Part shown: one piece after another, positions 1 through 64,000 of the stretch
Layout: each line of letters begins with the position of its first letter
Position numbering within the stretch: position 1 is the first letter of the stretch
DNA from: a virus
Lineage: Duplodnaviria; Caudoviricetes
IMG/VR virus record: IMGVR_UViG_3300021400_000126
Span: 32,001 to 96,000 of that record
Strand: one strand, 5' to 3'
Length of the DNA stretch: 64,000 bases
The notes under the pieces: generated by a model
Told to the model about the DNA's origin: nothing
Database searches by the model: none
Seen by the model: the letters and a program-made list of their open reading frames with translations, nothing else
Program-made: the position numbers and the translations under genes

Positions 1-1
1 T

Positions 2-409
2 ATGGATGATATAAAAAATGCACCTACTATTGAGCTAAATGAGAGTGAAATTAAGAAAAAAGCTGAAAATGAGGTGTGGAATTTTGTTAGTAAATTCATG
101 TGGTCACTTGAAGATAAAGAGATTCTTGGAATGGGTATTACTCATGCGGTTCGTGACATGACCTATCAAGAGGCAAAAGCTAAGTATGAAGCGTGGAAAA
201 CTGAGATGTCTAAAATTCGTGTTGGGGATGAAGTAATTCTAAAGGATGGAAATTTCAAATATATAGTGATAGGATTTCATTTTAACACTGCTTATTTGTT
301 AGCTTCAGATGGTAGTGTTAGTAAGTTTCCAGTGAACAAGCTGAGAAAACTTAACAGGCATTTTAATGAAATGGAAGAGTTGTTGAAGAAAATAAAGGAG
401 AAACAATGA
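2..409 (+). CDS. hypothetical protein, YxEAKxKYExW...IRVGDEV family (possibly 5'-partial)
   Basis: ORF; paralog of 406..867, 23372..23926 and 25211..25732. Confidence 0.7.
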   Translation: MDDIKNAPTIELNESEIKKKAENEVWNFVSKFMWSLEDKEILGMGITHAVRDMTYQEAKAKYEAWKTEMSKIRVGDEVILKDGNFKYIVIGFHFNTAYLLASDGSVSKFPVNKLRKLNRHFNEMEELLKKIKEKQ

Positions 410-867
410 AATATATAATTGAAATACCTGATGAGCAAGGACAGGTATATAATATTACCCCTTATAATTGTGAAGATAATGCTGTATGGATGAATGGCTA
501 TAAAAAAGGTTTGGAGGCAGGAAGAGATGATGCATGGAATTTTGCAAAAAAACTTCTTAATTATACAAATAAAGATTGGGAAGACTTAATGAATTTACTT
601 CTTATTGGTAATTGTTCATACCAAGAGGCAAAAGATATGTATGAAGAATGGGAAAGAGAAAAGAATGAAATTCAGATAGGCGATGAAGTAAAAGATAAAG
701 ATTTAGGAGATAAAGGTATTGTAACTTGTATTTTAGCTACCCGATGTGATATATTATGGTTTGATGGCAGTGTAAGTGAAGAAGTTCCAATGAGTGACTT
801 ATGTAAAACAGGAAAACATTTTTCTGAAGTTGAAGATTTTTTGAAAAAGATAAAAGAGGGGTTATAA
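406..867 (+). CDS. hypothetical protein, same family
   Basis: ATGA overlap with the previous gene, AAGGAG RBS, shared motifs. Confidence 0.75.
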   Translation: MKYIIEIPDEQGQVYNITPYNCEDNAVWMNGYKKGLEAGRDDAWNFAKKLLNYTNKDWEDLMNLLLIGNCSYQEAKDMYEEWEREKNEIQIGDEVKDKDLGDKGIVTCILATRCDILWFDGSVSEEVPMSDLCKTGKHFSEVEDFLKKIKEGL

Positions 868-1103
868 TGGAAACAGCCACACAATATTTTATTAGACAAA
901 TGAAATAGCAACTTTCTATGTGGAGAAAAGCTCCAAAAGAAGTTCTAGATAAAGATATATTAGATAAAATGTGTAAGACGCATATAGATGGGTCGCTAAT
1001 GAGTGCGGCATATTCACTTGCATTAATAGCAGATTCATTAGTGAAAATTTTAGAACAATAGGAAAATCAAAATGACGAAAGAAAAACTACAAAAAGCAAT
1101 TGA
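867..1103 (+). CDS. hypothetical protein with in-frame TAG (may end at TAG 1061)
   Basis: GAGGGG RBS, METATQYFIRQMK*QLSMW..., TAG at 906 and 1059. Confidence 0.5.
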
Positions 1104-1302
1104 AATAAAAAAAGAAATTGATTGGTGCGACCGCATTTTAAATGATCGTGATCATCTTAGAAAAATATTAGGACGAGGCTCATATGCCGCAACCTTATAT
1201 GAATATGAGATAGAAGATATTCCATCTTGGCTTTGGTCAATTATTATCAAAGAGACTGAAATAAGAAAAGAGAAAAAAATAAAACAACTGGCAGAACTAT
1301 AA
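1072..1302 (+). CDS. hypothetical protein
   Basis: ORF track, co-oriented operon. Confidence 0.65.
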   Translation: MTKEKLQKAIEIKKEIDWCDRILNDRDHLRKILGRGSYAATLYEYEIEDIPSWLWSIIIKETEIRKEKKIKQLAEL

Positions 1303-1422
1303 AAAGGAGAAAAATAATGAATCAAACATTTATTGACATAGGTACTTTATTATTCTTTGGCGGGATGCTGATTTCTGCGGTGGGTATGATGTTTGTTTTA
1401 GCGAGTTCATAAGGAGATTAAA

Positions 1423-1644
1423 ATGGAAGGAATTTTGTTAACAACAGACCAGATTAAATGGTTTCAAGAGATGTTAGTAGAAGGTTTTGACGATGAAAGG
1501 GTTCAGCATAGAACTCTTGGGGCCTTAGAATTTTTGATGCGGCAGCCCGCAAAAAATTGGGTTCCCGCATTAAATAATAATAACAATAAAGAAGAAGAAT
1601 GGAAACCTATTTATGCGGAAGAGATTGCCCATAAATCCAAATGA
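1423..1644 (+). CDS. hypothetical protein
   Basis: AAGGAG RBS. Confidence 0.65.
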   Translation: MEGILLTTDQIKWFQEMLVEGFDDERVQHRTLGALEFLMRQPAKNWVPALNNNNNKEEEWKPIYAEEIAHKSK

Positions 1645-1820
1645 TTTAATATTACTTTTATTAATTGTTCCGCTTTCTTTTGTGATAATTTATATTTGTT
1701 TAATTATATCAGAAAAAATTTTTAATAGAATAGAAATTGGAGCAATTATTAGTATTTTTTTAATTGTATTAATATATTGTTATTTTTTATTATTTTAAAA
1801 TTAGAGGAGGATAAAAGAAT

Positions 1821-2186
1821 ATGGTAGATTATGACCTGAGTAAACGAGTTACTACGAAATATAAAATAAATGAAGAAAAAGGAACTGTAATTTGTATCAT
1901 TACTACTGTTAATGAAATTCCGCGCCGCCTTGCTAAGTATGATTTGGCAGATGAACAATATGATGATTTTATAGATGTTAGAGTTTATAAAGGAATTGCC
2001 TATTGTGCTCCAGAGGATGAGTGGAATGAGGCTTTTGGACGACGACTTGCTGAGTACAGAGCGCAGCGAGCGCGGCAGGTAGATGTAAACACTGAAATAA
2101 AGAAATATATTAAAGGAATTTCCAGAAATATTGATAATTTATATGATTATGGATTAATTAAGGAGCCTAGGAGGCCAGAATTTTAA
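1821..2186 (+). CDS. hypothetical phage protein (GIAxCxPEDxW..FGRRLA motif)
   Basis: GAGGAGG RBS, motif common in phage proteins. Confidence 0.75.
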   Translation: MVDYDLSKRVTTKYKINEEKGTVICIITTVNEIPRRLAKYDLADEQYDDFIDVRVYKGIAYCAPEDEWNEAFGRRLAEYRAQRARQVDVNTEIKKYIKGISRNIDNLYDYGLIKEPRRPEF

Positions 2187-2188
2187 TT

Positions 2189-2404
2189 ATGGATAAAAAA
2201 ATTGTATTTTACGATTCTTGGGAAGAGTGTATTGAAAAAAATTTTGGAAACAATGAATTTATTTTAATGGCTATGGAGTATTATTTAAAAAGAGATTATA
2301 TAAAAATTGGAGAGAAAAATTCTTCAAGAGATTTTATTATTGTCACTGAACCTGGGGAGGATAATACAGAAAATTTTATTATAAAAAGGCGGAATATGAG
2401 GTAA
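2189..2404 (+). CDS. hypothetical protein
   Basis: ORF track. Confidence 0.6.
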   Translation: MDKKIVFYDSWEECIEKNFGNNEFILMAMEYYLKRDYIKIGEKNSSRDFIIVTEPGEDNTENFIIKRRNMR

Positions 2405-2535
2405 ATAATAATGCATATATTAATTGCTTGGTGCGGTGGTTGGGTTTTAGGTCACGGACTTAGGTATGAAGAAGGAGATATTATAATTATTGGAGCAATT
2501 TTAATTGGATTGGCAGTATATTTAGGAGTTAAATA

Positions 2536-2844
2536 ATGATTTTTATAGCAGAAGATAATCCAAAATTATATGTTTAGGTAAATAATTATAGTGAATTGGA
2601 AGAAAAAATAAAGGAACTTGGGAATCCTAATTATGATTATGAGGTTATTATAGAGCCTTTTTTTGAAAAACCTTGGATTGTAGGGAGGATACGAGCAATA
2701 AAAAAACATTCGTCTTTTGATTTTAAAAAAACTTTTGGATTATTGTTATTGTTATATTCGTCTTTTGATTTTAAAAAAACTTTTGGATTGGGAAAGTTGG
2801 AGAGCAAAAGTTTTTTCACTTTCCCAAAAAGTTTTTTCCCATAA
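2536..2844 (+). CDS. hypothetical protein with TAG read-through; 3' end contains a ~33-bp duplication
   Basis: AGGAG RBS and ATG at 2536 in frame with 2596..2844 through TAG 2575; TTCGTCTTTTGATTTTAAAAAAACTTTTGGATT occurs twice. Confidence 0.5.
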
Positions 2845-3117
2845 TACACCCCCGCCCATTTTAATTTTATTTTCATACTAAGAAATACTCATACATACAG
2901 TCTGTAGATGAACGAAAAAAACGCTGAGCAACGCTGACTTGTAGCGGGGCCTTAACACAAACAATGAACAAACGCAACGCCAGCAAAATACAATAATACA
3001 ACAAAAGTATGTACAATAAATAAAGCAAATAATATAAGATATAAACAAAAAAGCAATAGATGATGTAAGGGAACTAATACGTTCGCAGGGCAGCCAACGA
3101 CCATCAAGCATCGAGAA

Positions 3118-4315
3118 CATTGTTAAAATATAGTCAAACACTTTTTCTTCAAGCATTTTGTTAAACAATAGACAAACACTCTTTCCTATAATTCACTTGT
3201 TTAATCAATCAACCAATGTTACTACTACTAAATTATTGCGCTCTAACAAAACAGACGAAAAAAATCAGTAACTTTTCAGGTTTTGTTAAATACTTAACAA
3301 AAGCTAACCAGCTAGTAACGGCATTGACAAACTATTAACAATTGCTAGCACGAGGCTTGTTAGTTATTTAACAAATAAGGTTTATGTACAAACATTGTTA
3401 ATAACTTAGCAAAGATAGAAGGATAGGTAGGTCAACAAAGGTAGGGAGTAAGGCAAGGCAGGAGAAGTAGAGACAAACCAAAGAGAACAAGAGAAGAAAG
3501 AGAACAACACAATAACACAATCAATCAACAACACAATGATAATAATATAATAATAAATATGTATGTACTATGGTAGGGTATGGGTAGGGGTGTGTAAGGT
3601 AGGGATGGGGTATCCACTGTGCAGGTATCTATCTAATAACTGTAGAAGCTTGTTAAACAATTAACAATAGAAGATTGTTAAGATGTTAACAACATGCATC
3701 CGGACGAGCAGGAAGATAGGTCATGATTAAGCTGTCAATGAAGCGAGCTTGTTAAAGTATTAACACATTGATAAGATAAGCGAATAGATAAAATAAGAAG
3801 ATTGTTAATAAAATAACTTTTAAATAATGATTGACATTTAGATAAAGATAGTATATAATAAAAGAGAACTAAGAGTTAACCACTAAACACAGCCACAAAG
3901 AAAGGACGTGCAAACAATGCGTAAAGCTATAACAACAATCATCATTACAGTAATCATGTTAACTATGTTCTATGTATCAGCATGGATCGAGGCACACTAC
4001 ACAAGAGAGGCAACAGTCATTGAAGTAAATGATAACATTGTAACTGTTGTTGATGATACTAATAACTTTTGGTCATTTGAAGGAACTGAATTCAATGTCA
4101 ATGATAAAGTAACAATGACAATGGATTCAATGAATACAGACTTAAACATCTATGATGATGAAATAATAAATGTAGAAAAGAACTAATAATTAATATTAAG
4201 AACTCTTTAATTAGACTTAATTAAAGAGTTCTTTTTTTGTACTATCAAGAGATAGTAAGATAAAAGCTTGTTAAGTCAACGAGTCAATGAAGCGAGATTG
4301 TTAAACATCTAACAA
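3118..4315. repeat. array of palindromic boxes TTGTTAA-N4-TTAACAA (roughly a dozen copies)
   Basis: e.g. ttgttaaatacttaacaa, ttgttaaacaattaacaa, ttgttaagatgttaacaa, ttgttaaacatctaacaa. Confidence 0.85.
3908..4186 (+). CDS. small predicted exported/membrane protein
   Basis: N-terminal hydrophobic helix; TTGACA-17-TATATA promoter upstream; terminator at ~4200-4240. Confidence 0.7.
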   Translation: MQTMRKAITTIIITVIMLTMFYVSAWIEAHYTREATVIEVNDNIVTVVDDTNNFWSFEGTEFNVNDKVTMTMDSMNTDLNIYDDEIINVEKN

Positions 4316-4975
4316 ATAGATAATAATAAATATAATAAGATAAGTAAACAATACATAAATGTATTGATAGATGTAAATATAATACACTTATAGTTATTAC
4401 TATTGAACCTCGCGGGCGGCGGCTGGGCGGCCGAAAAATTATACCACATGCCGTTGCCATTTGTCAATTAGGAAAATGTAACAAAAAAACAATTAAATAA
4501 TTATCCCATTTTGTGCAATATTTTTTTAATAAACCGGTTGACAAAATAAATATCTGATGATATAATGAATATAACAAAAGAGATAAGGACACAAAAGAAA
4601 GGGAGTAAAAAATGACAGTATATAAAGTATTTGAAAAGTTAGGAAAAGAAAAGGTTTGTAGAATGACTACTGAAAACATTGAAGAAGCTAAATCTTACGT
4701 TAGATATTTAAGAGCCTGTTATCGTAGAACTTGGATGGAAGAAAGAGTTGAAGATTCCTCTTTATAAAAAAGGAAGTGATAAAAATGACTAAAAAACAGA
4801 AAAAAGCACAGAATAACACAAATAGAGTTTTTATCTACATGAACACAGGAACACGCACACATAAAACAAAAAAAGACTACAATAGAAAAGAAAATAAAAA
4901 AATTTGTAGAAAAGCCTTGACAGAATATTAAAAAGAGAGTATAATCAAGATAACAAAAGAGAGGAGGACTAAAAA

Positions 4976-5281
4976 ATGAAGAAAAGTAGCCACTGGAAAT
5001 TAGAAAGAAAAGAAAGAGCAAAAATCATCGCTCAGATCGGGAAAGGTAACATTATTAAAGAAGTTGAAGTTGATAGAAATCATCCTAACGGACCTGAAAT
5101 CCATAAAATCAGCGACACAGGGATTATCACAATCTTCAATAAAAGAACTAAAAAAATGATTACTCAGTTAATCGCAAGACCTGGACAGATTAGAAGATAC
5201 TTTAATGAAAATGAAATTATCCCTACTGGATTACTTGATTTAGCAAGAGAGCATCAGAAAATGGCTTATAACATGGCTTAG
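4976..5281 (+). CDS. hypothetical early protein (TAG stop)
   Basis: promoter, GGAGG RBS. Confidence 0.75.
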   Translation: MKKSSHWKLERKERAKIIAQIGKGNIIKEVEVDRNHPNGPEIHKISDTGIITIFNKRTKKMITQLIARPGQIRRYFNENEIIPTGLLDLAREHQKMAYNMA

Positions 5282-5381
5282 AAGAAAATAAAAATTTTCT
5301 TCTTTTCTTTAAAAAAATGCTTGACAAAATTCAAATCATCGGTTATAATAAAGACAGATAAAAGAAAGGGAGGTAAACCAA

Positions 5382-5534
5382 ATGAAAAAGACAAGAGACG
5401 AAATGCTTACAGATATCATCAGAAAATGGGGATTTGAGAATGCGGCGACTATCACCTTCGCAACTCTCATGGACGACAGTAAGATTTCTGAAAGAGCCTT
5501 ATACGAAGCCTACAGAGGATTCATGAGCCTGTAG
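5382..5534 (+). CDS. 50-aa early protein MKKTRDEMLTDIIRKWGFE (TAG stop)
   Basis: promoter, GGGAGG RBS; paralog of 6728..6880. Confidence 0.75.
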   Translation: MKKTRDEMLTDIIRKWGFENAATITFATLMDDSKISERALYEAYRGFMSL

Positions 5535-5577
5535 GCTCTTTTTTTATTGTCGGGCCGGCTGCGCACGGGGCAGCCGG

Positions 5578-5770
5578 TTAACTGCAACTAACTTGGGTTC
5601 GGCTTTTCTAACTTGAGTTAGTTAAAACTAATCTGAGTTAGATCCTTCCCAAAATGGTTAGTCATAACTAATCCCAATTAACCATAACTAACCTCAGTTA
5701 GTTATAGCTAATTAAAGTTTGTCTTATTTAACTCAAGTTAGTTATGTCTATATCAAAATTGACTAGTTAA
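5578..5770. repeat. array of GTTAG-N6-CTAA(T/C) palindromic boxes
   Basis: gttagttaaaactaat, gttagtcataactaat, gttagttatagctaat and further degenerate copies. Confidence 0.75.
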
Positions 5771-5885
5771 AAAATTACCCTTCAAACTGGACAAAAATTT
5801 ACCCTTTGACAACAATTTTTTGCATGGTACAATTTATTGCCATAGTGTATAATAAGGACAATTAAAGAAAGGGAGGACCGGATCG

Positions 5886-6353
5886 ATGAAAAAAATTGAA
5901 GCTGAAATCAGAATTAACTACACATTTGACAATAACCGCAAAGGTGCTAAATATACTTTGAATGGTCTTAATTGGATGAATCACGGTGAATTTGCCGAAA
6001 TTGTCACTAAAAACATCTTAGGTTTTGAATCTGTTAAAGATGCTAATACAGCTTTTGATAAAGGCTCTGACATCCCCGAAATCAAGGCTTCTGTAAAATC
6101 TAGCAAAGCCAGTTTAACAAGCATGAAACTTGCTGATACTTTTGAAGAAAGTATGAATAAATACTTCAAAAGAACACATTCAGAAATTTTCATCTATACA
6201 GTAATCATTGATGAAAATGCTACTCTTTACATGATGAATGAAAAAGAATTTAGACTTTTCATGATGAATTTTAGTAGCCTTAATGAAAGAAAGGTTATCC
6301 GCTTTAAAGCCACAAGCGGAAAAATGATAAAATTTCTTGAGAGTCTTGCTTAA
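5886..6353 (+). CDS. hypothetical early protein (possibly a nuclease-like fold)
   Basis: GGGAGG RBS; HGEFAE...SD...SVK pattern. Confidence 0.7.
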   Translation: MKKIEAEIRINYTFDNNRKGAKYTLNGLNWMNHGEFAEIVTKNILGFESVKDANTAFDKGSDIPEIKASVKSSKASLTSMKLADTFEESMNKYFKRTHSEIFIYTVIIDENATLYMMNEKEFRLFMMNFSSLNERKVIRFKATSGKMIKFLESLA

Positions 6354-6727
6354 AGGCTCTTAAGAAACTAACCAAAAATTTACCTATCAACAGCAAAAAA
6401 TTGCATGGTAACAAAAACCGGTATGTGATATACTCTAGATAGTTCAAGAGAGGAGGTACACAAGATGTACAAAGAGATGTTTGTAGAATACTTATTACCA
6501 GGAAACCCAATTACACAGTCAGAGCGGATGAGCTGGGAAGCCTTCTGTGACTTCTGCACATGGTGGGGAGTTGAAATCCTCTTCTGTTGTGCCACTGATG
6601 ACCCGAGGGTGAATGTGGAGTGATCCACATCCCCTCAAAAATAAATTTAAAAAATTTTAAAAAATGTCTTGACAGATTTTAAAAAATTTGATACTATAGA
6701 GTCAGAAAAAGAAAGGGGGTAACAAAA

Positions 6728-6880
6728 ATGACAAAGACTAGAGATGAGATGCTTACAAACATCATTAGAAAATGGGGATTCGAGCACAACTTCACAATCG
6801 ACTTCGCGGTTGCTATGGAGGACGCCCACTTCACAGACAAGATGCTCACAGACTTATATAGAGGATTAATGGACTTATAA
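6728..6880 (+). CDS. 50-aa early protein MTKTRDEMLTNIIRKWGFE
   Basis: paralog of 5382..5534; promoter upstream. Confidence 0.75.
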   Translation: MTKTRDEMLTNIIRKWGFEHNFTIDFAVAMEDAHFTDKMLTDLYRGLMDL

Positions 6881-7287
6881 GGTCCATTAATTTTTTGTCG
6901 GCCCGCGGGCCGCCGGCGCAGCCGGAGAACCATTATATCACACCTCTCGAGTTTTGTCAATAGGCAAATTATACAAATTTACACCCCAATTCTTTCCCAA
7001 AATTCTCTGTTTTGCACAAAGACCAATAAAAAAATCAACCAATTTTTTTTGTAAAAACTGCACAAAAACATTCAGCTTTATTGTGCAAAATTTTACCTCA
7101 TTTTTTGTTGATTTTTCACAAAAGAATTCCAGTTTCTTTGTGCACATTGACAGTCCGCAAAATTTCCTTGTGCAAATTATACAATAAACTACCCCTAAAT
7201 TGCCTTCCGGTTTGTGAGGTATTTTGTTTGACAAGTCCCCTCATCCGTGCTATAATCTAATCAAGATAAAGAAAGGAGAACAAAGAC

Positions 7288-7746
7288 ATGACAAACACAG
7301 TATTATTCGCACATCTGATCGAGGGATATAACAAGTTAGCTTTCACTCACAACTACATTTATGGCTTCTGTTTCCAGAACATGGTCTATATGGTCAAGGC
7401 TACCGCCGAAGATATGCCTTTCGTTCTGAAACTTGACAAGGCAAGCCGTGGGGCTGGATATGCATTAAGGTTTAAGCCTAACAAGGCTCAGAAAACCTTC
7501 CTTCTTGCCAAAGGTGCTACCGCTATATGCTCCAAGGAATTCTTCGAAGCAACTGTAAAAGAAAGCAAATATAATAGGGGTGAAATCTTCGAAAAGATGG
7601 TCACTGAATTTTATGGTCAGGTTTGGGAAAAGGATAATATTCCTTTCACAGATGACGGTGACCTTACAGTTGACGGTGTAGCATATCAGATTAAATTTGA
7701 AAAAGCTACATTCACAAATGAGAAATCCCTTGCAAGGATGATGTAG
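7288..7746 (+). CDS. hypothetical early protein (TAG stop)
   Basis: promoter, AAGGAG RBS; GEIFE...GD...YQIK pattern. Confidence 0.75.
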   Translation: MTNTVLFAHLIEGYNKLAFTHNYIYGFCFQNMVYMVKATAEDMPFVLKLDKASRGAGYALRFKPNKAQKTFLLAKGATAICSKEFFEATVKESKYNRGEIFEKMVTEFYGQVWEKDNIPFTDDGDLTVDGVAYQIKFEKATFTNEKSLARMM

Positions 7747-7820
7747 CATCCTTGCAAAATTTTTCTTGACAAAATAATAAAAATAGTATATAATTTATAT
7801 ATAGAAAGGAGATATGGAAC

Positions 7821-8015
7821 ATGGGTTTAGATAAAGCGATTTTTTATGGGAAAGAACATAGGCATCCCTATTATAAAGCAAAAGCTGTTTCTCCTACCTG
7901 CCGAAACCATGGAACTTGTCCTTGGTGCGAAGCAAACAGAAAATATAAGTATATTAGAAAAAATAAACAAACATTAAAAGAATTAAAAAATTTCAAAAAA
8001 GGTATTGACATTTAA
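7821..8015 (+). CDS. small Cys/His-rich protein (CRNHGxCxWC)
   Basis: promoter, RBS. Confidence 0.7.
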   Translation: MGLDKAIFYGKEHRHPYYKAKAVSPTCRNHGTCPWCEANRKYKYIRKNKQTLKELKNFKKGIDI

Positions 8016-8078
8016 AAAATCCTGTGCTATAATTAAGACAACAAAAGAAAAGACACTTAAAAAGAAAGGGGAACTTAC

Positions 8079-8282
8079 ATGAGATTAGTTCATTACATCG
8101 TAGAAAAGACAGATAAGACTCAGTTTGAAACTACTAGCTACGCAGTTGCTACAAAAGATGGCAATCACATCGTTAAGACTTTCTTAACAGATATTGATGA
8201 AACAACAGACAAACAGAGAAACGAGCAGAAAGCACATCGTGCAAAGGTTCGTGAGGTCCTGCGGAAAAAGAGAGATGCATAA
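8079..8282 (+). CDS. hypothetical early protein
   Basis: promoter, RBS, terminator. Confidence 0.7.
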   Translation: MRLVHYIVEKTDKTQFETTSYAVATKDGNHIVKTFLTDIDETTDKQRNEQKAHRAKVREVLRKKRDA

Positions 8283-8595
8283 TCTCTCTTCTTTTTTACC
8301 CTTGCGGGAATTCGCCCGGGCACTGATTTGACCCGGCCCGCCGCTGCCCTAATCTTTCATTATACTACAAAACGGATCTATGATCAATAGGCAGAATTAC
8401 CAAAATATTTTGTGCATTTTGTCTATTGTATTTTTTTAAAAATCTGATATAATAATAAGTGTCAAGGGAAAGGAGTTAAAAAATAAAAATAAAAAAAAAT
8501 TAAAAAAACTCTTGACAAATAAAAAAACCTATGATATAATAAAGGTACAAAGAAAGAAAAAACAAAATCTTAAAGAAAGAAATGAGGTATGTATT

Positions 8596-8940
8596 ATGAC
8601 AAAAAGAGAAATGTTTGCTGAGATTCGTAAGGTTGTTGCTGATAATGCTGAGATGGTAGCTTTTATCGACCATGAAGTAGAGCTGTTGAACCGTAAGTCT
8701 GGCGGTCAGCGGAAACCTACTAAGACTCAGTTAGAAAATGCTGAGTTTAAGGCTGAGATTGTTGCTTTCTTAGGTGAGGTTGGAACTCCTCACACCATCA
8801 AGGAGATTCAGGCGAATGTCCTTAACATCGCAAATCTCACCAATCAGAGAGTAACTCACATGCTCACTGATTTGGTTAAGGATGGAGTTTTAAATAAGGA
8901 GTATGTAAAGAGAACTCCTTACTATTACATTGCACAGTAG
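8596..8940 (+). CDS. MTKREMFAEIR-family protein with C-terminal winged-HTH-like domain (copy 1, TAG stop)
   Basis: GAGG RBS; N-terminus nearly identical to 12407 and 13124. Confidence 0.8.
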   Translation: MTKREMFAEIRKVVADNAEMVAFIDHEVELLNRKSGGQRKPTKTQLENAEFKAEIVAFLGEVGTPHTIKEIQANVLNIANLTNQRVTHMLTDLVKDGVLNKEYVKRTPYYYIAQ

Positions 8941-9086
8941 CCCTAATAAATGGGGCGGTCATCGCAAGGTGGCTTGCCCCATGGGCTCGCCCGGCCGATT
9001 TTTCAAATGAAAATTAAAAATTAGCAGTTGACAAATTTTTTAAAATATGATATAATAAATTTACAAAAGAAAAAGGAGGAAAAAAC

Positions 9087-9296
9087 ATGACTATTAAACC
9101 TTTAACGTATGAAGAATTAATTTCTTTAGCCCTTGAATATTATGAGAAGGGCGGAGATGGAGTTTATGAATGTTGGGATGAAAAATATTTCAATGAGTAT
9201 GTAGAAACTTTTGGCCCCATTTATAAAAGCAATGCTCTTGCTATCTTTGAGTATGACTATGAAATCCGCAAAGATTTTGAAGCCACAATTTGGTAA
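9087..9296 (+). CDS. hypothetical early protein
   Basis: promoter, AGGAGG RBS. Confidence 0.7.
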   Translation: MTIKPLTYEELISLALEYYEKGGDGVYECWDEKYFNEYVETFGPIYKSNALAIFEYDYEIRKDFEATIW

Positions 9297-9339
9297 GATT
9301 TTTTAAAATCATTATTCATTTTTAAATAAAAGAAAGTAG

Positions 9340-9603
9340 GTGCTATTTATGTGCGGAGAATATCGGCTCTATTCAAGATTAGAAGATGGTGAAACAGTTT
9401 TAGAGTTATGGGGCGGTAGTACTAAACACCCCGATAGTATTTTCTTCTTTTCTGATTTCAATAAAACAGATTGGATTGATTATCAGAATCAGATTTTTCA
9501 GTGGATTTTAGAATGTGCTAGTAAATTGACTCTTCCTGTTCATGCTTATTACCTTACAGAGTGGGCAATGGAAGGATACAAGGCACAAAGGGGATTAAAA
9601 TAA
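9340..9603 (+). CDS. hypothetical protein
   Basis: ORF track. Confidence 0.55.
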   Translation: MLFMCGEYRLYSRLEDGETVLELWGGSTKHPDSIFFFSDFNKTDWIDYQNQIFQWILECASKLTLPVHAYYLTEWAMEGYKAQRGLK

Positions 9604-9917
9604 ATGGGGGGCACCCCCATTTTTGCCCGGGCCGCCGAGCGGATCCGCCCTAAAAAAAATAAAAAAAAATTGAAAAAAGTGTTGACAAATGAATTAATCT
9701 TTGCTATAATTAGTTCAGAAGGTGAGGGAAGGAAGCAAGGTAACCCCCAAGACGCAAGATGTCGCAGTAAGACTTCCTTGATAAAGACCCACCACCGCAA
9801 GCCTAAGTCTTACTTTGCGGTATATAAATGTGAGGCAACATAGCACAGAGTCTGGAAGTGCTAGGCTGGTAAGATGGACTCTTTCTTTTAACAAAAGCTA
9901 GAAAAGGAGATTTTCAA

Positions 9918-10580
9918 ATGGAAAAAAATACTTACTTCATCGTTGTTGACACAGAAACTACAAATTCCATTGATGACCCGTTATGCTATGATGTTGGATT
10001 CGCAGTGATTGATAAGACAGGGCATGTTTATGAAAGTCATTCTTTTGTAGTAGCTGATATCTTTCTTGATAAAGAGTTGATGAGTTCCGCATATTTTGCT
10101 GATAAAATCCCGCAGTATTGGCAGGATATCAAACAGGGCAAAAGAATTTTGAAATCATTTTTTAATATCAAAAAGGCTTTTGCTCAGTGTGTAAGAAAAT
10201 ATAAAGTCAAGATTGTTTTAGCACATAACGCACGTTTTGACTACAGGTCTTTAAATCTGACTCAGCGGTTTTTGACTTCTTCAAAATATAGATTCTTCTT
10301 TCCTTTTGGGGTTGAGATTTGGGATACTTTGAAAATGTCAAGAGAAGTCCTCAATAATCTTGAGGAGTACGGAGAGTTCTGTTATAATAATGACTACTTA
10401 ACAAAAAGACTTTGCAAGCGGTTTACCGCAGAAATCATTTACAGATTCATCACTGGAAATAATAGCTTTGAAGAAAGCCATACAGGACTTGAAGATGTAT
10501 TGATTGAAAAGGATATTTTCGTTTTCTGTATTAATAGAAAGCCTAATATTAATGGTGCTTTGTGGAGTAAGGCTTGCTAG
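9918..10580 (+). CDS. DEDDh 3'-5' exonuclease (DnaQ/RNase T-like), TAG stop
   Basis: DTET, AHNARFD, HTGLED motifs. Confidence 0.85.
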   Translation: MEKNTYFIVVDTETTNSIDDPLCYDVGFAVIDKTGHVYESHSFVVADIFLDKELMSSAYFADKIPQYWQDIKQGKRILKSFFNIKKAFAQCVRKYKVKIVLAHNARFDYRSLNLTQRFLTSSKYRFFFPFGVEIWDTLKMSREVLNNLEEYGEFCYNNDYLTKRLCKRFTAEIIYRFITGNNSFEESHTGLEDVLIEKDIFVFCINRKPNINGALWSKAC

Positions 10581-10853
10581 TCTTGCCCCACATTGCGGCC
10601 GGGCCGCCACAAAAATTTTCAAAAAACCCCTTGACAAATAATTTCATTTGTATTATAATAAAGACGTAAAGAAAAGGAGATAAAAAATGAATGAAGAATT
10701 AATTATTAATGATTTATTGCAGAAAATTATTTCGCATAGCTCTAGATGTGCTCATTGTAAATATTTGCGTCAAGAAAATGATAATTGCTATTGCTTTTTT
10801 GCTTATGCTTGTTTAACACAAGATTTTTATTATTGGGATGAGGAGGAATAAAT

Positions 10854-11054
10854 ATGATTTGTGAAAACTGTAATAAATGTTGTCTTTGTGCGGATTGTGT
10901 AAGAAATAAAAACTATGCGGTAAATACTCCTAATCCTTGTTTCTGTGCTGATTGTGACATTTGTAAATATCACGACATGGCAACAACTTTTTGTAATCAG
11001 TACTTGACAATTAAAGACCTTGATGATATAATAGAATCAAGAAAGGGGGCATAA
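10854..11054 (+). CDS. Cys-rich small protein
   Basis: GAGGAGG RBS; multiple CxxC. Confidence 0.65.
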   Translation: MICENCNKCCLCADCVRNKNYAVNTPNPCFCADCDICKYHDMATTFCNQYLTIKDLDDIIESRKGA

Positions 11055-11058
11055 GCCT

Positions 11059-11388
11059 ATGACAAAAAAAAAGCTGATTGAAAAAATTATGCGTGAATGT
11101 GAGCAGGACGGAGAGCCTGTAACAAAAGAAGAAGCCATAGAGATGGCAGAAATGGAAATGAAAGCTAATCAGACTCGCCACTATGAAAAGTCTGATAAGC
11201 CTAGAAAGCCTTCCTCTCGTGTGCGGAAAGTCGATACCACAAAAAAGAGAATCCTCGATAATTGTAGAGTTCTCATTGAGGGTATGGGTGGTGTAACTGT
11301 TAATGTAAAAACTGAAACTGAAGTGACTTTTGTCTTTGATGATGCTGAATACAGTTTGAGACTCGTTAAGCATCGCCCTAAAAAGTAG
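11059..11388 (+). CDS. hypothetical protein, paralog of 13560..13961
   Basis: shared KSDKPRKP..RVRKxD motif. Confidence 0.75.
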   Translation: MTKKKLIEKIMRECEQDGEPVTKEEAIEMAEMEMKANQTRHYEKSDKPRKPSSRVRKVDTTKKRILDNCRVLIEGMGGVTVNVKTETEVTFVFDDAEYSLRLVKHRPKK

Positions 11389-11505
11389 GGGTAACACCCC
11401 TACCTTCGGGCCGGGCCGAAAATTTTTCGAATAAATTTTTCAAAAAGCCCTTGACAAAAAATCTTTTTTCTGATATACTAAAAACATCAAAAGGAGGTAC
11501 AAAAT

Positions 11506-11757
11506 ATGAATTGTTATTTTATCAATGATTTATTAAATTGTAGTGATGAAGAGCTTAGGGAAATTGATAAAACAATTGCTGAAGAGTTAGAAAATAGAAA
11601 AAAATTAAAAAGAAAAGAAGCTTTTGATACCTTAATGGATGCTCTTGAAACTATGGCTAGAGAATATCCTTATGAAGTATTTGATATTGAATCTTCTAGC
11701 GGTGAGTGTGCCACTCTTGATTGGGAAGATTTATACAAATCTCTTCTTGAATGCTAA
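11506..11757 (+). CDS. hypothetical early protein
   Basis: promoter, AGGAGG RBS. Confidence 0.7.
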   Translation: MNCYFINDLLNCSDEELREIDKTIAEELENRKKLKRKEAFDTLMDALETMAREYPYEVFDIESSSGECATLDWEDLYKSLLEC

Positions 11758-12406
11758 TGTGGGGAAATATTTTCCCCACATTTTTCATTTTTGGTCCGGG
11801 CGGCCGATCCGCCCTAACCCCTCATTATAACATAAATAGCCGCTGCCTGTCAATCGTCAAACCGCACAAAATTCTTCTTAATTCTTTGTGCAATATTCCC
11901 CTATTGATTTTTATAAAAAATTATGATAAAATATATTTGAAGATAAGGAAAGAGCAACAAAATTGAATAGGGTGGTCGGCAGAGCATAATCGCCTATCGG
12001 TCACTTGAAAGACAGACAGCTCAAAAAAATCTTCAAAAAATTTAAAAAAACTCTTGACAAACTCAAAAGCCTATGGTATAATGAGTACAGAAAGAGAGAG
12101 GAGATGGAAAACATGAGAGACCCACCGATAAACCAATGTCGAACATAACGGAACTGTTGTAACGCACCCCATCCTGAAAAGAGGTGTTCAAATATGAAAT
12201 TGTTAAAATTTAAATATAGGCTCTAAGCGGAAGTCGCTCCGCTATAACAGAAATGGCGATAGGGAGCAAAAAGGGTGGCCACTGGCCATGGTCACCCTCC
12301 CGAAAAAAATTTAAAAAAACTCTTGACATTTTAAAAATAAAATGTTATAATCAATATGTAAGATAAAGAAAGGGCAAAGCCCCCAACAAGAAAGGATGTG
12401 CTAATT

Positions 12407-12760
12407 ATGACAAAGAGAGAAATGTTCGCAGAGATTCGTAAGGTAGTTATCGACAACGCAGAAATGGTAGCCTTCATTGACCACGAGGTTGAGTTACTGA
12501 ACCGCAAGAGCGGTGGAACTCGCAAGCCTACCAAGACTCAGCTTGAAAACGCACAGTTTAAGGCTGATATCCTCGCCGCTCTCGCTGAGGTTGGCAAGCC
12601 TGTAACCATTAAGGAACTGTGCGAGGTCTGCCCCACTGTCGCAGGTCTGACTAATCAGCGTATTACTCACATGCTGACTGACCTCCGCAAGGGCGGAGAG
12701 GTCACTCGGGAGTACATCAAGAGGGTTGCTTACTTCACGGTAGGCAACGAGGGAGAGTAA
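12407..12760 (+). CDS. MTKREMFAEIR-family winged-HTH-like protein (copy 2)
   Basis: paralogy; promoter upstream. Confidence 0.8.
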   Translation: MTKREMFAEIRKVVIDNAEMVAFIDHEVELLNRKSGGTRKPTKTQLENAQFKADILAALAEVGKPVTIKELCEVCPTVAGLTNQRITHMLTDLRKGGEVTREYIKRVAYFTVGNEGE

Positions 12761-13123
12761 TCTCCCTCCCCCTCCTACATAAAGCACTCTTAGCTATGCT
12801 AAGGGTGCTTTTTTGTGTGCTCGGCCCGCCGACACTCGTGCCGGCGGGAAATTTCCATTATACCACACCCCGCACTTTTTGTCAATAGGAAAGTTGCACA
12901 AAGTTCTCGTTCAAAAATTCCCAAAATTAGTGCAATATTCCAACTTGATATTTTTAAAAAAATTTGTTATAATTATTATACAAGGTAAGGGAAATGAAAA
13001 GTAGCTACTAAAAAATTTCTCAAAAAAATTTAAAAAACCTATTGACAAAATAAAAATCTTATGATATAATAAATACATAAAGATAAAGAAAACAAATCTT
13101 ACAAAAGAAAGGAAGTATGTACT

Positions 13124-13465
13124 ATGACTAAGAGAGAAATGTTTGCTGAGATTCGTGCTATCGTTGTTGATAATGCTGAGATGGTTGCTTTTATTGACCA
13201 TGAGATTGAGTTACTCAATCGTAAGAGCAACGGTAAGAGAAAGCCTACAAAGAATCAGCTTGAAAATACTGCTTTTAAGGCTGACATTATCGCTCACCTT
13301 GCGGAGATTGGTACTCCTAAAACTATCAAGGAACTTCAGGCTGAAGTTGATGGTCTTGGCGAACTGACCAATCAGAGAGTCGCTAGGATGCTCACTGACC
13401 TTGTAAAGGAAGGTACTCTTAATAAGGAATACGTAAAGAGAGTTCCTTACTACTTCGCAGCTTAG
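13124..13465 (+). CDS. MTKREMFAEIR-family winged-HTH-like protein (copy 3, TAG-TAA stop)
   Basis: paralogy; promoter upstream. Confidence 0.8.
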   Translation: MTKREMFAEIRAIVVDNAEMVAFIDHEIELLNRKSNGKRKPTKNQLENTAFKADIIAHLAEIGTPKTIKELQAEVDGLGELTNQRVARMLTDLVKEGTLNKEYVKRVPYYFAA

Positions 13466-13559
13466 TAATCATGGGGGAGTTAATCTCCCCTAATTTCCCC
13501 TTGACAACAGACAATAAAGTGTGCTATAATTTAATCAAACAATAGAAGGGAGATTAAAA

Positions 13560-13961
13560 ATGTACACAAATATCAATGGTAAAAATATCAATATTCCAGA
13601 TAAGGAAATTGATAAATTAATAACTGTTTTAAAAATTTCACATGATGAAGCGGTTCAGACTTGGTTAGAAGATGAAGGTTATCTTGAAAATCCCATAGTA
13701 GAAGAGTTAACACAAAAGGCAAAGGCAAACAAGATTAGCCGTGAAGCCAAATCAGATAAACCGCGAAAACCCACTAAAAGAGTGCGGAAACCCGATGAAG
13801 AAAAGGAAAAATTGATTGAAATTCTTTCAAATTCTTTGAAAAATGCGGGATTTGAGCCACAAATCACCAATAAAAGTAAGATTATTGAGTTAAATATTGG
13901 TGAAAATCATTACAAAATTGATTTAATTAAACAGAGAACAAGCAAAAAAGCAACAAAATAG
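13560..13961 (+). CDS. hypothetical protein, paralog of 11059..11388
   Basis: promoter, RBS, shared motif. Confidence 0.75.
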   Translation: MYTNINGKNINIPDKEIDKLITVLKISHDEAVQTWLEDEGYLENPIVEELTQKAKANKISREAKSDKPRKPTKRVRKPDEEKEKLIEILSNSLKNAGFEPQITNKSKIIELNIGENHYKIDLIKQRTSKKATK

Positions 13962-14146
13962 GCTGGTTTTTAAAAAATTAGCCTATTTTTTATTAAAATC
14001 AGATAAAATTCACCACTTTAACTCGCTAAAGCGCGCCCGGGCCCGCATTTTTTCGCACTTTTTTCAAAAAAACCCTTGACAATCAAATGAGTTAATGCTA
14101 TAATAGCATTGTAAACAAGAGAGAGAATAAGAAAGGAGCAGAAACC

Positions 14147-14404
14147 ATGAAAAACTTCTTTAGAATTGAGTCAGGCTACAAATTTGAATGGAATGATTTA
14201 AGATGCTTCATTACTGTTGTTAATGTTATCTTAATCATGATGTATGGTTTATCTATTGCTTGGTTTGGTCTTGGTGTTGCGGTGATTGGAGTTATCAAGG
14301 ATTTAACTACAGATAGACGCATTAACGGCTTAATCATGCATCTTGCAAATGTATCTTTAAATATTTACTTCTTATTGATTTATTACGGAAAAATAGTTTT
14401 ATAA
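14147..14404 (+). CDS. small multi-pass membrane protein
   Basis: hydrophobic helices; promoter, RBS. Confidence 0.7.
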   Translation: MKNFFRIESGYKFEWNDLRCFITVVNVILIMMYGLSIAWFGLGVAVIGVIKDLTTDRRINGLIMHLANVSLNIYFLLIYYGKIVL

Positions 14405-14475
14405 AAATTTAAAAAACCTATTGACATCCGTATAGAGATGTGATATAATACAGACAGATAAGAAAGAAAGGGGTT

Positions 14476-14919
14476 TTGAAAATGAGAATTTGTTTTGATA
14501 TGGATGGAACAATTGCAAATCTGTACGGTGTTGATGGTTGGCTCGACATGATTTTAGCACATGATGCAACTCCTTATGCACAGGCAAAGGTTCTGCTTAA
14601 CATGAACGTATTAGCAAAAATCCTTAATAAACTTCAGAAAAGAGGTTATGAAATCGGTATCATCAGCTGGCTTGCTAAAGGAAGTACCACAGATTATGAT
14701 GAAGCTGTTACAAGAGCAAAAAAGAAATGGCTTGCTCAGCATCTTAAAAGTGTTCAGTTTGATTTTATTAAGATTGTAGCTTATGGAACTGATAAAAACA
14801 TTGTAGCAACTGGTGAAACTGATATTCTTTTCGATGATGAGGAAAGAAATAGAAACGGTTGGAATGGGGTTGCTTATGATGTTGATAACATCATCGAAAT
14901 CCTTAAGGGTTTAAACTAG
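14476..14919 (+). CDS. HAD-superfamily phosphatase (5'(3')-nucleotidase-like)
   Basis: FDMDGT motif I, ISW motif II, LFDD motif IV. Confidence 0.8.
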   Translation: MKMRICFDMDGTIANLYGVDGWLDMILAHDATPYAQAKVLLNMNVLAKILNKLQKRGYEIGIISWLAKGSTTDYDEAVTRAKKKWLAQHLKSVQFDFIKIVAYGTDKNIVATGETDILFDDEERNRNGWNGVAYDVDNIIEILKGLN

Positions 14920-15028
14920 ACCTTTGAGGATTCGGCCCGGCCCACCGCATAATTTTTTAAAAAAAGTATTGACAAATAAATAAATCTATAGTATAATTAA
15001 GACATCAAGAGAAAGGAAGGACATAAGA

Positions 15029-15721
15029 ATGAACGTATTAGTAATTGACACAGAAACCGCAAACTCCATTAATCAGCCTTTACCATACGATGTTGGTTAT
15101 GCTATTGTTGATACTGTAACTGGTGAAATTCTCACTCAGAAATCTTTTGTAGTTGCGGAAATCTTCCTTGATAAAGATTTAATGAACAGTGCTTATTTTG
15201 CTGAGAAAATTCCTAATTATTGGAAGGATTTAAAGAAAGGCTCACGAGTTATGAAATCCATCTGTAATATTAGGAAATCTATCTGCTCTGACATGAAAAA
15301 ATACAACGTGAAAAAAGTTGGTGCTTATAACATGGGCTTTGACAATAGAGCAACAAAAAATGACATTCGCTACATCAGCGGTTCATTAATTAAGTGGTTC
15401 TTCCCCTACGGAACAGAACTGTTCTGCATTTGGAACATGGCTTGTTCTTCTATTCTTAGCACCAAAGAATACATTGATTTTGCTATGAATAACAATTTTG
15501 TTTCAGAGTGCGGAAACATTCAGACTAGTGCGGAGATTGCCTACCGCTTCTTAACCAATGATGTTTCTTTTGAAGAAGACCACACAGGTTTAGAAGATGT
15601 TATGATTGAAATTGAAATCATGCTTGCAGTACTTCACTCTAATTTAGAGTATGATTCAAAAGTAAGTGGTGGCTGTTGGTGGAAAGTTCAGAAAGCTAAA
15701 AAAGAATTGTGTAGAGGTTGA
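15029..15721 (+). CDS. DEDDh 3'-5' exonuclease, paralog of 9918..10580
   Basis: DTET, AYNMGFD, HTGLED motifs. Confidence 0.85.
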   Translation: MNVLVIDTETANSINQPLPYDVGYAIVDTVTGEILTQKSFVVAEIFLDKDLMNSAYFAEKIPNYWKDLKKGSRVMKSICNIRKSICSDMKKYNVKKVGAYNMGFDNRATKNDIRYISGSLIKWFFPYGTELFCIWNMACSSILSTKEYIDFAMNNNFVSECGNIQTSAEIAYRFLTNDVSFEEDHTGLEDVMIEIEIMLAVLHSNLEYDSKVSGGCWWKVQKAKKELCRG

Positions 15722-16421
15722 GCCTTTACGCAATTCGACCGGGCCAAAAAGTTGAAAAAACCTCTTGACAACCGCATTTTTCTATGATATAATACAGATA
15801 ACAAAAGAAAGGAGATAAAAACATGGATGAGATTGTAAGAGAAGATGCTTTAACTGAAGCACAGATTTTTGAAGATAGAGCCTATCACTATTTTCAAAAA
15901 TACAAGAATGAAACTGATGTAGATGAAATTGCTTACATTTTTTCAAAAGCCTTTAAGGATATGTTTTGGCGGATTGCAGAAGATTTTGAGGAGGAATAAA
16001 CATGAAAAAATTTTACTGTCCTGTGAATGGGTGGGATTGCCCTTACTTCAAGAAAGATGGTTCTTGTGCTATTGTTGACAAAGGCGAAAATCCTGTTTTA
16101 GAGTGTGATGATGCGGCAATGTTTTGGGAGGAGGATGATGATTACTTTGTAGAGGAATAAACCCCTCTACAAATCGCCCGGGCGCTCGTCATTTTGCACA
16201 AAAACTTTCTTATTTTTTGTGCAGTATTACCACTTGTATTTTTTTAAGAATCTGTTATAATTATAAGTGTCAAGGGGATGGAATAGTAAAGAATAAAGGA
16301 AGTTACTCCCCCTAAAAAATTTAAAAAAATTTTTTAAAACCCCTTGACAAACTTAAAACTCTATGATATAATAACAATGTAAACAAAAGAAAACACTAAA
16401 GAAAGAAATGAGGTATGTGTT

Positions 16422-16781
16422 ATGACAAAAATGACTTATGTACAGGCTATTGATTTTGCAGTTGAGATGATTCAGAACGGCGAAGCTAACTTCAACGGCT
16501 TTACGGCTTCGGAGTACATTGAGAAGCTCGATGCTCTCAAGGCTCAGTTGGCGAAGCGTGCGGTTCGCAAGCCTTCCAAGAATCAGCAGGCTAATGAGGG
16601 TGTAAAGAATGATATCCTTGATATCCTCTATGCTAACGAGGGTCTGCGTTGCGGTGATATTGCTGAGCCTCTTGGTATCAGCGGTCAGAAGTGTTCTGCT
16701 CTGCTTCGTCAGCTTGTAGATGCTGGCTTGGTTGAGAAGTATACTGAGAAGCGTGTTACTTACTTCAAGAGGGTTGCCTAG
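16422..16781 (+). CDS. winged-HTH protein, distant MTKREMF-family member
   Basis: RKPSKNQ..N and LGISGQKCSALLRQLVDAGLV. Confidence 0.75.
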   Translation: MTKMTYVQAIDFAVEMIQNGEANFNGFTASEYIEKLDALKAQLAKRAVRKPSKNQQANEGVKNDILDILYANEGLRCGDIAEPLGISGQKCSALLRQLVDAGLVEKYTEKRVTYFKRVA

Positions 16782-17031
16782 CAACCCTCCCCCTTGTGGG
16801 GCGCGCCCGGGTTAATTGGGGTTTTAAAATGGATTCTTCCTTACTGACCTGAATGTGTGACCGGGCCGCGCCCAACCGCGGCCCTCCGATTCTACCACAA
16901 AAATAGCTCAATGTCAAATTTTTTTCAAAAAAATTTGCACAAAATTTTTACCTAAAATCCCAAAATTTTTGTTTATTTTGCCATCTTGTGCAGCGGGACG
17001 CGTTATGGTATAATAATAGGGGGATGCATCT

Positions 17032-17160
17032 TGCTTCATCGCTTTAAAGTGCTAAAGTATGCCAAAACACTTCAATGGTTTAAACTTCTACACTTTAGCA
17101 CTTTAAAGTATTAAAGTAGGCAACGGCACTTCAACACACTAAAGTGTAGAAGTTTAAAGT
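17032..17160. repeat. array of ACTTTA...TAAAGT palindromic boxes
   Basis: ctttaaagtgctaaagt, actttagcactttaaagt, cacttcaacacactaaagtg. Confidence 0.65.
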
Positions 17161-17387
17161 CCTGAAGAAAGCCTCGCGAGCCCCATTGGCGCCATATGCG
17201 ATGGCCAGCCAGAACATGAACCAAACTAACGTATATGCATTGCGGCGCCAAAACTTCATCATATGGCCGCACTTCGTGAAACTTTACTTGAAAATTTTAA
17301 AAATTTTTTGTATAATTAAAAAAACGACTTTTTTAGGCAGCGGCTCCTTGACTTTTTAAAAATTTTTTGTTATAATATTTATATAAT

Positions 17388-17855
17388 ATGATATATATAA
17401 AAAAGGAGATATATTTTATGGATTTATATGAAGCATTAAAATCTGGAGTTTCCGAGGATGAACTTTTAAAAGGTTTCAACAAAGATTTAACTGAAGCTAA
17501 AGAAAAAATTACAAAAGAAATTGAAAAAGAAAAAGCTGAGAAAGAAGCTCAAGCAGAAAAAGCTAGAAAAGCTCGTCTTGCAGAGTATCGACACGAGGTT
17601 GCCGCTGCATTGTGTGACTATCTTCGTTTTGGTTTAAATGTTTTAGACACAAATGAATATATTTCTCAAACAGAAAAGGAAATTGAAGATATTCTCAAAG
17701 AATTTGAGAAAAATTTAGATAATTTATCTTTCTTTATCAAGTGGTTTGACAAAAGCCTTGACAAAAACAAAAATAAAGAGTTTAAAATTCCTTTTAAATC
17801 TTGTACTCTCTTTGACGATGACCAAATTATAAAAGATTTTATTAAAACCCTTTAA
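17388..17855 (+). CDS. hypothetical coiled-coil protein (likely start MDLYEAL at 17418)
   Basis: AGGAG RBS, promoter. Confidence 0.7.
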   Translation: MIYIKKEIYFMDLYEALKSGVSEDELLKGFNKDLTEAKEKITKEIEKEKAEKEAQAEKARKARLAEYRHEVAAALCDYLRFGLNVLDTNEYISQTEKEIEDILKEFEKNLDNLSFFIKWFDKSLDKNKNKEFKIPFKSCTLFDDDQIIKDFIKTL

Positions 17856-18904
17856 TGTTATGATGGGGAATTTAAGTTTTTTAGATTCCCCATCAAAAGC
17901 AATCCTAAATGAAAACGATCGCTTTTTCAAAACTGGCAAGTGATTCTAGGTGTACTGGTTTTGCCACACCACATTCTCAATTTTCTACAATTTTTCTCGA
18001 TTTTCTACAATTTTTACCATTTTTAACAACTTTTAGTTATTTTTCCATTTTTAATCAATTTAATCATTCCTAATTAATTTTGTCATTCCTAACTAATTTC
18101 ATTATTTTTAATTTTTCAATATTCCCATTACCATTCTTAATAAAACTTTCATCCTTCTCAATAGAATTCATCATTCTCAATAAAAAATCCTCTTTTCCGC
18201 CATTTCTAATATATTCTTTGTTCTTTGTACTCTTAATATTATTTTCTACTCCACTCATTTTATTATTTTTACTACTCTCTAATATCTCCATTAACCTTAT
18301 TTCTATATTTATATAATTCTACTCACTTTATAACTATCCTATTCCCATACTTCATCAATTCTTATACTTCTCTTGAACTCGTTCATTATACACTAACACT
18401 CTCATAATATATATATTATATAACAATAGCAACACATAAATATTTACATAAAACATTAAATATTCATTAAATATTCATAAATATTTACATATTTCACAAA
18501 TATTCACTAAAATCTATAAATATTTACTAATTTTATAAATAATCCCTCATCAATAGAAACAACTCAAAAATCCCTCTCTCCTCTTCTCTTCTCCATTTTT
18601 TAATATTCCCAACCTTTCTATTTGCCAAAATTTTAAATAATTCTATCTATTCACACATATTTCTTCATTCCCTAAATTTTTCAAATGAATTTTCCTTTTC
18701 CCTCAAATTTTAAAATCGGTTTTTCAAATGTTCCTTACCAATCCCCGCAGTTTTCATTTCATTTTTCCAATCTTCCCCAATTTTAATTCCAATATCCCTA
18801 TTCCCTCATAAACTAGCCCCCATTCCACAGTAACTCGGAACAGAGCCCCATTTGGTTTGGCGAAGCCAAACCAAATAAAATAACCAATAGAAGTTAGTAA
18901 CCAA

Positions 18905-19055
18905 TAAATTTTCATATATTATTTTCCCAATTTTTAATAATCCCACTGATTTTAGATAAATTGGTAAAGATAATAATATATATATTATCTTTACCAAAGT
19001 TGCCTATTTCAGTGGGTTTATTAGATTTTGGGAAATTTTCATATGAAATTTTATT
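18905..19055. repeat. ~150-bp imperfect inverted repeat (cruciform-capable)
   Basis: core TTGGTAAAGATAATA/TATTATCTTTACCAA, flanked by CCCACTGA/TCAGTGGG and TTCCCAA/TTGGGAA. Confidence 0.8.
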
Positions 19056-19235
19056 AATTTAACAGATTTTCAAATGAATATTTTATTTAAAGATGCGGTT
19101 TCCCCTTATATCTTCTAATATTTTCCTTTATTCCTTCTTTTACCCATGAAAAACAAATAATTCCCATATCAATTAAAAATAATGAAACAAAAAACCAAAA
19201 TATAAAAAACAATATCAACATCAAAAATTTTAAAA

Positions 19236-20015
19236 TCATTTTTTCATTTTAACTCCATCAAAAAAACCATTTAACTATACATTCATTCCTAAACATTCAA
19301 AATAAGACCCAGCCCTACTTGAAATAAAAGCATTATTTTGCTCCAATAATCTTTTTACATCCCTAATTTGTTTATAACTTAATCCTGTAATATTAGCTAA
19401 ATCCGCATATGTAAAAGGCTGATTTTCTTCACATATTCTAATAGCTTCCCAAACTTTTAACAATTGCGGAATCTTATTAAAATTCTTATGATTTTCATCT
19501 GCAATTTTTTGACATTCCCGCATCATATTAATACTAATAGAATATTCTTTCTATACCCCTCTTTTTAAATATAAAATAATATAATCCTAATCCTAATGAC
19601 AAAAAATAGTTTTTCTTTCAACCAAAGACTAAATTACCTAATTTAAAATCTAAATATTTTTTTTAGTCTGTTTAATTCCCACATATTTCAATAACTATTT
19701 ACGGGAACCCCTATAAACTCCTTGCGGTGAAGCTGCTAAAGCTAAAAAAATAAAAAACTAATATTCTTCAAAACTTAAACTTTCAATAGTAATAGGAATA
19801 TCATCAATCTTCTAATTATATATTGTTAAAGCTCTTACATCATCTTCAAATATTTGATAATAATTTTTTCCATCTTTTCTACATTTAACAATATCAACCT
19901 TATATTTTTTCTTAATGGATGTGGCGGTTCGTGAAAAAGCCTTAACAATACTATTCTAACTATATCCAAATAATTCTGCAATCTATTTAGCAGTCATTAA
20001 GTCGCGGCGTTCCAT
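19236..20015 (-). CDS. 259-aa multi-HTH DNA-binding protein (many in-frame TAG); possible replication or regulatory protein
   Basis: GAGAGG RBS; continuous frame if TAG is sense; N-terminal TAK*IAELFGYS*NSI and C-terminal FTYADLANITGLSYKQI HTH-like segments. Confidence 0.7.
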
Positions 20016-20327
20016 GCTATTAAACCTCTCTTAAACTGGTACAAAAATGTTTTATATCTGAAAACCGCACATTTTTTCATTTCAGTTTCCATTTTCAATA
20101 CTCAAAGTTTTTCTATTTGCCTCTTGATAAGCAAAAATATCCCTTTCTCATATTTCTTTTCATCCCTCAAAATTTTCGCGGCAATTTAATTAAAATCAAT
20201 AAAAAATATTTTTCTTTTTTGGAACTCGATTTCGAAGGCTATTCTCGTTTCCTTCGGCAACCTGAAACCTTTTTATTCTAAGGAATTTTAAAATGATTTA
20301 TTGAAATATAAGATAAACATTTTCTCT

Positions 20328-20525
20328 TTAACAATTATAAATATCATCCGAGTCGTCATCTGTAACACTTATAATATCTCCATTATTTAATGTTTCATCA
20401 TCTGCTTCCCACTTCTTTTTAAATGCGGCTTCCAAGCTATTAACCGCGTCTGTACTGGCCTCTTTTAGTAACCCTCTATAATCAAAAATATCTTTAATCA
20501 CTTTTCGTCTCGCTTTTCTATTCAT
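20328..20525 (-). CDS. hypothetical protein
   Basis: ORF track, minus-strand operon. Confidence 0.6.
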   Translation of the reverse strand: MNRKARRKVIKDIFDYRGLLKEASTDAVNSLEAAFKKKWEADDETLNNGDIISVTDDDSDDIYNC

Positions 20526-20556
20526 TTAATGCGGTTGCGCCGTCTTGCGGAGCTTC

Positions 20557-20760
20557 CTACCTCCTATCCGTACATTCATAATCAATTATTTTCATTTCTT
20601 CTTTTGGATAAATTTCCCCCATAATTTGCGGACGCCGCTGTCCATTTTTCCATATCATACTACAAGTACCTAGTTCATCAATTTTTACAACCTGCGACCG
20701 CCCGCAAAAATCATTCTTAGTGTGATATGGACACTGTTTCATTTTACATATCACTATCAT
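20557..20760 (-). CDS. small Cys-rich protein (may read through its TAG)
   Basis: ORF track. Confidence 0.6.
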   Translation of the reverse strand: MIVICKMKQCPYHTKNDFCGRSQVVKIDELGTCSMIWKNGQRRPQIMGEIYPKEEMKIIDYECTDRR

Positions 20761-20938
20761 GTTCTTTACTTACCAATATTACCCAAATATGCTCTCCCTC
20801 ATTATTTTCCATTTGTGCGATACCCACTGCATTTTCCATTGAATTAGCAATCTTTTCCGCTTCTTTCTCATTTACTATTGTTTCTTCAGGATAAAATATG
20901 TTAAATACTTTTGATAATTGTTCTTCATATTTTTCCAT
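20744..20938 (-). CDS. hypothetical protein
   Basis: GGAGGG RBS; divergent promoter region ~20960-21040. Confidence 0.65.
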   Translation of the reverse strand: MEKYEEQLSKVFNIFYPEETIVNEKEAEKIANSMENAVGIAQMENNEGEHIWVILVSKEHDSDM

Positions 20939-21078
20939 CTTTAATTCCCTCCTTTTTTCTTCTTATATAAATTATAGAATATTTTTTTTAACTTTTCAAC
21001 TTTTCTATTGATTTTTTATGAAATTTATTATATAATAATTATATAAAGAATAAAGGATAAATAAAGGGGGTATTTTTT

Positions 21079-21378
21079 ATGAAAACATTTACCGCAGTTG
21101 AACAAGCAACTAATTTAGCTATTCAATTATTTGAAGCAAATTATATCACTATAAATTATGCTTCCGTAAAAGATTGTGTTTTCTCTTGGTATAATAATAC
21201 TGATATTACAGACCCCGAAATTCTCGCGGCGTGTGCTCTTGAAGGAAAAAACTGGTTCCCAGGAGCAACTTATCAACAGATGTTAGACGCCAAAGAGCAG
21301 TGGTTTCCGCAAAATCCTTATGAAGAATTTTCTATTTGGGAAATCGAAGCCGCTCAATATGATATGATATGGAGATAA
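21079..21378 (+). CDS. hypothetical protein
   Basis: promoter, RBS. Confidence 0.7.
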   Translation: MKTFTAVEQATNLAIQLFEANYITINYASVKDCVFSWYNNTDITDPEILAACALEGKNWFPGATYQQMLDAKEQWFPQNPYEEFSIWEIEAAQYDMIWR

Positions 21379-21382
21379 TAAT

Positions 21383-21718
21383 ATGAAAATTTTGTATCAA
21401 TCCAATGATGGTTTAATATTTGATTCAGAGTCCCTTTGTTTAAATCATGAAAATTCTTTAATTCATTCAGCTTTATTTTCTATTGTTTTTTACAATAAAA
21501 CTAATACCCCCTATAAAATAGAAAAGAAGGATATTTATAATGATGAAGTATATCAGCAGTGTGAAAAAGTAATAATTCATAACAATAAAGAATTAGATGA
21601 TTTTATGTGGCTAGCTGAGGAATGCGGCTGGTGTGAATTTGAAGATATAAATTCAACAGGGACTTGGATAAGAAAAACAAATAGTTTTAATAGAGGGGAA
21701 TGGGAAAAATATGAATAA
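21383..21718 (+). CDS. hypothetical protein
   Basis: ORF track. Confidence 0.7.
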   Translation: MKILYQSNDGLIFDSESLCLNHENSLIHSALFSIVFYNKTNTPYKIEKKDIYNDEVYQQCEKVIIHNNKELDDFMWLAEECGWCEFEDINSTGTWIRKTNSFNRGEWEKYE

Positions 21719-22052
21719 TAATATTAACAGACAAACGGCGATTGATTTGGTTAAGAACGTATGCAATGCAGCTATGAGCGAGTGCGAAAGCTGGTATGAC
21801 CCAGAAATCAAAGATGAAGTCTATAAAGATATTCGTGAAGTTGATGCCATTTTAAAATGTAATAAGAGAATTAGGATTGCACTGCAAAATATGCTATCCG
21901 CAGAACCAGAAATTATCAGGTGTAAGAACTGTAAGCACTATAGGTCGTATGCAGGTGTAATTGATGGATATTGTGACATGGCTGAATGGTATGGAAGGTT
22001 TCAAAATCCAAATGATTTTTGTAGTAGGGCGAAAAGGAGAATCGATGAGTGA
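21711..22052 (+). CDS. hypothetical protein with C-terminal CKxCKH...FCS Cys cluster
   Basis: motif typical of Clostridia phage accessory genes. Confidence 0.7.
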   Translation: MNNNINRQTAIDLVKNVCNAAMSECESWYDPEIKDEVYKDIREVDAILKCNKRIRIALQNMLSAEPEIIRCKNCKHYRSYAGVIDGYCDMAEWYGRFQNPNDFCSRAKRRIDE

Positions 22053-22374
22053 TTTAATCTATAGACATGAAGCTATAAAAGGCATTCGTTCAATGGATGT
22101 GTGTGTAATATATGATGATATGTGTTCAACAGAAGAGGCTGTAGAAAAGGCTATTGTAGCAACGAAAAGAACTGCGATGTTTGGTCTTGAATGTATGAAC
22201 TCCGCAGAACCGAAGAAGAAAGGGAAGTGGCTTGTTCATGGAGATGTACCTAAAACTTGTTCCTGCTGTCATGAGGATTGGGATAAGTATGTTAATGGGG
22301 ACGTATGGTATACAGATGAATTGCCAAAGTATTGTCCTAACTGCGGAAGTTACAATGGAGGTGAAGAGGAATGA
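22045..22374 (+). CDS. Zn-ribbon protein (KGKW...CS.C...YCPNCG)
   Basis: AGGAG RBS before MSDLIYR. Confidence 0.7.
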   Translation: MSDLIYRHEAIKGIRSMDVCVIYDDMCSTEEAVEKAIVATKRTAMFGLECMNSAEPKKKGKWLVHGDVPKTCSCCHEDWDKYVNGDVWYTDELPKYCPNCGSYNGGEEE

Positions 22375-22763
22375 AAATCAGAAATTATGAAATAAAAAGA
22401 AAATGCAATGACCCAAGATTCATCGTTTGGAATTCATGGAGGCGAAGAGAAGTGAGTAATAAGGACACCATATACAGACAGGATGCAATCAAATATTTTG
22501 CCGAATTATGGGAATGTATCGAAACTATTAGTGATAGAGAAGAATGGGAAGATGTTTGTGTTACCACTATGAACGAAATAAAATCCGCAGAATCTGAACG
22601 GAAGAAAGGGTATTGGATAAAAAAAGAGCCAACAATTAAAGAATTGCACGGATGTTATTACGAATGTTCTAAATGCCATAAATTTTCTTTACCATTTCAA
22701 AAATTAAATTTCTGCCCAAACTGTGGTGCAGATATGAGAGGTGAGCAGAATGATACAGATTGA
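22371..22763 (+). CDS. Zn-ribbon protein (FCPNCGADM)
   Basis: motif; mosaic with 24385 and 24675. Confidence 0.7.
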   Translation: MKIRNYEIKRKCNDPRFIVWNSWRRREVSNKDTIYRQDAIKYFAELWECIETISDREEWEDVCVTTMNEIKSAESERKKGYWIKKEPTIKELHGCYYECSKCHKFSLPFQKLNFCPNCGADMRGEQNDTD

Positions 22764-23040
22764 TATAGAAAAGCCGAATCATTGCTTACATTGCCCCATG
22801 TGTAATGGCGATGACAATTGTGTGTTAATACAAGAGATTGATACTTCATGGGATTGGGAAGAACAGTATGCTAATTGTCCACTGCAAAAGGTTGAACCAG
22901 AACGGAAGAAAGGGAAGTGGATAGACACTGGAAGTGGTCAGGAATGTTCTGAGTGCCACGAAATCCAATATGGGTACGATAGTTTTCGATACTTTTGTGC
23001 ATTTTGCGGAGCGGACATGAGAGAAGGTGAAGAAAAATGA
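22741..23040 (+). CDS. Zn-ribbon protein
   Basis: KGKW...CSEC...FCAFCGADM. Confidence 0.7.
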   Translation: MSRMIQIDIEKPNHCLHCPMCNGDDNCVLIQEIDTSWDWEEQYANCPLQKVEPERKKGKWIDTGSGQECSECHEIQYGYDSFRYFCAFCGADMREGEEK

Positions 23041-23375
23041 GATTGATTGATGCAGATGAAATAAGAATTAAACCAGAATATATGCATGATATATGTGGCT
23101 CAGTGATGATTAGGGTTGAGGACGTAGCAAGAATCATAAGCGAAATGCCTACTATCAACCCACAACCGCACTGGACTCCCTGCAATGGGAAAAAGCCAAA
23201 TCTTTCACAAGAAGTATTGATGTCGGACGAATTTGATACAGTTCGTGTAGGTAGTTTAGAAAAATACGTTGATGGAGATTATTATTGGGAAGATAGTCAT
23301 GGATATTTTTATGATGTCGATGATTGGGTGGCTTGGATGCCACTCCCAAAACCATATAAGGAGGAAGAAGAATGA
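23037..23375 (+). CDS. DUF551-like protein
   Basis: MRLIDAD N-terminus, VAWMPLPKPY C-terminus. Confidence 0.7.
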   Translation: MRLIDADEIRIKPEYMHDICGSVMIRVEDVARIISEMPTINPQPHWTPCNGKKPNLSQEVLMSDEFDTVRVGSLEKYVDGDYYWEDSHGYFYDVDDWVAWMPLPKPYKEEEE

Positions 23376-23926
23376 AATATATAGTTGACCTGCCAGATGC
23401 ATACACCTCAGAATCTGCATTATTTGGTGATATTCTTAGTATTCCAATCTGTCTTGAAGGTGGTAAACGCTATGGGATTCCAACTGGAATTAAATTAGAA
23501 CCATACACCGAGCCTGACAGAGAAGCTATAGAAGATGAGGTATGGGAGTTTGCGAGAAAAGTCGAATATATGGACATCAGAGAAAGAGAAGAAGCATTTA
23601 ATATCCATTACCCATTCAACCAGATGTCTTACAAAGAAGCTAAGTCCAAATACGAAGTATGGAAGAGAACCAAAGAGATTCGTGTGGGCGATGAGGTTGA
23701 GTATGATAAGAGAGGAAGAATAATGTGTAATCACGAATTGAAAAGGCTTTTTTATACAAGTGATGATGATTATGATATTCAATCCTGTAGAGTTGAATTA
23801 GAGAATGAAAAGGATAAATACACTTTATGTTACTGTGAAAAATGTGGCCAAGTTTTTGTAATGGAAATTACTGAAAAAAAGAATGAATCACTAGCGAAAC
23901 CTATATTTGTCAAGTGCAAGGAGTAG
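23372..23926 (+). CDS. hypothetical protein, IRVGDEV family
   Basis: paralog of 25211..25732. Confidence 0.7.
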   Translation: MKYIVDLPDAYTSESALFGDILSIPICLEGGKRYGIPTGIKLEPYTEPDREAIEDEVWEFARKVEYMDIREREEAFNIHYPFNQMSYKEAKSKYEVWKRTKEIRVGDEVEYDKRGRIMCNHELKRLFYTSDDDYDIQSCRVELENEKDKYTLCYCEKCGQVFVMEITEKKNESLAKPIFVKCKE

Positions 23927-24384
23927 AAACATCGCCATTATGAGAAAGGATGAACAGGATGAAACTTGAAATTCCAATAAAAGTAGATTTTGATGATATT
24001 CAAGACATGGTTGACGAAATTAAAAGATTATAGACATACAAGCTGTTCGAAGGCGATGATATGGTGCTTGTTGATCTCAATGCTGTGGTTGCTATTATAG
24101 TAAATCATATCAAGACAACATATAATTCTTCGGAATCTCCGAATGATTGGATATCATATACACTTGAAATAATGCCAGAAGAAGGTGAAAAAGACTATTA
24201 AGATGAATAAATTAATTCACACATTTAAAAATCCTAGTTTTGAAATAACTTTTACTTTTCGTAAAACCTATATAAACAAAGAACTTATATGCGATATGTT
24301 AGGAATTACAGGATATAAAAGAACTGAAATATTATTCCCTAAAAAGAAAAAAAGAGGAAGTAAAAGAAGAAGGAGAAAAACAAA

Positions 24385-24678
24385 ATGAATAATAAAGATA
24401 CTATATACAGACAGAATGCAATAGATGCAGTAGTAGAGTTATGTAAGCATTATACGCCTACAAAAAGCGTCAAGCATCCACACATTGATTTTGTCATAGA
24501 AGAACTAAATAATGTACCATCTGTACCGCTAGAACGCAAGAAAGGAAAGTGGATATATTACAACCATAACGGTTTTAAGTGTTCAAGATGTGGTAGTTAT
24601 CTAGAGATTGAATGCGGTGATGTAAAAATGAACTTCTGTCCTAACTGTGGAAGTTACAATGGGAATGAAGAGGAATGA
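24385..24678 (+). CDS. Zn-ribbon protein (FCPNCG)
   Basis: motif. Confidence 0.7.
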   Translation: MNNKDTIYRQNAIDAVVELCKHYTPTKSVKHPHIDFVIEELNNVPSVPLERKKGKWIYYNHNGFKCSRCGSYLEIECGDVKMNFCPNCGSYNGNEEE

Positions 24679-24890
24679 AAATAAGAAATTATGAAATAAA
24701 AAGAAAATGCAGTGATCCGAGATTCCTTGTTGTTATAACTTGTCAAGGACAGTCATTTTACTATTGCTATCAAGGTCTTGCAGGTGCGGTTGTTGGTTAC
24801 TGCAAACAGTATCTTACAAAAAAGAAGTACGGAACAATGAATTTTAAACTGCGTGAGGTGCTGGTTACCGATGATTTTGAGGAGGACTAA
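24675..24890 (+). CDS. hypothetical protein
   Basis: N-terminus duplicated at 22371. Confidence 0.65.
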   Translation: MKIRNYEIKRKCSDPRFLVVITCQGQSFYYCYQGLAGAVVGYCKQYLTKKKYGTMNFKLREVLVTDDFEED

Positions 24891-25199
24891 ATGACAGACA
24901 TTAGATTTTACATACCTGAAGATGAAACAATACCAACAGATTTGTGTTTGTATGTAGGAGATGTGTATGTCACATACAAAAGAATCCAAGGTGGATTCAG
25001 ATTTCACATTTCTCTTGATGATGAAGAAAAAGCTATGGAAGTAGCGAAAGAAATTATTCAGCAGATGAAGTTAGATCACGATGAACCGCAACACGGAGTA
25101 TCATGGAGAACAGTTTCAATAGAGGTTGTTCCACAAGAAGAAAGATATAAATTTGGCACGATAATTGATTGGAAGTACAGAGTGAGAGACTCTTATTGA
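24891..25199 (+). CDS. hypothetical protein
   Basis: GGAGG RBS. Confidence 0.7.
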   Translation: MTDIRFYIPEDETIPTDLCLYVGDVYVTYKRIQGGFRFHISLDDEEKAMEVAKEIIQQMKLDHDEPQHGVSWRTVSIEVVPQEERYKFGTIIDWKYRVRDSY

Positions 25200-25210
25200 A
25201 GGAGGACTAA

Positions 25211-25732
25211 ATGGCAAAATATATAATTGATATACCAGACGATAGAATTGGGGATTTTGTAGGAAGTACACATTTACTAATGCCTTATACAATGGCAGAA
25301 CATAAAGGGCATCACGATACAGGCTTAAATCTGACTCCCTATACCGAGCCAGACCGCAAGGCTATTGAGGATGAGGTTTGGGAATTTGCACGAAAAATGA
25401 TATCAACAAGTGAAAACGAAATGTCAGAAATGTGGAGATATACGACAAATTTTGGTGAGGTAATACATAACACAACTTACTCCGAAGCAAAAGCCAAATA
25501 CGAAAAATGGCGAAAACAGAAAGATGAGATTCGTGTGGGGGATGAAGTTATATATAATTCACGCATGAGAGCTGTTGTATTGAAACCAGAAACTGGAGAA
25601 AGTTACGGCACAATTCTTACAAGTGAATTTTCTACAATTATTGTTTCTCATGATGAATTAGAGAAAACAGGGAAGCATTTTCCAGAGGTTGTAAAACTAC
25701 TAAAGAAGATAAGAGAAGATAAAGAGAAATAA
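25211..25732 (+). CDS. hypothetical protein, IRVGDEV family
   Basis: paralogy, RBS. Confidence 0.7.
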   Translation: MAKYIIDIPDDRIGDFVGSTHLLMPYTMAEHKGHHDTGLNLTPYTEPDRKAIEDEVWEFARKMISTSENEMSEMWRYTTNFGEVIHNTTYSEAKAKYEKWRKQKDEIRVGDEVIYNSRMRAVVLKPETGESYGTILTSEFSTIIVSHDELEKTGKHFPEVVKLLKKIREDKEK

Positions 25733-25997
25733 TAGTTAAAGGTATAGAGATGCCAAAATGAAAATAATTATTTATCCAAATCGTGTTGAAGGAAATATTG
25801 ACAATTTAACTGAAGAAGAAAAAATTGCTCTAGAATATTTATTGGATATGATGGCCGCAATTAAACAACAAATTCTTTTAAGAAAGGCTTTGTTCAAAAA
25901 GGAGAATAAAAATATTTTTTAATTAAAGCTGCTAACCGCAGCTTTATTTTTTTAAAAAATTTTGATATAATATTTATAGAATAAAGAAAGGGAAAAG

Positions 25998-26921
25998 GTG
26001 ATAGGTATGGAAAAATTCTTTGTAGCGGATTCTTATAAGGATATGGAAGTAGTTGGAGAGCCTTTTGAGAACGCAAAAGGTAAAAAGGTGGTAAAAGTTA
26101 GAGGTAAATGTGATAAGTGCGGCGGCCTGGGAATCATCGTTTCAAGAATTGAAAATGGCAGACCTATTCCAATTCCTGTTGATAATGGGATTTGCTATAA
26201 GTGCGGTGGAACTAAGTTTATAACCAAGACTGTACGAGCTTATACTGAAAAAGAATATAATGCTATGCAGAGAGTCAAACAGCGTTTAAGAGAAGGGGCT
26301 GAGGCGGCTGCCGCAGCTAGAAAACAGAAATTACTCGACAATGCTGCAGAATATAAGCATCAGGTTGCTTTAAAATTAGGTTTTGGTGAGGATGAAAAGG
26401 CTTATCTTGTATATGGAGATGATACCTACGCCATTAAAGATGAACTTAAAAAGATGGGAGCAAGATTTGACCCAACTTTAAAATGGTTTTTCTCTTCAAA
26501 AGTAGAGTTACCTGAAGGTTATAACCTTTGTGAATTTAGTTTTGATGAGTTATATGATTATAAACCCATGATTAAATGGGCAGACTTCAAAGAAGATGCC
26601 CCCAATATTGTGCGGAAACGCATAGATAAATTAAAAGGTCCGTCCACTTCTATCTTTTATCCTGCTAATGAAAAAGATAGAATCCGCAACATCACCGCAA
26701 AAGTAAAGAGCATCCGCGGTTTTGAAGGATACTATGGATATACGAATATCTATACATTCACTTCTGAGGATTATGTTTTTGTGTGGATGACCTCAAAATA
26801 TCTTGAAATTGAAGCAGGAGATACTATTGACTTAACAGGAACTATTAAAAAATTTGATGAATATGCAGGCATTAATCAGACTTATTTAACTCGTTGTATT
26901 GTTAAAAAAATTGAACAATAA
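25998..26921 (+). CDS. protein with DnaJ-type CxxCxG Zn finger and probable C-terminal OB fold
   Basis: CDKCGGLG, CYKCGG; IKDELKKMGARFDP..KW; LTGTIKKFDEY.G..QT.LTRC. Confidence 0.7.
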   Translation: MIGMEKFFVADSYKDMEVVGEPFENAKGKKVVKVRGKCDKCGGLGIIVSRIENGRPIPIPVDNGICYKCGGTKFITKTVRAYTEKEYNAMQRVKQRLREGAEAAAAARKQKLLDNAAEYKHQVALKLGFGEDEKAYLVYGDDTYAIKDELKKMGARFDPTLKWFFSSKVELPEGYNLCEFSFDELYDYKPMIKWADFKEDAPNIVRKRIDKLKGPSTSIFYPANEKDRIRNITAKVKSIRGFEGYYGYTNIYTFTSEDYVFVWMTSKYLEIEAGDTIDLTGTIKKFDEYAGINQTYLTRCIVKKIEQ

Positions 26922-27015
26922 TCTCTCATAAATCAATAGGAGAAATCTCCTATTGATTTTTTTATAAAAATATGATATAATTATATATATAAAGAAAAAA
27001 GAGAGGTTTTTTCTT

Positions 27016-27732
27016 ATGATTTTTAATAATGAGTTAGTTGACAATATTTTAAATGCGGTATTTCCTTTACCAGAAAAATTTGGTATAGTATTATATGCTA
27101 ATAAATATGAAGAAGATGAATTACTTCAAGATATAGAATATAATATTAAACAAATTGACCCTATGGCATCTATTGAATATGGAATGTCAAAAATGGTAAT
27201 TATGTCTCCAAGGTTGAAAAATGTTGTTATTAAAATTCCTTTTAATGGATGTTTTGAGGAGGAACTGGATTTATATACCGCAAAGCGTAAAAAAGTATGG
27301 GAACCTTTCTCTTGGGCTCCCTGCTCCAATACTTCTGACTATTGTTTAGCAGAATTTGAAAAATTCGATAGACTAAAAACATATGATTTAGATTGTTTTG
27401 TAGCAAAAACGATTTATTATAAAAATATTTTTGATACAAACGTTTTTATTCAAGAGCAAGTCATTCCTGTGAATTATTCTGAAAAGATTTATAAACCATC
27501 AAAAAAATCTCGTGACATTGCTGAAAAATGGCATGAAGAAGAAAAAGTTTATATGGATACTGATTGGATAGCAAATTGCATTGATAAATATGGACAATCA
27601 AAAGTAGAAAGATTTTTAAATTATTGTGAAAATATAGACCCTGATATATTAGAAGACACGCATGGTGGGAACTATGGATACAGGAATGATGGAACTCCCG
27701 CGCTTCTTGATTTTTCTAATTTTTTAGATTAA
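27016..27732 (+). CDS. protein-kinase-like fold protein
   Basis: VVIKIP, AE, DTHGGNYG catalytic loop, LLDF. Confidence 0.7.
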   Translation: MIFNNELVDNILNAVFPLPEKFGIVLYANKYEEDELLQDIEYNIKQIDPMASIEYGMSKMVIMSPRLKNVVIKIPFNGCFEEELDLYTAKRKKVWEPFSWAPCSNTSDYCLAEFEKFDRLKTYDLDCFVAKTIYYKNIFDTNVFIQEQVIPVNYSEKIYKPSKKSRDIAEKWHEEEKVYMDTDWIANCIDKYGQSKVERFLNYCENIDPDILEDTHGGNYGYRNDGTPALLDFSNFLD

Positions 27733-27742
27733 GGAGGTAAAA

Positions 27743-28246
27743 ATGAGTCGTTCACCTTTCTTTTTTGTTGAAAGATTTGATAAAAACACTAAAAAATATG
27801 AAATTCAACATCCTATTATATGGAATTATAATCATACCAAGCAAGAAATGGCGGATTTGTTTCCTTACAATGGACACCATGACCTTTTCTCTATTGTAGA
27901 AAAAAGAGATGATTTTCCGCACATGTGGGGAATTCATCAGGATTTACCAAAAGATGTTGCATTAGAAATAAAGAAAGCCTATGATGATTGTAGTTATGAA
28001 AGTGAATACGCAAATGAAAAACATCTTTATACGCCCACCGCTCGTTGGTTTACTTATGCGGATATGTATATTTATTACTTAGAACATCCAGAAGTTCTTG
28101 ACCATGACTCATTTGATGAAAAAGTTATGATACCAAATCCTATTAAAAGTCTTATAAATCGAGTTAATGCTTTTCTTGAGGTTATGGATGAATGGGGCTG
28201 GAGAGAGGATTATAGTTTAATTAGAATTGTCTATTGGATTTGTTAA
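27743..28246 (+). CDS. hypothetical protein
   Basis: AAGGAGG RBS. Confidence 0.7.
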   Translation: MSRSPFFFVERFDKNTKKYEIQHPIIWNYNHTKQEMADLFPYNGHHDLFSIVEKRDDFPHMWGIHQDLPKDVALEIKKAYDDCSYESEYANEKHLYTPTARWFTYADMYIYYLEHPEVLDHDSFDEKVMIPNPIKSLINRVNAFLEVMDEWGWREDYSLIRIVYWIC

Positions 28247-28487
28247 GGAGGTTTTTATGGATCGTTGTATTTATCAGAAATCTTACCCCAATATTTCCTT
28301 TGGTCCAAGAGAAGTATGGTGTGAATTAGGTATTAATAAAAAATGTGAAAATTGTGTTTACTATTGTTCAAAAGAGGATTATGAAGATAATCAAGTAGAT
28401 TATGAATACGAAAGATATAAGGACTCTCTTGATTATTAAAAAAAATTATGATATAATATATATATAAGATAAAGGAAGGGTGATTTT

Positions 28488-28739
28488 ATGAGTAAGGAAC
28501 TTTGGTATTGGGAGTATATTTTAAAAATTTGGAATAGTGTTGATGACCAGGAAGAGTTTAGGTCAGGAGTAGTTGCGGCAACCAGTTTTTCAGAAGCAGC
28601 AGATTTAATTGAGCAGTATTATGGCGATGAAATTATGGATATTGAAACATTAAAACCTATTGTTGATACTGTTTTTGATTTTGATGAAGTTAGAGAAGAT
28701 GACTCTTTTGATTTTCATATTAATGAAAAGGGGTATTAA
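28488..28739 (+). CDS. hypothetical protein
   Basis: promoter, RBS. Confidence 0.65.
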   Translation: MSKELWYWEYILKIWNSVDDQEEFRSGVVAATSFSEAADLIEQYYGDEIMDIETLKPIVDTVFDFDEVREDDSFDFHINEKGY

Positions 28740-28742
28740 ATA

Positions 28743-28952
28743 ATGAATAGTTATTATTTTTATATGGCGGAAGCTGAAGGTTTATTACCTACTCGCACTG
28801 GTAAATTAAATGCCGTTATTGCAGATGTTAAAAAATATCCTGAACCAAGTATTGATATTTATCACTTTGAACAAATTCTAAATAAACATGGATTAACTTA
28901 TAATCAACTTACTAGAAAAGAATTAAACTATATTGAAAATGGTATTCGTTAA
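28743..28952 (+). CDS. hypothetical protein
   Basis: ORF track. Confidence 0.6.
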   Translation: MNSYYFYMAEAEGLLPTRTGKLNAVIADVKKYPEPSIDIYHFEQILNKHGLTYNQLTRKELNYIENGIR

Positions 28953-29031
28953 TTTGAAAAAATAAAAAATTTTTGATATAATAAGTATATAAAGAATAAG
29001 AAAGAGCATTTTTTAAAGGAGATATGATTTT

Positions 29032-29421
29032 ATGGAAAATACAGTAAAAAAGACAAAGGCTATGTATTTTGCAGAGTTAAAAGATATGGTAATGGAAGCA
29101 GAGGAAATTACAGATGAGCTTAAGGATGAATTAGTTGATTTCCTTGATAAGCAGGTCGAGGCTATTGAAAAAAGAAAAGCGGCAGCTGCCGCAAGAGCAG
29201 AAAAGAAGAAAGCAGAATCTGACGCTCTTACAGATGCAATTTTTGCCGTTATGACTGAAGAGCTTATGACAGCAGATGAAATTATGGACGCCCTTGAGGA
29301 TGAAACCGCCACAAAGAATAAGGTTACTGCAAGATTAACTAAGTTAATTAACGCAGAAAAGGTTGTAAAAGAGACTATTAAAGTAGATGGTAAAAGGAGA
29401 ATGGCTTATAAGTTAGCCTAA
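29032..29421 (+). CDS. winged-HTH protein related to the MTKREMF family
   Basis: TKAMYFAEL...KVTARLTKLI..KVVKE. Confidence 0.75.
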   Translation: MENTVKKTKAMYFAELKDMVMEAEEITDELKDELVDFLDKQVEAIEKRKAAAAARAEKKKAESDALTDAIFAVMTEELMTADEIMDALEDETATKNKVTARLTKLINAEKVVKETIKVDGKRRMAYKLA

Positions 29422-29474
29422 TACTACTAAACGAAAGGGTGGGAATTGTCCCACCCTTCAAGCTAGGAGAAAAT

Positions 29475-30266
29475 ATGTTTTGTTTAAATTATTATCCTTT
29501 TTAGAAATATATTTAGGATGCTGAATAGTTAAAGATTAAATATCGTGCGGCAGACCGCACTTTAGAAGATTTTTTAAAAAAGTATCAAGATAAAAGTATT
29601 GTTATTAAAATTTAGGAACCTTTTGAAGATACTGACGCGGTTTTGTTAAAAGGTTTATTTGATAAATATCAAAATCTTAAACTTATTATAGATTTTGATT
29701 ATAAATAGGGTTTATCTTTAATTCAATAGTATCAGATTCCATTTTTCTTCTCTAATCCTGTTGGTTCTATTGATATATTATATGGTTTTTTAAAATATCA
29801 GCCTACAGATATGTATATTTGTGAAGAATTAGGATTTTTTCTTGATAAAGTTAGTAAAATATTGCATAAAAATAATATAAAAGTACGAGTTTATCCAAAT
29901 ATATGCCAATCTAGCTTTTCTGATACCCCTAGTTTAAAAACATTTTTTATTAGACCAGATGATATTCCTGTTTATAAGGTTTTTGTTGATGTTTTTGAAC
30001 TTATATCAGATCCAGAACGTCAATAGGTCTTATATAAAATATATAAAAACGAAAAGTGGTTTGGAAAAATTAATGAAATTATTCCTTCTTTTAAAGATGA
30101 ACTAGATAACAAATATTTATTCAATACTTCTTTTGGTGTAATTAGGAGTAGTTGCGGGAAAAGATGTTTATATAAACCTGGAACCTGTGATATATGTAAT
30201 CGTTTTATTGATGTTGCAAAAACACTTGAAAATAAACATATAGTTGTTTTAAAACGTAAGAAATAA
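29475..30266 (+). CDS. 263-aa hypothetical protein (TAG read-through; weak U32-like resemblance)
   Basis: AGGAG RBS; frame continuous through several TAGs; C-terminal C..C...C..C cluster. Confidence 0.65.
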
Positions 30267-30328
30267 ATTTGATTTTTTTATTATTTTTTGATATAATATA
30301 AATATAAAAAATAAAGAGGTATAAATGG

Positions 30329-30640
30329 ATGGCGGCAAAAGGTAGTATTTTAAAGAAAGAAATTGCTAATAAAATTCTTGAGATATTTCCTAATAGCTTT
30401 TTATATAATAATGATAAAGAGATTAGAATTAACGGGAATGAGAATGGAGAAGAGTTGCAGATAAAAGTAACTTTTACAACTGCAAAAACAAAGGTTGAAA
30501 ATGAAAATATTTTATTTTCAGACAATAATAGTTCAACCCCCATGAAACCAACAGAAAACGTGGTTGAAAAACATCCTCAGGAGCCAACTCAAGAAGAGAA
30601 AGAAAGATTAACTTTTTTATTAGATAAGTTAGGATTATAA
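30329..30640 (+). CDS. hypothetical phage protein
   Basis: promoter, RBS. Confidence 0.7.
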   Translation: MAAKGSILKKEIANKILEIFPNSFLYNNDKEIRINGNENGEELQIKVTFTTAKTKVENENILFSDNNSSTPMKPTENVVEKHPQEPTQEEKERLTFLLDKLGL

Positions 30641-30937
30641 ATGAATAAAAAGCCTCATTTATATAAATTAACCACTTGGGAATCTTATAAAAAATGGTTT
30701 ATTAATGATGTTACAAATCTAAGCGGAGTTTCTTCAAAGTGGTATGTGCCGATGCGAATTTTGGATATTTCTATTGAAGATTATATTTACTTATTAAAAA
30801 AATTTAATGCAAAAGGAATATCTTATTATGCTCCAACAGATTTTTTAAGTTTTTATTTTTCAAAAGAAAAAGATGCAAAGAAATTTTGTTCATATGTTAA
30901 TAATATAGCTAGAGCAAAACAGTATTATTGTATATAA
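30641..30937 (+). CDS. hypothetical protein
   Basis: ORF track. Confidence 0.65.
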   Translation: MNKKPHLYKLTTWESYKKWFINDVTNLSGVSSKWYVPMRILDISIEDYIYLLKKFNAKGISYYAPTDFLSFYFSKEKDAKKFCSYVNNIARAKQYYCI

Positions 30938-30949
30938 TAGGAGTTTGAA

Positions 30950-31837
30950 ATGATTCAGAATAGTGCAGATGTTTTAGATTTTGAAATAGAAAATGATGAT
31001 AATAATAATGATATTATTCCAAACTCAATAAAAATATATCTAAGAGAAATAGGTAAATATCCACTATTAACGCGGGAAGAGGAGAATAAAATCGCTACCG
31101 CCGCATTAAGTGGTGATTCAGAGGCAAAAGAAAAATTAATTAATCATAATTTAAGATTGGTTGTTTCTATTGCCAAAAGGTATATGGGAAGAGGTTTAAA
31201 TTTATTAGATTTAATTCAAGAAGGTAATGTGGGGCTTATTAAAGCTGTAGAGAGATTTGATGTATCAAAGGGTTTTAAATTTTCCACATACGCAACCTAT
31301 TGGATTAAACAATCTATTTCTTATGCTATTGCAGACCAAACTAGAAATATTCGTATTCCTCCACATATTATAAAATTAATTAATAGCATACAAAGGGTTG
31401 AACAAAATCTTTTACAAGAGAAAAAAAGAAAGCCAACACAAGAAGAAGTAGCAAAAATACTAAATATAGATATTAAAAAAATTAAAAATGCATATTCTTG
31501 GATTAAAGATACTACTTCTTTAGATATAGTAATTGGAAATGATGAAGATGCTACTATTGGTTCTTTAATTGAAGATAAATCAACTGAATCTGATTTTCTT
31601 TCAATAGAAAAAAAAGAAACTTCTGAGGTAATAGAAAATGTCCTTAATACTCTTAGTGAAAGAGAAAAAACCGTCATTATAAAAAGGTTTGGATTAGGGG
31701 GACATAAGGCAGAAACCTTAGATGAAATAGGAAAAACTTTAGGTTTGAGTAAAGAAAGAATTCGTCAGATAGAAAACTCTGCTTTAAGAAAACTTAGGAA
31801 TCCGCGGCGAGCACGAATTCTAAAAGAAATTTTTTGA
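30950..31837 (+). CDS. RpoD/SigA-like sigma-70 factor (regions 1.2-4, no region 1.1)
   Basis: [68 protein letters not shown]. Confidence 0.95.
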
Positions 31838-31900
31838 TTTTTTTAAAAATTTTTGTTATAATATATAAGTAAGATAAATAATATTTATTTATTTTATAAA

Positions 31901-32063
31901 TTTACGGTCACATAAGACCTAAAAATGGACGTTAGCATGGATTAGAGTTAAACTACCACTGGCATAACCAAATATTCAGGACTTTGATTGTTTCTAAACA
32001 GCCCGCCTGGAGGCGTATGATATGTGGCTTTGTGACAAACGTCTAATAAAGAGGCAAAGTAAA
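31901..32063 (+). ncRNA. putative structured RNA A
   Basis: follows a promoter; helices GTCACA/TGTGAC and GACGTT/AACGTC; shares motifs with 33461..33639. Confidence 0.45.
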
Positions 32064-32089
32064 CTCAATTTAAGAAACAGGTGATATAA

Positions 32090-32263
32090 ATGAAAGTTTT
32101 AATAAAATGTGAACGATGCGGAAGATATATTTATAATACAGACGCAGTTAATATTACTATTAATAATAAAGAGTCTTATAATGTATGTAAATCTTGTTCT
32201 AATTATTTTAATAACTGGTTAAAAGGAAGAAAAAATTTAGGAGTTATTGAAGTTAAAAATTAA
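32090..32263 (+). CDS. small Zn-finger protein (CERC...CKSC)
   Basis: AGGTG RBS, 57 aa. Confidence 0.6.
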   Translation: MKVLIKCERCGRYIYNTDAVNITINNKESYNVCKSCSNYFNNWLKGRKNLGVIEVKN

Positions 32264-32270
32264 AATTTTA

Positions 32271-32369
32271 AAGACAGTTACAGCAAAAATATTACAATGT
32301 AGTGGTTTACAAATTGACTATTAATCAATCTTCGCTGGTTCGAATCCAGCATTGTTACGAAACTGTCTT
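32271..32369 (+). ncRNA. ACAGCAA-motif RNA copy 1, enclosing a tRNA-like module
   Basis: closing stem AAGACAGTT/AACTGTCTT; inner ACAATG/CATTGT, ATTGA-CTATTAA-TCAAT and GCTGG-TTCGAAT-CCAGC. Confidence 0.7.
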
Positions 32370-32374
32370 GATAA

Positions 32375-32449
32375 GGCCCCTTCGTCTAATAGGCTTAGGA
32401 CACGATCCTTTCACGGTCGTAATGTGGGGTTCAAATCCCCCAGGGGTCA
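32375..32449 (+). tRNA. tRNA-Glu(TTC)
   Basis: cloverleaf, loop CT-TTC-AC. Confidence 0.9.
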
Positions 32450-32456
32450 TTTCTTT

Positions 32457-32538
32457 GCGGCTATGGTGGAACTGGTTTACACGCAGGACTTAAAATCCTG
32501 TGATTTAATTCATGTGAGTTCGAATCTCACTAGCCGCA
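32457..32538 (+). tRNA. tRNA-Leu(TAA)
   Basis: cloverleaf, long variable arm. Confidence 0.9.
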
Positions 32539-32544
32539 TAATTT

Positions 32545-33075
32545 GGACTGTTGGCTTAATGGTGAAAGCAACTGGCTCATCTCTGGAAAGACTTATTTTT
32601 TAATAAAATGAATACAAATTTAATAGGAACAATTACAGAATTGAAATGTCAATTATATCTTTTAAATTTAGGATATACAATATCTGTTCCAGTTAATCCT
32701 GACAGATACGATTTAATTTTAGATACAGGAAAATAGTTATTAAAAATCCAAATAAAAACTTGCAACAATAATAAAGAAGGAGTTTTAACTTTTTCAACTT
32801 GTTCTTCTCATTATGTTCAAGGTAAACACGTTCACTCTTCCTATAAAAAGGATAATATTGATTATTTTATGACTTGTTGGGAGTAGAATTATTATTTAAT
32901 TCCTGTAGAAGAATGTGGTAAAAGAGAAAAAGTTTTAAGAATTTTACCAACTAAAAATGGTCAAATAAAAAATATATGTTTTGCTAAAGATTATATTGTT
33001 TAGGAGGTTCTGAAAAAAAGATAAGTAAGACGGAGATGAACCAGCAGATTCGGGGTTCAAATCCCTGACAGTCCA
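32545..33075 (+). tRNA. tRNA(CAT), probably Ile2, interrupted after the anticodon (exons 32545-32580 and 33039-33075)
   Basis: GGACTGT/ACAGTCC acceptor; joined halves give CTGG-CTCATAA-CCAG. Confidence 0.85.
32608..33024 (+). CDS. PD-(D/E)XK homing-type endonuclease inside the tRNA(CAT) insert (138 aa, TAG read-through)
   Basis: G.ITE, RYDLI, KIQIKT, Y....IDYF motifs of the I-Ssp6803I/PDDEXK_5 type. Confidence 0.85.
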
Positions 33076-33086
33076 GTTAAATATTT

Positions 33087-33160
33087 GGCCTGGTGGCTCA
33101 GCTGAGTAGAGCACTGCCCTGTCACGGCGGAGGTCGTGGGTTCGAATCCCATCCAGGTCG
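33087..33160 (+). tRNA. tRNA-Asp(GTC)
   Basis: cloverleaf. Confidence 0.9.
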
Positions 33161-33164
33161 TTAT

Positions 33165-33236
33165 GGCAATGTAGTTCAGTGGTAGAACGCCTGACTGTTA
33201 ATCAGGATGTCGAAGGTTCAATCCCTTCCGTTGCCG
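33165..33236 (+). tRNA. tRNA-Asn(GTT)
   Basis: cloverleaf. Confidence 0.9.
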
Positions 33237-33241
33237 TTTGT

Positions 33242-33312
33242 GGGCGGTTCGCTCAGTGGTTGAGCAGAGGACCTTTAATCCTCCTAGATGGGTTCGATTC
33301 CCATACCGCCCT
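33242..33312 (+). tRNA. tRNA-Lys(TTT) with atypical C33
   Basis: GAGGA-CCTTTAA-TCCTC anticodon arm. Confidence 0.75.
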
Positions 33313-33361
33313 TTATAACAAAATTTGATTTTTTTAAAAATTTTTGTTATAATATAAATAT

Positions 33362-33445
33362 AAGACAGTTACAGCAAAAATGATGGGTTATCAAGAAAAT
33401 TTTATATTAACAATTATATTAACTATTAATGATTTATACTGTCTT
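33362..33445 (+). ncRNA. ACAGCAA-motif RNA copy 2
   Basis: AAGACAGT/ACTGTCTT stem plus TACAGCAA, directly after a TTGATT/TATAAT promoter. Confidence 0.65.
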
Positions 33446-33460
33446 GAAAATTTAATAAGG

Positions 33461-33639
33461 TATATAATAATAACAATGGTGACTGAATTTAATAGTGTAC
33501 ATAAACATTCAGAGAGTCCACCACACTGCGGCGATCGGGAGAGTGAGATCATAGCAGACTACCTACTGGAGTCATGACCAGGGAATTCAGGCTATAGAGG
33601 AAAGGGAGCCTAAAAAATGGACGAAGTTATTATTATATA
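33461..33639 (+). ncRNA. putative structured RNA B
   Basis: perfect 14-bp terminal inverted repeat, several internal hairpins, GTCCA/TGGAC pairing. Confidence 0.55.
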
Positions 33640-33805
33640 AATATGTTGAAATGTGCGGCTAAGCATTGGGAAATACATTGCCTGGAATGCAATCAACACA
33701 CTCGGACAGGTAGAGCACATACATTTAGCGAGAAAAACTTTTAATTAAAACCTTGTGAGTTGTATAGGTTGATGACATTACGATGACATCAAAAAACTCT
33801 CTTTT

Positions 33806-33882
33806 CGCCCGCTAGTCTATACTGGTATTGAGGACAGCGGTCTCTAAAACCGCGGAGCTGGGTTCGATTCCCAGGCGGGTGA
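33806..33882 (+). tRNA. amber suppressor tRNA (anticodon CTA)
   Basis: CGCCCGC/GCGGGTG acceptor; GCGGT-CT-CTA-AA-ACCGC anticodon arm; CTGGG-TTCGATT-CCCAG T arm. Confidence 0.93.
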
Positions 33883-34123
33883 TTAAGGGTGTGCGGCCAC
33901 CCTTTAAGACGTCGTCAGGCTAGAGGATCCTGGATACACTTTCTTTTGAAAGACAAGTAACTCACCCACTAATCAGGGTGGTGATTAGTCAGCGGTTTGG
34001 TAATCACGCGGCCCCAGCCAAAGGGTAGCTAAAATAAGAGGTGGTTGATACGCCTAAGTATCCTAGAAAAGGTGCACATTTTCTAGTATTAAATGCGGTT
34101 ATATAATATCAAAACCGCATTTT

Positions 34124-35019
34124 GCTCCTTTAGTTTAATGGTAAAACAATAGATTTGTTCACCCAATTAAAAATAATTGGAAAAGAAAGATAAATATCAT
34201 GTTAGAAACAAAGCAAAAAGGTATTATAACTTAGCTTCAATGTTTAACAGCCTTTAATGAATTAGGTTTAAAAACTTCTATTCCATATGGAGAGAATTCA
34301 AGATATGATTTTATTGTAGACATAAATGGAAAATTACTTAGAGTACAAGCAAAAACAGCTTCTGGTATTTTAAATGAAAACAATGAATTAGCAGGAATTC
34401 GTTTTTCTTGTAGGTCAACTAGAGTATCTGCACAAGGTAATTTTTATAGAAAATACAATAAAGATGAAATTGATTATTTTTGTACTTTTTGGAATAATAC
34501 TTGCTATGTTGTTCCTGTTGAAGAATGTAGTAATGAAAAAACCTTAAGATTTATGTATCCATCCAATGGACAAAAAAATACAATTTCATTAGCAGAAAAT
34601 TATACTATTGAAAAACAATGGAAAAAATATCTACCTGAAAATAGTGAATTTGAAAAACTTAGAGATAATTTAAATATTATTTTATATGGAAATAATAGTT
34701 AGAATAAATGTAAAAAATGTGGAAAACCTATCTCTAAAACTGCAGAGTTATGTATATCATGTGCAGCATAGAAGCAACATATTGTAAAAGATAGACCTTC
34801 AAGGTAGGAATTAAAAGAAATGATTAGAATCCTTCCTTTTACACAAATTGCAGATAAATATCATATTACTGATAATGCAGTTAGAAAATGGTGTGATACA
34901 TAGAATTTACCAAGAACAAAATCAGAAATTAAATCAATTTCTGATGAAGATTGGATAAATATTTAATTTAACATGGGTGAACAAATCTATTGATCTCAGT
35001 TCAATTCTGGGCGGGAGCT
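34124..35019 (+). tRNA. tRNA-Thr(TGT), interrupted after the anticodon (exons 34124-34158 and 34984-35019)
   Basis: GCTCCT/GGGAGC acceptor; joined halves give ATAGA-TTTGTAA-TCTAT. Confidence 0.8.
34199..34966 (+). CDS. PD-(D/E)XK endonuclease with C-terminal Zn finger and HTH, inside the tRNA-Thr insert (255 aa, TAG read-through)
   Basis: KG.IT*, PYGENSRYDFI, RVQAKT, IDYF; CKKCG..LCISC; IADKYHITDNAVRKW. Confidence 0.85.
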
Positions 35020-35020
35020 T

Positions 35021-35095
35021 TGCGGGTGAGTGAAACGGAATATCACCGCTGGTCTCATAAGCCAGAGATAATGGGTTCGACTCCCATACCCGCAA
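35021..35095 (+). tRNA. tRNA-Met(CAT), initiator-like
   Basis: TGCGGGT/ACCCGCA acceptor, CT-CAT-AA loop. Confidence 0.8.
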
Positions 35096-35120
35096 TTATC
35101 TCATTTAAAAGGAGGAGAAC

Positions 35121-35675
35121 ATGGCAAAAGTTAATTTATCGCCGCCATGGGTGGAGTATTATAAAGAAGTTAGTGAGTTTTTTAGAGATGATTAGGAAAT
35201 CGGCGTTCTTTATGACGAAAATAAGAATGAATTAAAGATTTATGTAGACAATCCTGATAGAGCGGTTGCTCTTGCAGAATTATTCCCATTAGAAAAGAAT
35301 TTTGGAAATGTTAAATTATACATCTCTATAATTCCATCTAATAAAAAAGTAAATAACAATAAACTAAAAGTAGCTTATCCATCAACTGTTGCAGCTGCAT
35401 TAGCTAACTGCCCCGCGGTAGATAGTATTAGAGAAGTAAAAACATTTTTTGATATAGATTTAATATATGTTTTATTTAAAAATAAAGTAGTTCAATATTT
35501 CATAGATAATATTGGTGATTATAATGGAATGAAATCTACTTTATATGAAGACATTGCTAGAAATATATTTGAAGATGTAGATGGTGTATTTTTTTGCACC
35601 GCTTTACCTGATAATTTATCTTCATATACAATAAAAATGCCAGAAAATAGCATCACTTATTGTGGTTGTCAGTAA
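35121..35675 (+). CDS. hypothetical phage protein (LSPPW...D..G..STLYEDIA), with an in-frame TAG
   Basis: AGGAGG RBS; continuous frame with TAG read-through. Confidence 0.75.
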
Positions 35676-35713
35676 ATGAGATGTAAAATAAGTACCAGCT
35701 ATGCTGGTGCTTC

Positions 35714-35798
35714 GGAGAGATGTCCGAGTGGCTTATGGAGCTGGTCTTGAAAATCAGAGTACTGAAAGGTACCGCAGGTTCAAATCCTGCTCTCTCCG
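35714..35798 (+). tRNA. tRNA-Ser(TGA)
   Basis: cloverleaf, long variable arm. Confidence 0.9.
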
Positions 35799-35802
35799 TT
35801 TT

Positions 35803-36080
35803 GGGGTTGTAATGGTTTCGACGGGGATTTGAAAACCACAAACTCGTTCGAGTGATTTCGTTATCAATCAAACTTAAATATAAACGCTGATAATTATACA
35901 TATCAGATGGCTGCCTGAGTTTGCAGTCACCAAAAGACTATGAGATATTGCTGGTAATAGTTGAGGTTCAAAAACAAGCATATTAAAATTTTAAAACTTA
36001 AAAATAGCACATTCTTAAACAACGTAAAGGTTTGCGGTAAGTAGGGTTTTCGGACAGCGGTTCGATTCCGCTCAGCTCCA
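35803..36080 (+). ncRNA. ssrA: tmRNA, tag (A)ADNYTYQMAA
   Basis: 5' GGGGTTGTAATGGTTTCGAC; 3' GGACAGCGGTTCGATTCCGCTCAGCTCCA; tag ORF from 35886 ending in AA then TGA. Confidence 0.9.
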
Positions 36081-36128
36081 TTTAAAAATTTTTTGATTTT
36101 TTATAAAAATTATTTTATAATATATTAT

Positions 36129-36190
36129 AAGGCAATAACAGCAATATTTATGTTATTCCTAAACTGCAAATTTGGGTTAAAAATTGCCTT
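36129..36190 (+). ncRNA. ACAGCAA-motif RNA copy 3, with a Cys-anticodon-like stem-loop
   Basis: AAGGCAAT/ATTGCCTT stem; CCTAAA-CTGCAAA-TTTGGG. Confidence 0.65.
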
Positions 36191-36197
36191 GATATTA

Positions 36198-36230
36198 TGC
36201 CCAGTCGCTAAGCGGTAAGGCACAATAATT
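36198..36230 (+). pseudogene. 5' fragment of a canonical tRNA-Gln
   Basis: TGCCCAGTCGCTAAGCGGTAAGGCAC. Confidence 0.55.
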
Positions 36231-36233
36231 TTT

Positions 36234-36304
36234 AGGGGATTATCACAACAGTAGTGAGCATGGCTTTGACCCATGATACGTAGGGGCAGCACCTACATCC
36301 CCTG
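36234..36304 (+). tRNA. atypical tRNA-Gln(TTG)
   Basis: all four stems pair; D loop lacks GG; T loop is GGCAGCA. Confidence 0.7.
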
Positions 36305-36319
36305 TTCAGAGGAGAAAAA

Positions 36320-36722
36320 ATGGAAACAAAAAAAATGTAGTAAATGTGGAAAAGAATTACCATTATCATCTTTTCCTTGGAGAGATAAAAATAAAGGTAC
36401 TTATAGAGCTGATTGTAAAGAATGTCATTCTAATTATATGAAATAGCAATATCGGCAGAAAAGACAAAAAATTCAAAATTTAAAATCTAACTTAACTTGT
36501 GCTAAATGTGGAGATAAAAGAGGTTATGTTTTAGATTTTCATCATATAAACCCAAAAGAAAAATAGGAAACTGTATCCAGGTTGACGAGCAATACTTCAA
36601 GTTTATAGAAAATATATAATGAAATTAAAAAATGTATTGTTCTATGTGCTAATTGTCATAGAGAATTTCATTATTTATAGAAACAAAAAGAAAATTTTAC
36701 TTTAAAAGATTATTTGTCTTGA
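36320..36722 (+). CDS. HNH endonuclease (TAG read-through; +1 frameshift in the A8 run near the start)
   Basis: CSKCG, CKEC, CAKCG, LDFHH, LCANCHREFH. Confidence 0.75.
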
Positions 36723-36758
36723 CTCATACATTCACTGGTTCGAACCCAGCTACCCCAG
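36719..36758 (+). pseudogene. 3' fragment of a canonical tRNA-Gln(TTG)
   Basis: TTGAC...CTGGTTCGAACCCAGCTACCCCAG. Confidence 0.6.
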
Positions 36759-36823
36759 TTTTTATAAAAGATAAAATTTGAAAAATTAAAAAATTTTTAT
36801 TATAATATTTATATAAAATAAGA

Positions 36824-36884
36824 TAGACACATACAGCAATTAATAATTAGGATCAAGGTAGAAAAACAATAAATTAAGTGTCTA
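36824..36884 (+). ncRNA. ACAGCAA-motif RNA copy 4, in the leader of the DUF2828 operon
   Basis: TAGACAC/GTGTCTA stem plus ATACAGCAA, after a promoter. Confidence 0.6.
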
Positions 36885-36999
36885 GTTTAAAAATTTTAAG
36901 ATTAGTTTTTGGAAGTTATTAAACATTACTTCACTCCCTTTCTTTTGTTTTTAGGCTAGGTATGTATTTATACCTAGCCTATTTTTTTGGAGGAAAAAT

Positions 37000-37362
37000 A
37001 TGCTTTATGTAATTTATGCTTATGATGATAAATATGGTGGTTATCATGGAATGTCAGATTGGTCTATTTGGGATTGTAGAAATGAAGAAGAAGCAATTTC
37101 AATAGCACAAGAAAATTCCATGGATGTAATAAATTCTTTTAGTGCCATTTATGATGAGTTAGAAAATGACATAGAATATTATACAGACGAATCTATGTCT
37201 GAAAGTGATATTGAGCAACTTCGATATAATATTTATCAAGAAGATATCGCTTATGATATTTGGAAAATTGATTCAGATATAACAAAAGAATTTGATATTT
37301 GGACTCTTGAAAAAATGTTAAATGATAACCCCGAAGATTTCATTAAAAAATATTGTAATTAA
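37000..37362 (+). CDS. acidic hypothetical protein
   Basis: GGAGG RBS. Confidence 0.7.
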   Translation: MLYVIYAYDDKYGGYHGMSDWSIWDCRNEEEAISIAQENSMDVINSFSAIYDELENDIEYYTDESMSESDIEQLRYNIYQEDIAYDIWKIDSDITKEFDIWTLEKMLNDNPEDFIKKYCN

Positions 37363-37378
37363 TAAGGAGATTTTACAT

Positions 37379-38911
37379 ATGAATACTTTTTTAAATGAAA
37401 TGAAAAATAATGCAAATTTTGATTATACAGAAAATGGTGGATTAACAAGAAAAACAACTAAATCCAAAGTATTAGATATGTTTGGAATGGGCGGAGCTTA
37501 TAGAGAGCGTTCAGATAGCGATGTCATTTTACTATTCAAAGAAGCATTTGAAGAAGATGCTTTATTGGCTATGAAATGTCTTTTTTATCTTCGTGACATT
37601 CGCGGAGGCCAGGGAGAAAGACGTTTCTTTAGAGTAGCTTTTAGATGGTTATGTAATATCCATCCCGAAGTTGCAAAGAAAAATCTTATCAATGTTAGTG
37701 AATATGGACGTTGGGATGATTTAATTTATACAACAGTAGGAACTAAATGTCAAATAGATGCATTTAATATTATTAAGCACCAGTTAGCTCTTGATATTAA
37801 ATGCAATACTCCTTCTTTACTTGCTAAATGGATGCCTTCTCAAAATGCTTCCAATGAATATACAAAAAAATTAGGCTATATATTAGCTAATTTTCTTGGT
37901 ATGACGAGTAGAGAATATCGTAAAACTTTATCTGTTTTACGAGAAAGAATTAATGTCCTTGAGCGATTAATGAGCGCGAATCGTTGGAATGAAATCAAAT
38001 TTGATAAAATTCCTTCTAAGGCGGGCCTCATATATAAAAATGCTTTCGCTCGCCGCGACATTCTCGCCAAGAGATATGAAGCATTTGCCAAAAGTGATAA
38101 GACTAAAGTAAATGCAGAAGCTCTTTATCCTCACGACATTGCTCATATGGCTTTGAGAGGAGTACAGTGTAAAGACATCGAAGACCCCGAACGTCTCATG
38201 CTTCAAAAGTACTGGGATAATTTAAAAGATTTTTATAATGGAAGAGAAGAAAATGGACTTGCTATAGTTGATGTATCTGGCTCAATGTACGGAACCCCCA
38301 TGGAAGCCGCAATTTCTATGGGAGCATATATTGCAGATAAAGCACATGGACCTTTTGCAAATCATTTTATTACTTTTTCCGCTCATCCTAAATTAGTAGA
38401 ATTCAAAGGCATTGATATTGTTGATAAATTCAATCGTTGTATTAATGCGGACTGGGGGATGAACACTAATATTCAAGCGGTATTTGATATGTTATTAGAT
38501 ACTGCAAAAAAGAAAAGGGTAAGACCAGAAGATATGCCGACTCGACTTTATATTTTTTCTGATATGGAATTTGATAGGTGTGTATTTTTTGATAATAGCT
38601 CTTTTAAATCATCCCAAGATATTTGGGGAGGATGGTCAAGAAGGAATAGTGTTAGTTCTATAGAGGAAATAAATTCCAATCTTGAACGCATCAAACAGAA
38701 TTGGGAAGCCGCAGGATACAAAATACCTTCAATTATCTTTTGGAATTTAGATGCTCGTCATAATCATATTCCCGCTATTGGTGAAGGATTTAGTTATGTA
38801 AGCGGATTTTCCCCCAGTATGATTGATTGTATTTTAGGAGGTAAAGATGGTTATGATTTGATGATTGCTAAACTAGTTGAGTCTGGAAGGTATGATAAAA
38901 TTGTAATTTAA
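37379..38911 (+). CDS. DUF2828-type helical + vWA protein (TROVE/Ro60-like architecture)
   Basis: TENG, RDIRGGQGERR, YGRWDDL, AKWMP, MIDAS DVSGSM, TN, FSDMEFD, FWNL, VSGFS. Confidence 0.85.
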   Translation: MNTFLNEMKNNANFDYTENGGLTRKTTKSKVLDMFGMGGAYRERSDSDVILLFKEAFEEDALLAMKCLFYLRDIRGGQGERRFFRVAFRWLCNIHPEVAKKNLINVSEYGRWDDLIYTTVGTKCQIDAFNIIKHQLALDIKCNTPSLLAKWMPSQNASNEYTKKLGYILANFLGMTSREYRKTLSVLRERINVLERLMSANRWNEIKFDKIPSKAGLIYKNAFARRDILAKRYEAFAKSDKTKVNAEALYPHDIAHMALRGVQCKDIEDPERLMLQKYWDNLKDFYNGREENGLAIVDVSGSMYGTPMEAAISMGAYIADKAHGPFANHFITFSAHPKLVEFKGIDIVDKFNRCINADWGMNTNIQAVFDMLLDTAKKKRVRPEDMPTRLYIFSDMEFDRCVFFDNSSFKSSQDIWGGWSRRNSVSSIEEINSNLERIKQNWEAAGYKIPSIIFWNLDARHNHIPAIGEGFSYVSGFSPSMIDCILGGKDGYDLMIAKLVESGRYDKIVI

Positions 38912-39176
38912 TATAAATATTGGAAAAGGAGATGTGTAAGCGTCTCCTTTTTTATTTATATATGCAAAATTTTTATAGAACCTGATTAAAAGATTAAAAA
39001 ATGGACGGCGCGCAGACACTCGCCTTTAGAAAATAAAAAGTGGTCTATGATTTTTTCTTTTTGATTTTTATAAAATAGTTTTTGGTCAAGAATAGATAAA
39101 TGAACTTTTAAAATTTTAAGATAGAGTGTAGGAAAAACAAACTACAATATTTATAGAAAAGGGAGACTTATACATC

Positions 39177-39644
39177 ATGTTAGCATTACTTCAAAACTAC
39201 TCCTTATCAGATATTTTTATATTTACAATTTTTTTAGCATTAGCTATAAAAAGTTTAATTTCTTTTTTTGACTGGTTTCAGGAATATTTTAAAAGAATTT
39301 TTAACAAAGAATATAATAAAATAAATGAAAAAGAGAGCTTAGAAAAAAGATTGCGTCAAGGAGACGAAACAATGGCTATGTTAAAAGCCAATCAAAAAGC
39401 TACAGATTAGATATTAAAAGATTTATCTAAAAAAATAGATGTATTAATAGATTCAGATAAAGATCATATTAAATCTTATATAACTAAATAGCATCATTAT
39501 TTTTGTTATTAGAGGGGATGGATTGATGATTTTAGTCTGGACTGTTTAGAAAAACGATATCAACATTATGCAAATGAAGGCGGCAATTCTTTTATAGAAG
39601 GATTTATGGAAGAATTAAGAGCCTTACCAAAACAACCTAAATAA
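39177..39644 (+). CDS. putative holin/membrane protein (155 aa, TAG read-through)
   Basis: N-terminal TM helix, coiled coil, Y...GGN C-terminal motif; first gene of the late block. Confidence 0.65.
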
Positions 39645-39673
39645 ATATATTAGAGATACAAGGAGATATTAAA

Positions 39674-42600
39674 ATGCCAATTTTAAATAATTTATATCCG
39701 CCTGTAGTTCCAGATACTATGCCGGCTTTCAATAGGGAAGAACAATGTAATATTGGTTTTTCTATTCCTATTTATAATTCAAAAGAAGATATAGCGGAAA
39801 ACCTTGTACAAATTTCAATAACAAATTTAAAAACAAATATTTCAGCTTTTAATAAAAAATTATATCCATCTGGAATAAAATTTGCTACAATGACTCCTGT
39901 TAATAATTTATATGGATATAATTATATAGTACCAATTAATAAAAATGATTTAATAAATGGCCGCTTTGAATTAAATACTTTTTATAAAGTTCAATTAAGA
40001 TTTACTAAAAAAATTGATAAAATATCAAAACCAAAAAAAGAAAAAGAAAGCGAATGGTTTGAATCTAACTCATCAAATTTTTCAGAATGGTCTAAGGCTT
40101 GTATTATTAAGGGTATTTCTGCCCCAACTTTAACTTTAAATAATTTTTCAGAAAATAATTCAAAAACCTCAGAAGTAATATTATCTAATCCTTTAATTGA
40201 TATTACTGGAAAATTAGTTTTTAGTAAAAATGAGAATGAATATTTAAAAAATTATAATATAAAAATTTTAGATGGAGAAACTAAAAAAATCCTTTTTAGA
40301 AGTGAAGATATTTATCCAACTGCAAAAAATGAATTTAACTATGTATTACCTTATGCTTTAAAAGATGGTGATACATATTTTTTATAGATTTCTTATATAA
40401 CAAATAATTCTTTTCAACAAACTAAACAATTTAAGTTTATTGTAATAGAATATTATGGAGTAGATAATTTAAATGCAGCTATTTCAACTTAGCCAAACTC
40501 CGATAATGGAACCATAAAAGTAACAATTACCTCTATTTTAGGAGAATCTTTTTTAGGAAGTTTTACAATTAGAAGAACTTCTTCTGAAAGTAATTTTTCT
40601 CTTTGGGAAGATGTAAAAACGGTTTCTTATGAAAAAAGTTAGCCATTAAATTATGTATGGTATGATAAAACTATTTAGAGCGGAGTTTTTTATAAATATT
40701 GCGTCCAAAAGCGCAATTCAAATGGAATACGAGGTCCTATTGTAAAACCTTAGGATAGCGGCAATAAATCATATGTAATGTGCGAATTTGAAGATATGTT
40801 TTTAACAACTGCTAATCAACAATTAAATATTAAATTTAATCCTGTTCTAAATGATTTTAAATATAATGTTACAGAATCTCAACAGGTTACAATAGGCGGA
40901 AAATATCCATATGTAAAAAGAAATGCAGATAATTATTTTAGAACCTTTTCTATTGGTGGTTTAATTAGTTCTTTTGTAGATACCTCTGATTGGTATATCC
41001 CTAGCGCGGAGTAGTCTTCAAATGGTTATGAATTTGATGAAAAAGGTGGAGAATTAAAAAATTTTACTTCTAAAAAAGAAATTTATAAAGAAAATCTTTC
41101 ATTATATTAGTAGTATAATGAAAAAAATCATATTTCTGAATATGAAGATTATATTTATGAAAAAAGATTTAGAGAAAAAGTTTATGATTTTTTATATAAA
41201 AATGATGTTAAACTTTTTCGGTCTAGTACTTAGGGGAATATTTTAATAAAATTAATGAATATATCTTTTCAACCAATGGAAAGTTTAAATAGAAGATTGT
41301 ATTCCTTTACTGCAACTGCTGTTGAAATTGATGAAGCTAATTTATTTAATTATAATAAATATAATATAAGTGTTATTGGTGATTATCTTACTCAAGTTGA
41401 AATTGTTAAAGATGTTTTTGGTGTTATTCAAGGTACTTATGCAAATAATACTAATATATTTGATTTAATAAAAAATAAATATAATAATAATATTGATTAG
41501 GATCGTCTTATTGAAATAAATTTTCTTAAATATTTAAAAATAGAAATTGATTCTTAGCCATATCCAGTTTATTATAATAAACAAACTAAACAAGTATAGC
41601 CATTAAATGATAATGCAATTTTTTCTGAATAGAATTTAAATTCAACTGCATTAGGTTATATAGTTACCATTAATGATAAAAATTATTTTATTCCTTCTCA
41701 AATAGAAAGAAAATCTATTTCAGACTAGAATATTCATAATGGATTTTTTGAATTAGATAATATTAAAATTACAAGTTTAAGTTTTCCGCAAGAAACAACC
41801 GTTCTTTTAACTTATACTGTATAGATTAAAGAAACAGAAAATCCTAATTATTTAATTAAAAGATTTAGTTATGAAGACGTTGTAGGTCAATTATATGGTA
41901 CTTTTAATCCTCAAGAATCTTTATTTAATTTAATTTATGTAAAATATTTTGAAAATGACAGTACATACTATAAAAGACTTGTAGATTTAATGGGCATTCG
42001 CGCAGAAGGGCCTCCTGGAGCAGTATTATATGTACAAGACTCAAATGATCAAGGATATTATAATAGGCACGTTTTAGAAAATGGATATTTGAAATTAAGA
42101 GATGATAATGCAACTATTTTTGGATTATATTTTAAAGGAATACATCTTATAAAAAGTAAAAATTCTATTAATTTTTTAAAATCAAATCGTTTAAAAATTA
42201 ATAAAAACAACATTGATTGGGATAATGTAAAAACCTATGAAAGTATTCAAGAAATTATAGAAAAGGAATCTAATCTTCAAAATGGAGATGTTTTTAGAAT
42301 ATTAAAATATGGAATTGAAGTAGATTCTTTTGATTCGGATGGTCATCCAAAAATTGATTTTTATAATGAGGGAACAACTGAAAACTCAGATAAAATAGTA
42401 AAAAGTTTTAAAGCATTATTTATTGCTTCTGAAAACTTAGATGATAATTAGGGCTGGATTGTTTCTATTGAAAATGAAGATAATTGGGGACAAGAAGTAC
42501 TTAATTAGATTCATGATCTTATGCTTAAAGAAATAAAAAATGATGATTCTTTAAAATATGTATATTATTATGGAGAATGGTATCCTATTTTAAAAGCGGA

Positions 42601-42856
42601 AGAATTAAGTAAAAATCTTTTAAAAACAGATATAAGACATATTAGAGATAATGAATATATTTTAACAAATGAAATATATAATAATTTTTAGGAAATAGAA
42701 AATATTATTCCTAATGGCGTTTATTATATTAATAATCAATATTATATTTATTATCATCAAAAATGGTATCCTTTTGATATGGATAATCATGATGTTTTAT
42801 GTCCAATAGATGGATTAATAGATTATTATTGTTAGATAGTGAGAGGAGCGTATTGA
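39674..42856 (+). CDS. large virion/tail protein (~1060 aa, TAG read-through)
   Basis: track ORFs 39674, 40778, 41255 and 41990 share one frame and are broken by TAG. Confidence 0.8.
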
Positions 42857-42860
42857 TAAA

Positions 42861-44930
42861 ATGAGTGAATTATCAAATAATTATAAAAATGTATATATAG
42901 CTGATTAGGCTCCTTATTTAAAAGATTCTTCTTTTTTAAAAGATTTTGATAAAGTCAAATTAAAAGAACAGTTTGTCAGAATTTTAGTTTTAACTTTTGA
43001 TGAAATTCCTATGCAATAGATTCATGGAAAGGTTATAAGTGGAAATATTTCATTAGACGGGACTTCCGCAATGAGAAGAACGTGCAATATTAATTTAATT
43101 TTGGATAATTCATAGATAACTTTAAACAATCTTAAAAATTTATTAAGTATTAATAAAAAAATTAAAATTTCAATAGGATTTACTAATGTTACAAATAAAT
43201 ATACTAATTATCCTATTCTTTGGTTTCCGCAAGGTACTTATCTTATCATATCTCCTAATATTACTCATAATACAAATGGAATTAATATTTCTTTAACACT
43301 CCATGATAAAATGGCTTTATTGAATGGAGAATGCGGAGGCGTTTTACCTGCTTCTGTTATTTTTCATGAAATAGAAGATGTTGATAGTGAAGGTAACACT
43401 TATATAACAAAGCCTACAATATATCAAATAATTCAAGAATTAGTTAATCATTTTGGAGGAGAGCAATTAGGGAAAATTATTATTAGTGATATAGACAATC
43501 AAGCTAGACAGGTTATGAGATGGACAGGTTCAACTCCATTATATTATTATGAAGAACAAGGAGGTACAAAACTTTTTACAACTTCTATTTCAAATTTACC
43601 TCAAAAGACTTCTTATACACAATATAACTATGGAGAAAATATTGGATATACTTTAACAGATTTTACTTATCCTGGTTAGTTAATTGGAAATGCGGGAGAT
43701 ACTGTTGTAACTATTTTAGATAAAATTAAAGATACTTTAGGTAATTATTAGTATTTTTATGATATTAATGGTAATTTTAGATTTCAAGAAATAAAAAATT
43801 ATTTAAATACCTCAAAAGCTACTGAAATTATAAAAAATATTTCTTCTTAGCATTATTTAGTAGATTTTTATAATGAAAAATCTGTCTACACATTTGAAGA
43901 TGGAGAAATTATTCAATCTTATTCAAATTCTCCTCAATTTCAACAAATAAAAAATGACTTTATAATTTGGGGAAAAAGAAAAGGATTGTAGGGGCAAGAA
44001 ATCCCAATTAGATATCATTTAGCTATTGATAATCAACCATTTTTTGGAAATACTAGATATAAGGTTTTTTTCTATACAGATCCTGAAGATAATATTAAAA
44101 AAGCTAAAATTCCTGAAGAGGGGAACCAACTACCTGAAAAAGGTGGTTTTAATAAATATTTCTTTTTAACTACAAATAATAAAATCTATAAATGGAATAT
44201 GGAAAAGAATCATTGGGATGAAACTACATATCAACTTTATAAAGAAAAAAATGCTACTTAGGCAGGTATTATTGCAAAAGATTTTAGAACAGAATTATAT
44301 TTATCTGGTTTATATCATGAAAATAAAGGAACTGAAAGCAATTATTATTTTGCAGAATTAAAAAATTAGTGGCCCAAAATCTATGATATTGAAAATGGAA
44401 AATTTTTTAATGAAATAGTTAAACATCCTAGTGATGTTGATTATTTTTTAGATTTTGTTAGTTATCCTGCCGCAGCTTCTGAGTTTAGTGTTTAGAATAT
44501 TGGACGTAGAACTATAACTATTGTAGATGATAAAATTAATTGTATTTTCTCTCCATAGTTTCCTAATGTAGTTTTAATAAATAATTCAATGGACGCCGCG
44601 GAAATAAAAGCATTAAGATAGGAATGTATAAATAGAGGACAATAGTGGTGTCAAGTAGATGATAATGTTTATTCTATGTTAGATGTTGGAGAAGGTTTCA
44701 GATCTGCTTTTGACTAGATAAAAAGATAGTTATTTCAATATACTGATTATAATGAACAAGTTTCTTTAACTACATTACCTATTTATTATTTAGAACCTAA
44801 TACTAGAATTTCAATAGAAGATTCTGAAAGTGGAATATATGGAGATTATATTGTAAAAAATATTTCTTTTTCTTTAGATATTAATGGAACTATGAACCTA
44901 TCTTGTTCAAAAGCACTAGAAAGGAGTTAA
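42861..44930 (+). CDS. tail/baseplate-associated protein (689 aa, TAG read-through)
   Basis: single frame; DKMALLNGECGG, YFYDINGNFRFQE, LPIYYLEPN. Confidence 0.8.
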
Positions 44931-44943
44931 AAGGAGGTAAAGT

Positions 44944-45690
44944 ATGTATTAGTTTGGACAATTTTTAAGTACATAGAAAAGTTGGACAAGTTATAAAGAA
45001 GATGTTAATTTATCTGATTTAACATTTGATTATATTGTTACACAACTGTCTAATGATATTTATGGCGGCAACCAGATTAAATTTGCAAATTATTCAATGA
45101 AATATATGGAAGAAGGTACTATTCTTCAAAATGCACATTATTATTATTTAAATTTTAAAATAAAAAGAAGAAATGATCAAAGCAACAATCATGAACAGGT
45201 TTTTTATTTAAGATTACAAAGAGTTGAAAATGATATCGTTGTAAAATAGCAATACATAAAAACTTTTAGAGTTCCAAATTCTCTTCTTTAGGATGACTAT
45301 ATTTCATTTGAAGTAATTATTGCTCCTAATTCTAATTATAATCGGATAATTTGGTAGATGCAAAGAGAAATTATAGATTATACTATTTCAGAAAAAGTAA
45401 ATGGAGTTTCTTATAATGGAAGAGTTGCTATTATTCAAGTTAATACTTTTAGTGAAATAATAAATACAATTGATAGTTTTCAACTTAATTCTCAAGAAGC
45501 ATCATTATCTAAAATTGGAATCCAAGGTCCTCCTTCTTTATTAATATGTCTAAATGGGGAATAGATTAGAATTGGTAAAAATGGAATTTATGAATTAAGT
45601 AATAGTGTATAGATAGTTTTTTTAGGTTTTATTCCTAAAAAAGAAACAGACTATTTTATAATTGATTATGTATATGAAGGAGAGGATTAA
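44944..45690 (+). CDS. virion protein (248 aa, TAG read-through)
   Basis: AGGAGG RBS; KIGIQ..IGKNGIYEL..IDY C-terminal domain shared with 47848. Confidence 0.75.
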
Positions 45691-45692
45691 AA

Positions 45693-47831
45693 ATGTATTC
45701 TTTTTATGGTGGACGACCTGGTAATTCTTTTATTATCATTACAACTTTTGGAAGTATTGCAGATATGGTCGCTGAATTTTCAAAAGGGCCAGCTTATACA
45801 GATGTTCATTATGATGAACATATTTTAATTAATACTACAAATAAAAATGATCCAGATAATGGAAAAATTTTTAGAAGAGGCTATAATTATACAGATGAAC
45901 TTGGAGGAGCTGAATATATTGGTCAAATTGTTGGACCGTCGGGACCAGCACCAAATTTATCTTTAACTGAATATGACACAATAGAAGAGTAGAAGGCAAA
46001 ACATGATCCTAAAACCGTTGCTGAAAGAATAAAATATTCAAAGGGGAGCCTTTCTTTAATAGATAATGATTTAATTCCTGGATATGATAAAGATAAAAAT
46101 GAATATAATGATAAAATTTAGTGGAATTCATACTCTATTAGAACTGAAGGAAGTGAAATCTGTAATGCATATATAGGTTTTAAAATTCCATATTTAGTTA
46201 TAGATTTATTAAGTGAAAAAGTAGATGCTCATAGCGATCCTGATGTTGTTGAGCATACAGATTCTCAAGGACATCCTTTTTATAAAAAATGGATTTTAAA
46301 AATACCAGAAGGAATTAAAGGAACTTCTTTATCTAATTTAAAAATAAAAAAATATGATGAAAATGAAGATAGAGATTTAATAACTACGGATGGACAGGCA
46401 TATGTTGGAACAGAAGGAAAACATATTATGATTTATGATTAGACTTCTTACGATAATCCAGTTCCTACCGTTATTCAAAAATATCTTGGAGATTATAATA
46501 TTATATAGGATATTTCCCATGAAAATGGAAAATTATTAATAAAATGTACTAATGACGATATTCCACAAGAATTTCCAATTAATGAAATTGAATCTATAAA
46601 TTTAAATAGTAAAACAGGGCAGTTTTCTATTAAATATTATAATAAAGAGACTCCAATAACATTTTCATTAAAATGGGTAAAAGATGTTGATTTTGATGAA
46701 ACAAAAGGAACTTTAACTTTTAAATACGCAAATTCTGAAACATAGGAAAAAGTTTGTCCAATAAATTGGATTAAAGGAGCTGAAACTAAAAAAGTTAGTC
46801 CAAATGATGATAGAGAATTTTTATATTTAAACTGGGTAAATCCAATAGATGGAGATTCTAAAGAAACACCTCTTTCTGATTTTAGATGGATTAAAAATTT
46901 AATTTTAACAAAAAAAGGTTAGTTACAAGTAACCTACAATGATAATACTTCTAAAATATTAAATCCAAATAATCATATAAATTGGGTAGAATCTATTGGA
47001 GTTAATAAGAATGGCGGTTTACATTGTATTTTAAATGATGGAAACACTTATAATATTACAATGGAAAATTCATTAAAATGGATAACTTCAACTTAGATTA
47101 GTGATACAGGAGTTCTTACTATTAATTATAATGCGGGAAGCCCTCAAACTTTAGAAGAACACCCAATTAGATGGATAAAATCAATAGATTTATCAGCAGA
47201 TGGAACTTTAACCATTGTTTATAATACTGGTGAAACATAGGAAATGGTTAATAAAATTCGTTGGGTTCAAGATATGACAATGAATGATGATACTGGAGAT
47301 GTTACGGTAGAATATAATGATAATACTACTAGTGTTTTAGGAACTCTTAGATCCATAGATTCTGTAAGTATTAATGAAGATAATCATTTAATGATTTTGT
47401 ATTCTGATTCTGAAGAAGCTGTTGATGCGGGAAGCGTTGCGGCAAATCTTATTTTTGATTAGCCTGTTTATGGATTAAATTGGAGCGGAATTGGTCAAAT
47501 CGTTGTTTCAATAGAAGAAGAAGAGGGAATAGGTACTCAAACTGTAAAATATTTAAATTTTACCACATCCGCGACTTCTTTAATAGCAGATAAAACAATT
47601 AATCTTTTAGGATGTGATAATTTAATTACAACATTAAGAACAAATCAAGCTCAAATCTCTTTTGGTGAAAATTATTTGTCATTAATATCAGTTGAAAAAA
47701 ATTTGATTGGTTTGAATTTTATGATAAGAATTCCTGAGACAGAAAATTCAGCTATTTATGAAGATTTGACAGAAGGGGCTCTTGTGGATGTATTTATTTC
47801 AGGAGTAGATCTTTAGTTTATTGGATAGTAA
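45693..47831 (+). CDS. virion/fibre protein with xKWI/RWI repeats (712 aa, TAG read-through)
   Basis: MYSFYGG start; repeated W-[IV]...G.L...YN units. Confidence 0.75.
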
Positions 47832-47847
47832 TAAGAGGTGATAATAA

Positions 47848-48204
47848 ATGGCTTTTAATGGATTTTTTGGTCAAATATCAGGTCCTTTTCAAGCAAATTA
47901 GAATATTTTTGAAAAAATAAAAACAGAACAAACTAATAATAAAATGAATTATATTTCTAAAATAGGAATTCATTATCCAGTAAATTTTGATTATCCATTA
48001 AATTTTAGTTAGAATTTTCAAGCAGCAGATTCTTTTTGTTTTCCAATTAAAGTTTCTTTATATGATGGAAAGCAAAAAAAAAGCAGGATTTTTCAAATAG
48101 GTAAAACAGGAATATTGGAATTATAGGATGTAAAAATTACATCTATTTATTTTTTAAATAATATAGATGATAATATTTATATTGATTATCAATATTAGTT
48201 ATAA
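47848..48204 (+). CDS. small virion protein (118 aa, TAG read-through)
   Basis: GAGG RBS; paralog of the 44944 C-terminus. Confidence 0.7.
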
Positions 48205-48207
48205 AAT

Positions 48208-48268
48208 AAAAAAATAAAGGCATATTATATATAATTAGTTATATATAATATGCCTTTTTATTTTTTTA
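48208..48268. terminator. bidirectional terminator between convergent late blocks
   Basis: AAAGGCATATTATATATAA/TTATATATAATATGCCTTT hairpin with A/T tails. Confidence 0.8.
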
Positions 48269-48356
48269 ATTGATTTATTTTAATTGTAAAATATTGATAA
48301 ATGAATTATGACAGATAAAGATAAACTGCTTATCTACCTACCAATAATTCACAATA

Positions 48357-48422
48357 TTACTGGTCACCGGTCAGGTCTTCTGACATAGCTATCACGATGC
48401 TGTTGATGAGCTCTTCCTGCAT
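48357..48422 (-). pseudogene. 21-codon remnant resembling the N-terminus of a shufflon-type tyrosine recombinase
   Basis: GGAGGTG RBS, MQEELINSIVIAMSEDLTGDQ*; lies after the alternative fibre cassette. Confidence 0.4.
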
Positions 48423-48480
48423 AAAAATCACCTCCGGGATAACTATACCCCAGAAGTGGCTGATACATTAAATATGGATA

Positions 48481-48849
48481 TTACTTTAATCTTAACGCGT
48501 TAAGGATTCCATGGCTGACTGTCGCATTACTGTCTGAATAAACAGACAGATACACATTTGAAGTGGCGGATAGAGTCACAACCGCTGACGTCTGCATACC
48601 AAGATTACGGCTTGCGGCGGTGTCAGAATAGTGTGCTTGAACACCATCTTTTTCTGAGCCTGGCTGTGCACCAGTTCCGACACTCATACTGAGTCTGCCT
48701 GCAGGAATTGATGCCCATCGCACATGACCTGTCAGAAGGTAAACTCCCGCAGGCAAACTTAATGTACAGACAGTAGCGTAGCTGGTTGACGACACAGATG
48801 TATTAGTACTTTTACTTGTAGTACTGATAGCACCAATCTTGCTATTTAA
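48481..48849 (-). other. alternative C-terminal fibre/receptor-binding cassette without a clear start of its own
   Basis: begins at TTAAATAGCAA, the same 11-mer found at the LNS junction of 48846..49235. Confidence 0.55.
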
Positions 48850-49235
48850 TAATAGATTCTCACCCAATTGAGAGTGCATCGAGTGCAGACAATTTTGTAT
48901 TCTTGGCCAGACTTAACAGGTACTGCAACTGCAAAAGTTGAATTTGCGTTTATAGCACCGTACCTTTTTTCAATAAGTATATCGCCAGACACGTCGACTT
49001 CAAGTGATGGCACGATGCTCTGATCGCTATCTGTTGCCGCAAAAGCGACCATCCAACCTGATCTTGGTGCGGTGAAGTAGACCCCACTAGTCACAGCTAC
49101 AGTTGTAGAGTATCCTTGACTGGGACCGACTATCGCATTGCTATTTAACTCCTCAATGCCATCCTCGATATTATTCATATTATCCGCAGATAATGGTGTT
49201 TCACCAGTTACCCAAGTTGTTTTTGTATATGCCAT
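48846..49235 (-). CDS. short tail-fibre-like protein (MAYTKTTW...NMNNIEDGI)
   Basis: AGGAG RBS; typical fibre/baseplate N-terminus. Confidence 0.75.
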   Translation of the reverse strand: MAYTKTTWVTGETPLSADNMNNIEDGIEELNSNAIVGPSQGYSTTVAVTSGVYFTAPRSGWMVAFAATDSDQSIVPSLEVDVSGDILIEKRYGAINANSTFAVAVPVKSGQEYKIVCTRCTLNWVRIYY

Positions 49236-49423
49236 AATTTTTCTCCTTTTTTCCAAAAAGAGACTACCACAATTAAATGATAGCTCTTGTGTATTTTACT
49301 ATATATTTTATATTTGATTGATAAACTGTTAAAAAGCCTGTTTTTCTTGTTTAGACTTAGCCTCATTCATCATCTCATGCAACTCATTCATCATTTCTTC
49401 TTTACCGTTGCCGTAGCTTCTAC

Positions 49424-49687
49424 TCATGTGATAATTATTGTATCGGTTGTTATAGTTTCTTCCTGCGTTAGCATAAGAAGCTGGCATATAGCCACCATAA
49501 CTGCGGCTTGGTCAAATCCTTGCTGAACACCATATCCGTAACCGCCTGTGCCATTACCGTTTTCCCAATTATTACCCATAAGAGCAAACAGGAAGAGAAT
49601 GATAATCCACCAAGCGCCGTCATCATTGCCAAAGCCACCATTATTACCTGTTACAGCAGCAGACATATCAGAAGTAGAAATTCCCAT
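49424..49687 (-). pseudogene. truncated copy of the Gly-rich protein 53949..54782
   Basis: GAWWIIILFLF...QQGFDQAA, then similarity is lost. Confidence 0.65.
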
Positions 49688-49851
49688 AGAAAAAAGTCTC
49701 CTTTCGTAAGTAAAAGATTAAATGTTAAAAACTAGCTACTCATGCATGAGTTCCTTTTAATCCTTTTCCTTTGAATCCTTTTTCCTTTTACTCCGATTTA
49801 TATAAAATTATCCACAGAAAATCTGGGGATAAATTTTATCAAAAACATTGA

Positions 49852-52437
49852 TTATAATGTTGTTCTTTTATACAACACTCTAAGGTTGACAGTTATTTTG
49901 GCTTGTGAAGATGCAAAATTTCTTACGGTAGCATTTAGTGTAGTTGAACCCCAATAATTTGTCACAACACAAGAAGATGAATTCGCACCAGAAGTTGTGC
50001 CTTCGGTATCTATTTTCCATCCAACTATTGCAACAAAAGAGAATCCTGTCGGTGCTGTAGCAGTTATTGTAACAGGAGATAAACTGGTGTTAGCACCAAT
50101 AGAAACATTGGTTTTTTTAAACTCTACAACTCTTACCATGTCTAGAATATTGCTAAGACCTAATGCCTATCGCCAAGCTGGTTTGGATGAAACTCTAACA
50201 ATATTATTTCCATCCTAATCAATTAATAAACGAAGATCGTTATAATAATTACTATTATTTACATTTCTATAACCTTGTAGTGTAATTCCTTGTTCACTAG
50301 TTTCAGAACCGCCTTCTCCTACTGGTCTAACATGATAAGCAATTCCACCCATCCTATTACCGTCCTTATCTCCTAAAAACAGCGCAAAAGGATTTCTAGA
50401 ATTAGTGTATGCAAAATCATTTATTGATAATTGAGGGCAACTAATATAAATACCTCCTGTGGAATTGGGAATTCTAATTAAACTAGACCTGTGCTAGTTA
50501 TCTGTTCCATTTCCAATTACAAAGGCATAGTCACCTGAATCAAAATAAACGTCAGGGCCGCCAACTGCTAAATCATCTGCACAATATACCTAATCTCCGC
50601 AGAATAATCCAGTTGCATTTAATGACACTCCATTATAACTGCCTATAATCGTAGTCTCTGGTCTTGATTTTAATATACCATTAGTAGTAATACAATTTAA
50701 ATCTACTCCATTTGCATTGCCTTCCCAATCTACTGCAAAAATATTATTATCACTATTTCTTTCTTTTAATTGAAAAGCATAATTTTCATCTGCTTTTAAT
50801 ACTTGTGCGCATTCAGATTTTACATATCCCGCAGTTGCAATTTGGTTAGAAACTGTACCATTTGGGGTTGTAGAAGTAGGAATTCCAGTTAGAGATGGAG
50901 AATTTATATTGGCTTTTGTATTTATATTTGTTTCAACAGTTAAAAGCCGTTCATTTAAATTTTTAATAACTAATCCATCAAAAGAATTAATTACCCAACC
51001 ATCTTTAGTATTATTATCATATTTTATATATGTAAAAATCTTTAGTCCTGGTCCCCATTGATAATATGGAGTAGTATCTGTTATTACTGAAAAACTATTT
51101 GGTCCATTTTGATACAAAATATCTTTTTCTAAAGAAGTCCCATTAATAGTTAAAGTGGGTGAAACTACATTATTTCCCTATGTAAAATAAATTAATATAG
51201 TGGCTTTTTCCGCAATATGATTTCCTAATTCTGTTCTTTCAATTAAACCACCATAATTATTTTCTGTATTATTTAAATTAATAATTTTTTCACTTGTTGT
51301 ATTTAAAGTTTCACAAGTTCCTGTCCAAAGTTTTTGAATATTATTAATTGTATCTGTTGGAGCTATCCAAGGTACATTAACACTTAATTGATTTGCAGAA
51401 TCAAAAACTACAGGATATTGTCTATTAAGCATAGTAGAAGGTGGGTCAATGGAACTTAAATTAGTTTTAGTTGTAGTTTGTAAATTACTTTTAGTTAATT
51501 GATTTTCAACTTGTCCCTTTACAAAAGCGGTTGTTGCAATTCTTGTAGAATTATCTGTGGCTGCTGGGGTTGTTGAAAGAGGAGTTCCTGAAAAAGCTGG
51601 TGAAGCAAGATTCGCTTTTTTATTATTTAAATATGAGATTATTGAATAATCTATATTTGATAATAACCAACAGTTATTATTAGCTTTATAAACAAAAAAT
51701 TTTAATCCAGACCCAAATTTATAAAAAGGCTCTGTAGTAGTAATAAGTTGTATGTCCCCGCTCTAATTTAAAAATCCAATAGAATATTCTATATTATTAA
51801 TTTTTATCTTGGGAGCTTGTGCAGTATTTTTTTCTTTAAAATAAATTGCAAGAATTTCATTACCAGTTAAAGAACTTGGAAAATTTTCATTATTATCTAA
51901 AATAATTGTTTTAATCTGGGTGGCGGCGGTATCTTCACAGGTACCAGTCCAAATGTTTTCAATTGATGATGAAAAAATAGTGTCTGTATCTGTCCAAGGA
52001 ACATTAACACTTAAATTCCCTGCCGCATCAAAAGTTACAGGATATTGTCTGCCATTTACACTTGTTGAAGCACTTGAAGTAAGGCTTGATAGCGCATCTG
52101 TTTTTAAATTATCTTTTGTTAATTGATTTGCAATCTGATTTTTTACAAAAGCAGTCGTTGCAATATTGGTAGAATTATCCGTTGCCGCAGGAGTAACAGA
52201 TTTAGGAGTTCCTGTAAAAGTTGGTGAATTAATATTTGCCTTATTCTTAATTTGAGTCTGAAGAGGAATAATATTTTGGTTACTATCTTTTACAGAATCA
52301 ATATCACCAATAATATGCTGTTTTAAATTTAAGTCTAAATTACTGTTCCAGTAGACATTTTGAGCTAATGCGGTAATTGGTATTTCATCATAACCACCGC
52401 TTGCATTTTTTACCTTTATGGCAACAATTTTATCCAT
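49852..52437 (-). CDS. tail fibre protein (861 aa, TAG read-through)
   Basis: four track ORFs in one frame; three KAxxxSPxFxGxP...IATTAFV collar repeats. Confidence 0.85.
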
Positions 52438-52509
52438 AAATATCTACCTTTCTTTTAAAAATATTTATGTAAACTAAAATTTTAATAATTTTAGTAATTT
52501 TCTTCTTTA

Positions 52510-52824
52510 TTATAAATTTTCTAATTTTGTAAAAATTTTATTTGTAATATAAATAATTTCATCTCCATAGGTAGAAATCAAATCAGCTACTAACTACTAT
52601 TGCTAGATACTGAGATTTACATTATACGAAAACATTGCGGCGTGTGTAATTTCATGACAAAGAACTTTTTTTAATAAGTCTCCCTTTAAATTTTCGTTTA
52701 TATAAATAGTTCTTGTCAAATTATCACACGCTCCTATGGAAAATTCCCCAGATATCCTCTGTAAAAGAGGGAAATCTGGGGAGACAAAAGCAAGTTTCCA
52801 ATAAACTTTATTTATTAAAAACAT
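52510..52824 (-). CDS. HExxH zinc metallopeptidase-like protein (104 aa, TAG read-through)
   Basis: LCHEITHA followed by SI*Q**LVAD. Confidence 0.75.
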
Positions 52825-53465
52825 TAAGCAATTTTATTTGCCAACATTGTCATCTTTTGATGTAATGTGGCTCTTTCTTCGGGAGACGCATCTTTTATCA
52901 TTTCGGTAATATCAGAAGAAAGCTCTTGAAGATATGCTTCTAATTCTTTTAACTGAGTATTAGAATCATAATTCATTTCTTTTCCTTCCATGTACATGCG
53001 GCGGCGCATAGGTGATCTACCCTAACGCGGGTCTCTCATAATATTTCCCATGTCAGAATACATCATTGTACTAGTTCTTCCCATTGTCATAGGCTCTTCA
53101 TAGCCGCGAGTTCCATTCCCGCTAGATCCTGAACTTGAACCAGAAGAAGAACTACCGCCAGGATAATACATATACCCATTAGAACGTTCCATCTCTCTAT
53201 AATCTGGATAATACATTCTAGGAGTGTAGTAAGATGGAGATCCACCGCCATAGTAATTTATGTTAGTTTCTCCGCCCTTATTGCTTTCTTCACTTTTTTC
53301 CATCGACTAAGTAATTGTACAATAATAAATTGCTTCTGCAAGATCCTTTATCATATCAATTGCTTCGCCCAACTAATGAGCATCAACTTTTGAAATATCA
53401 CCAAGTTGACCTTGAACACAACTCATTAATTGTTCTTTCATCATTTTTAAAGATTCTGTTGCCAT
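52824..53465 (-). CDS. hypothetical protein of the conserved phage cassette (213 aa, TAG read-through)
   Basis: DAH*LGEAIDMIKDL, DPR*GRS, ELSSDITEMIKDASPEE. Confidence 0.8.
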
Positions 53466-53478
53466 ATCCTTTTCCTCC

Positions 53479-53934
53479 TTATGCTATTCTCTTGACATTT
53501 AATAAAGCCTCACGTCTTATTTGAATAGACGGAGTAGGTGTTGTAGTAGGATCATCTTCTGTTCCATCTACATACGCACCAGATACGGTTACACAACATC
53601 CACACGGCACTGTAATAAAAGCTGTAGTGTTTACATGCCAATATTCTTCAGCGGCCGCAGGCGTAACAATAGCAACGCTCTCTGGAATAACTGTTCCATT
53701 AAGGGTTATTCCTAAAGCAATTGGAGTTACCGCCCCTCCTTCGGGAATTTGAATATTACCTTGAAGAGTAACTTCATATCTTGAAAAACGATTGGAAGTA
53801 TTGCCATTTAAGTTAAGAACTCCAGGAACAAGAGGAACAACATTTCCCTTGTTGCACGGAATAGAAACACTATTAAAAGGAATTGTTCCATTTAATGCCA
53901 CTAATGCATCAGTGGTTGTTACATAACTTGCCAT
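53479..53934 (-). CDS. beta-sandwich (BclA-C-like) protein
   Basis: GGAGG RBS; beta-rich sequence, VPCGCC. Confidence 0.7.
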   Translation of the reverse strand: MASYVTTTDALVALNGTIPFNSVSIPCNKGNVVPLVPGVLNLNGNTSNRFSRYEVTLQGNIQIPEGGAVTPIALGITLNGTVIPESVAIVTPAAAEEYWHVNTTAFITVPCGCCVTVSGAYVDGTEDDPTTTPTPSIQIRREALLNVKRIA

Positions 53935-53948
53935 AACAATCCTCCTTA

Positions 53949-54782
53949 TTAATTATAAAATCCGTTACCATTGCATCCACAGCCGCCATTTTGTCCACAG
54001 GTAAAGATAGGCTGTCTTCCATAAACTGGAATAGAAGGAACCGGACAATTACTTAATCTATTGTAAAGAGCATCAACTTCATTAGTAAGTCCTGCTTGAA
54101 TAAAAGCGTTCTGAGCACTCTGACTTTCACGAAGAGTAGCCATATTAAGTTGTGTTTGCAAATTAGCATTTTCAGTTTTAAGAGCATCAATTTCTTGTTG
54201 ACAAAGTTTGTCAAGAATAGCTTGAGTATTTGCGGTGTTAGAGGCGATTACATCTCTTAACGCATCAGAAACTGCATTTCTATCAGCGCAAGCCTCAGTT
54301 GCTACAGTGTATTTTAAATCAGCAACTGCCGCCCTATTGTCACAACAGCACTGTTGAAGTGCAGATTGGATACTAAAGTTCTGTTGCATATCAGCCATTT
54401 GTCTTGCATTATTAGCAATTTCAGCCTGTGCAAAACCATTAGCTACAGCACCATTTACATCTGCAAATCCATTACAAAGAGATTGTTGAACCCCAGCAAA
54501 ACCATTGCAAAGATTAGTAGAAATATTAGTAATACCGCTTGTGAGTGCGGCCTGGTCAAAACCTCTTTGAACATCAGAAGTAATGTAAGTTGCGCCATTG
54601 CCTCCTCCACCATTTCCATTACCGTTCCAGCCGTTGTTTCCCCAACCGCCCATTAAAACAATAATGAATAATAGAATAATCCAAGCACCATCGCCATTAA
54701 ATCCACCAAAACCGCCGCCATTACCATTCCCTGTTGCGGCTGCTATATCTGCTAAAGAATAACCATTATTATTATTAAACAT
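53949..54782 (-). CDS. Gly/Asn-rich TM + coiled-coil protein (QQCCCD motif)
   Basis: ORF; family common in Clostridia phages. Confidence 0.8.
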   Translation of the reverse strand: MFNNNNGYSLADIAAATGNGNGGGFGGFNGDGAWIILLFIIVLMGGWGNNGWNGNGNGGGGNGATYITSDVQRGFDQAALTSGITNISTNLCNGFAGVQQSLCNGFADVNGAVANGFAQAEIANNARQMADMQQNFSIQSALQQCCCDNRAAVADLKYTVATEACADRNAVSDALRDVIASNTANTQAILDKLCQQEIDALKTENANLQTQLNMATLRESQSAQNAFIQAGLTNEVDALYNRLSNCPVPSIPVYGRQPIFTCGQNGGCGCNGNGFYN

Positions 54783-54845
54783 TTATTTTCCTCTCTCTTT
54801 CTCAAAAAATAAAAATAATAATTATTTTAAAAACAAACAACTTAA

Positions 54846-55082
54846 TTAATAAAGTTGATTTTTAAAATTTGCAAACTACTTATCAAAATCTAATCCTCTT
54901 TGTTCAGCTAAATTCCGTGCCAAATTTTCTAAAGCTGAGTTATTTCCATTTTTTGCTAAATTTACCGCATTATTTAGAATAGGATTATTTAATTGATTTT
55001 TTTGTAGGATACTCATAACAAGTTGTTGAGGGTTAAAACCTCCTTTTATCAACTGAATTAATTGCATTGGATTTACGTTCAT
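54846..55082 (-). CDS. hypothetical protein (NPMQLIQ), TAG read-through
   Basis: DFDK*FANF. Confidence 0.75.
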
Positions 55083-55095
55083 AATTTTTCACCCC

Positions 55096-55614
55096 TTAAA
55101 GACCAATTATAGTTTTTTCTTGCTGACCCTTCACAATATTTTGCTATTGTGACAGTGGTCCATTTGTATTAATATTTGTTGTCTTATTGGGCTGTTGTTG
55201 AATAGATAACATCAATGCCTAAATTACTTTATTAAATTCTTCTTTTGTGACATATTCAGCCGATTCATATGGACTCTCATCTTTTGTTAAAACATAAGTT
55301 TTAAAAGCTGCTGTCCCATCGTTATTAACTTGTTTTGTGTAAATTCTTCCATTGCCAACATCGGTAAATACCCAAAGAGAACCATCTAAATCAATTTGAA
55401 ATGCTCTAGCTTCTTCTCTTGAAGAAACTGGTCTACATTTTAAAAATTGATTATTCATAAGATTTTGAGAATTATTCATTCTATTCATATAATTATCATA
55501 TGAATTATTATTCAATAACATGCTATTGTTCCCATATGGGAATTGCGCTTGCGGCTGCCCCATTAAATTAGGCGACTGCTGCATACCAATGTTAGGATTA
55601 TTGTAATTTGCCAT
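55096..55614 (-). CDS. Q/N-rich hypothetical protein, TAG read-through
   Basis: AGGAG RBS; RPVSS.EEA..IDLDGS..F.D. Confidence 0.75.
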
Positions 55615-55806
55615 TACTCTTCTCCTTTACATACCTTAAATAAGGACTTTTTATTACTTTACATTTTTCGCGAAAATGAAGAAATAAAATTATATTTTTT
55701 ATCTCTCACATATATATTAAAAATTCTTTAAATAAAATAATCGTTTTTGACCAAACTTTCTAAAATAAAAAATAAGGTTTAGAAAACCAATATCTTCTAA
55801 ACCTTA

Positions 55807-56295
55807 TTATTCCCAATTTATTTCATTATCAAATTTTTCAATATATGCATCAAAAATGCATATTGCATCAGCTTCATCATCATTGACAATTAAATTATAT
55901 TTATCTTTAACATATTTTTTATCTTGCGGTTTTAGCTACTGGCGCTTTATACCGCGTCCTTGTTTTATTTTAAGGGCTGCCCGCCACTCACTTGCACTAA
56001 TAAAATCATACTATATTTTAGGATTAATTTCATAAATAGCTACTACAATAACTGCTTGTAACCACATTAAGACTTTATTAGTATGAGAGTTATACTATGG
56101 TCGGACTTCTTCCATAACAACTTTATTAATCTAGTTCTAACGAATAATCTTACCTAGCTAATCCCGCATTTTTATAATACGTTTAACTACATCTTTTGAA
56201 CTAGCTGTTATGCATCCATGTTTTTTAAGCTATCCATCCTAACCAATAGCATAACCAGAGGAGCGGGTAGATAAATCTAATGTTAAAATTCTCAT
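55807..56295 (-). CDS. ruvC: RuvC-like Holliday junction resolvase (162 aa, about 8 in-frame TAG; absent from the ORF track)
   Basis: ILTLDLSTRSSGYA, VVMEE, ASEWR, NDDEADAICI. Confidence 0.85.
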
Positions 56296-56354
56296 ATACT
56301 CATCACCTCTTTATGAGCATATTATAATAAAAATTTTTCATATTGTCAAATTAA

Positions 56355-56615
56355 TCATTGCTCTTCTTCTACTATTCCTTCAACTTGTTCTGGTTGAGAT
56401 TGTTGAATTTGCTGTTGCATTTCTTGTTCTCTTTGTCTTTTTTTATTATATATATCATCATCAATTTTTCTTTTTTGATTTTTTACATCTTCCCAAATTT
56501 CTTTTATAATAAAATATTTTACTAAAAAAGGAAGATTTCTTTCATTATTTACTGTATTTATAATTTCTTGTTGAAAATCAAAACAACTTTCTTCAAATGT
56601 TTTCTCTGTATTCAT
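56355..56615 (-). CDS. hypothetical protein
   Basis: AGGAG RBS. Confidence 0.7.
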   Translation of the reverse strand: MNTEKTFEESCFDFQQEIINTVNNERNLPFLVKYFIIKEIWEDVKNQKRKIDDDIYNKKRQREQEMQQQIQQSQPEQVEGIVEEEQ

Positions 56616-56638
56616 ATCATTTTATCTCCTTTTATTTT

Positions 56639-59600
56639 TTATTTCCATTTTAAACCTGTTACAGTACTATTATGAGAATAGCCATTAATATCTACGCTTG
56701 TTCCTTTTATACTTCCAGAAAGTCCATTTTCTGATATAACAACATTTGATAATAATGAAGCAGATTGTAAATAATTTTGTAAGTATGCTTTATTAACTAT
56801 CTTTTTTAAAAAGCTCTCATTAACATAATTATCAATAATTGTTTTAATATAATCAACTAAAGGATAGTAATCTGTTTTTTTACCTTTCTTAAATTGTATT
56901 TGTGGTTTTTCTTTAAATTTAACTTCATTAATAAAAGTTCCTATATTTGCATTTTTTGCTATTATTTTAGGGGTCTAAAAAGTCCCATTAATAACAGCCA
57001 ATATATCTGGACTTCCTAAATAAACTGCACCAATTTTATCTTTTGTTTTATAACCAATTGAAGCTGTTTGATTCCCATTTGGTCCAAATTGAATTCTCGC
57101 TTTATCATTAAAAGAATATATTACTGGTTGTTTCTATGTTTTACCTTCTGTGCGCCAAGGAAGAATTTGCCATCCATTTGAATTTTTTCTTCCTACATAT
57201 ATCCCATGTCCAAAAGATGCTTTTCCATTGACTATTTCCCAATAATCTGAAGAATTTGTTTTTGATGAGTCTATTACAGAAAGGTCCATTCCATAAACAT
57301 TTCCATTAGCATAAAGACGAATACTATTTCCTTCTGTATTTCCTTCAAAAACCTTCGTTTTATTTTTATCTTTTCCTATTTTCCAAGGACCAAATATACC
57401 TTGATTAAAGGTAGCATTTCCTTTTCCATCAACTCTCCATCCAGAACCTGGTTCATACCCTTTTGATTGAATTGAGCCATCTGAATTAATTTTAATATAA
57501 CTAATAATAGTAGAACCTACTTGAATATAAGGAATTGTTTTGGAATCTGTTGATCCTGCATAAAGAGTAATCATATCATTCTGTGATTTTAAAGAACTAC
57601 CTCTAATTTTCCAACCACCAATACTTCCACTGTCAGCAGTAACTGTTCCTCTTATCGTAGCATTATTAAACTCTGCCTCTCCTTTTCCAGTAATTTGCCA
57701 TCCTCGTGTATCTGCTTTATAATTGCCACCACTTATAGTCCCTGTACTATTTATGATAATGTTATTTGCAGATAATGTTGTAGAACCAATTGTCCATCCA
57801 CCAATTTCACCACTATAAGCTCTTAAAGATCCTTGAGCAGTAACAGAAAAACGTTCTCCTAATGAAATACCATCTGTTCCTAAATAAACTTTTGCTGAAT
57901 TTTTTGTTGTACTATCTGCTGTATTAACCTTAGTTTCTCCACCATATGCTATATATGCTCTACTGGTGTCTCCATCTATAGTCCAATGGTACTTATTTTT
58001 ATTATTAACAGCACCAGGCCCTACTGTTACAACACCAGTATTAGAAATTTTTATTTTACTACCAATAGATAATCCTTGTTCAGAAAGGAAAAAACCATTA
58101 TTTGAATTATCTATTGAACTATGACTATTAGAATAAATAGAACCGTTATTTCTTAAAGTAATATTTCCTATTTTACTTGTTAAAGAATTATCTCCAATAT
58201 TCCAACCAGCAATAGAGCCTCCACCTTTTGCGGTTAAATGCCCTTTATCATCAACATTAAATTTTCCACTACCAAAATTAATAGATGGATCAGATAAATT
58301 AATTAACATACCTGTTCCATTTTTTGTGCTATAATTTCCACCATAAATTAACGCTTCTTGATCCTTAGTTGGATCTATTACAATTTGTCCAGCTCCACTT
58401 TTTCCAAATCTTGCGGAACCATTGTCACTATTTAAAAATATAGTTCTTTCTCCGTGATAATAACCAAAAAGCCCCATCTAAGTAGTATTTGAAGCGGGGT
58501 TTTTAACTCCACCCATTAAAACACCAGAAAAACCATTATCACTCTATTTTTTTCCTGCTCCAACTTGCGGTGATAAAATAAAACCTTTATCCTTATCTAT
58601 TTGAATATTATTTCCATCCCACTAATTAATATTTGCTAAACCATATTTATTTAATAAAAAATGAACAGGAATATTAATTTTTCCTATTATAATATCTTTT
58701 TGTGTTAAAATATCTTTTTGTGTTAAAACACAAACTATAGCATTATTAACAGACAATCCATCATAAATAGATTTAGGTTTAAAACTTTTTTGATTAGGTT
58801 TTAAATTATTTTTTTTCTCAATCTAAAACATATTAGAGGGAACTATTATTTCATATTTATTTTGTGAATTTTTATTTCTATAAGAACCAACAAAAGAAAA
58901 ACTATAATCAATTTTATATTCTTTTGTAAACTAAGAAATATTAATTCTTTTATCACTTTTATTGTCAATTAATTGTGTGCAAATAATTTCAAAAGGATTG
59001 GTTGAATCATATTTTGGAAATTTTCCACCACTATCATATAACACATATCTAAAACCAGTGTAATCTTTTAATTTTACTCTATAATCATCATTCCTTACCC
59101 ATGCAGTAATTATAGGGATTGTTCCATAATAAATTTTATTCTATAATTTTAAACTGCATTTTATAATATTAGCAAAAGATTGCGATTCATTAAAACTTTT
59201 AAAATAATTATTCTGTAATTTAAAAAATCCTTTAGAAGAATCATTTAAAATAAACATTGATTCATCTTTTTTATCACTTGAATATTCATTTTGTAAAATT
59301 TCCCATTTTACTTCTGTTGGAATAATTTGATTCTTTTGACCTTTCTTATCACTCCAAACAATCTGCCCATTATTCCATAACTAAATATTAAAAAATTTGT
59401 ATGCAGATTTTAAATTTAAGATATTCTATGAATTACTATTATTCAATCCATAATTTAATAAGTAACCCTCATCAGTTGTTCCTATTTTTGTTATCATAGG
59501 ATATAAAGGTGGTGTACTTGTATTAGTATTAGGAACCAATTTTATTACATACTAAGTTCCATTAGTTCCAGGCTATCCTGTTTTTACAAAAGTAAAATTA

Positions 59601-61693
59601 GTAGTTGCATTTAGCTTTATATTTTTATATTTAATAAAAAGTTTAATTTGATTTCTTTGCTTATCGACATAATAATTATTAGAAATTTGATAAATAATAT
59701 TAGTTTTATTATAATAATATTTATAATTTCCTGTAGAATCTTTTTTTGGTTCTACTGTTGGATTAATTCTATTATCTAAACTATCTTCTAATAAAGTATC
59801 TTTTGCGGGAAACTACCATCTTATTGTACAATTTTTATCTTTTGCTATAATGTCTGAATCAATAGCGTTTCCTAAATTATCAAAAACAGTAAAACTTAAT
59901 GATTGAATCTATTGAGGATTTTCTAAACTTTTACTGGTAGGAGAAGTCCCATTTTCATTATATTGATATGTTACAGTTCCATTATTTATAACAAGAGAAT
60001 ATTCACCTTCTTTTTCTAGTTTATTAGTTAAAGTAATCGCCGCGGTGCCTAAATATAAATCTTGATTATAAACAGAACATTTAAAAGTGCCTCTAGAAAT
60101 AATTCTATTTATTTGCACATCATATATTTTATTTTTTTCAACTCTTTGGATATATCTAAAATTTTTAAGTTTATTCTCTAAATCTTTAATTTCTTCTGTT
60201 TCTACTTCAATAAATTTTGTTTCATTTTTAATTGCATTTTGAAGATCTTTTAGTTTATCATTATATTTATTATATAAATCATTTTCCTTAGTTGTACTAG
60301 ATAATTCCTAAAAATTATTATTATTTGATTGATATCCCCAATAATAATGATATTCCTACTATTTTCTTTCTTTCCCATCTATTTTGCAAGTTAAAGTTGG
60401 ATGCCCATTATCATAATAAAATTGAGTACCATTACTAGATTCTATTGTGATTTCTGAAGCAGCTAAATTTTCAATATTAATTTCTTTTGTAATAATATTA
60501 TTATCATATAAAATCGCAACTTTAAATTTATTATTTCTTGCAGTAGCTTCTTTTATTTTTACTACATAAATATCATTTTTTGGAATCCATTCAATTACAG
60601 GATCCGTAGTTTCTGTTCCTTTTGAAATTAAATTACTTTCATTTAAACATTTCCATCCTTTTCCAAGATATTTATTATAATATCTATTATTAGCAAAAAC
60701 ACTTGCATTTTCACTACCCCAATAAAAATTAATTTTTTGGGTAGAAGAAGCTATTTTTCCTTTTACTTTTACTTGTGCGGTAATAGGAATTTCTGATAAT
60801 TCATTATTATAAAATACAGTTCCTCTTGGGGTATAAAAACTGATAGAAACTCCACTAATTTCATCCTAAGTCATCTTATTCATTCCTGTAAATTCTAAAG
60901 AAGAAATAAATATATCTGCATCTTCTTCTTCAATAAGAATAGAATTATTAGGACTTTCCTATGCTTCAAGAAAATCTTGACAAAAAATCTCAATAGAATC
61001 AATATTTTCAAAATTCTATCCATCAATATTAAAAATTTCATATTGACGCATTTCTGTAGTTAATCTATATGGATTTCCAATCATACTATCCTAATCTAAA
61101 ATATATGACCTAATAACCTCTTTGTTAGTTTCATTGTCAATAAATTTTAAATTAAATTGGATTCCATAATGTCCTCGAAATTGCTTTTCTGGCTAAATAT
61201 TTGTTTTAAAAACCGCGCCAATTAATAAAGATGATGATTTTTTAATATAATTTTCTATTTGAGAATTTATACTAATAAAATTCTTTGAATTTGGATAAAT
61301 TTTATATCTATATTTATCAATTTTAGTATTTAAATATAATGTATTAACTGAATTAATACAATTTGTTCCAACTGTATTATAGGCCTATTCTCCTTCTGCC
61401 TGAGAAATATAATTAATGCCTAATCTATTTACAGCCCCAATAATTGTTTTTTCTTTACTCATATCATTATCTGGAACAAGTATATACACATAAGATTTTT
61501 CATTATATGTTGTATCTACATTATTTGAATAAGCATATATAATTGCATCTTGATAACGACATTTATATTTTCCAATTGTTTCATCTTCACAAGAAATAAT
61601 TTGAGCTTGAATTGTTTTATCATAAGCAGCTTTTTTAATTGAATTTTCTGTAAGTAATTCAATTGCATCTAATATTTTACCACTTACACTCAT
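56639..61693 (-). CDS. large tail protein / tail spike (~1684 aa, TAG read-through)
   Basis: track ORFs 61693, 60118 and 58477 share one frame; G.IGGW.I repeats in the C-terminal half. Confidence 0.8.
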
Positions 61694-62027
61694 TTAATAA
61701 TTCCTCCTTGTATCTCTTCTTCTATATAATATATAGAAAATAATACAAAATAATTATCTAATATTGCCCTTTATATAAATTATAAAATATTTTTTCATTT
61801 TTGTCAATCATTTTCTAATATTTTATCATAATAATATCGAGTAACTATAAAAAAATCTTTTTTAGTAATATTTTTTTCTTTTACTAATTTTATCATATCT
61901 TTTATATTATAAGCACCGTGTTCCCATTTATATTTTATTACATTTATACTCTACAAATACTCCCCTTCTTTCTTTAAACAATAGAAAGAATGAGCAATAC
62001 CACTCATTCTTTCTATTATAAATATTT

Positions 62028-63998
62028 TTATCTCATAGCTCTTTGTGCGGCGAGATTAACTAAATCATTTAATGCTTCCTAAATTTCTTTTTTACTATTA
62101 ACATTTGGAAAACTTGCCTAAATTTTTACCTGTTGTTCTATTGCGCTTTTATTGTTAATATCTTTTGAAAAACCATTATTTAAATTTCCTAATTTAGAAA
62201 TTACATTCCCGCTCATAGAAGCCACAATTGAACGCATAATAGTAACAGAATCTAAAATATTTTTTGTATCTTCTTTATTTAAAACAAGTTCTTTTTCATG
62301 AAGAATTGCAGGACGACCCTCTGAACTGTTCCAATTTCCAGTGTAGCCACCAGTATCATAAACCGCTTTTTTATTACCTTGACTAACCCATGATTGTAAA
62401 TTTTTAAGATAAAATTGAGCGTTTCCTTTTAATTTATCTTTATCAAAAGATTGATACCATGAAGCATTTTTAATAATACTATTTTTATACTATTGATTAG
62501 GAACGACACTATCTCTTAAATATGCATGAACTCTATTGTACATTTCTTTTCCAAGCTATTCTCCAAAGACTTCAATCATATTTTTTCTTCGAGTTTCACC
62601 ATCTCCCCAACTTTTTGATAATAAAATACTACCAGCAATTCCCATAATAATATTTTTATCTGCCCCATCTATTTGTTGTAATTGACCTGCTTTAATAGAT
62701 TGGTCAACATTAAGAGATTTATCTTTCTATGTTTTTCCTTGGTGCTTTAAATCAGCTACATACTATGCTCGATTAGTTTGTAATAAACCGCTGTAATTAT
62801 CTGACTCCCATTGACCTTTATTTCCTTTTTTACCAGTATCTTTTTTCTGCTGTTGTTTTTTCTTTCTGGCAGCTTCGTCTGCTTCTCTTTTTGCGGCTGC
62901 CGCAGCCTGTTCTTCTTGAGCTTTGATAAATTTATGTATCGCATCAACAGCAGCTATTGCTTGCTTATAAACCTCTTTATATTTAAGACTTAAATCATGT
63001 GCAGCATCTCTTAATTTTTCAATACTTTTTAATTCAGTCTTCATTTGACTAATTAAAGTATCATTATTTTCAATTAATGGAGCATATTCTTTTGCAGATT
63101 CACTTACACCATCTTTCAAACTACCAAAATCAGTTCCTGCAACATTCGCTAAAGTATTTAATTCATCTTGATAATCTTTAGTTGCTATTCGAACTTTCTA
63201 AAATGATTTTTCACAAGCTGGAATGAAACCACCATCCTATGATGCAAATTTATCAATCATTTTTTGAATTCCAATATCCCATTCTGGAACCAATTGCTTC
63301 ATAAGAATTTCTTGTTCTGCATCAGACATATTTTGAAATTTTTGAACATCTTCATCATAAAGATAAGCCAAATCTGAAAAAGCATCTTCTTTTAAATATT
63401 TTCTTATATTAAGATTACTCTAAGTTTTATTATTAATGTACTAATTATAATTATCATTTAATAATTTTTGTCTTTCAAGTCGTTCTTCTTCAGTTAAAGA
63501 CATATCTAATTGAATCTCTTTATATTTTTCTTGGAACTCTTCCCAAGCCGAAAGCATTTCTTCTAAATTACTTTTATATTTATCTAAATCAAAATTATAA
63601 AGATCATTTAATGCATCTGCATATCCAGATTCAGCTTCTTCAATAGCATCATTATCAGCTACATATTCATAAGAATAATTGCCTTGAGAATCTCTTTTTA
63701 ATTGCATTGAAGTTTTTGCGGAACGTGAATCTTCTAAAGCAATCCTAGCTTGCTCAACCTATAAAAGTTTTTGAGCGCGATCTATATCATACTGAGACAC
63801 CTTTTGTTTATTTTTTAAGATATTTAATTGTTCATTCATTAATTTCTTTAATTCTTTTTGATTTTTAATAGTTTTAGTATCATCAATTGCTTTCTGATAT
63901 TTTCTTTGAGTCTATTGAATAGCAAAAGCAGAATTAATAGTATCTAAATACTATTCTCCATTTTTCTTCATCAAATCCCATTCCATATTGAGATAATC
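62028..63998 (-). CDS. tape-measure-like protein, C-terminal part (5'-truncated by the window; TAG read-through)
   Basis: long coiled coil; DTGGYTG.W, LHEKELVLN..DT, I*ASFPNV. Confidence 0.8.
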
Positions 63999-64000
63999 TG

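Follow-up and report, generated by a model that had tools for sequence, protein, structure and literature searches.

Stop codon recoding has been described in several groups of phages. In the TAG-recoded ('genetic code 15') phages, which include crAss-like, Lak, Garnet and other phages (Borges et al. preprint 10.1101/2021.08.26.457843; Peters et al. PMC9523058) as well as Phass-1 (PMC10607447), in-frame TAG codons are concentrated in late and structural genes, TAA and TGA are kept as stops, the phage encodes a tRNA(CUA) but no synthetase, the host is presumed to use the standard code, and TAG stands for glutamine. Other phages, such as Agate and Topaz, are TGA=Trp (code 4) recoded (Borges et al.). 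In the phage-recoding literature examined, only these two assignments are stated to occur in phages whose code differs from the host's, which is explained by the susceptibility of GlnRS and TrpRS (Borges preprint), and no paper reporting TAG=Glu in phages was found. UAG is read as glutamate in eukaryotic nuclear codes, among them that of peritrich ciliates (NCBI table 30). Another such code is that of Blastocrithidia nonstop (PMC12153298).

Here we examined a stretch of 64,000 nucleotides (positions 32,001 to 96,000 of IMG/VR record IMGVR_UViG_3300021400_000126, hereafter the window), which is part of a complete 133,306-bp phage genome attributed to gut or rumen Firmicutes, although the host itself is not identified. 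A preliminary description, made from the sequence alone, had proposed that TAG is a sense codon at positions 32608-63998 of the window and that it encodes glutamate, or ambiguously Glu and Gln, rather than glutamine. We confirm that TAG is read through in this region, and the comparisons presented below support glutamate as the residue for which it stands.

TAG as a sense codon in the late genes

Under translation table 11 the region 32608-63998 contains only short ORFs. When TAG is read through, it holds ORFs of 1060, 689, 712, 861 and 1684 aa together with part of a 3010-aa ORF, each with 6 to 73 in-frame TAGs and with TAA or TGA at their ends (Table 1). Over the genome the late genes are open only if TAG is sense, with 361 in-frame TAGs in total; every recoded ORF ends in TAA or TGA, with TAA ending most ORFs, and relatives of this clade have no in-frame TAA.

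Table 1. Features of the window, with positions counted from its first nucleotide.
Position	Strand	Feature	In-frame TAGs	Observations
32375..32449	+	Phage tRNA-Glu(UUC)		Same D stem (GUCU/GGAC), G2·U71, C3-C5/G68-G70 and A73 as the suppressor
33806..33882	+	tRNA(CUA), the only amber-reading tRNA of the genome		ARAGORN; Rfam RF00005 at 45.8 bits; C1-G72, G2·U71, C3-G70, C4-G69, C5-G68, discriminator A73; D stem GUCU/GGAC with U11-A24 and U13-G22; variable loop of 4 nt
34199..34966	+	PD-(D/E)XK (PDDEXK_5) endonuclease with a zinc ribbon	5	Paralogue at 32608-33024 with 3 TAGs; TAG at 34232 opposite E in the paralogue and in 2 relatives
39126..39644	+	Late ORF, 172 aa	4	aa 129 has Q in 23 relatives, one of the few sites with a Q consensus
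39674..42856	+	Virion or tail protein, 1060 aa	19	Contains RSSTXGN
42861..44930	+	Tail protein, 689 aa	15	Query for the 58 related loci and for the tree; contains GNYXYFYD and YPGXLI
44944..45690	+	Late ORF, 248 aa	7	aa 207 has Q in 18 and E in 10 relatives
45693..47831	+	Late ORF, 712 aa	11
47848..48204	+	Late ORF, 118 aa	4
49852..52437	-	Tail fibre protein, 861 aa	6
52510..52824	-	HEITH-motif protein, 104 aa	3 (52594-52605)	TAGs lie 14-17 residues after the motif
52824..53498	-	Late ORF, 224 aa	4	Contains DAHXLGE and DPRXGRS
55096..55614	-	Late ORF, 172 aa	2	TAG at 55219 (KVIXAL): relatives N 5, A 4, Q 3, T 1, K 1
55807..56295	-	RuvC-like protein, 162 aa	8
56639..61693	-	Protein, 1684 aa	23	A search for related loci with this protein returned nothing
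62028..64000	-	C-terminal part of a 3010-aa protein, probably the tape measure, running beyond the window	73 in all, 13 in the window	EIXEAL lies opposite EIEEAL of Phass-1

The peptides on which the preliminary description was based were all found at the places it gave (X marks an in-frame TAG here and in Table 1): GTITELKC versus GIITXLQC (TAG at 34232), NYTIE versus DYIVX (33001), IYFKE versus IYFTX (51178), IDYVYE versus IDYQYX (48196), and SIXQXXLVAD (52594-52605). However, the evidence from internal paralogues alone is thin. Indeed, the endonuclease pair gives E at 2 of 4 TAG sites, and the TAG sites aligned among paralogues inside the genome (E 4, K 4, N 3) were too few to decide anything. 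The label of HExxH peptidase given to the protein carrying SIXQXXLVAD also rests on weak evidence, since its Pfam matches (DUF6782, Peptidase_M78, SprT-like) are below threshold.

Most of the individual sites named in that description are confirmed by relatives. The residues opposite TAG are E in 20/20 for DAHXLGE, E in 14 of 14 sense codons for DPRXGRS, E in 53/53 sense codons for RSSTXGN, E in 43 of 56 for YPGXLI and E in 56/57 for GNYXYFYD, while the three TAGs of SIXQXXLVAD lie opposite E 12 (D 5), E 13 and E 18. The two sites that it had considered to fit Gln equally well are indeed ambiguous: RLXTYK has Q in 2 relatives and KVIXAL is mixed.

Residues opposite TAG in related sequences

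In order to determine the amino acid, we tabulated the residue opposite TAG in homologues, which is the comparison that the preliminary description had itself put forward. TAG was translated as X, which scores equally against all residues in tblastn so that the alignment cannot favour E, and the codons were read at DNA level, so that database translations made with code 15 cannot bias the count. Across 100 related IMG/VR loci, the sense codons opposite 191 TAG sites are mainly GAA or GAG and the aligned residues are E 0.41, D 0.10 and Q 0.06. This matches the GAA and GAG control sites (E 0.53-0.57, D 0.09-0.10) and does not match the CAA and CAG control sites (Q 0.49-0.54, E 0.06-0.07). The log-likelihood is -433 for E, -568 for D and -569.5 for Q. 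Of 49 conserved columns, 45 are E, 2 are Q, 1 is S and 1 is D, a purity equal to that of GAA sites (256 of 271) and GAG sites (48 of 49), and 31 of the columns occupied by TAG are at least 95% E in relatives. A majority of Q in the conserved columns had been named beforehand as the outcome that would overturn the glutamate reading, and it was not observed.

The same holds when only the window range is considered. At its 110 informative TAG sites the aligned residues are E 0.275, D 0.10 and Q 0.06, whereas GAA control sites in the same genes give E 0.37 and CAA control sites give Q 0.32 and E 0.08; the log-likelihood is -282 for E, -318 for K and -320 for Q, and all 10 conserved columns are E. 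In the reverse comparison, where relatives in the first 42 terminase-region loci have TAG, this genome has E at 150 sites, K at 28, D at 23 and Q at 22.

We next examined cultured phages annotated with the standard code. Enterococcus H1 has E at 20 of the TAG sites and Q at 2, Alicyclobacillus KKP_3916 has E at 8 and Q at 1, and Geobacillus E3 has E at 3 and Q at 2. The terminase motif FNRXY aligns with FNREY, FAREY, FEREY and FGREY. Furthermore, in 49 full-length representatives of distant terminases, TAG column 137 is E in 48 of 49 and column 290 is E in 41 of 49; summed over 12 sites, E is 3.84 and Q is 0.81. As positive controls, sequences with other codes were passed through the same pipeline. 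Phass-1 TAGs lie opposite Q of the present genome at 13 sites and opposite its E at 3, a group of IMG/VR relatives gives Q 126 and E 52, and another group has in-frame TGA opposite W 66, F 21 and Y 17. Hence the pipeline returns Q for Phass-1, published as TAG=Gln, and W for TGA-recoded relatives.

Other approaches did not discriminate. GAG and CAG are both halved in late genes, so codon usage does not distinguish between E and Q. Among solved structures, the GH25 endolysin aligned to PDB entries but its TAGs fall in variable positions or in an ambiguous register of the ATEG motif, the terminase and the RuvC-like protein had no usable PDB match, and no catalytic Glu unambiguously encoded by TAG was found. 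The single TAG in the domain of the GIY-YIG endonuclease is at a variable position.

The tRNA(CUA) and its possible charging

The tRNA(CUA) is conserved in relatives, and seven family members fold as a cloverleaf, with 8 of 20 pairs kept through compensatory changes. The identity of the tRNA over its whole sequence barely discriminates (65-67% to tRNA-Glu and 63-65% to tRNA-Gln), and the argument rests on a few identity positions. In the 8 distinct tRNA(CUA) sequences of this clade, the 1-72 pair is C-G in 6 and G-C in 2, the 2-71 pair is G·U in 8 of 8, and position 73 is A in 6 or C in 2. Phage tRNA-Glu and one cellular Clostridia tRNA-Glu have G-C, G·U and A at these positions. In contrast, phage tRNA-Gln has A-U or U-A at 1-72, a Watson-Crick 2-71 pair, and G73 in 4 of 5 (A in one, as in the one cellular Clostridia tRNA-Gln), while three Phass-1 suppressors have a weak or mismatched 1-72 pair, a Watson-Crick 2-71 pair and G73. 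The glutamine-type features U1-A72 or another weak first pair, G2-C71, G3-C70 and G73 (PMC9976931) are thus absent from the family, which has C-G at 3-70. U1-A72 is listed as the mark used by amidotransferases and GluRS2, with G1-C72 as an antideterminant.

Other glutamate identity elements gave a less uniform picture. Of the augmented D helix described for tRNA-Glu (U11-A24, U13-G22:A46 and absence of residue 47; PMC9976931), U11-A24 is invariant, but U13-G22 and the 4-nt variable loop are present only in the window's copy, the six other family members aligned having 5-nt loops and G13·A22, and no clear outcome was obtained for this element. The anticodon loop is CU-CUA-AA, in which, of the anticodon determinants U34, U35, C36 and A37, U35 and A37 are present while U34 and C36, two strong GluRS determinants in E. 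coli (PMC9976931), are absent. Hence charging by GluRS is not self-evident, and amber suppressors in E. coli tend to be glutaminylated; this bears only on how the tRNA is charged, which was not assayed, and not on what the codon means.

No phage-encoded GluRS, GlnRS or release factor was found in the genome. The endolysin gave only weak matches to Ruminococcus and Clostridia MAGs. Those MAGs show no GlnRS-type domain and two of three have GatB, but they are incomplete and the link to the host is weak, so that these observations serve as context only. With respect to the distribution of TAG, ORFs with fewer than 3 TAGs have 1.9 TAG per 1000 codons against 21.1 in recoded ORFs, and eight or nine early ORFs have a TAG within their last few codons; without expression data, this does not settle whether early genes avoid the codon or use it as a stop.

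Interpretation and comparison with described codes

With high confidence, we consider that TAG is a glutamate codon in middle and late genes of this phage clade, and that the phage carries one tRNA with anticodon CUA built like a Firmicutes tRNA-Glu. What the data themselves establish is that TAG is a sense codon, that it is exchanged with GAA and GAG and sits in columns conserved as E, and that the tRNA has Glu-type acceptor positions. The enzyme that charges the tRNA, the absence of amidation and a role in timing are inferences. In this view, a host glutamyl-tRNA synthetase would charge the tRNA with Glu and, because its first pair is a strong C-G or G-C rather than U1-A72, the Glu-tRNA amidotransferase (or GlnRS) that would give Gln would not take it. 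The tRNA would therefore insert Glu at UAG in competition with release factor 1. As early genes would largely avoid TAG, and several seem still to end in it, full-length virion proteins could be made only once the suppressor is present. There are no protein-level data, and comparative analysis shows which residue selection expects, not what is inserted.

The alternatives appear much less likely. Glutamine is the assignment reported for recoded phages whose code differs from the host's, and a few TAG sites do lie opposite Q in relatives (Table 1), but for the Glu signal to be an artefact of composition or alignment is very improbable: control codons in the same alignments behave as expected, TAG follows the E and not the Q profile, the pipeline does return Q for Phass-1 and for a Q-type IMG/VR clade, and the log-likelihood is 136 nats worse for Q than for E. 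That TAG is still a stop, the genes being strings of fragments or pseudogenes or being read through only rarely, can hardly be maintained. Several early ORFs seem to end in TAG and the phage has no release-factor gene, yet essential genes (those of the terminase, portal, tail proteins and 3010-aa protein) carry 8-73 TAGs and no TAA or TGA, homology runs across every TAG, TAG positions are conserved or exchanged with sense codons in dozens of relatives, and a dedicated tRNA(CUA) is conserved.

Ambiguous decoding, in which the suppressor is charged partly with Glu and partly with Gln, for example through mischarging by GlnRS or partial amidation, and each TAG site yields a mixture of residues, is unlikely but is not excluded by sequence comparison. 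The CUA anticodon lacks U34 and C36, and amber suppressors are substrates of GlnRS in E. coli (Borges preprint; PMC9976931). Moreover, Q-consensus columns are slightly more frequent for TAG (2 of 49) than for GAA (3 of 271), although this excess is not significant, and this part of the preliminary description receives no support. A sizeable Gln fraction should be selected against in the columns given above that are at least 95% E in relatives or are E in 48 of 49 and 41 of 49 distant terminases, and the tRNA family keeps a strong 1-72 pair and lacks the GlnRS determinants G73 and G2-C71.

If this reading is correct, which we regard as likely, a natural TAG-to-glutamate code exists in a clade of large siphoviruses of rumen or gut Firmicutes, while sister lineages of the same phage group use the standard code, TAG=Gln or TGA=Trp. 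Whether UAG means Glu or Gln would then be set by a few acceptor-stem nucleotides of the phage suppressor tRNA, which decide whether a Glu-charged tRNA is passed on to the amidotransferase. Such a clade breaks the rule that only TAG=Gln and TGA=Trp occur and calls for a different charging route. Gene callers and databases (Prodigal code 15, the NCBI 'code 15 clade') would put Q at about 360 positions of this genome, some of them in columns that are nearly invariant Glu in the terminase, and structure prediction and function assignment would suffer for a whole clade of rumen phages. The co-occurrence of standard-code, TAG=Gln, TAG=Glu and TGA=Trp lineages in one phage group offers a system for studying code change; it shows how quickly the meaning of a codon can change, and also provides natural Glu-type amber suppressors that could be useful in synthetic biology.

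Compared with the eukaryotic codes of peritrich ciliates and Blastocrithidia nonstop, UAG is likewise read as glutamate, but those are cellular codes in which UAA is reassigned as well, whereas here only TAG is reassigned and the code belongs to a virus that differs from its host and is probably used only late in infection. With the TGA=Trp phages the strategy is shared, as is the phage group, since eight related loci have in-frame TGA opposite W, while the stop codon and the amino acid differ. Bacterial tRNA-Glu, as represented by phage tRNA-Glu and a cellular Clostridia tRNA-Glu, shares with the suppressor G2·U71, C3-C5/G68-G70, A73, a D arm with U11-A24 and a strong 1-72 pair, but has UUC or CUC instead of CUA as anticodon, and the first pair of the suppressor is C-G in most members, not G-C. 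Finally, the code 15 phages resemble the present one in the placement of TAG, in the stops retained, in the phage-encoded tRNA(CUA) without a synthetase and in the presumed standard code of the host. Phass-1 belongs to the same broad phage group, with a terminase 45% identical, a genome of about 136 kb and a tape-measure-like protein of more than 3000 aa; the amino acid differs, being Gln there and Glu here, as do the suppressors at the acceptor identity positions.

Genome context and in-frame TAG codons

The window (bases 32001-96000) belongs to a single contig of 133,306 bp with a 107-bp terminal repeat and 30% G+C, which is a complete phage genome. It encodes a split PolC-like polymerase, anaerobic NrdD, gyrase, ligase, a DnaB-like helicase and sigma factors as well as a terminase, a portal, tail proteins and a GH25 endolysin. 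The terminase is 45-47% identical to those of Enterococcus phages H1 and EF1, Geobacillus virus E3, Alicyclobacillus phage KKP_3916 and the human-gut phage Phass-1, and about 33% identical to those of SPbeta-like Bacillus phages and Lactococcus phage 949-like phages. The host is therefore almost certainly a Firmicute, although the direct host evidence is weak, and NrdD points to an anaerobe. In several relatives among the IMG/VR loci used below (L030, L031, L032, L036, L038 and L041, with terminase matches spanning 2.4-2.6 kb instead of 1.7 kb), and in Enterococcus phages EF1 and EF5, the terminase gene is interrupted by an insert, which in EF1 is annotated as an HNH homing endonuclease.

Under translation table 11 the late regions break into short ORFs, while with TAG read through they give ORFs of up to 3010 aa. 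Genome-wide there are 361 in-frame TAGs, at 21 per 1000 codons in recoded ORFs and 1.9 per 1000 in the others, and every recoded ORF ends in TAA or TGA. The observation made in the preliminary description, that these genes stay open only if TAG is a sense codon, is thus confirmed, and the peptides and coordinates on which it relied are all correct. In contrast, eight or nine early ORFs carry a single TAG within the last few codons of the read-through frame, which suggests that TAG still ends some early genes, as described for other recoded phages. The features discussed here are listed in the table.

Coordinates of the features discussed (window positions unless a locus is named)
Feature	Coordinates	Remarks
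tRNA(CUA)	33806-33882	only tRNA(CUA) of the genome
Apparently interrupted tRNA	32545-33075	PDDEXK_5 endonuclease ORF at 32608-33024 between tRNA-half-like sequences
Apparently interrupted tRNA	34124-35019	PDDEXK_5 endonuclease ORF at 34199-34966 between tRNA-half-like sequences
tmRNA	35803-36083	Rfam RF00023, 101.9 bits; tag peptide ADNYTYQMAA; directly after tRNA-Ser
529-aa protein	37322-38911	no TAG; matches phrog_850 'RNA-binding protein' (E 1e-119); beside the tRNA and tmRNA cluster
ORF with a TAG site mostly Gln in relatives	39126-39644	aa 129; Q 23 of 35
ORF with a TAG site mostly Gln in relatives	44944-45690	aa 207; Q 18 against E 10
Early ORF with near-terminal TAG	8512-8946	
Early ORF with near-terminal TAG	9918-10634	
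Early ORF with near-terminal TAG	13124-13468	
Early ORF with near-terminal TAG	13560-13973	
Early ORF with near-terminal TAG	14476-14952	
Early ORF with near-terminal TAG	23372-23953	further early ORFs share this arrangement
tRNA with anticodon UUA	L111:2898-2972 (also L070:2395-2469)	contig IMGVR_UViG_3300021399_000007, a close TAG=Glu relative

The residue opposite TAG in relatives and homologues

In order to determine which amino acid TAG stands for, every ORF was translated with TAG as X and compared by tblastn with the DNA of related loci, and the subject codon was read at each aligned position. Database translations made with code 15 therefore cannot bias the count, and X scores the same against every residue. 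Each site was counted once, with residues normalised per site. Two scans of IMG/VR gave 100 loci, of which the 42 retrieved with the terminase are 73-99% identical to it (best segment) and the 58 retrieved with the tail protein are 26-61% identical. Since the loci fetched with the terminase are close relatives, their sites are not phylogenetically independent, a point which is addressed by the distant and standard-code sets described below.

Opposite 191 TAG sites the residues are E 0.41, D 0.10, Q 0.06, N 0.06 and K 0.06, while GAA and GAG control sites give E 0.53-0.57 and D 0.09-0.10, and CAA and CAG control sites give Q 0.49-0.54 and E 0.06-0.07. With substitution frequencies learned from the sense codons of the same alignments, the log-likelihood is -433 for E, -568 for D and -569.5 for Q. 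The tabulation of conserved columns had been proposed beforehand as the test of the glutamate reading, which would have fallen had these columns been mostly Q. Among columns with at least 80% consensus, TAG sites are E 45, Q 2, S 1 and D 1, which is the same purity as that of GAA (256 of 271) and GAG (48 of 49), whereas CAA sites are Q in 141 of 149. The interpretation of TAG as glutamate is hence supported, in the absence of any protein-level evidence and without excluding a minor Gln fraction at TAG. The two sites where the relatives mostly have Gln, in the ORFs at 39126 and 44944, are exceptions to the Glu pattern and may be ordinary E/Q exchanges. In the reverse direction, counted on the first 42 (terminase-region) loci, the TAGs of the relatives lie opposite E of this genome at 150 sites, K at 28, D at 23 and Q at 22. 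Within the range of the preliminary description (32608-63998) the relatives are more distant; there E is 0.275 (GAA control 0.37) and Q is 0.06, the log-likelihood is -282 for E, -318 for K and -320 for Q, and all 10 conserved columns are E.

Independent sets of standard-code homologues were next examined. Three cultured phages with ordinary GenBank annotation give E at 20, 8 and 3 of the TAG sites of this genome, and Q at 2, 1 and 2, respectively. In the terminase, FNR*Y (the asterisk being TAG) aligns with FNREY, FAREY, FEREY and FGREY, and LKN*I aligns with KKEI, KREV, KNEI and RFEI. A full HMMER search of 1.8 billion representatives gave 49 full-length terminases at 26-67% identity, in which column 137 is E in 48 of 49 and column 290 is E in 41 of 49; over the 12 TAG columns, E sums to 3.84 and Q to 0.81. 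Furthermore, eighteen IMG/VR loci without any in-frame stop give plurality E at 44 sites and plurality Q at 10.

As positive controls, the same pipeline was found to return other answers. Phass-1, published as TAG=Gln (PMC10607447), has its TAGs opposite Q of this genome at 13 sites, D at 11, K at 8 and E at only 3. A group of IMG/VR relatives (L068, L069, L079, L084 and others) gives Q 126, K 70 and E 52, while another group (L073, L076-L078, L080, L085, L088 and L098) has in-frame TGA opposite W 66, F 21 and Y 17. Relatives of the same phage group (L073, L076-L078, L080, L085, L088 and L098; and L068, L069, L079, L084, L086, L087, L089 and L091) use other codes: one set has in-frame TGA opposite Trp, another has in-frame TAG opposite Gln, and others have no in-frame stops. 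On a FastTree of the tail protein, the window sits in a clade of 18 rows, all TAG=E, with support 98. Given that this tree is from a single gene, made with a quick method and unrooted, no order of events is drawn from it. The neighbours of this clade are standard-code, TGA=W and TAG=Q clades, and a second small TAG=E pair (L074, L075) lies elsewhere.

The tRNA that reads TAG

The tRNA(CUA) lies in a cluster with tRNA-Glu(UUC) and the tmRNA, and the genome has no tRNA-Gln. In the same part of the window, the two PDDEXK_5 endonuclease ORFs sit between sequences that look like the two halves of tRNA genes, and these tRNAs appear to be interrupted by endonuclease-carrying inserts, although ARAGORN and Rfam do not call them. 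A pattern scan found the same tRNA(CUA) in 10 related contigs. Seven distinct members fold as a cloverleaf with compensatory changes in 8 of 20 pairs, and G2·U71, G10-C25 and U11-A24 are invariant. One close TAG=Glu relative also carries a tRNA with anticodon UUA, which would read TAA; whether TAA is read through there was not examined. This tRNA has a U·U first pair and G73.

The tRNA(CUA) of this clade has C1-G72 or G1-C72, G2·U71 (8 of 8) and A73 (6) or C73 (2), while nine phage tRNA-Glu and a cellular Clostridia tRNA-Glu have G1-C72, G2·U71 and A73. In contrast, all five phage tRNA-Gln and the three Phass-1 suppressors have a weak or mismatched first pair and a Watson-Crick 2-71 pair, with G73 as the discriminator in four of the five tRNA-Gln and in all three suppressors. 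The published identity rules fit (PMC9976931): U1-A72 marks tRNA-Gln for GlnRS, GluRS2 and the amidotransferase, G1-C72 is an antideterminant, and U11-A24 and the augmented D helix are GluRS determinants, although of the augmented D helix U13-G22 and the 4-nt variable loop occur only in the window's copy of the tRNA. However, overall sequence identity does not discriminate, being 65-67% to tRNA-Glu and 63-65% to tRNA-Gln, and the anticodon lacks the GluRS determinants U34 and C36. The tRNA evidence therefore agrees with the codon evidence but would not carry the claim alone.

Proposed decoding and comparison with known codes

While the codon comparisons and the tRNA features are results of the analysis, the mechanism that follows is inferred. 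No GluRS/GlnRS-type synthetase and no release factor were found in the phage, so a host enzyme must charge the tRNA; neither the host nor this enzyme has been identified. The cultured hosts of this phage group are Firmicutes, and among the control genomes Bacillus and Lactococcus lack the GlnRS-type domain and have GatB, making Gln-tRNA through a non-discriminating GluRS plus GatCAB. In such a host, a GluRS that already accepts C36 and G36 might also accept A36, and the outcome, Glu or Gln, would then depend on whether GatCAB takes the tRNA, that is, on the first base pair. This hypothesis, which was not tested, would explain how sister lineages came to read the same codon as Gln or as Glu.

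No report of TAG=Glu in a phage or bacterium was found in full-text literature searches, which did not extend to subscription journals. The Borges preprint states that only TAG-to-Gln and TGA-to-Trp are seen in phages whose code differs from that of the host, while UAR=Glu is known in some eukaryotes.

Follow-up and report, generated by a model that had tools for sequence, protein, structure and literature searches.

A suppressor tRNA(CUA) and the probable reading of TAG as glutamate in late genes of gut phages

A phage-encoded tRNA(CUA) very probably makes TAG a glutamate codon in the genome described here, and the meaning of TAG as glutamate in its late genes was supported by codon equivalence among related phages. 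In the explanation as a whole, which we hold to be highly probable, the charging enzyme, the lack of amidation and the timing of decoding are predicted from tRNA structure and gene order. The DNA analysed (64,000 nucleotides, hereafter the window) comprises bases 32001-96000 of a 133,306-bp virus record with 30% G+C and direct terminal repeats, rated 100% complete. Several studies of animal gut and bovine gut yielded metagenomes with DNA of this phage. The clade includes six complete genomes of 130-144 kb with 268-396 in-frame TAGs each.

The coding cover rose from 55% under code 11 to 84% when TAG was treated as a sense codon. No such gain was obtained with TGA as sense (58%), and the value of 76% with TAA as sense is what long chance ORFs would give in a genome of 30% G+C. 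By ORF calling, 361-384 TAGs are in frame, with 349 internal ones in 49 genes. The TAG-rich genes have late functions and encode the terminase, portal, head and tail proteins, a GH25 endolysin and homing endonucleases; the large terminase contains 12 TAGs, the portal protein eight, the endolysin seven and an ORF of 3010 amino acids 73. The replication genes for RecJ, helicases, the split PolIII alpha, NrdD, gyrase, NAD ligase and DnaB have between zero and two internal TAGs. In 13 genes, mostly early ones, TAG occurs only among the final 20 codons, and TAA or TGA closes the frame 0-17 codons further on; TAG probably still terminates translation in these genes. The sigma-70 family factor encoded just upstream of the tRNA island possibly drives middle or late transcription (Table 1). 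Outside the window, at genome positions 4134-9272, the DnaE-type PolIII alpha is split into two ORFs, the first with the PHP domain and the start of the NTPase domain, the second with the remainder including the finger and HHH domains. The two ORFs are about 1 kb apart, which points to an intein, intron or mobile insert between them.

Table 1 Features of the window, numbered from its first base
Feature	Position	Strand	Basis or content
Early region, small genes without internal TAG	1..31837	+	ORF and TAG counts
Sigma-70 family factor, TAG-free	30950..31837	+	Sigma70 regions 1.2, 2, 3, 4
tRNA/tmRNA island between early and late blocks	32292..36304	+	ARAGORN, Rfam
tRNA-Glu(UUC), D stem GUCU/GGAC as in tRNA(CUA)	32375..32449	+	ARAGORN, Rfam 45.8 bits
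tRNA(CUA), proposed TAG=Glu decoder	33806..33882	+	ARAGORN, Rfam, fold, family covariation, identity comparison
Late structural/tail genes, open only if TAG is sense	39674..48204	+	ORF calls, TAG counts
Late ORF	39674-42856	+	19 TAG
Late ORF	42861-44930	+	15 TAG
Late ORF	44944-45690	+	7 TAG
Late ORF	45693-47831	+	11 TAG
Late ORF	47848-48204	+	4 TAG
Recoded late genes, minus-strand block	49852..64000	-	ORF calls, TAG counts
Late ORF	49852-52437	-	6 TAG
Late ORF	52510-53498	-	
Late ORF	55807-56295	-	8 TAG
Late ORF	56639-61693	-	23 TAG
Start of 3010-aa ORF, running past the window end	in block 49852..64000	-	73 TAG

The meaning of TAG was assessed in 57 related IMG/VR loci (67-95% identity), which were fetched with a terminase query and searched by tblastn with the complete protein set of the phage. 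In the queries TAG was written as X, and the subject codons were taken from the DNA. Opposite 85 TAG sites, these loci contained GAA 1074 times, GAG 179 times (together 1253 glutamate codons) and TAG itself 460 times; aspartate codons were found 180 times, glutamine codons (CAA or CAG) 111 times, lysine codons 78 times and a tryptophan codon once in about 2400. Most of the 12 TAG sites of the terminase faced only GAA, GAG or TAG. The ratio of GAA to GAG opposite TAG (6:1) tracked the glutamate codon usage of the genome (5:1) despite the two mutations that separate GAA from TAG, which argues for synonymy rather than mutational proximity. With empirical substitution profiles built from the same alignments, the log-likelihoods of the residues opposite TAG were -2994 for glutamate, -5688 for aspartate, -6292 for glutamine, -6429 for lysine and -11959 for tryptophan; glutamate was thus the best reading by about 2,700 units and exceeded glutamine by about 3,300. 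When each distinct residue was counted only once per site to dampen the effect of shared ancestry, glutamate still led by 68 nats and won in 2000 of 2000 bootstraps over sites. It was the commonest residue at 47 of the 64 well-sampled TAG sites; a few TAG sites aligned mainly with glutamine, aspartate, asparagine or lysine, which may reflect some mixed decoding. In the reverse direction, TAGs of the relatives fell on 44% of the glutamate sites of this phage as against 12% of its glutamine sites. Within the clade, glutamate gave the best fit for TAG in each of the six complete genomes.

Phages using TAG as a stop pointed to the same residue. In Enterococcus phage EF1 (standard code, 32-41% identity), the TAG sites corresponded to glutamate in 37% and to glutamine in 3% of cases, compared with baselines of 41% for glutamate retained as glutamate, 27% for glutamine retained as glutamine and 17% for glutamine replaced by glutamate. 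In the unrecoded relative MT836163, the respective values at TAG sites were 44% for glutamate and 10% for glutamine. The reading of TAG as glutamate had been proposed in the preliminary description from features of the tRNA, and it agrees with this independent codon evidence from the relatives and EF1, in which glutamine, lysine, aspartate and tryptophan performed far worse. Amino acid composition was mildly informative: adding TAG raised the glutamate share in recoded genes from 6.1% to 8.0%, compared with 7.3% in TAG-free genes, and TAG counted as glutamine would nearly double the glutamine share in recoded genes. The catalytic acids of the GH25 endolysin and of the GIY-YIG endonuclease are encoded by ordinary codons; one TAG of the endolysin aligned with a glutamate in PDB 4krt, a match that is not decisive.

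The tRNA(CUA) gene was called by ARAGORN at 33805-33883 and matched Rfam family RF00005 with 45.8 bits (E 1.2e-7; gathering score 29). Its lowest-energy fold (-29.3 kcal/mol) is a cloverleaf. The acceptor stem CGCCCGC/GCGGGTG forms the pairs C1-G72 and G2.U71 and is followed by the discriminator base A73; the CCA end is not encoded in the gene. The D stem GTCT/GGAC (G10-C25, U11-A24, C12-G23, U13.G22) is identical to that of the tRNA-Glu(TTC) of the same phage and encloses an unusually long D loop of 13 nt. The anticodon arm reads GCGGT-CTCTAAA-ACCGC, and the variable loop GGAG (4 nt) contains A46 and lacks position 47. All the sequence features listed in the preliminary description, namely the CTA anticodon, the shared D stem, C1-G72, U11-A24, U13-G22, A46 and the GGAG loop, were found. 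The gene is genuine and goes beyond a chance match, since its homologues in five complete relatives covary on the cloverleaf. Every one of the five complete relatives had a homologous tRNA(CUA) gene, as had further contigs, and these genes fell into four sequence types; pairing was kept in 96% of the cells of the alignment, and both partners differed in 8 of 21 pairs. No shuffle out of 500 performed as well, and only 36-45% of positions were paired in slid controls.

The version of the tRNA present in this genome was found nowhere else in a D-arm pattern search of IMG/VR, and GenBank phages contained no blastn match to the tRNA region. Metatranscriptome contigs from two bovine runs cover the locus, one of them spanning 33745-33923; possible DNA carry-over led us to set these RNA-library contigs aside as proof of expression. 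Directly 3' of the gene, at 33884-33908, lies a G+C-rich hairpin (AAGGGTG...CACCCTT) that may serve as a processing or termination signal. A promoter and terminator scan around the gene scored no better than shuffled sequence. One relative, IMGVR_UViG_3300021399_000007, possesses in addition to tRNA(CUA) a tRNA with the ochre-reading anticodon UUA (locus 2870-2944).

The identity elements of tRNA(CUA) were compared with those of 176 tRNAs from Clostridia genomes, among them 25 distinct tRNA-Glu. Invariant in the latter were G1-C72, G2.U71, C3-G70, A73, G10-C25, U11-A24, C12-G23, A13.A22 and a variable loop of 4 nt. The phage tRNA shares this set except for the orientation of the first pair, which is C1-G72, and the kind of mismatch at 13-22, where U13.G22 replaces A13.A22. 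It thus has the D arm and variable loop of the clostridial tRNA-Glu type; its acceptor stem has G2.U71, C3-G70 and A73 of this type but an inverted first pair. Further features in common with clostridial tRNA-Glu and the E. coli GluRS set are the non-Watson-Crick combination at 13-22, the missing position 47, U35 and A37. Unlike tRNA-Glu, it has a D loop of 13 instead of 8 nt, a Trp-like anticodon stem and the anticodon CUA in place of YUC (UUC or CUC). The difference between CUA and CUC is a single base at position 36, and CUC is the natural anticodon in 5 of the 25 clostridial tRNA-Glu.

The other candidate isoacceptors resembled tRNA(CUA) less. Clostridial tRNA-Gln, which like tRNA-Lys and tRNA-Trp departs from tRNA-Glu at most of the above positions, is characterized by U1-A72, G2-C71, G3-C70, C11-G24 and a 7-nt D loop, none of which is present in tRNA(CUA). 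No acceptor or D-arm pair typical of tRNA-Lys (C2-G71, C11-G24, U12-A23, C13-G22) is present. Clostridial tRNA-Trp has A1-U72, G73 and C11-G24, where the phage tRNA has C1-G72, A73 and U11-A24; its likeness to tRNA-Trp is limited to the anticodon arm (GGU-CUCUAAA-ACC versus GGU-CUCCAAA-ACC). In an unselected tRNA set from one Ruminococcus genome, tRNA-Glu ranked first overall for three suppressor types and tied for the fourth. The D arm of tRNA(CUA) and, but for its first pair, the acceptor stem match clostridial tRNA-Glu and not tRNA-Gln, tRNA-Lys or tRNA-Trp.

Across the suppressor family, G2.U71, C3-G70, C4-G69, C5-G68, U8, A9, G10-C25, U11-A24, A26 and the anticodon loop CUCUAAA were invariant. 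A non-Watson-Crick combination at 13-22, an enlarged D loop (9-13 nt) and the absence of U1-A72 were family-wide, and the first pair was C-G in three types and G-C in one (the G005-type relative). The anticodon stem varied between GCGGU/ACCGC and GCUGA/UCAGC, as did the pairs 12-23 and 13-22 and the variable loop. The constant part is the one that GluRS faces in E. coli, namely acceptor stem and 'augmented D helix' (PMC9976931). The preliminary description had drawn on U11-A24, U13-G22:A46 and the absence of position 47 as GluRS determinants; they are established for E. coli (Sekine et al. 1996, reviewed in PMC9976931). In part this basis holds only for the present genome: U13-G22 and the 4-nt variable loop do occur here, but the relatives have G13.A22 and 5 nt, and their TAG still fits glutamate. 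The body of tRNA(CUA) is not a simple one-base mutant of tRNA-Glu, because its anticodon arm is Trp-like here and resembles tRNA-Lys(CUU) in relatives (types C and D). In BLAST searches of clostridial genomes, the relatives' suppressor hit tRNA-Lys(CUU) by way of its anticodon and T arms; comparison over the entire molecule and at identity positions gave no support to a lysine origin of the acceptor stem or D arm.

Neither a class Ic synthetase (PF00749) nor a release factor (PF00472) was detected in five complete genomes in a search that gave matches in control genomes and that had been suggested along with the preliminary description. Since no phage synthetase was found, a host enzyme must charge tRNA(CUA). 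We propose that this is the host GluRS, because the acceptor stem and D arm are largely of the Glu type and CUA differs from CUC only at position 36. Non-discriminating GluRS accepts C or G at this position. In tRNA(CUA) it is occupied by A36, which replaces C36, a strong determinant of E. coli GluRS; this and the inverted first pair speak against the proposal. So does C34, as the GluRS of B. subtilis reportedly depends on U34 in modified form (PMC9976931), although natural tRNA-Glu(CUC) exists in Clostridia. Dual charging by non-discriminating GluRS has been described (PMC9976931). Host GatCAB would then leave the glutamate unconverted, given the missing U1-A72 pair and the enlarged D loop of tRNA(CUA). 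The requirement of bacterial GatCAB for U1-A72, on which the preliminary description had also relied, is documented, as is the rejection of tRNA-Glu through its extra D-loop base (PMC2811023). The chain from charging by GluRS through missing amidation to glutamate at TAG would be coherent and fits the codon data.

If tRNA(CUA) functions in amber reading in this way, TAG would be a glutamate codon for this phage. The early genes (replication genes, sigma factor and small ORFs) avoid internal TAG and could be read by the standard code of the host. The late genes with their approximately 360-380 TAGs, including the endolysin gene, would be completed only after tRNA(CUA) has accumulated. This presumed role of a suppressor tRNA in timing follows Borges et al. 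(10.1101/2021.08.26.457843). The endolysin gave matches, all weak, to three MAGs, one of Ruminococcus and two of Clostridia, and the phage tRNAs are Clostridia-like. No conclusion was drawn on these MAGs as hosts, their content of GluRS, GlnRS and GatB being incomplete or ambiguous.

Among the alternatives, ambiguous decoding fared best, although we consider it unlikely. TAG would be read mostly as glutamate with a sizeable share of glutamine, lysine or aspartate, and the phage would tolerate the mixture. U35 is a determinant for both GlnRS and LysRS, the acceptor stem and U11-A24 are common to tRNA-Asp, and the Lys(CUU)-like anticodon arm of the relatives' suppressor would fit as well. At about a quarter of the TAG sites the commonest residue was not glutamate; however, ordinary glutamate sites were equally spread (E 271, D 22, N 11, K 9), and the TAG sites of the conserved terminase mostly faced glutamate codons or TAG alone.

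The reading of TAG as glutamine, as in phage code 15, is quite improbable. It would require charging by host GlnRS through U35, by which E. coli amber suppressors are often charged, or glutamylation followed by amidation by GatCAB. Precedent speaks for it, as TAG=Gln and TGA=Trp are the only reassignments stated for phages with a code unlike that of their host (Borges et al., 10.1101/2021.08.26.457843). Glutamine was the commonest residue at two or three TAG sites, but its overall fit, its codon counts and its 3% share opposite the TAG sites in EF1 lay far below those of glutamate. The structure of tRNA(CUA) likewise disagrees with a tRNA-Gln or a GatCAB substrate (C1-G72, 13-nt D loop). Public databases translate the proteins of this clade with glutamine at TAG, and recent large phage surveys assume code 15. 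Many of the 120 top-ranking terminase homologues in the protein collection have glutamine exactly where the DNA of relatives has TAG; genuine CAA or CAG is almost absent at the terminase TAG sites in that DNA, and the closest terminase entry can be translated from its contig only with TAG as glutamine. Homologues from protein databases were consequently rejected for residue inference, as their glutamine is TAG translated by code 15.

The relative phAss-1 (OQ749652) was published with TAG=Gln and three suppressor tRNAs (Babkin et al. 2023, PMC10607447). It belongs to the proposed Phassvirus group and is distantly related to the present phage (portal 39% and terminase 44% identical), with which it has in common a genome size of about 136 kb, a large number of tRNAs, late genes containing TAG and a Firmicute-type host. 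The TAGs of phAss-1 fell on glutamine (10), aspartate (8), lysine (7) and glutamate (3) of this phage, while the TAGs of this phage fell on glutamate (19), aspartate (14) and glutamine (4) of phAss-1. The TAGs of phAss-1 thus fit glutamine best, in contrast to those of this phage, which fit glutamate, and codon equivalence is able to separate the two residues. Only one TAG site was common to both phages in the aligned genes, so that the two recodings look independent.

The insertion of tryptophan or lysine by a suppressor derived from the respective tRNA can practically be dismissed: the Trp-like anticodon arm, which the preliminary description had raised as a caveat, is real, and the arm of types C and D matches tRNA-Lys(CUU), but the arm is not conserved in the family, G73 and A1-U72 of tRNA-Trp as well as C11-G24 and C13-G22 of tRNA-Lys are missing from tRNA(CUA), and both residues fitted the TAG sites far worse than glutamate.

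With glutamate as the preferred reading, the system resembles known code-15 gut phages (crAss-like, Lak, Garnet, Topaz and other phages; Borges et al., 10.1101/2021.08.26.457843; Peters et al., PMC9523058) in the use of the standard code early and of TAG in late genes, and in having its own tRNA(CUA) and no synthetase. It differs in the residue, which is glutamine there and glutamate here, and, unlike in code-15 phages, no gene for release factor 2 was found in the five complete genomes. The nuclear codes of peritrich and other ciliates likewise read UAG, and also UAA, as glutamate; there a whole eukaryotic nuclear genome is recoded, whereas here a virus would switch the code in a standard-code host. 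Phage tRNA(CUA) genes within tRNA arrays are also known next to theta ribozymes (Kienbeck et al. 2024, PMC10879173). For those suppressors, the isotype was predicted to be Gln in 69%, Trp in 19%, Ile in 10% and Tyr in 1% of cases, and Glu in none (PMC10879173). In contrast to these systems, no ribozyme family, theta and HDV-like ones included, matched beside the present tRNA(CUA) in Rfam. A full-text literature search for TAG or UAG as glutamate returned ciliates only and no phage report.

It is likely that this clade of animal-gut Firmicute phages (about 130-145 kb) uses an undescribed viral code with TAG=Glu, which arose independently of the TAG=Gln code of phAss-1. The GluRS-facing parts of the tRNA would have been kept and the anticodon arm exchanged between lineages, and annotation pipelines would place glutamine at hundreds of glutamate positions per genome. 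The novelty would be that the recoding of a phage stop codon involves another amino acid and borrows another synthetase. GluRS would be a second host synthetase open to recruitment by a virus that switches its code, and two related phage lineages would have given one stop codon different meanings. Gene callers and databases are hard-wired for TAG=Gln or TGA=Trp. If TAG encodes glutamate in this clade, about 2% of the residues are wrong and lack a charge in every public translation of its late proteins, and folds, charge patterns and TAG-encoded catalytic or metal-binding glutamates are misread. Which features of the tRNA pass GluRS yet escape GlnRS and GatCAB is testable, and a natural glutamate-inserting amber suppressor could become a tool for Firmicutes.

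The island around tRNA(CUA) contains tRNAs for Glu, Leu, Asp, Asn, Lys, Met and Ser in addition to the suppressor, two interrupted tRNAs, a tmRNA and a tRNA-like gene with the anticodon UUG. The interrupted tRNA(CAU) at 32544-33076 is split right after the anticodon by an insert of 458 nt with an ORF at 32608-33024 (3 TAG). The tRNA-Thr(UGU) at 34124-35019 is split at the same place by an insert of about 825 nt, whose ORF at 34199-34966 (5 TAG) matches PD-(D/E)XK. When the flanks were joined, both tRNAs gave clean cloverleaves, and no group I or group II intron family matched at either of them. The tRNA-like gene at 36234-36304 (Rfam 46.7 bits) was missed by ARAGORN; it combines the anticodon UUG (Gln) with A1-U72, G73 and the T loop GGCAGCA, lacking the usual UUCGAAU. 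A borderline tRNA-like element at 32292-32358 has the anticodon ATT and a reduced D arm and scored 28.6 bits in Rfam, just below the cut-off.

The tmRNA lies at 35803-36083 in the same island as tRNA(CUA) (Rfam 101.9 bits) and encodes the tag peptide ADNYTYQMAA. Its presence is of interest as translation of late phage mRNAs would halt at TAG until the suppressor has been made. Adjoining the island, a TAG-free protein of 529 amino acids with DUF2828 and DUF7788 (TROVE/Ro60-like with vWA) is encoded at 37322-38911, and a weak match to YrlA (Y RNA-like) was found at 33128-33195. Together they may represent a phage module for RNA quality control of the Ro/Y-RNA type.

Follow-up and report, generated by a model that had tools for sequence, protein, structure and literature searches.

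Endonuclease-bearing, ribozyme-free inserts at the anticodon of phage tRNA genes: possible mobile introns removed by proteins

To our knowledge, all tRNA introns of bacteria and their phages are thought to be self-splicing group I introns, and protein-dependent tRNA splicing is regarded as a hallmark of archaea and eukaryotes. Group I introns have a conserved P3-P9 core, an omega-G as the last base and a U (rarely C) before the 5' splice site. Among the closest described systems is the group I intron in tRNA-fMet of Synechocystis PCC 6803, which is 655 nt long with a 150-aa ORF (PMC1995217) and encodes I-Ssp6803I, the PD-(D/E)XK homing endonuclease whose family is PF11645 (PMC3384342, PMC1995217). 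The phage inserts described here share with it the protein family, the anticodon-loop site, the mobile logic and the D...QxK variant. However, the Synechocystis intron leaves about 200 nt for its ribozyme, whereas the phage insert has only 57 non-coding nt, no group I match and a terminal A. In addition, the ends of the phage inserts, unlike those of the Synechocystis intron, pair with the anticodon in a rod, and the phage class has invaded at least 15 tRNA species in phage hosts, whereas the Synechocystis intron occupies tRNA-fMet only.

The tRNA introns of archaea and eukaryotes involve a bulge-helix-bulge motif, the EndA/Sen endonuclease and an RtcB or Trl1 ligase, and some archaeal ones carry homing-endonuclease genes. 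The phage inserts resemble these introns in the lack of a ribozyme, the pairing of the 3' intron part with the anticodon region, the position of the splice sites on opposite strands of an extended anticodon helix and the ligase that would be needed; they differ in their insertion point (36/37 instead of 37/38), in the absence of EndA from the phage and in the bacterial host. A bulge-helix-bulge intron was rejected, since the rod has neither 3-nt bulges nor a 4-bp central helix and is continuous apart from the 32-38 mismatch.

In phage T4, anticodon-loop damage by the PrrC nuclease is repaired by Pnkp and Rnl1, which reseal the tRNA. The present phage likewise has a ligase plus a Pnkp-like kinase, and T4 offers a precedent for resealing anticodon-loop breaks, although T4 repairs the result of a host attack, whereas here an insert would be removed and the ligase is of the Rnl5 type. 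Free-standing homing endonuclease genes, such as T4 segB and the PF11645 genes of Pectobacterium phage My1 and of Kuttervirus phages, are found between intact tRNA genes, which they presumably target; in the present class, by contrast, the endonuclease gene is located within the tRNA and is accompanied by the rod. Anticodon-loop inserts in the tRNA genes of stop-codon-recoded gut phages have a further likeness in the "enigmatic" tRNA introns of the Lak megaphages, which are unclassified by Rfam and for which insert-free alleles exist (Devoto et al. 2019, PMC6784885). The Lak introns are short, conserved and partly tRNA-like, and no endonuclease ORF, anticodon-pairing rule or mechanism was reported for them (PMC6784885); Williams 2020 was restricted to group I introns. 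We found no description of the present class in the literature beyond these Lak-phage introns, and it is apparently a large, unpublished family of ribozyme-free, endonuclease-bearing phage tRNA inserts.

The split tRNA-Thr(UGU) gene and its endonuclease

The record under study is a complete 133,306-bp IMG/VR phage genome with direct terminal repeats, and the window, namely the whole 64,000-nt stretch that was analysed, corresponds to its bases 32001-96000. The region at 32.3-36.1 kb of the window holds all phage tRNA genes together with an amber suppressor tRNA(CUA) and a tmRNA; as the phage carries a tmRNA, its host is bacterial. In-frame TAG codons are present in many ORFs of this stop-codon-recoding phage. 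Unassigned structured RNAs at about 31901-32063 and 33461-33639 were flagged from the sequence alone in the same tRNA region. The features of the split genes are as follows.

34124-34158, plus strand: tRNA-Thr(UGU) exon 1, tRNA positions 1-36, with the anticodon TGT as its 3' end (joined exons canonical)
34159-34983, plus strand: 825-nt insert at position 36/37, a ribozyme-free intervening sequence (sequence, cloverleaf parse)
34984-35019, plus strand: tRNA-Thr(UGU) exon 2, positions 37-73, first base A37 (joined exons, parse)
34199-34966, plus strand: homing endonuclease ORF, 255 aa, five in-frame TAG codons (PF11645, 1.4e-22); PD-(D/E)XK domain at residues 1-140, zinc ribbon at about 169-190, helical module at about 200-255
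32544-33076, plus strand: companion tRNA(CAU) gene split at 36/37, with a 458-nt insert at 32581-33038 ending in ATG
32608-33024, plus strand: companion ORF, 138 aa, three in-frame TAG codons, a single-domain paralogue (PF11645, 6.6e-26)
33805-33883, plus strand: amber suppressor tRNA(CUA) (ARAGORN and Rfam)

Joining the exons at 36/37 gave a canonical 71-nt tRNA-Thr(tgt) with the 7-nt loop TTTGTAA in ARAGORN, and an independent cloverleaf parse found 6/7 acceptor, 5/5 T, 4/4 D and 5/5 anticodon-stem pairs. The initial annotation had placed an 825-nt insert at 36/37 of this gene and had seen the same geometry in a second tRNA; the sequence and the exon joining bear out the former, and the companion tRNA(CAT) insert, whose geometry is the same and whose joined exons behave likewise in ARAGORN, agrees with the latter. 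Both split genes are missed by normal-mode ARAGORN and by Rfam, and ARAGORN's intron mode detects them with the intron misplaced. There is no second tRNA-Thr in the phage genome, tRNA-Thr(UGU) being its sole threonine tRNA gene.

Concerning the protein encoded by the insert, the initial annotation had proposed a PD-(D/E)XK nuclease with a zinc finger and an HTH, encoded, like its companion, by a TAG-containing ORF. The nuclease domain stands firmly, with a PF11645 (PDDEXK_5) match at 1.4e-22 and 80.6 bits against a cut-off of 26.1, and the TAG codons are present in both ORFs; weaker calls are the zinc ribbon CxxC...CxxC, at E 0.002 in Pfam, and the HTH, at E 0.27 in Pfam and at E 7e-6 against the C-terminal part of PHROG 15471, although the zinc ribbon plus helical module is common to the L038 and L041 homologues. 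The 255-aa and 138-aa products are 36% identical. The solved I-Ssp6803I structure, 2OST, is the sole real PDB match for the 255-aa protein, at 0.0012 by sequence and at 6.8e-17 across the full domain by profile. A structure model (whole-protein pLDDT 89; C-terminal helical bundle pLDDT 91-96) also found 2OST in Foldseek at E 1.9e-9 and TM 0.71, with Hjc resolvases next. D37, D41, Q50 and K52 are invariant among 23 homologues and align with YD...VQVK of 2OST, and we take them to correspond to the catalytic D ... Q-x-K residues of I-Ssp6803I-type enzymes. By both sequence and fold, the ORF product is an I-Ssp6803I-type PD-(D/E)XK homing endonuclease, and its modelled helical C-terminal module appears DNA-binding-like. 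Across the class, the synonymous sites of the ORF are saturated (dS 0.6-2.4) with omega values of 0.04-0.35, indicating that the endonuclease is under purifying selection. Read-through of the three and five in-frame TAG codons of the two ORFs would need tRNA(CUA), so that the endonuclease would be made only with the amber suppressor tRNA active.

We found no indication of a ribozyme. Rfam models of group I introns, group II introns and small or self-cleaving ribozymes gave no match at E<=5 in 31800-37000, Intron_gpI gave nothing at the gathering score across the window, and in 20 related loci no part of the inserts matched a group I/II or ribozyme model at E<=1, the group I models having been run without a positive control from a true tRNA group I intron. 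A profile scan of MAG contigs returned gut MAG/phage and Acidobacteriota loci and no cyanobacterial group I example. The last base of the insert is A in 17, G in 10, C in 7 and T in 3 of 37 junctions of the class and simply complements base 34, while base 36 is T, A, G or C, varying with the tRNA. The size criterion applied for a group I intron was about 200 nt or more of structured non-coding RNA around the ORF; the 825-nt insert has 57 non-coding nt (40 nt 5' and 17 nt 3' of a 768-nt ORF), and the flanks measure 15-46 nt before and 2-17 nt after the ORF in the class. A group I intron was therefore rejected, having no core, no omega-G, any base at 36 and too little non-coding RNA. The rejection of group I splicing in the initial annotation, which rested on the terminal A, is accordingly supported by the missing core match and the variable position 36 as well as by that base.

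A mobile family at position 36|37

A profile built from three proteins led to 45 IMG/VR loci, plus further loci from MAG contigs, and a cloverleaf parser blind to the insert ends, together with hand parsing of five loci, yielded 38 distinct split tRNAs. All 38 are interrupted at 36|37, and all keep intact cloverleaves, although tRNA detection required good cloverleaves and was biased against decayed exons. They comprise 15 anticodons (CAT, TGT, GTT, TTT, TGA, GAT, TCT, ACG, TAC, TAA, GCA, TTG, TGC, TGG and TAT), and their inserts measure 443-483 nt with a single-domain enzyme and 666-825 nt with extended enzymes. A broken endonuclease ORF was found in just one of the 38. A search for ORF-less mini-inserts of the CAT class, using a pattern with a 12-42 nt gap, gave 17 matches and none in a tRNA.

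The endonuclease tree clusters by anticodon, with support of 97/92 for CAT, 99/99 for TTT, 100/100 for TGA and 96/92 for GTT plus one GAT, and implies about 12 target switches, after which the terminal triplet matches the new anticodon. The GAT member within the GTT clade (L025) retains the AGC of its GTT relatives, whereas another GAT insert (L028) has ATC; the former looks like a target switch still unadapted, as judged from its terminal triplet. Identity within the CAT clade is about 85% for inserts and 65-95% for exons, and the flanks are unalignable, which indicates that the element moves horizontally between phages.

A cultured example is Enterococcus phage EFP01 (KY549443), which infects E. 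faecium and has a 463-nt insert in tRNA-Asn(GTT) that is annotated only as a hypothetical protein; the insert occupies 105278-105740 of that record, as calculated from L051:568-1030. About 29 of its Schiekvirus relatives have an uninterrupted tRNA-Asn, and the gene of EFDG1 is identical to the joined EFP01 exons at 71/71 positions; since the insert and exon bases differ at the junctions, the junction GTT|...AGC|AA is unambiguous. Presence and absence at an identical site, together with the horizontal spread, mark this class of insert as a mobile homing element. Members of PF11645 were also found as free-standing genes between intact tRNA genes (L020, L021, L036, L043, L045, L046, L048 and L061, as well as Pectobacterium phage My1 and Kuttervirus SM5), and homing therefore needs no intron.

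Based on this evidence, the element may be nothing but a selfish homing-endonuclease gene that disables a dispensable tRNA, which is never restored, with the rod serving the endonuclease transcript; we consider this a serious contender, though one with less than even odds. Here 36|37 would be the cut site, and the insertion would protect the allele from re-cutting. Phage tRNAs are often dispensable, the free-standing genes show that the family also exists between intact tRNA genes, and the horizontal moves, seen in inserts of about 85% identity among unrelated flanks, mean that intact exons can be young and could reflect recent invasions instead of selection on a spliced tRNA. Nevertheless, decayed exons are absent among the 38 inserts despite lineages at dS 0.6-2.4, with the reservation that detection favoured good cloverleaves. 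In 10 of 11 non-CAT phages, moreover, the split gene is the sole copy of its anticodon, with no intact copy in a 20-kb tRNA array of up to 34 genes, and the endonuclease ORF of the exception (L039) is truncated. Finally, the inserts never bring a replacement tRNA, unlike the HNH cassette elsewhere in the window, which presumably does so, according to the initial annotation.

The anticodon-arm rod

The ends of the insert and the anticodon arm together form two strands of a predicted rod.

34149-34165, plus strand: rod 5' strand, comprising anticodon-stem positions 27-31, loop positions 32-33, anticodon 34-36 and insert positions +1 to +7
34974-34990, plus strand: rod 3' strand, comprising insert positions -10 to -1 (ACA pairing with the anticodon) and then tRNA positions 37-43

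The initial annotation had described these strands as an exact inverted repeat, with the insert ending in the reverse complement of the anticodon, and had argued from two tRNAs for a structural rule as opposed to chance. The 17-mers are indeed exact reverse complements by script, and with some mismatches the repeat reaches a length of 30 nt, at 87% (34147-34176 with 34963-34992). The terminal triplet of the insert, ACA, is the TGT anticodon in reverse complement, and the last base is A and not G. In the minimum free energy fold of the 896-nt precursor, the rod helix has pair probabilities of at least 0.996 and the acceptor stem is also formed. Insert positions +1 to +7 pair with -4 to -10, the last three bases pair with the anticodon and U33 pairs with A37, so that the rod spans 17 positions counted from 27, with nucleotide 35 at its centre, and the junctions lie on opposite strands, 3 bp apart, with a 3' stagger.

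The check that had been proposed, namely whether the last three nucleotides of the insert covary with the anticodon, was run on the family, and they do, for 15 anticodons and through about 12 target switches that occurred independently. At the 38 junctions, 110 of the 114 anticodon cells are paired, whereas 1000 shuffles of partners averaged 59 and reached 74 at most; the core helix (34-36 plus +1 to +3) is paired in 217 of 228 cells, against 82-101 in slid registers. The four anticodon mismatches are single ones, in L001, L013, L025 and L037. The pair +1:-4 is Watson-Crick in 38/38, and every column has 3-6 pair types. Pairing stops sharply past +7:-10, with only 4/38 paired at +8; a regular mismatch lies at 32-38 (29/38) and a frequent one at +4:-7 (16/38), and the helix is otherwise continuous from 33:37 to +3:-6 nearly everywhere. 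These comparative counts over 38 loci exclude chance. In several lineages G-U pairs replace Watson-Crick pairs (GTT/AGC, TGC/GTA, TGG/CTG and CAT/GTG), which fits RNA pairing and not DNA identity. The comparison strongly supports the rod as a selected RNA structure, and the covariation is explained only by single-stranded pairing. Mimicry of tRNA positions 37-43 by the distal half of the rod is not supported, the 6-15/37 identities per position being the base-composition expectation.

If the element were only selfish, the rod might protect the endonuclease transcript from exonucleases by clamping its 5' and 3' ends, mark the site at which the mRNA is processed out of the tRNA-array transcript, or link folding to the termination of translation. 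The stop codon lies 2-17 nt from the insert end, in or beside the 3' rod strand, so that ribosomes and rod must interact. A mere clamp, however, need not pair nearly all anticodon cells after about 12 switches, nor hold one fixed 17-position length.

The geometry of the rod is close to that of the DNA target. I-Ssp6803I is said, in work by Bonocora and Shub in 2001, to cut each DNA strand beside the anticodon, leaving 3-nt 3' extensions; insertion at 36|37 and junctions staggered by 3 bp agree with that reported pattern, and the anticodon arm, as the pseudo-palindromic DNA target of the enzyme, has the same length and centre as the rod. Under a further explanation, excision would occur at the DNA level. 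In the single-stranded DNA of replication or recombination intermediates, the inverted repeat would form a B-form hairpin in which the homing site is re-created in its left half and centre. Cleavage of this hairpin by the endonuclease and resealing by a ligase would restore the tRNA gene in some genome copies during infection. On the reported cleavage pattern, such a hairpin would hold both scissile bonds in native substrate form, and the closest fold relatives of the protein after 2OST are Holliday-junction resolvases (Hjc). The G-T rod positions, however, would be mismatches in DNA, and no insert-free variant of the tRNA-Thr gene was found: a 20-nt junction pattern had no matches in viral contigs and 10 in metagenome contigs, none resembling the tRNA-Thr exons or flanks. 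We hold this explanation to be very improbable. Cut-and-paste of duplex DNA was rejected, because hand reasoning gives non-cohesive overhangs at the junctions, which cannot restore the tRNA gene, and because the G-T positions break repeat identity. A target-site duplication or repair footprint was likewise rejected as the origin of the terminal triplet, as it predicts a direct and not an inverted repeat.

Removal catalysed by RNA, through a tiny, unrecognised motif in the rod that cleaves or splices itself or through a trans-acting phage ribozyme acting on the rod, would be consistent with the conserved rod structure, with the structured RNAs of the tRNA region and with weak matches to twister-P1, ROOL and RAGATH-33 in the phage tRNA arrays of related loci. 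It would have to operate with no conserved rod bases beyond the tRNA's own; neither the inserts nor their borders matched a ribozyme in Rfam, and the saturated, freely varying synonymous sites together with the 57 non-coding nt leave no room for a conserved RNA core in cis. Such catalysis is therefore, in our judgement, a very slim prospect.

Possible removal by proteins and its significance

The placement of an I-Ssp6803I-family homing endonuclease gene exactly at 36|37, which we take to be where this family cuts the top strand of the anticodon-arm DNA, is well supported. As the best explanation of the locus as a whole we propose, with a probability of roughly 45%, a mobile ribozyme-free intron removed by proteins. 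The element spreads horizontally between phage tRNA genes of the same anticodon, with an occasional switch of tRNA species. In the proposed splicing step, the precursor would fold into the 17-position rod centred on nucleotide 35, which may serve to present both junctions; a protein endonuclease would cut both rod strands, and an RNA ligase would join the tRNA halves, kept together by the remaining tRNA fold, into a functional tRNA-Thr. Candidate nucleases are the insert's own enzyme, given its reported 3-nt 3' stagger, or some phage or host enzyme, and the candidate ligase is the Rnl5/DraRnl-like protein of the phage, which is encoded next to a Pnkp-like kinase.

Intact cloverleaves, the lack of another tRNA-Thr, sole anticodon copies and unbroken ORFs are hints that the split genes are used, and the covarying rod and the ligase plus kinase also speak indirectly for a restored tRNA. 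Other observations speak against protein splicing, namely the lack of EndA and RNase III, the ligases that do not track the insert and the absence from the rod of any of the bulges required by archaeal splicing endonucleases. In addition, we know of no protein-only tRNA splicing in bacteria or their phages, and the prior for protein splicing is low because it would be unprecedented in bacteria.

Concerning the nuclease, EndA (PF01974) is absent from the complete phage genome, the same profile being positive in four archaeal controls, and the splicing-endonuclease structure 3AJV is a negligible Foldseek match of the insert's enzyme (E 0.075, TM 0.16-0.24); EndA was rejected on both counts. RNase III, whose cuts are staggered by 2 nt and would produce a loop of 8 nt, is also absent from the phage genome and was rejected as well. 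RNase P and RNase Z would be excluded on geometry.

Concerning the ligase, the Rnl5/DraRnl-type RNA ligase adjoining the Pnkp-like kinase is located at G000:C1:110961-112975. Rnl5 joins 3'-OH to 5'-P ends, whereas RtcB uses the opposite end chemistry, and Rnl5-type ligases are known for nicks in duplexes. Strong PF09414 matches occur in 9 of 23 insert-bearing records versus 1 of 8 free-standing ones, and PF09511 in 5. Among the insert-bearing records RtcB occurs only in EFP01, and its insert-free relative EFDG1 also has it; one insert-bearing record that is 96% complete (G014) has none of the three ligase families. Ligase co-occurrence is thus permissive and not discriminating, with no ligase family tracking the insert. 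That neither a ligase nor a nuclease co-varies with the insert is also what the purely selfish gene would lead one to expect.

Whether removal by proteins extends to the insert's own homing endonuclease doubling as the tRNA splicing endonuclease is a more specific matter, and we regard such a dual role as unlikely. The folded rod would re-create the left half and centre of the DNA homing site, with both scissile bonds at their native 3-nt 3'-staggered positions; a single protein would spread the element by cutting DNA and excise it by cutting RNA, and the joining would fall to an RNA ligase of the phage or of its host. The catalytic domain of EndA is reportedly, according to Bujnicki and Rychlewski in 2001, a derivative of the PD-(D/E)XK fold. 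If the dual role were true, it would give the bacterial world its first pathway of tRNA splicing by proteins alone and would be a living analogue of the proposed descent of the archaeal splicing endonuclease from PD-(D/E)XK nucleases.

New in this study are the count over 15 anticodons, made against controls, the fixed rod of 17 positions with nucleotide 35 at its centre, the target-switch phylogeny, the synonymous-site saturation, the test of sole copies in arrays and the absence of any ligase family that tracks the insert. Standard annotation misses such split tRNAs (the tRNA-Asn of EFP01 and both genes of the present phage) and therefore biases inventories of phage tRNAs as well as arguments from codon usage. 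EFP01 and its insert-free relatives constitute a cultured system for direct testing. If the inserts are spliced, they would represent an unrecognised bacterial splicing route, bearing on the origin of archaeal and eukaryal tRNA splicing; alternatively, inactivation of phage tRNAs by homing endonucleases would be routine, with an RNA structure retained for the benefit of the endonucleases themselves.

A TAG codon in a conserved column of the endonuclease

In the PF11645 endonuclease ORF of the split tRNA-Thr(UGU), the TAG at codon 12 (window 34232-34234) occupies a column that holds a near-invariant Glu in 21 of 23 homologues (T-E-L motif). An equivalent TAG is found in a second phage (L022:1228-1230), the two TAG-bearing phages being independently recoded, and the I-Ssp6803I residue at the same column is Gln. 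Judged from sequence, this column bears on the meaning that TAG would have in this phage, Gln or Glu, and the codon is a putative stop-codon lock on a conserved nuclease residue. Glu-type identity elements were noted in the suppressor tRNA by the initial annotation, which was made from sequence alone.

Unusual inserts in phage tRNAs

Among the inserts at tRNA position 36|37, that splitting a tRNA-Ile(GAT) (L025:1134-1672) encodes an endonuclease nested within the tRNA-Asn(GTT) clade and still terminates in AGC, giving an A-G mismatch at base 35; this pattern suggests that the element changed its target tRNA recently and has yet to adapt. The only insert of the class whose endonuclease ORF is truncated (55 aa) lies in a tRNA-Leu(TAA) (L039:1123-1675 and L107), and this phage carries an intact tRNA of the same anticodon nearby, unlike 10 other phages. 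A split tRNA(CAT) of the same type, with an odd variable region of 16 nt, was found on a 3-kb contig (CAVBAX010000171.1, L057) binned with a Methanomethylophilaceae archaeon MAG; the contig is probably a mis-binned phage fragment.

An HNH-endonuclease cassette amid tRNA-Gln-like pieces (window 36198-36760) had also been flagged from sequence alone. A tRNA at window 36234-36304 scored 46.7 bits with Rfam and was missed by ARAGORN. The cassette may represent a different, tRNA-shaped insert class, or may supply a replacement tRNA.

RNA-repair genes and structured RNAs

Features outside the window and in related loci
G000:C1:110961-112975 (L050:835-2975): RNA-repair pair of this phage, ligase then kinase
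L042:740-791: twister-P1 ribozyme match, 34.7 bits, E 8e-4, sub-threshold
L051:1530-1608: ROOL RNA 5' end match beside the EFP01 tRNA cluster, running into the locus end, sub-threshold
L018:2652-2769 and L017:1-37: RAGATH-33 match, sub-threshold

The ligase (411 aa; PF21189 OB domain and PF09414; 5COT match, 6e-30) is of the Rnl5/DraRnl/NgrRnl type and is followed by a Pnkp-like P-loop kinase of 166 aa. Neither RtcB nor Rnl1 was found in the whole genome. The structured-RNA matches, all sub-threshold in Rfam, lie inside phage tRNA arrays and adjoin split tRNAs. The tRNA/tmRNA cluster is followed closely downstream by a gene (window 37322-38911) whose 529-aa product carries DUF2828 and DUF7788 and was called TROVE/Ro-like by the initial annotation; a YrlA-like RNA matched Rfam only weakly, at window 33128-33195, overlapping tRNAs.

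Free-standing relatives of the endonuclease

Seven related loci (L020:1095-1630, L036, L043, L045, L046, L048 and L061) carry free-standing PF11645 genes, placed immediately behind intact tRNA genes or flanked by them, as do phages My1 (L052) and Kuttervirus SM5 (L053); in Kuttervirus the gene lies 24 nt past a tRNA-Met(CAT). PF11645 genes in phage tRNA arrays thus follow two lifestyles, one free-standing and one inside a tRNA.
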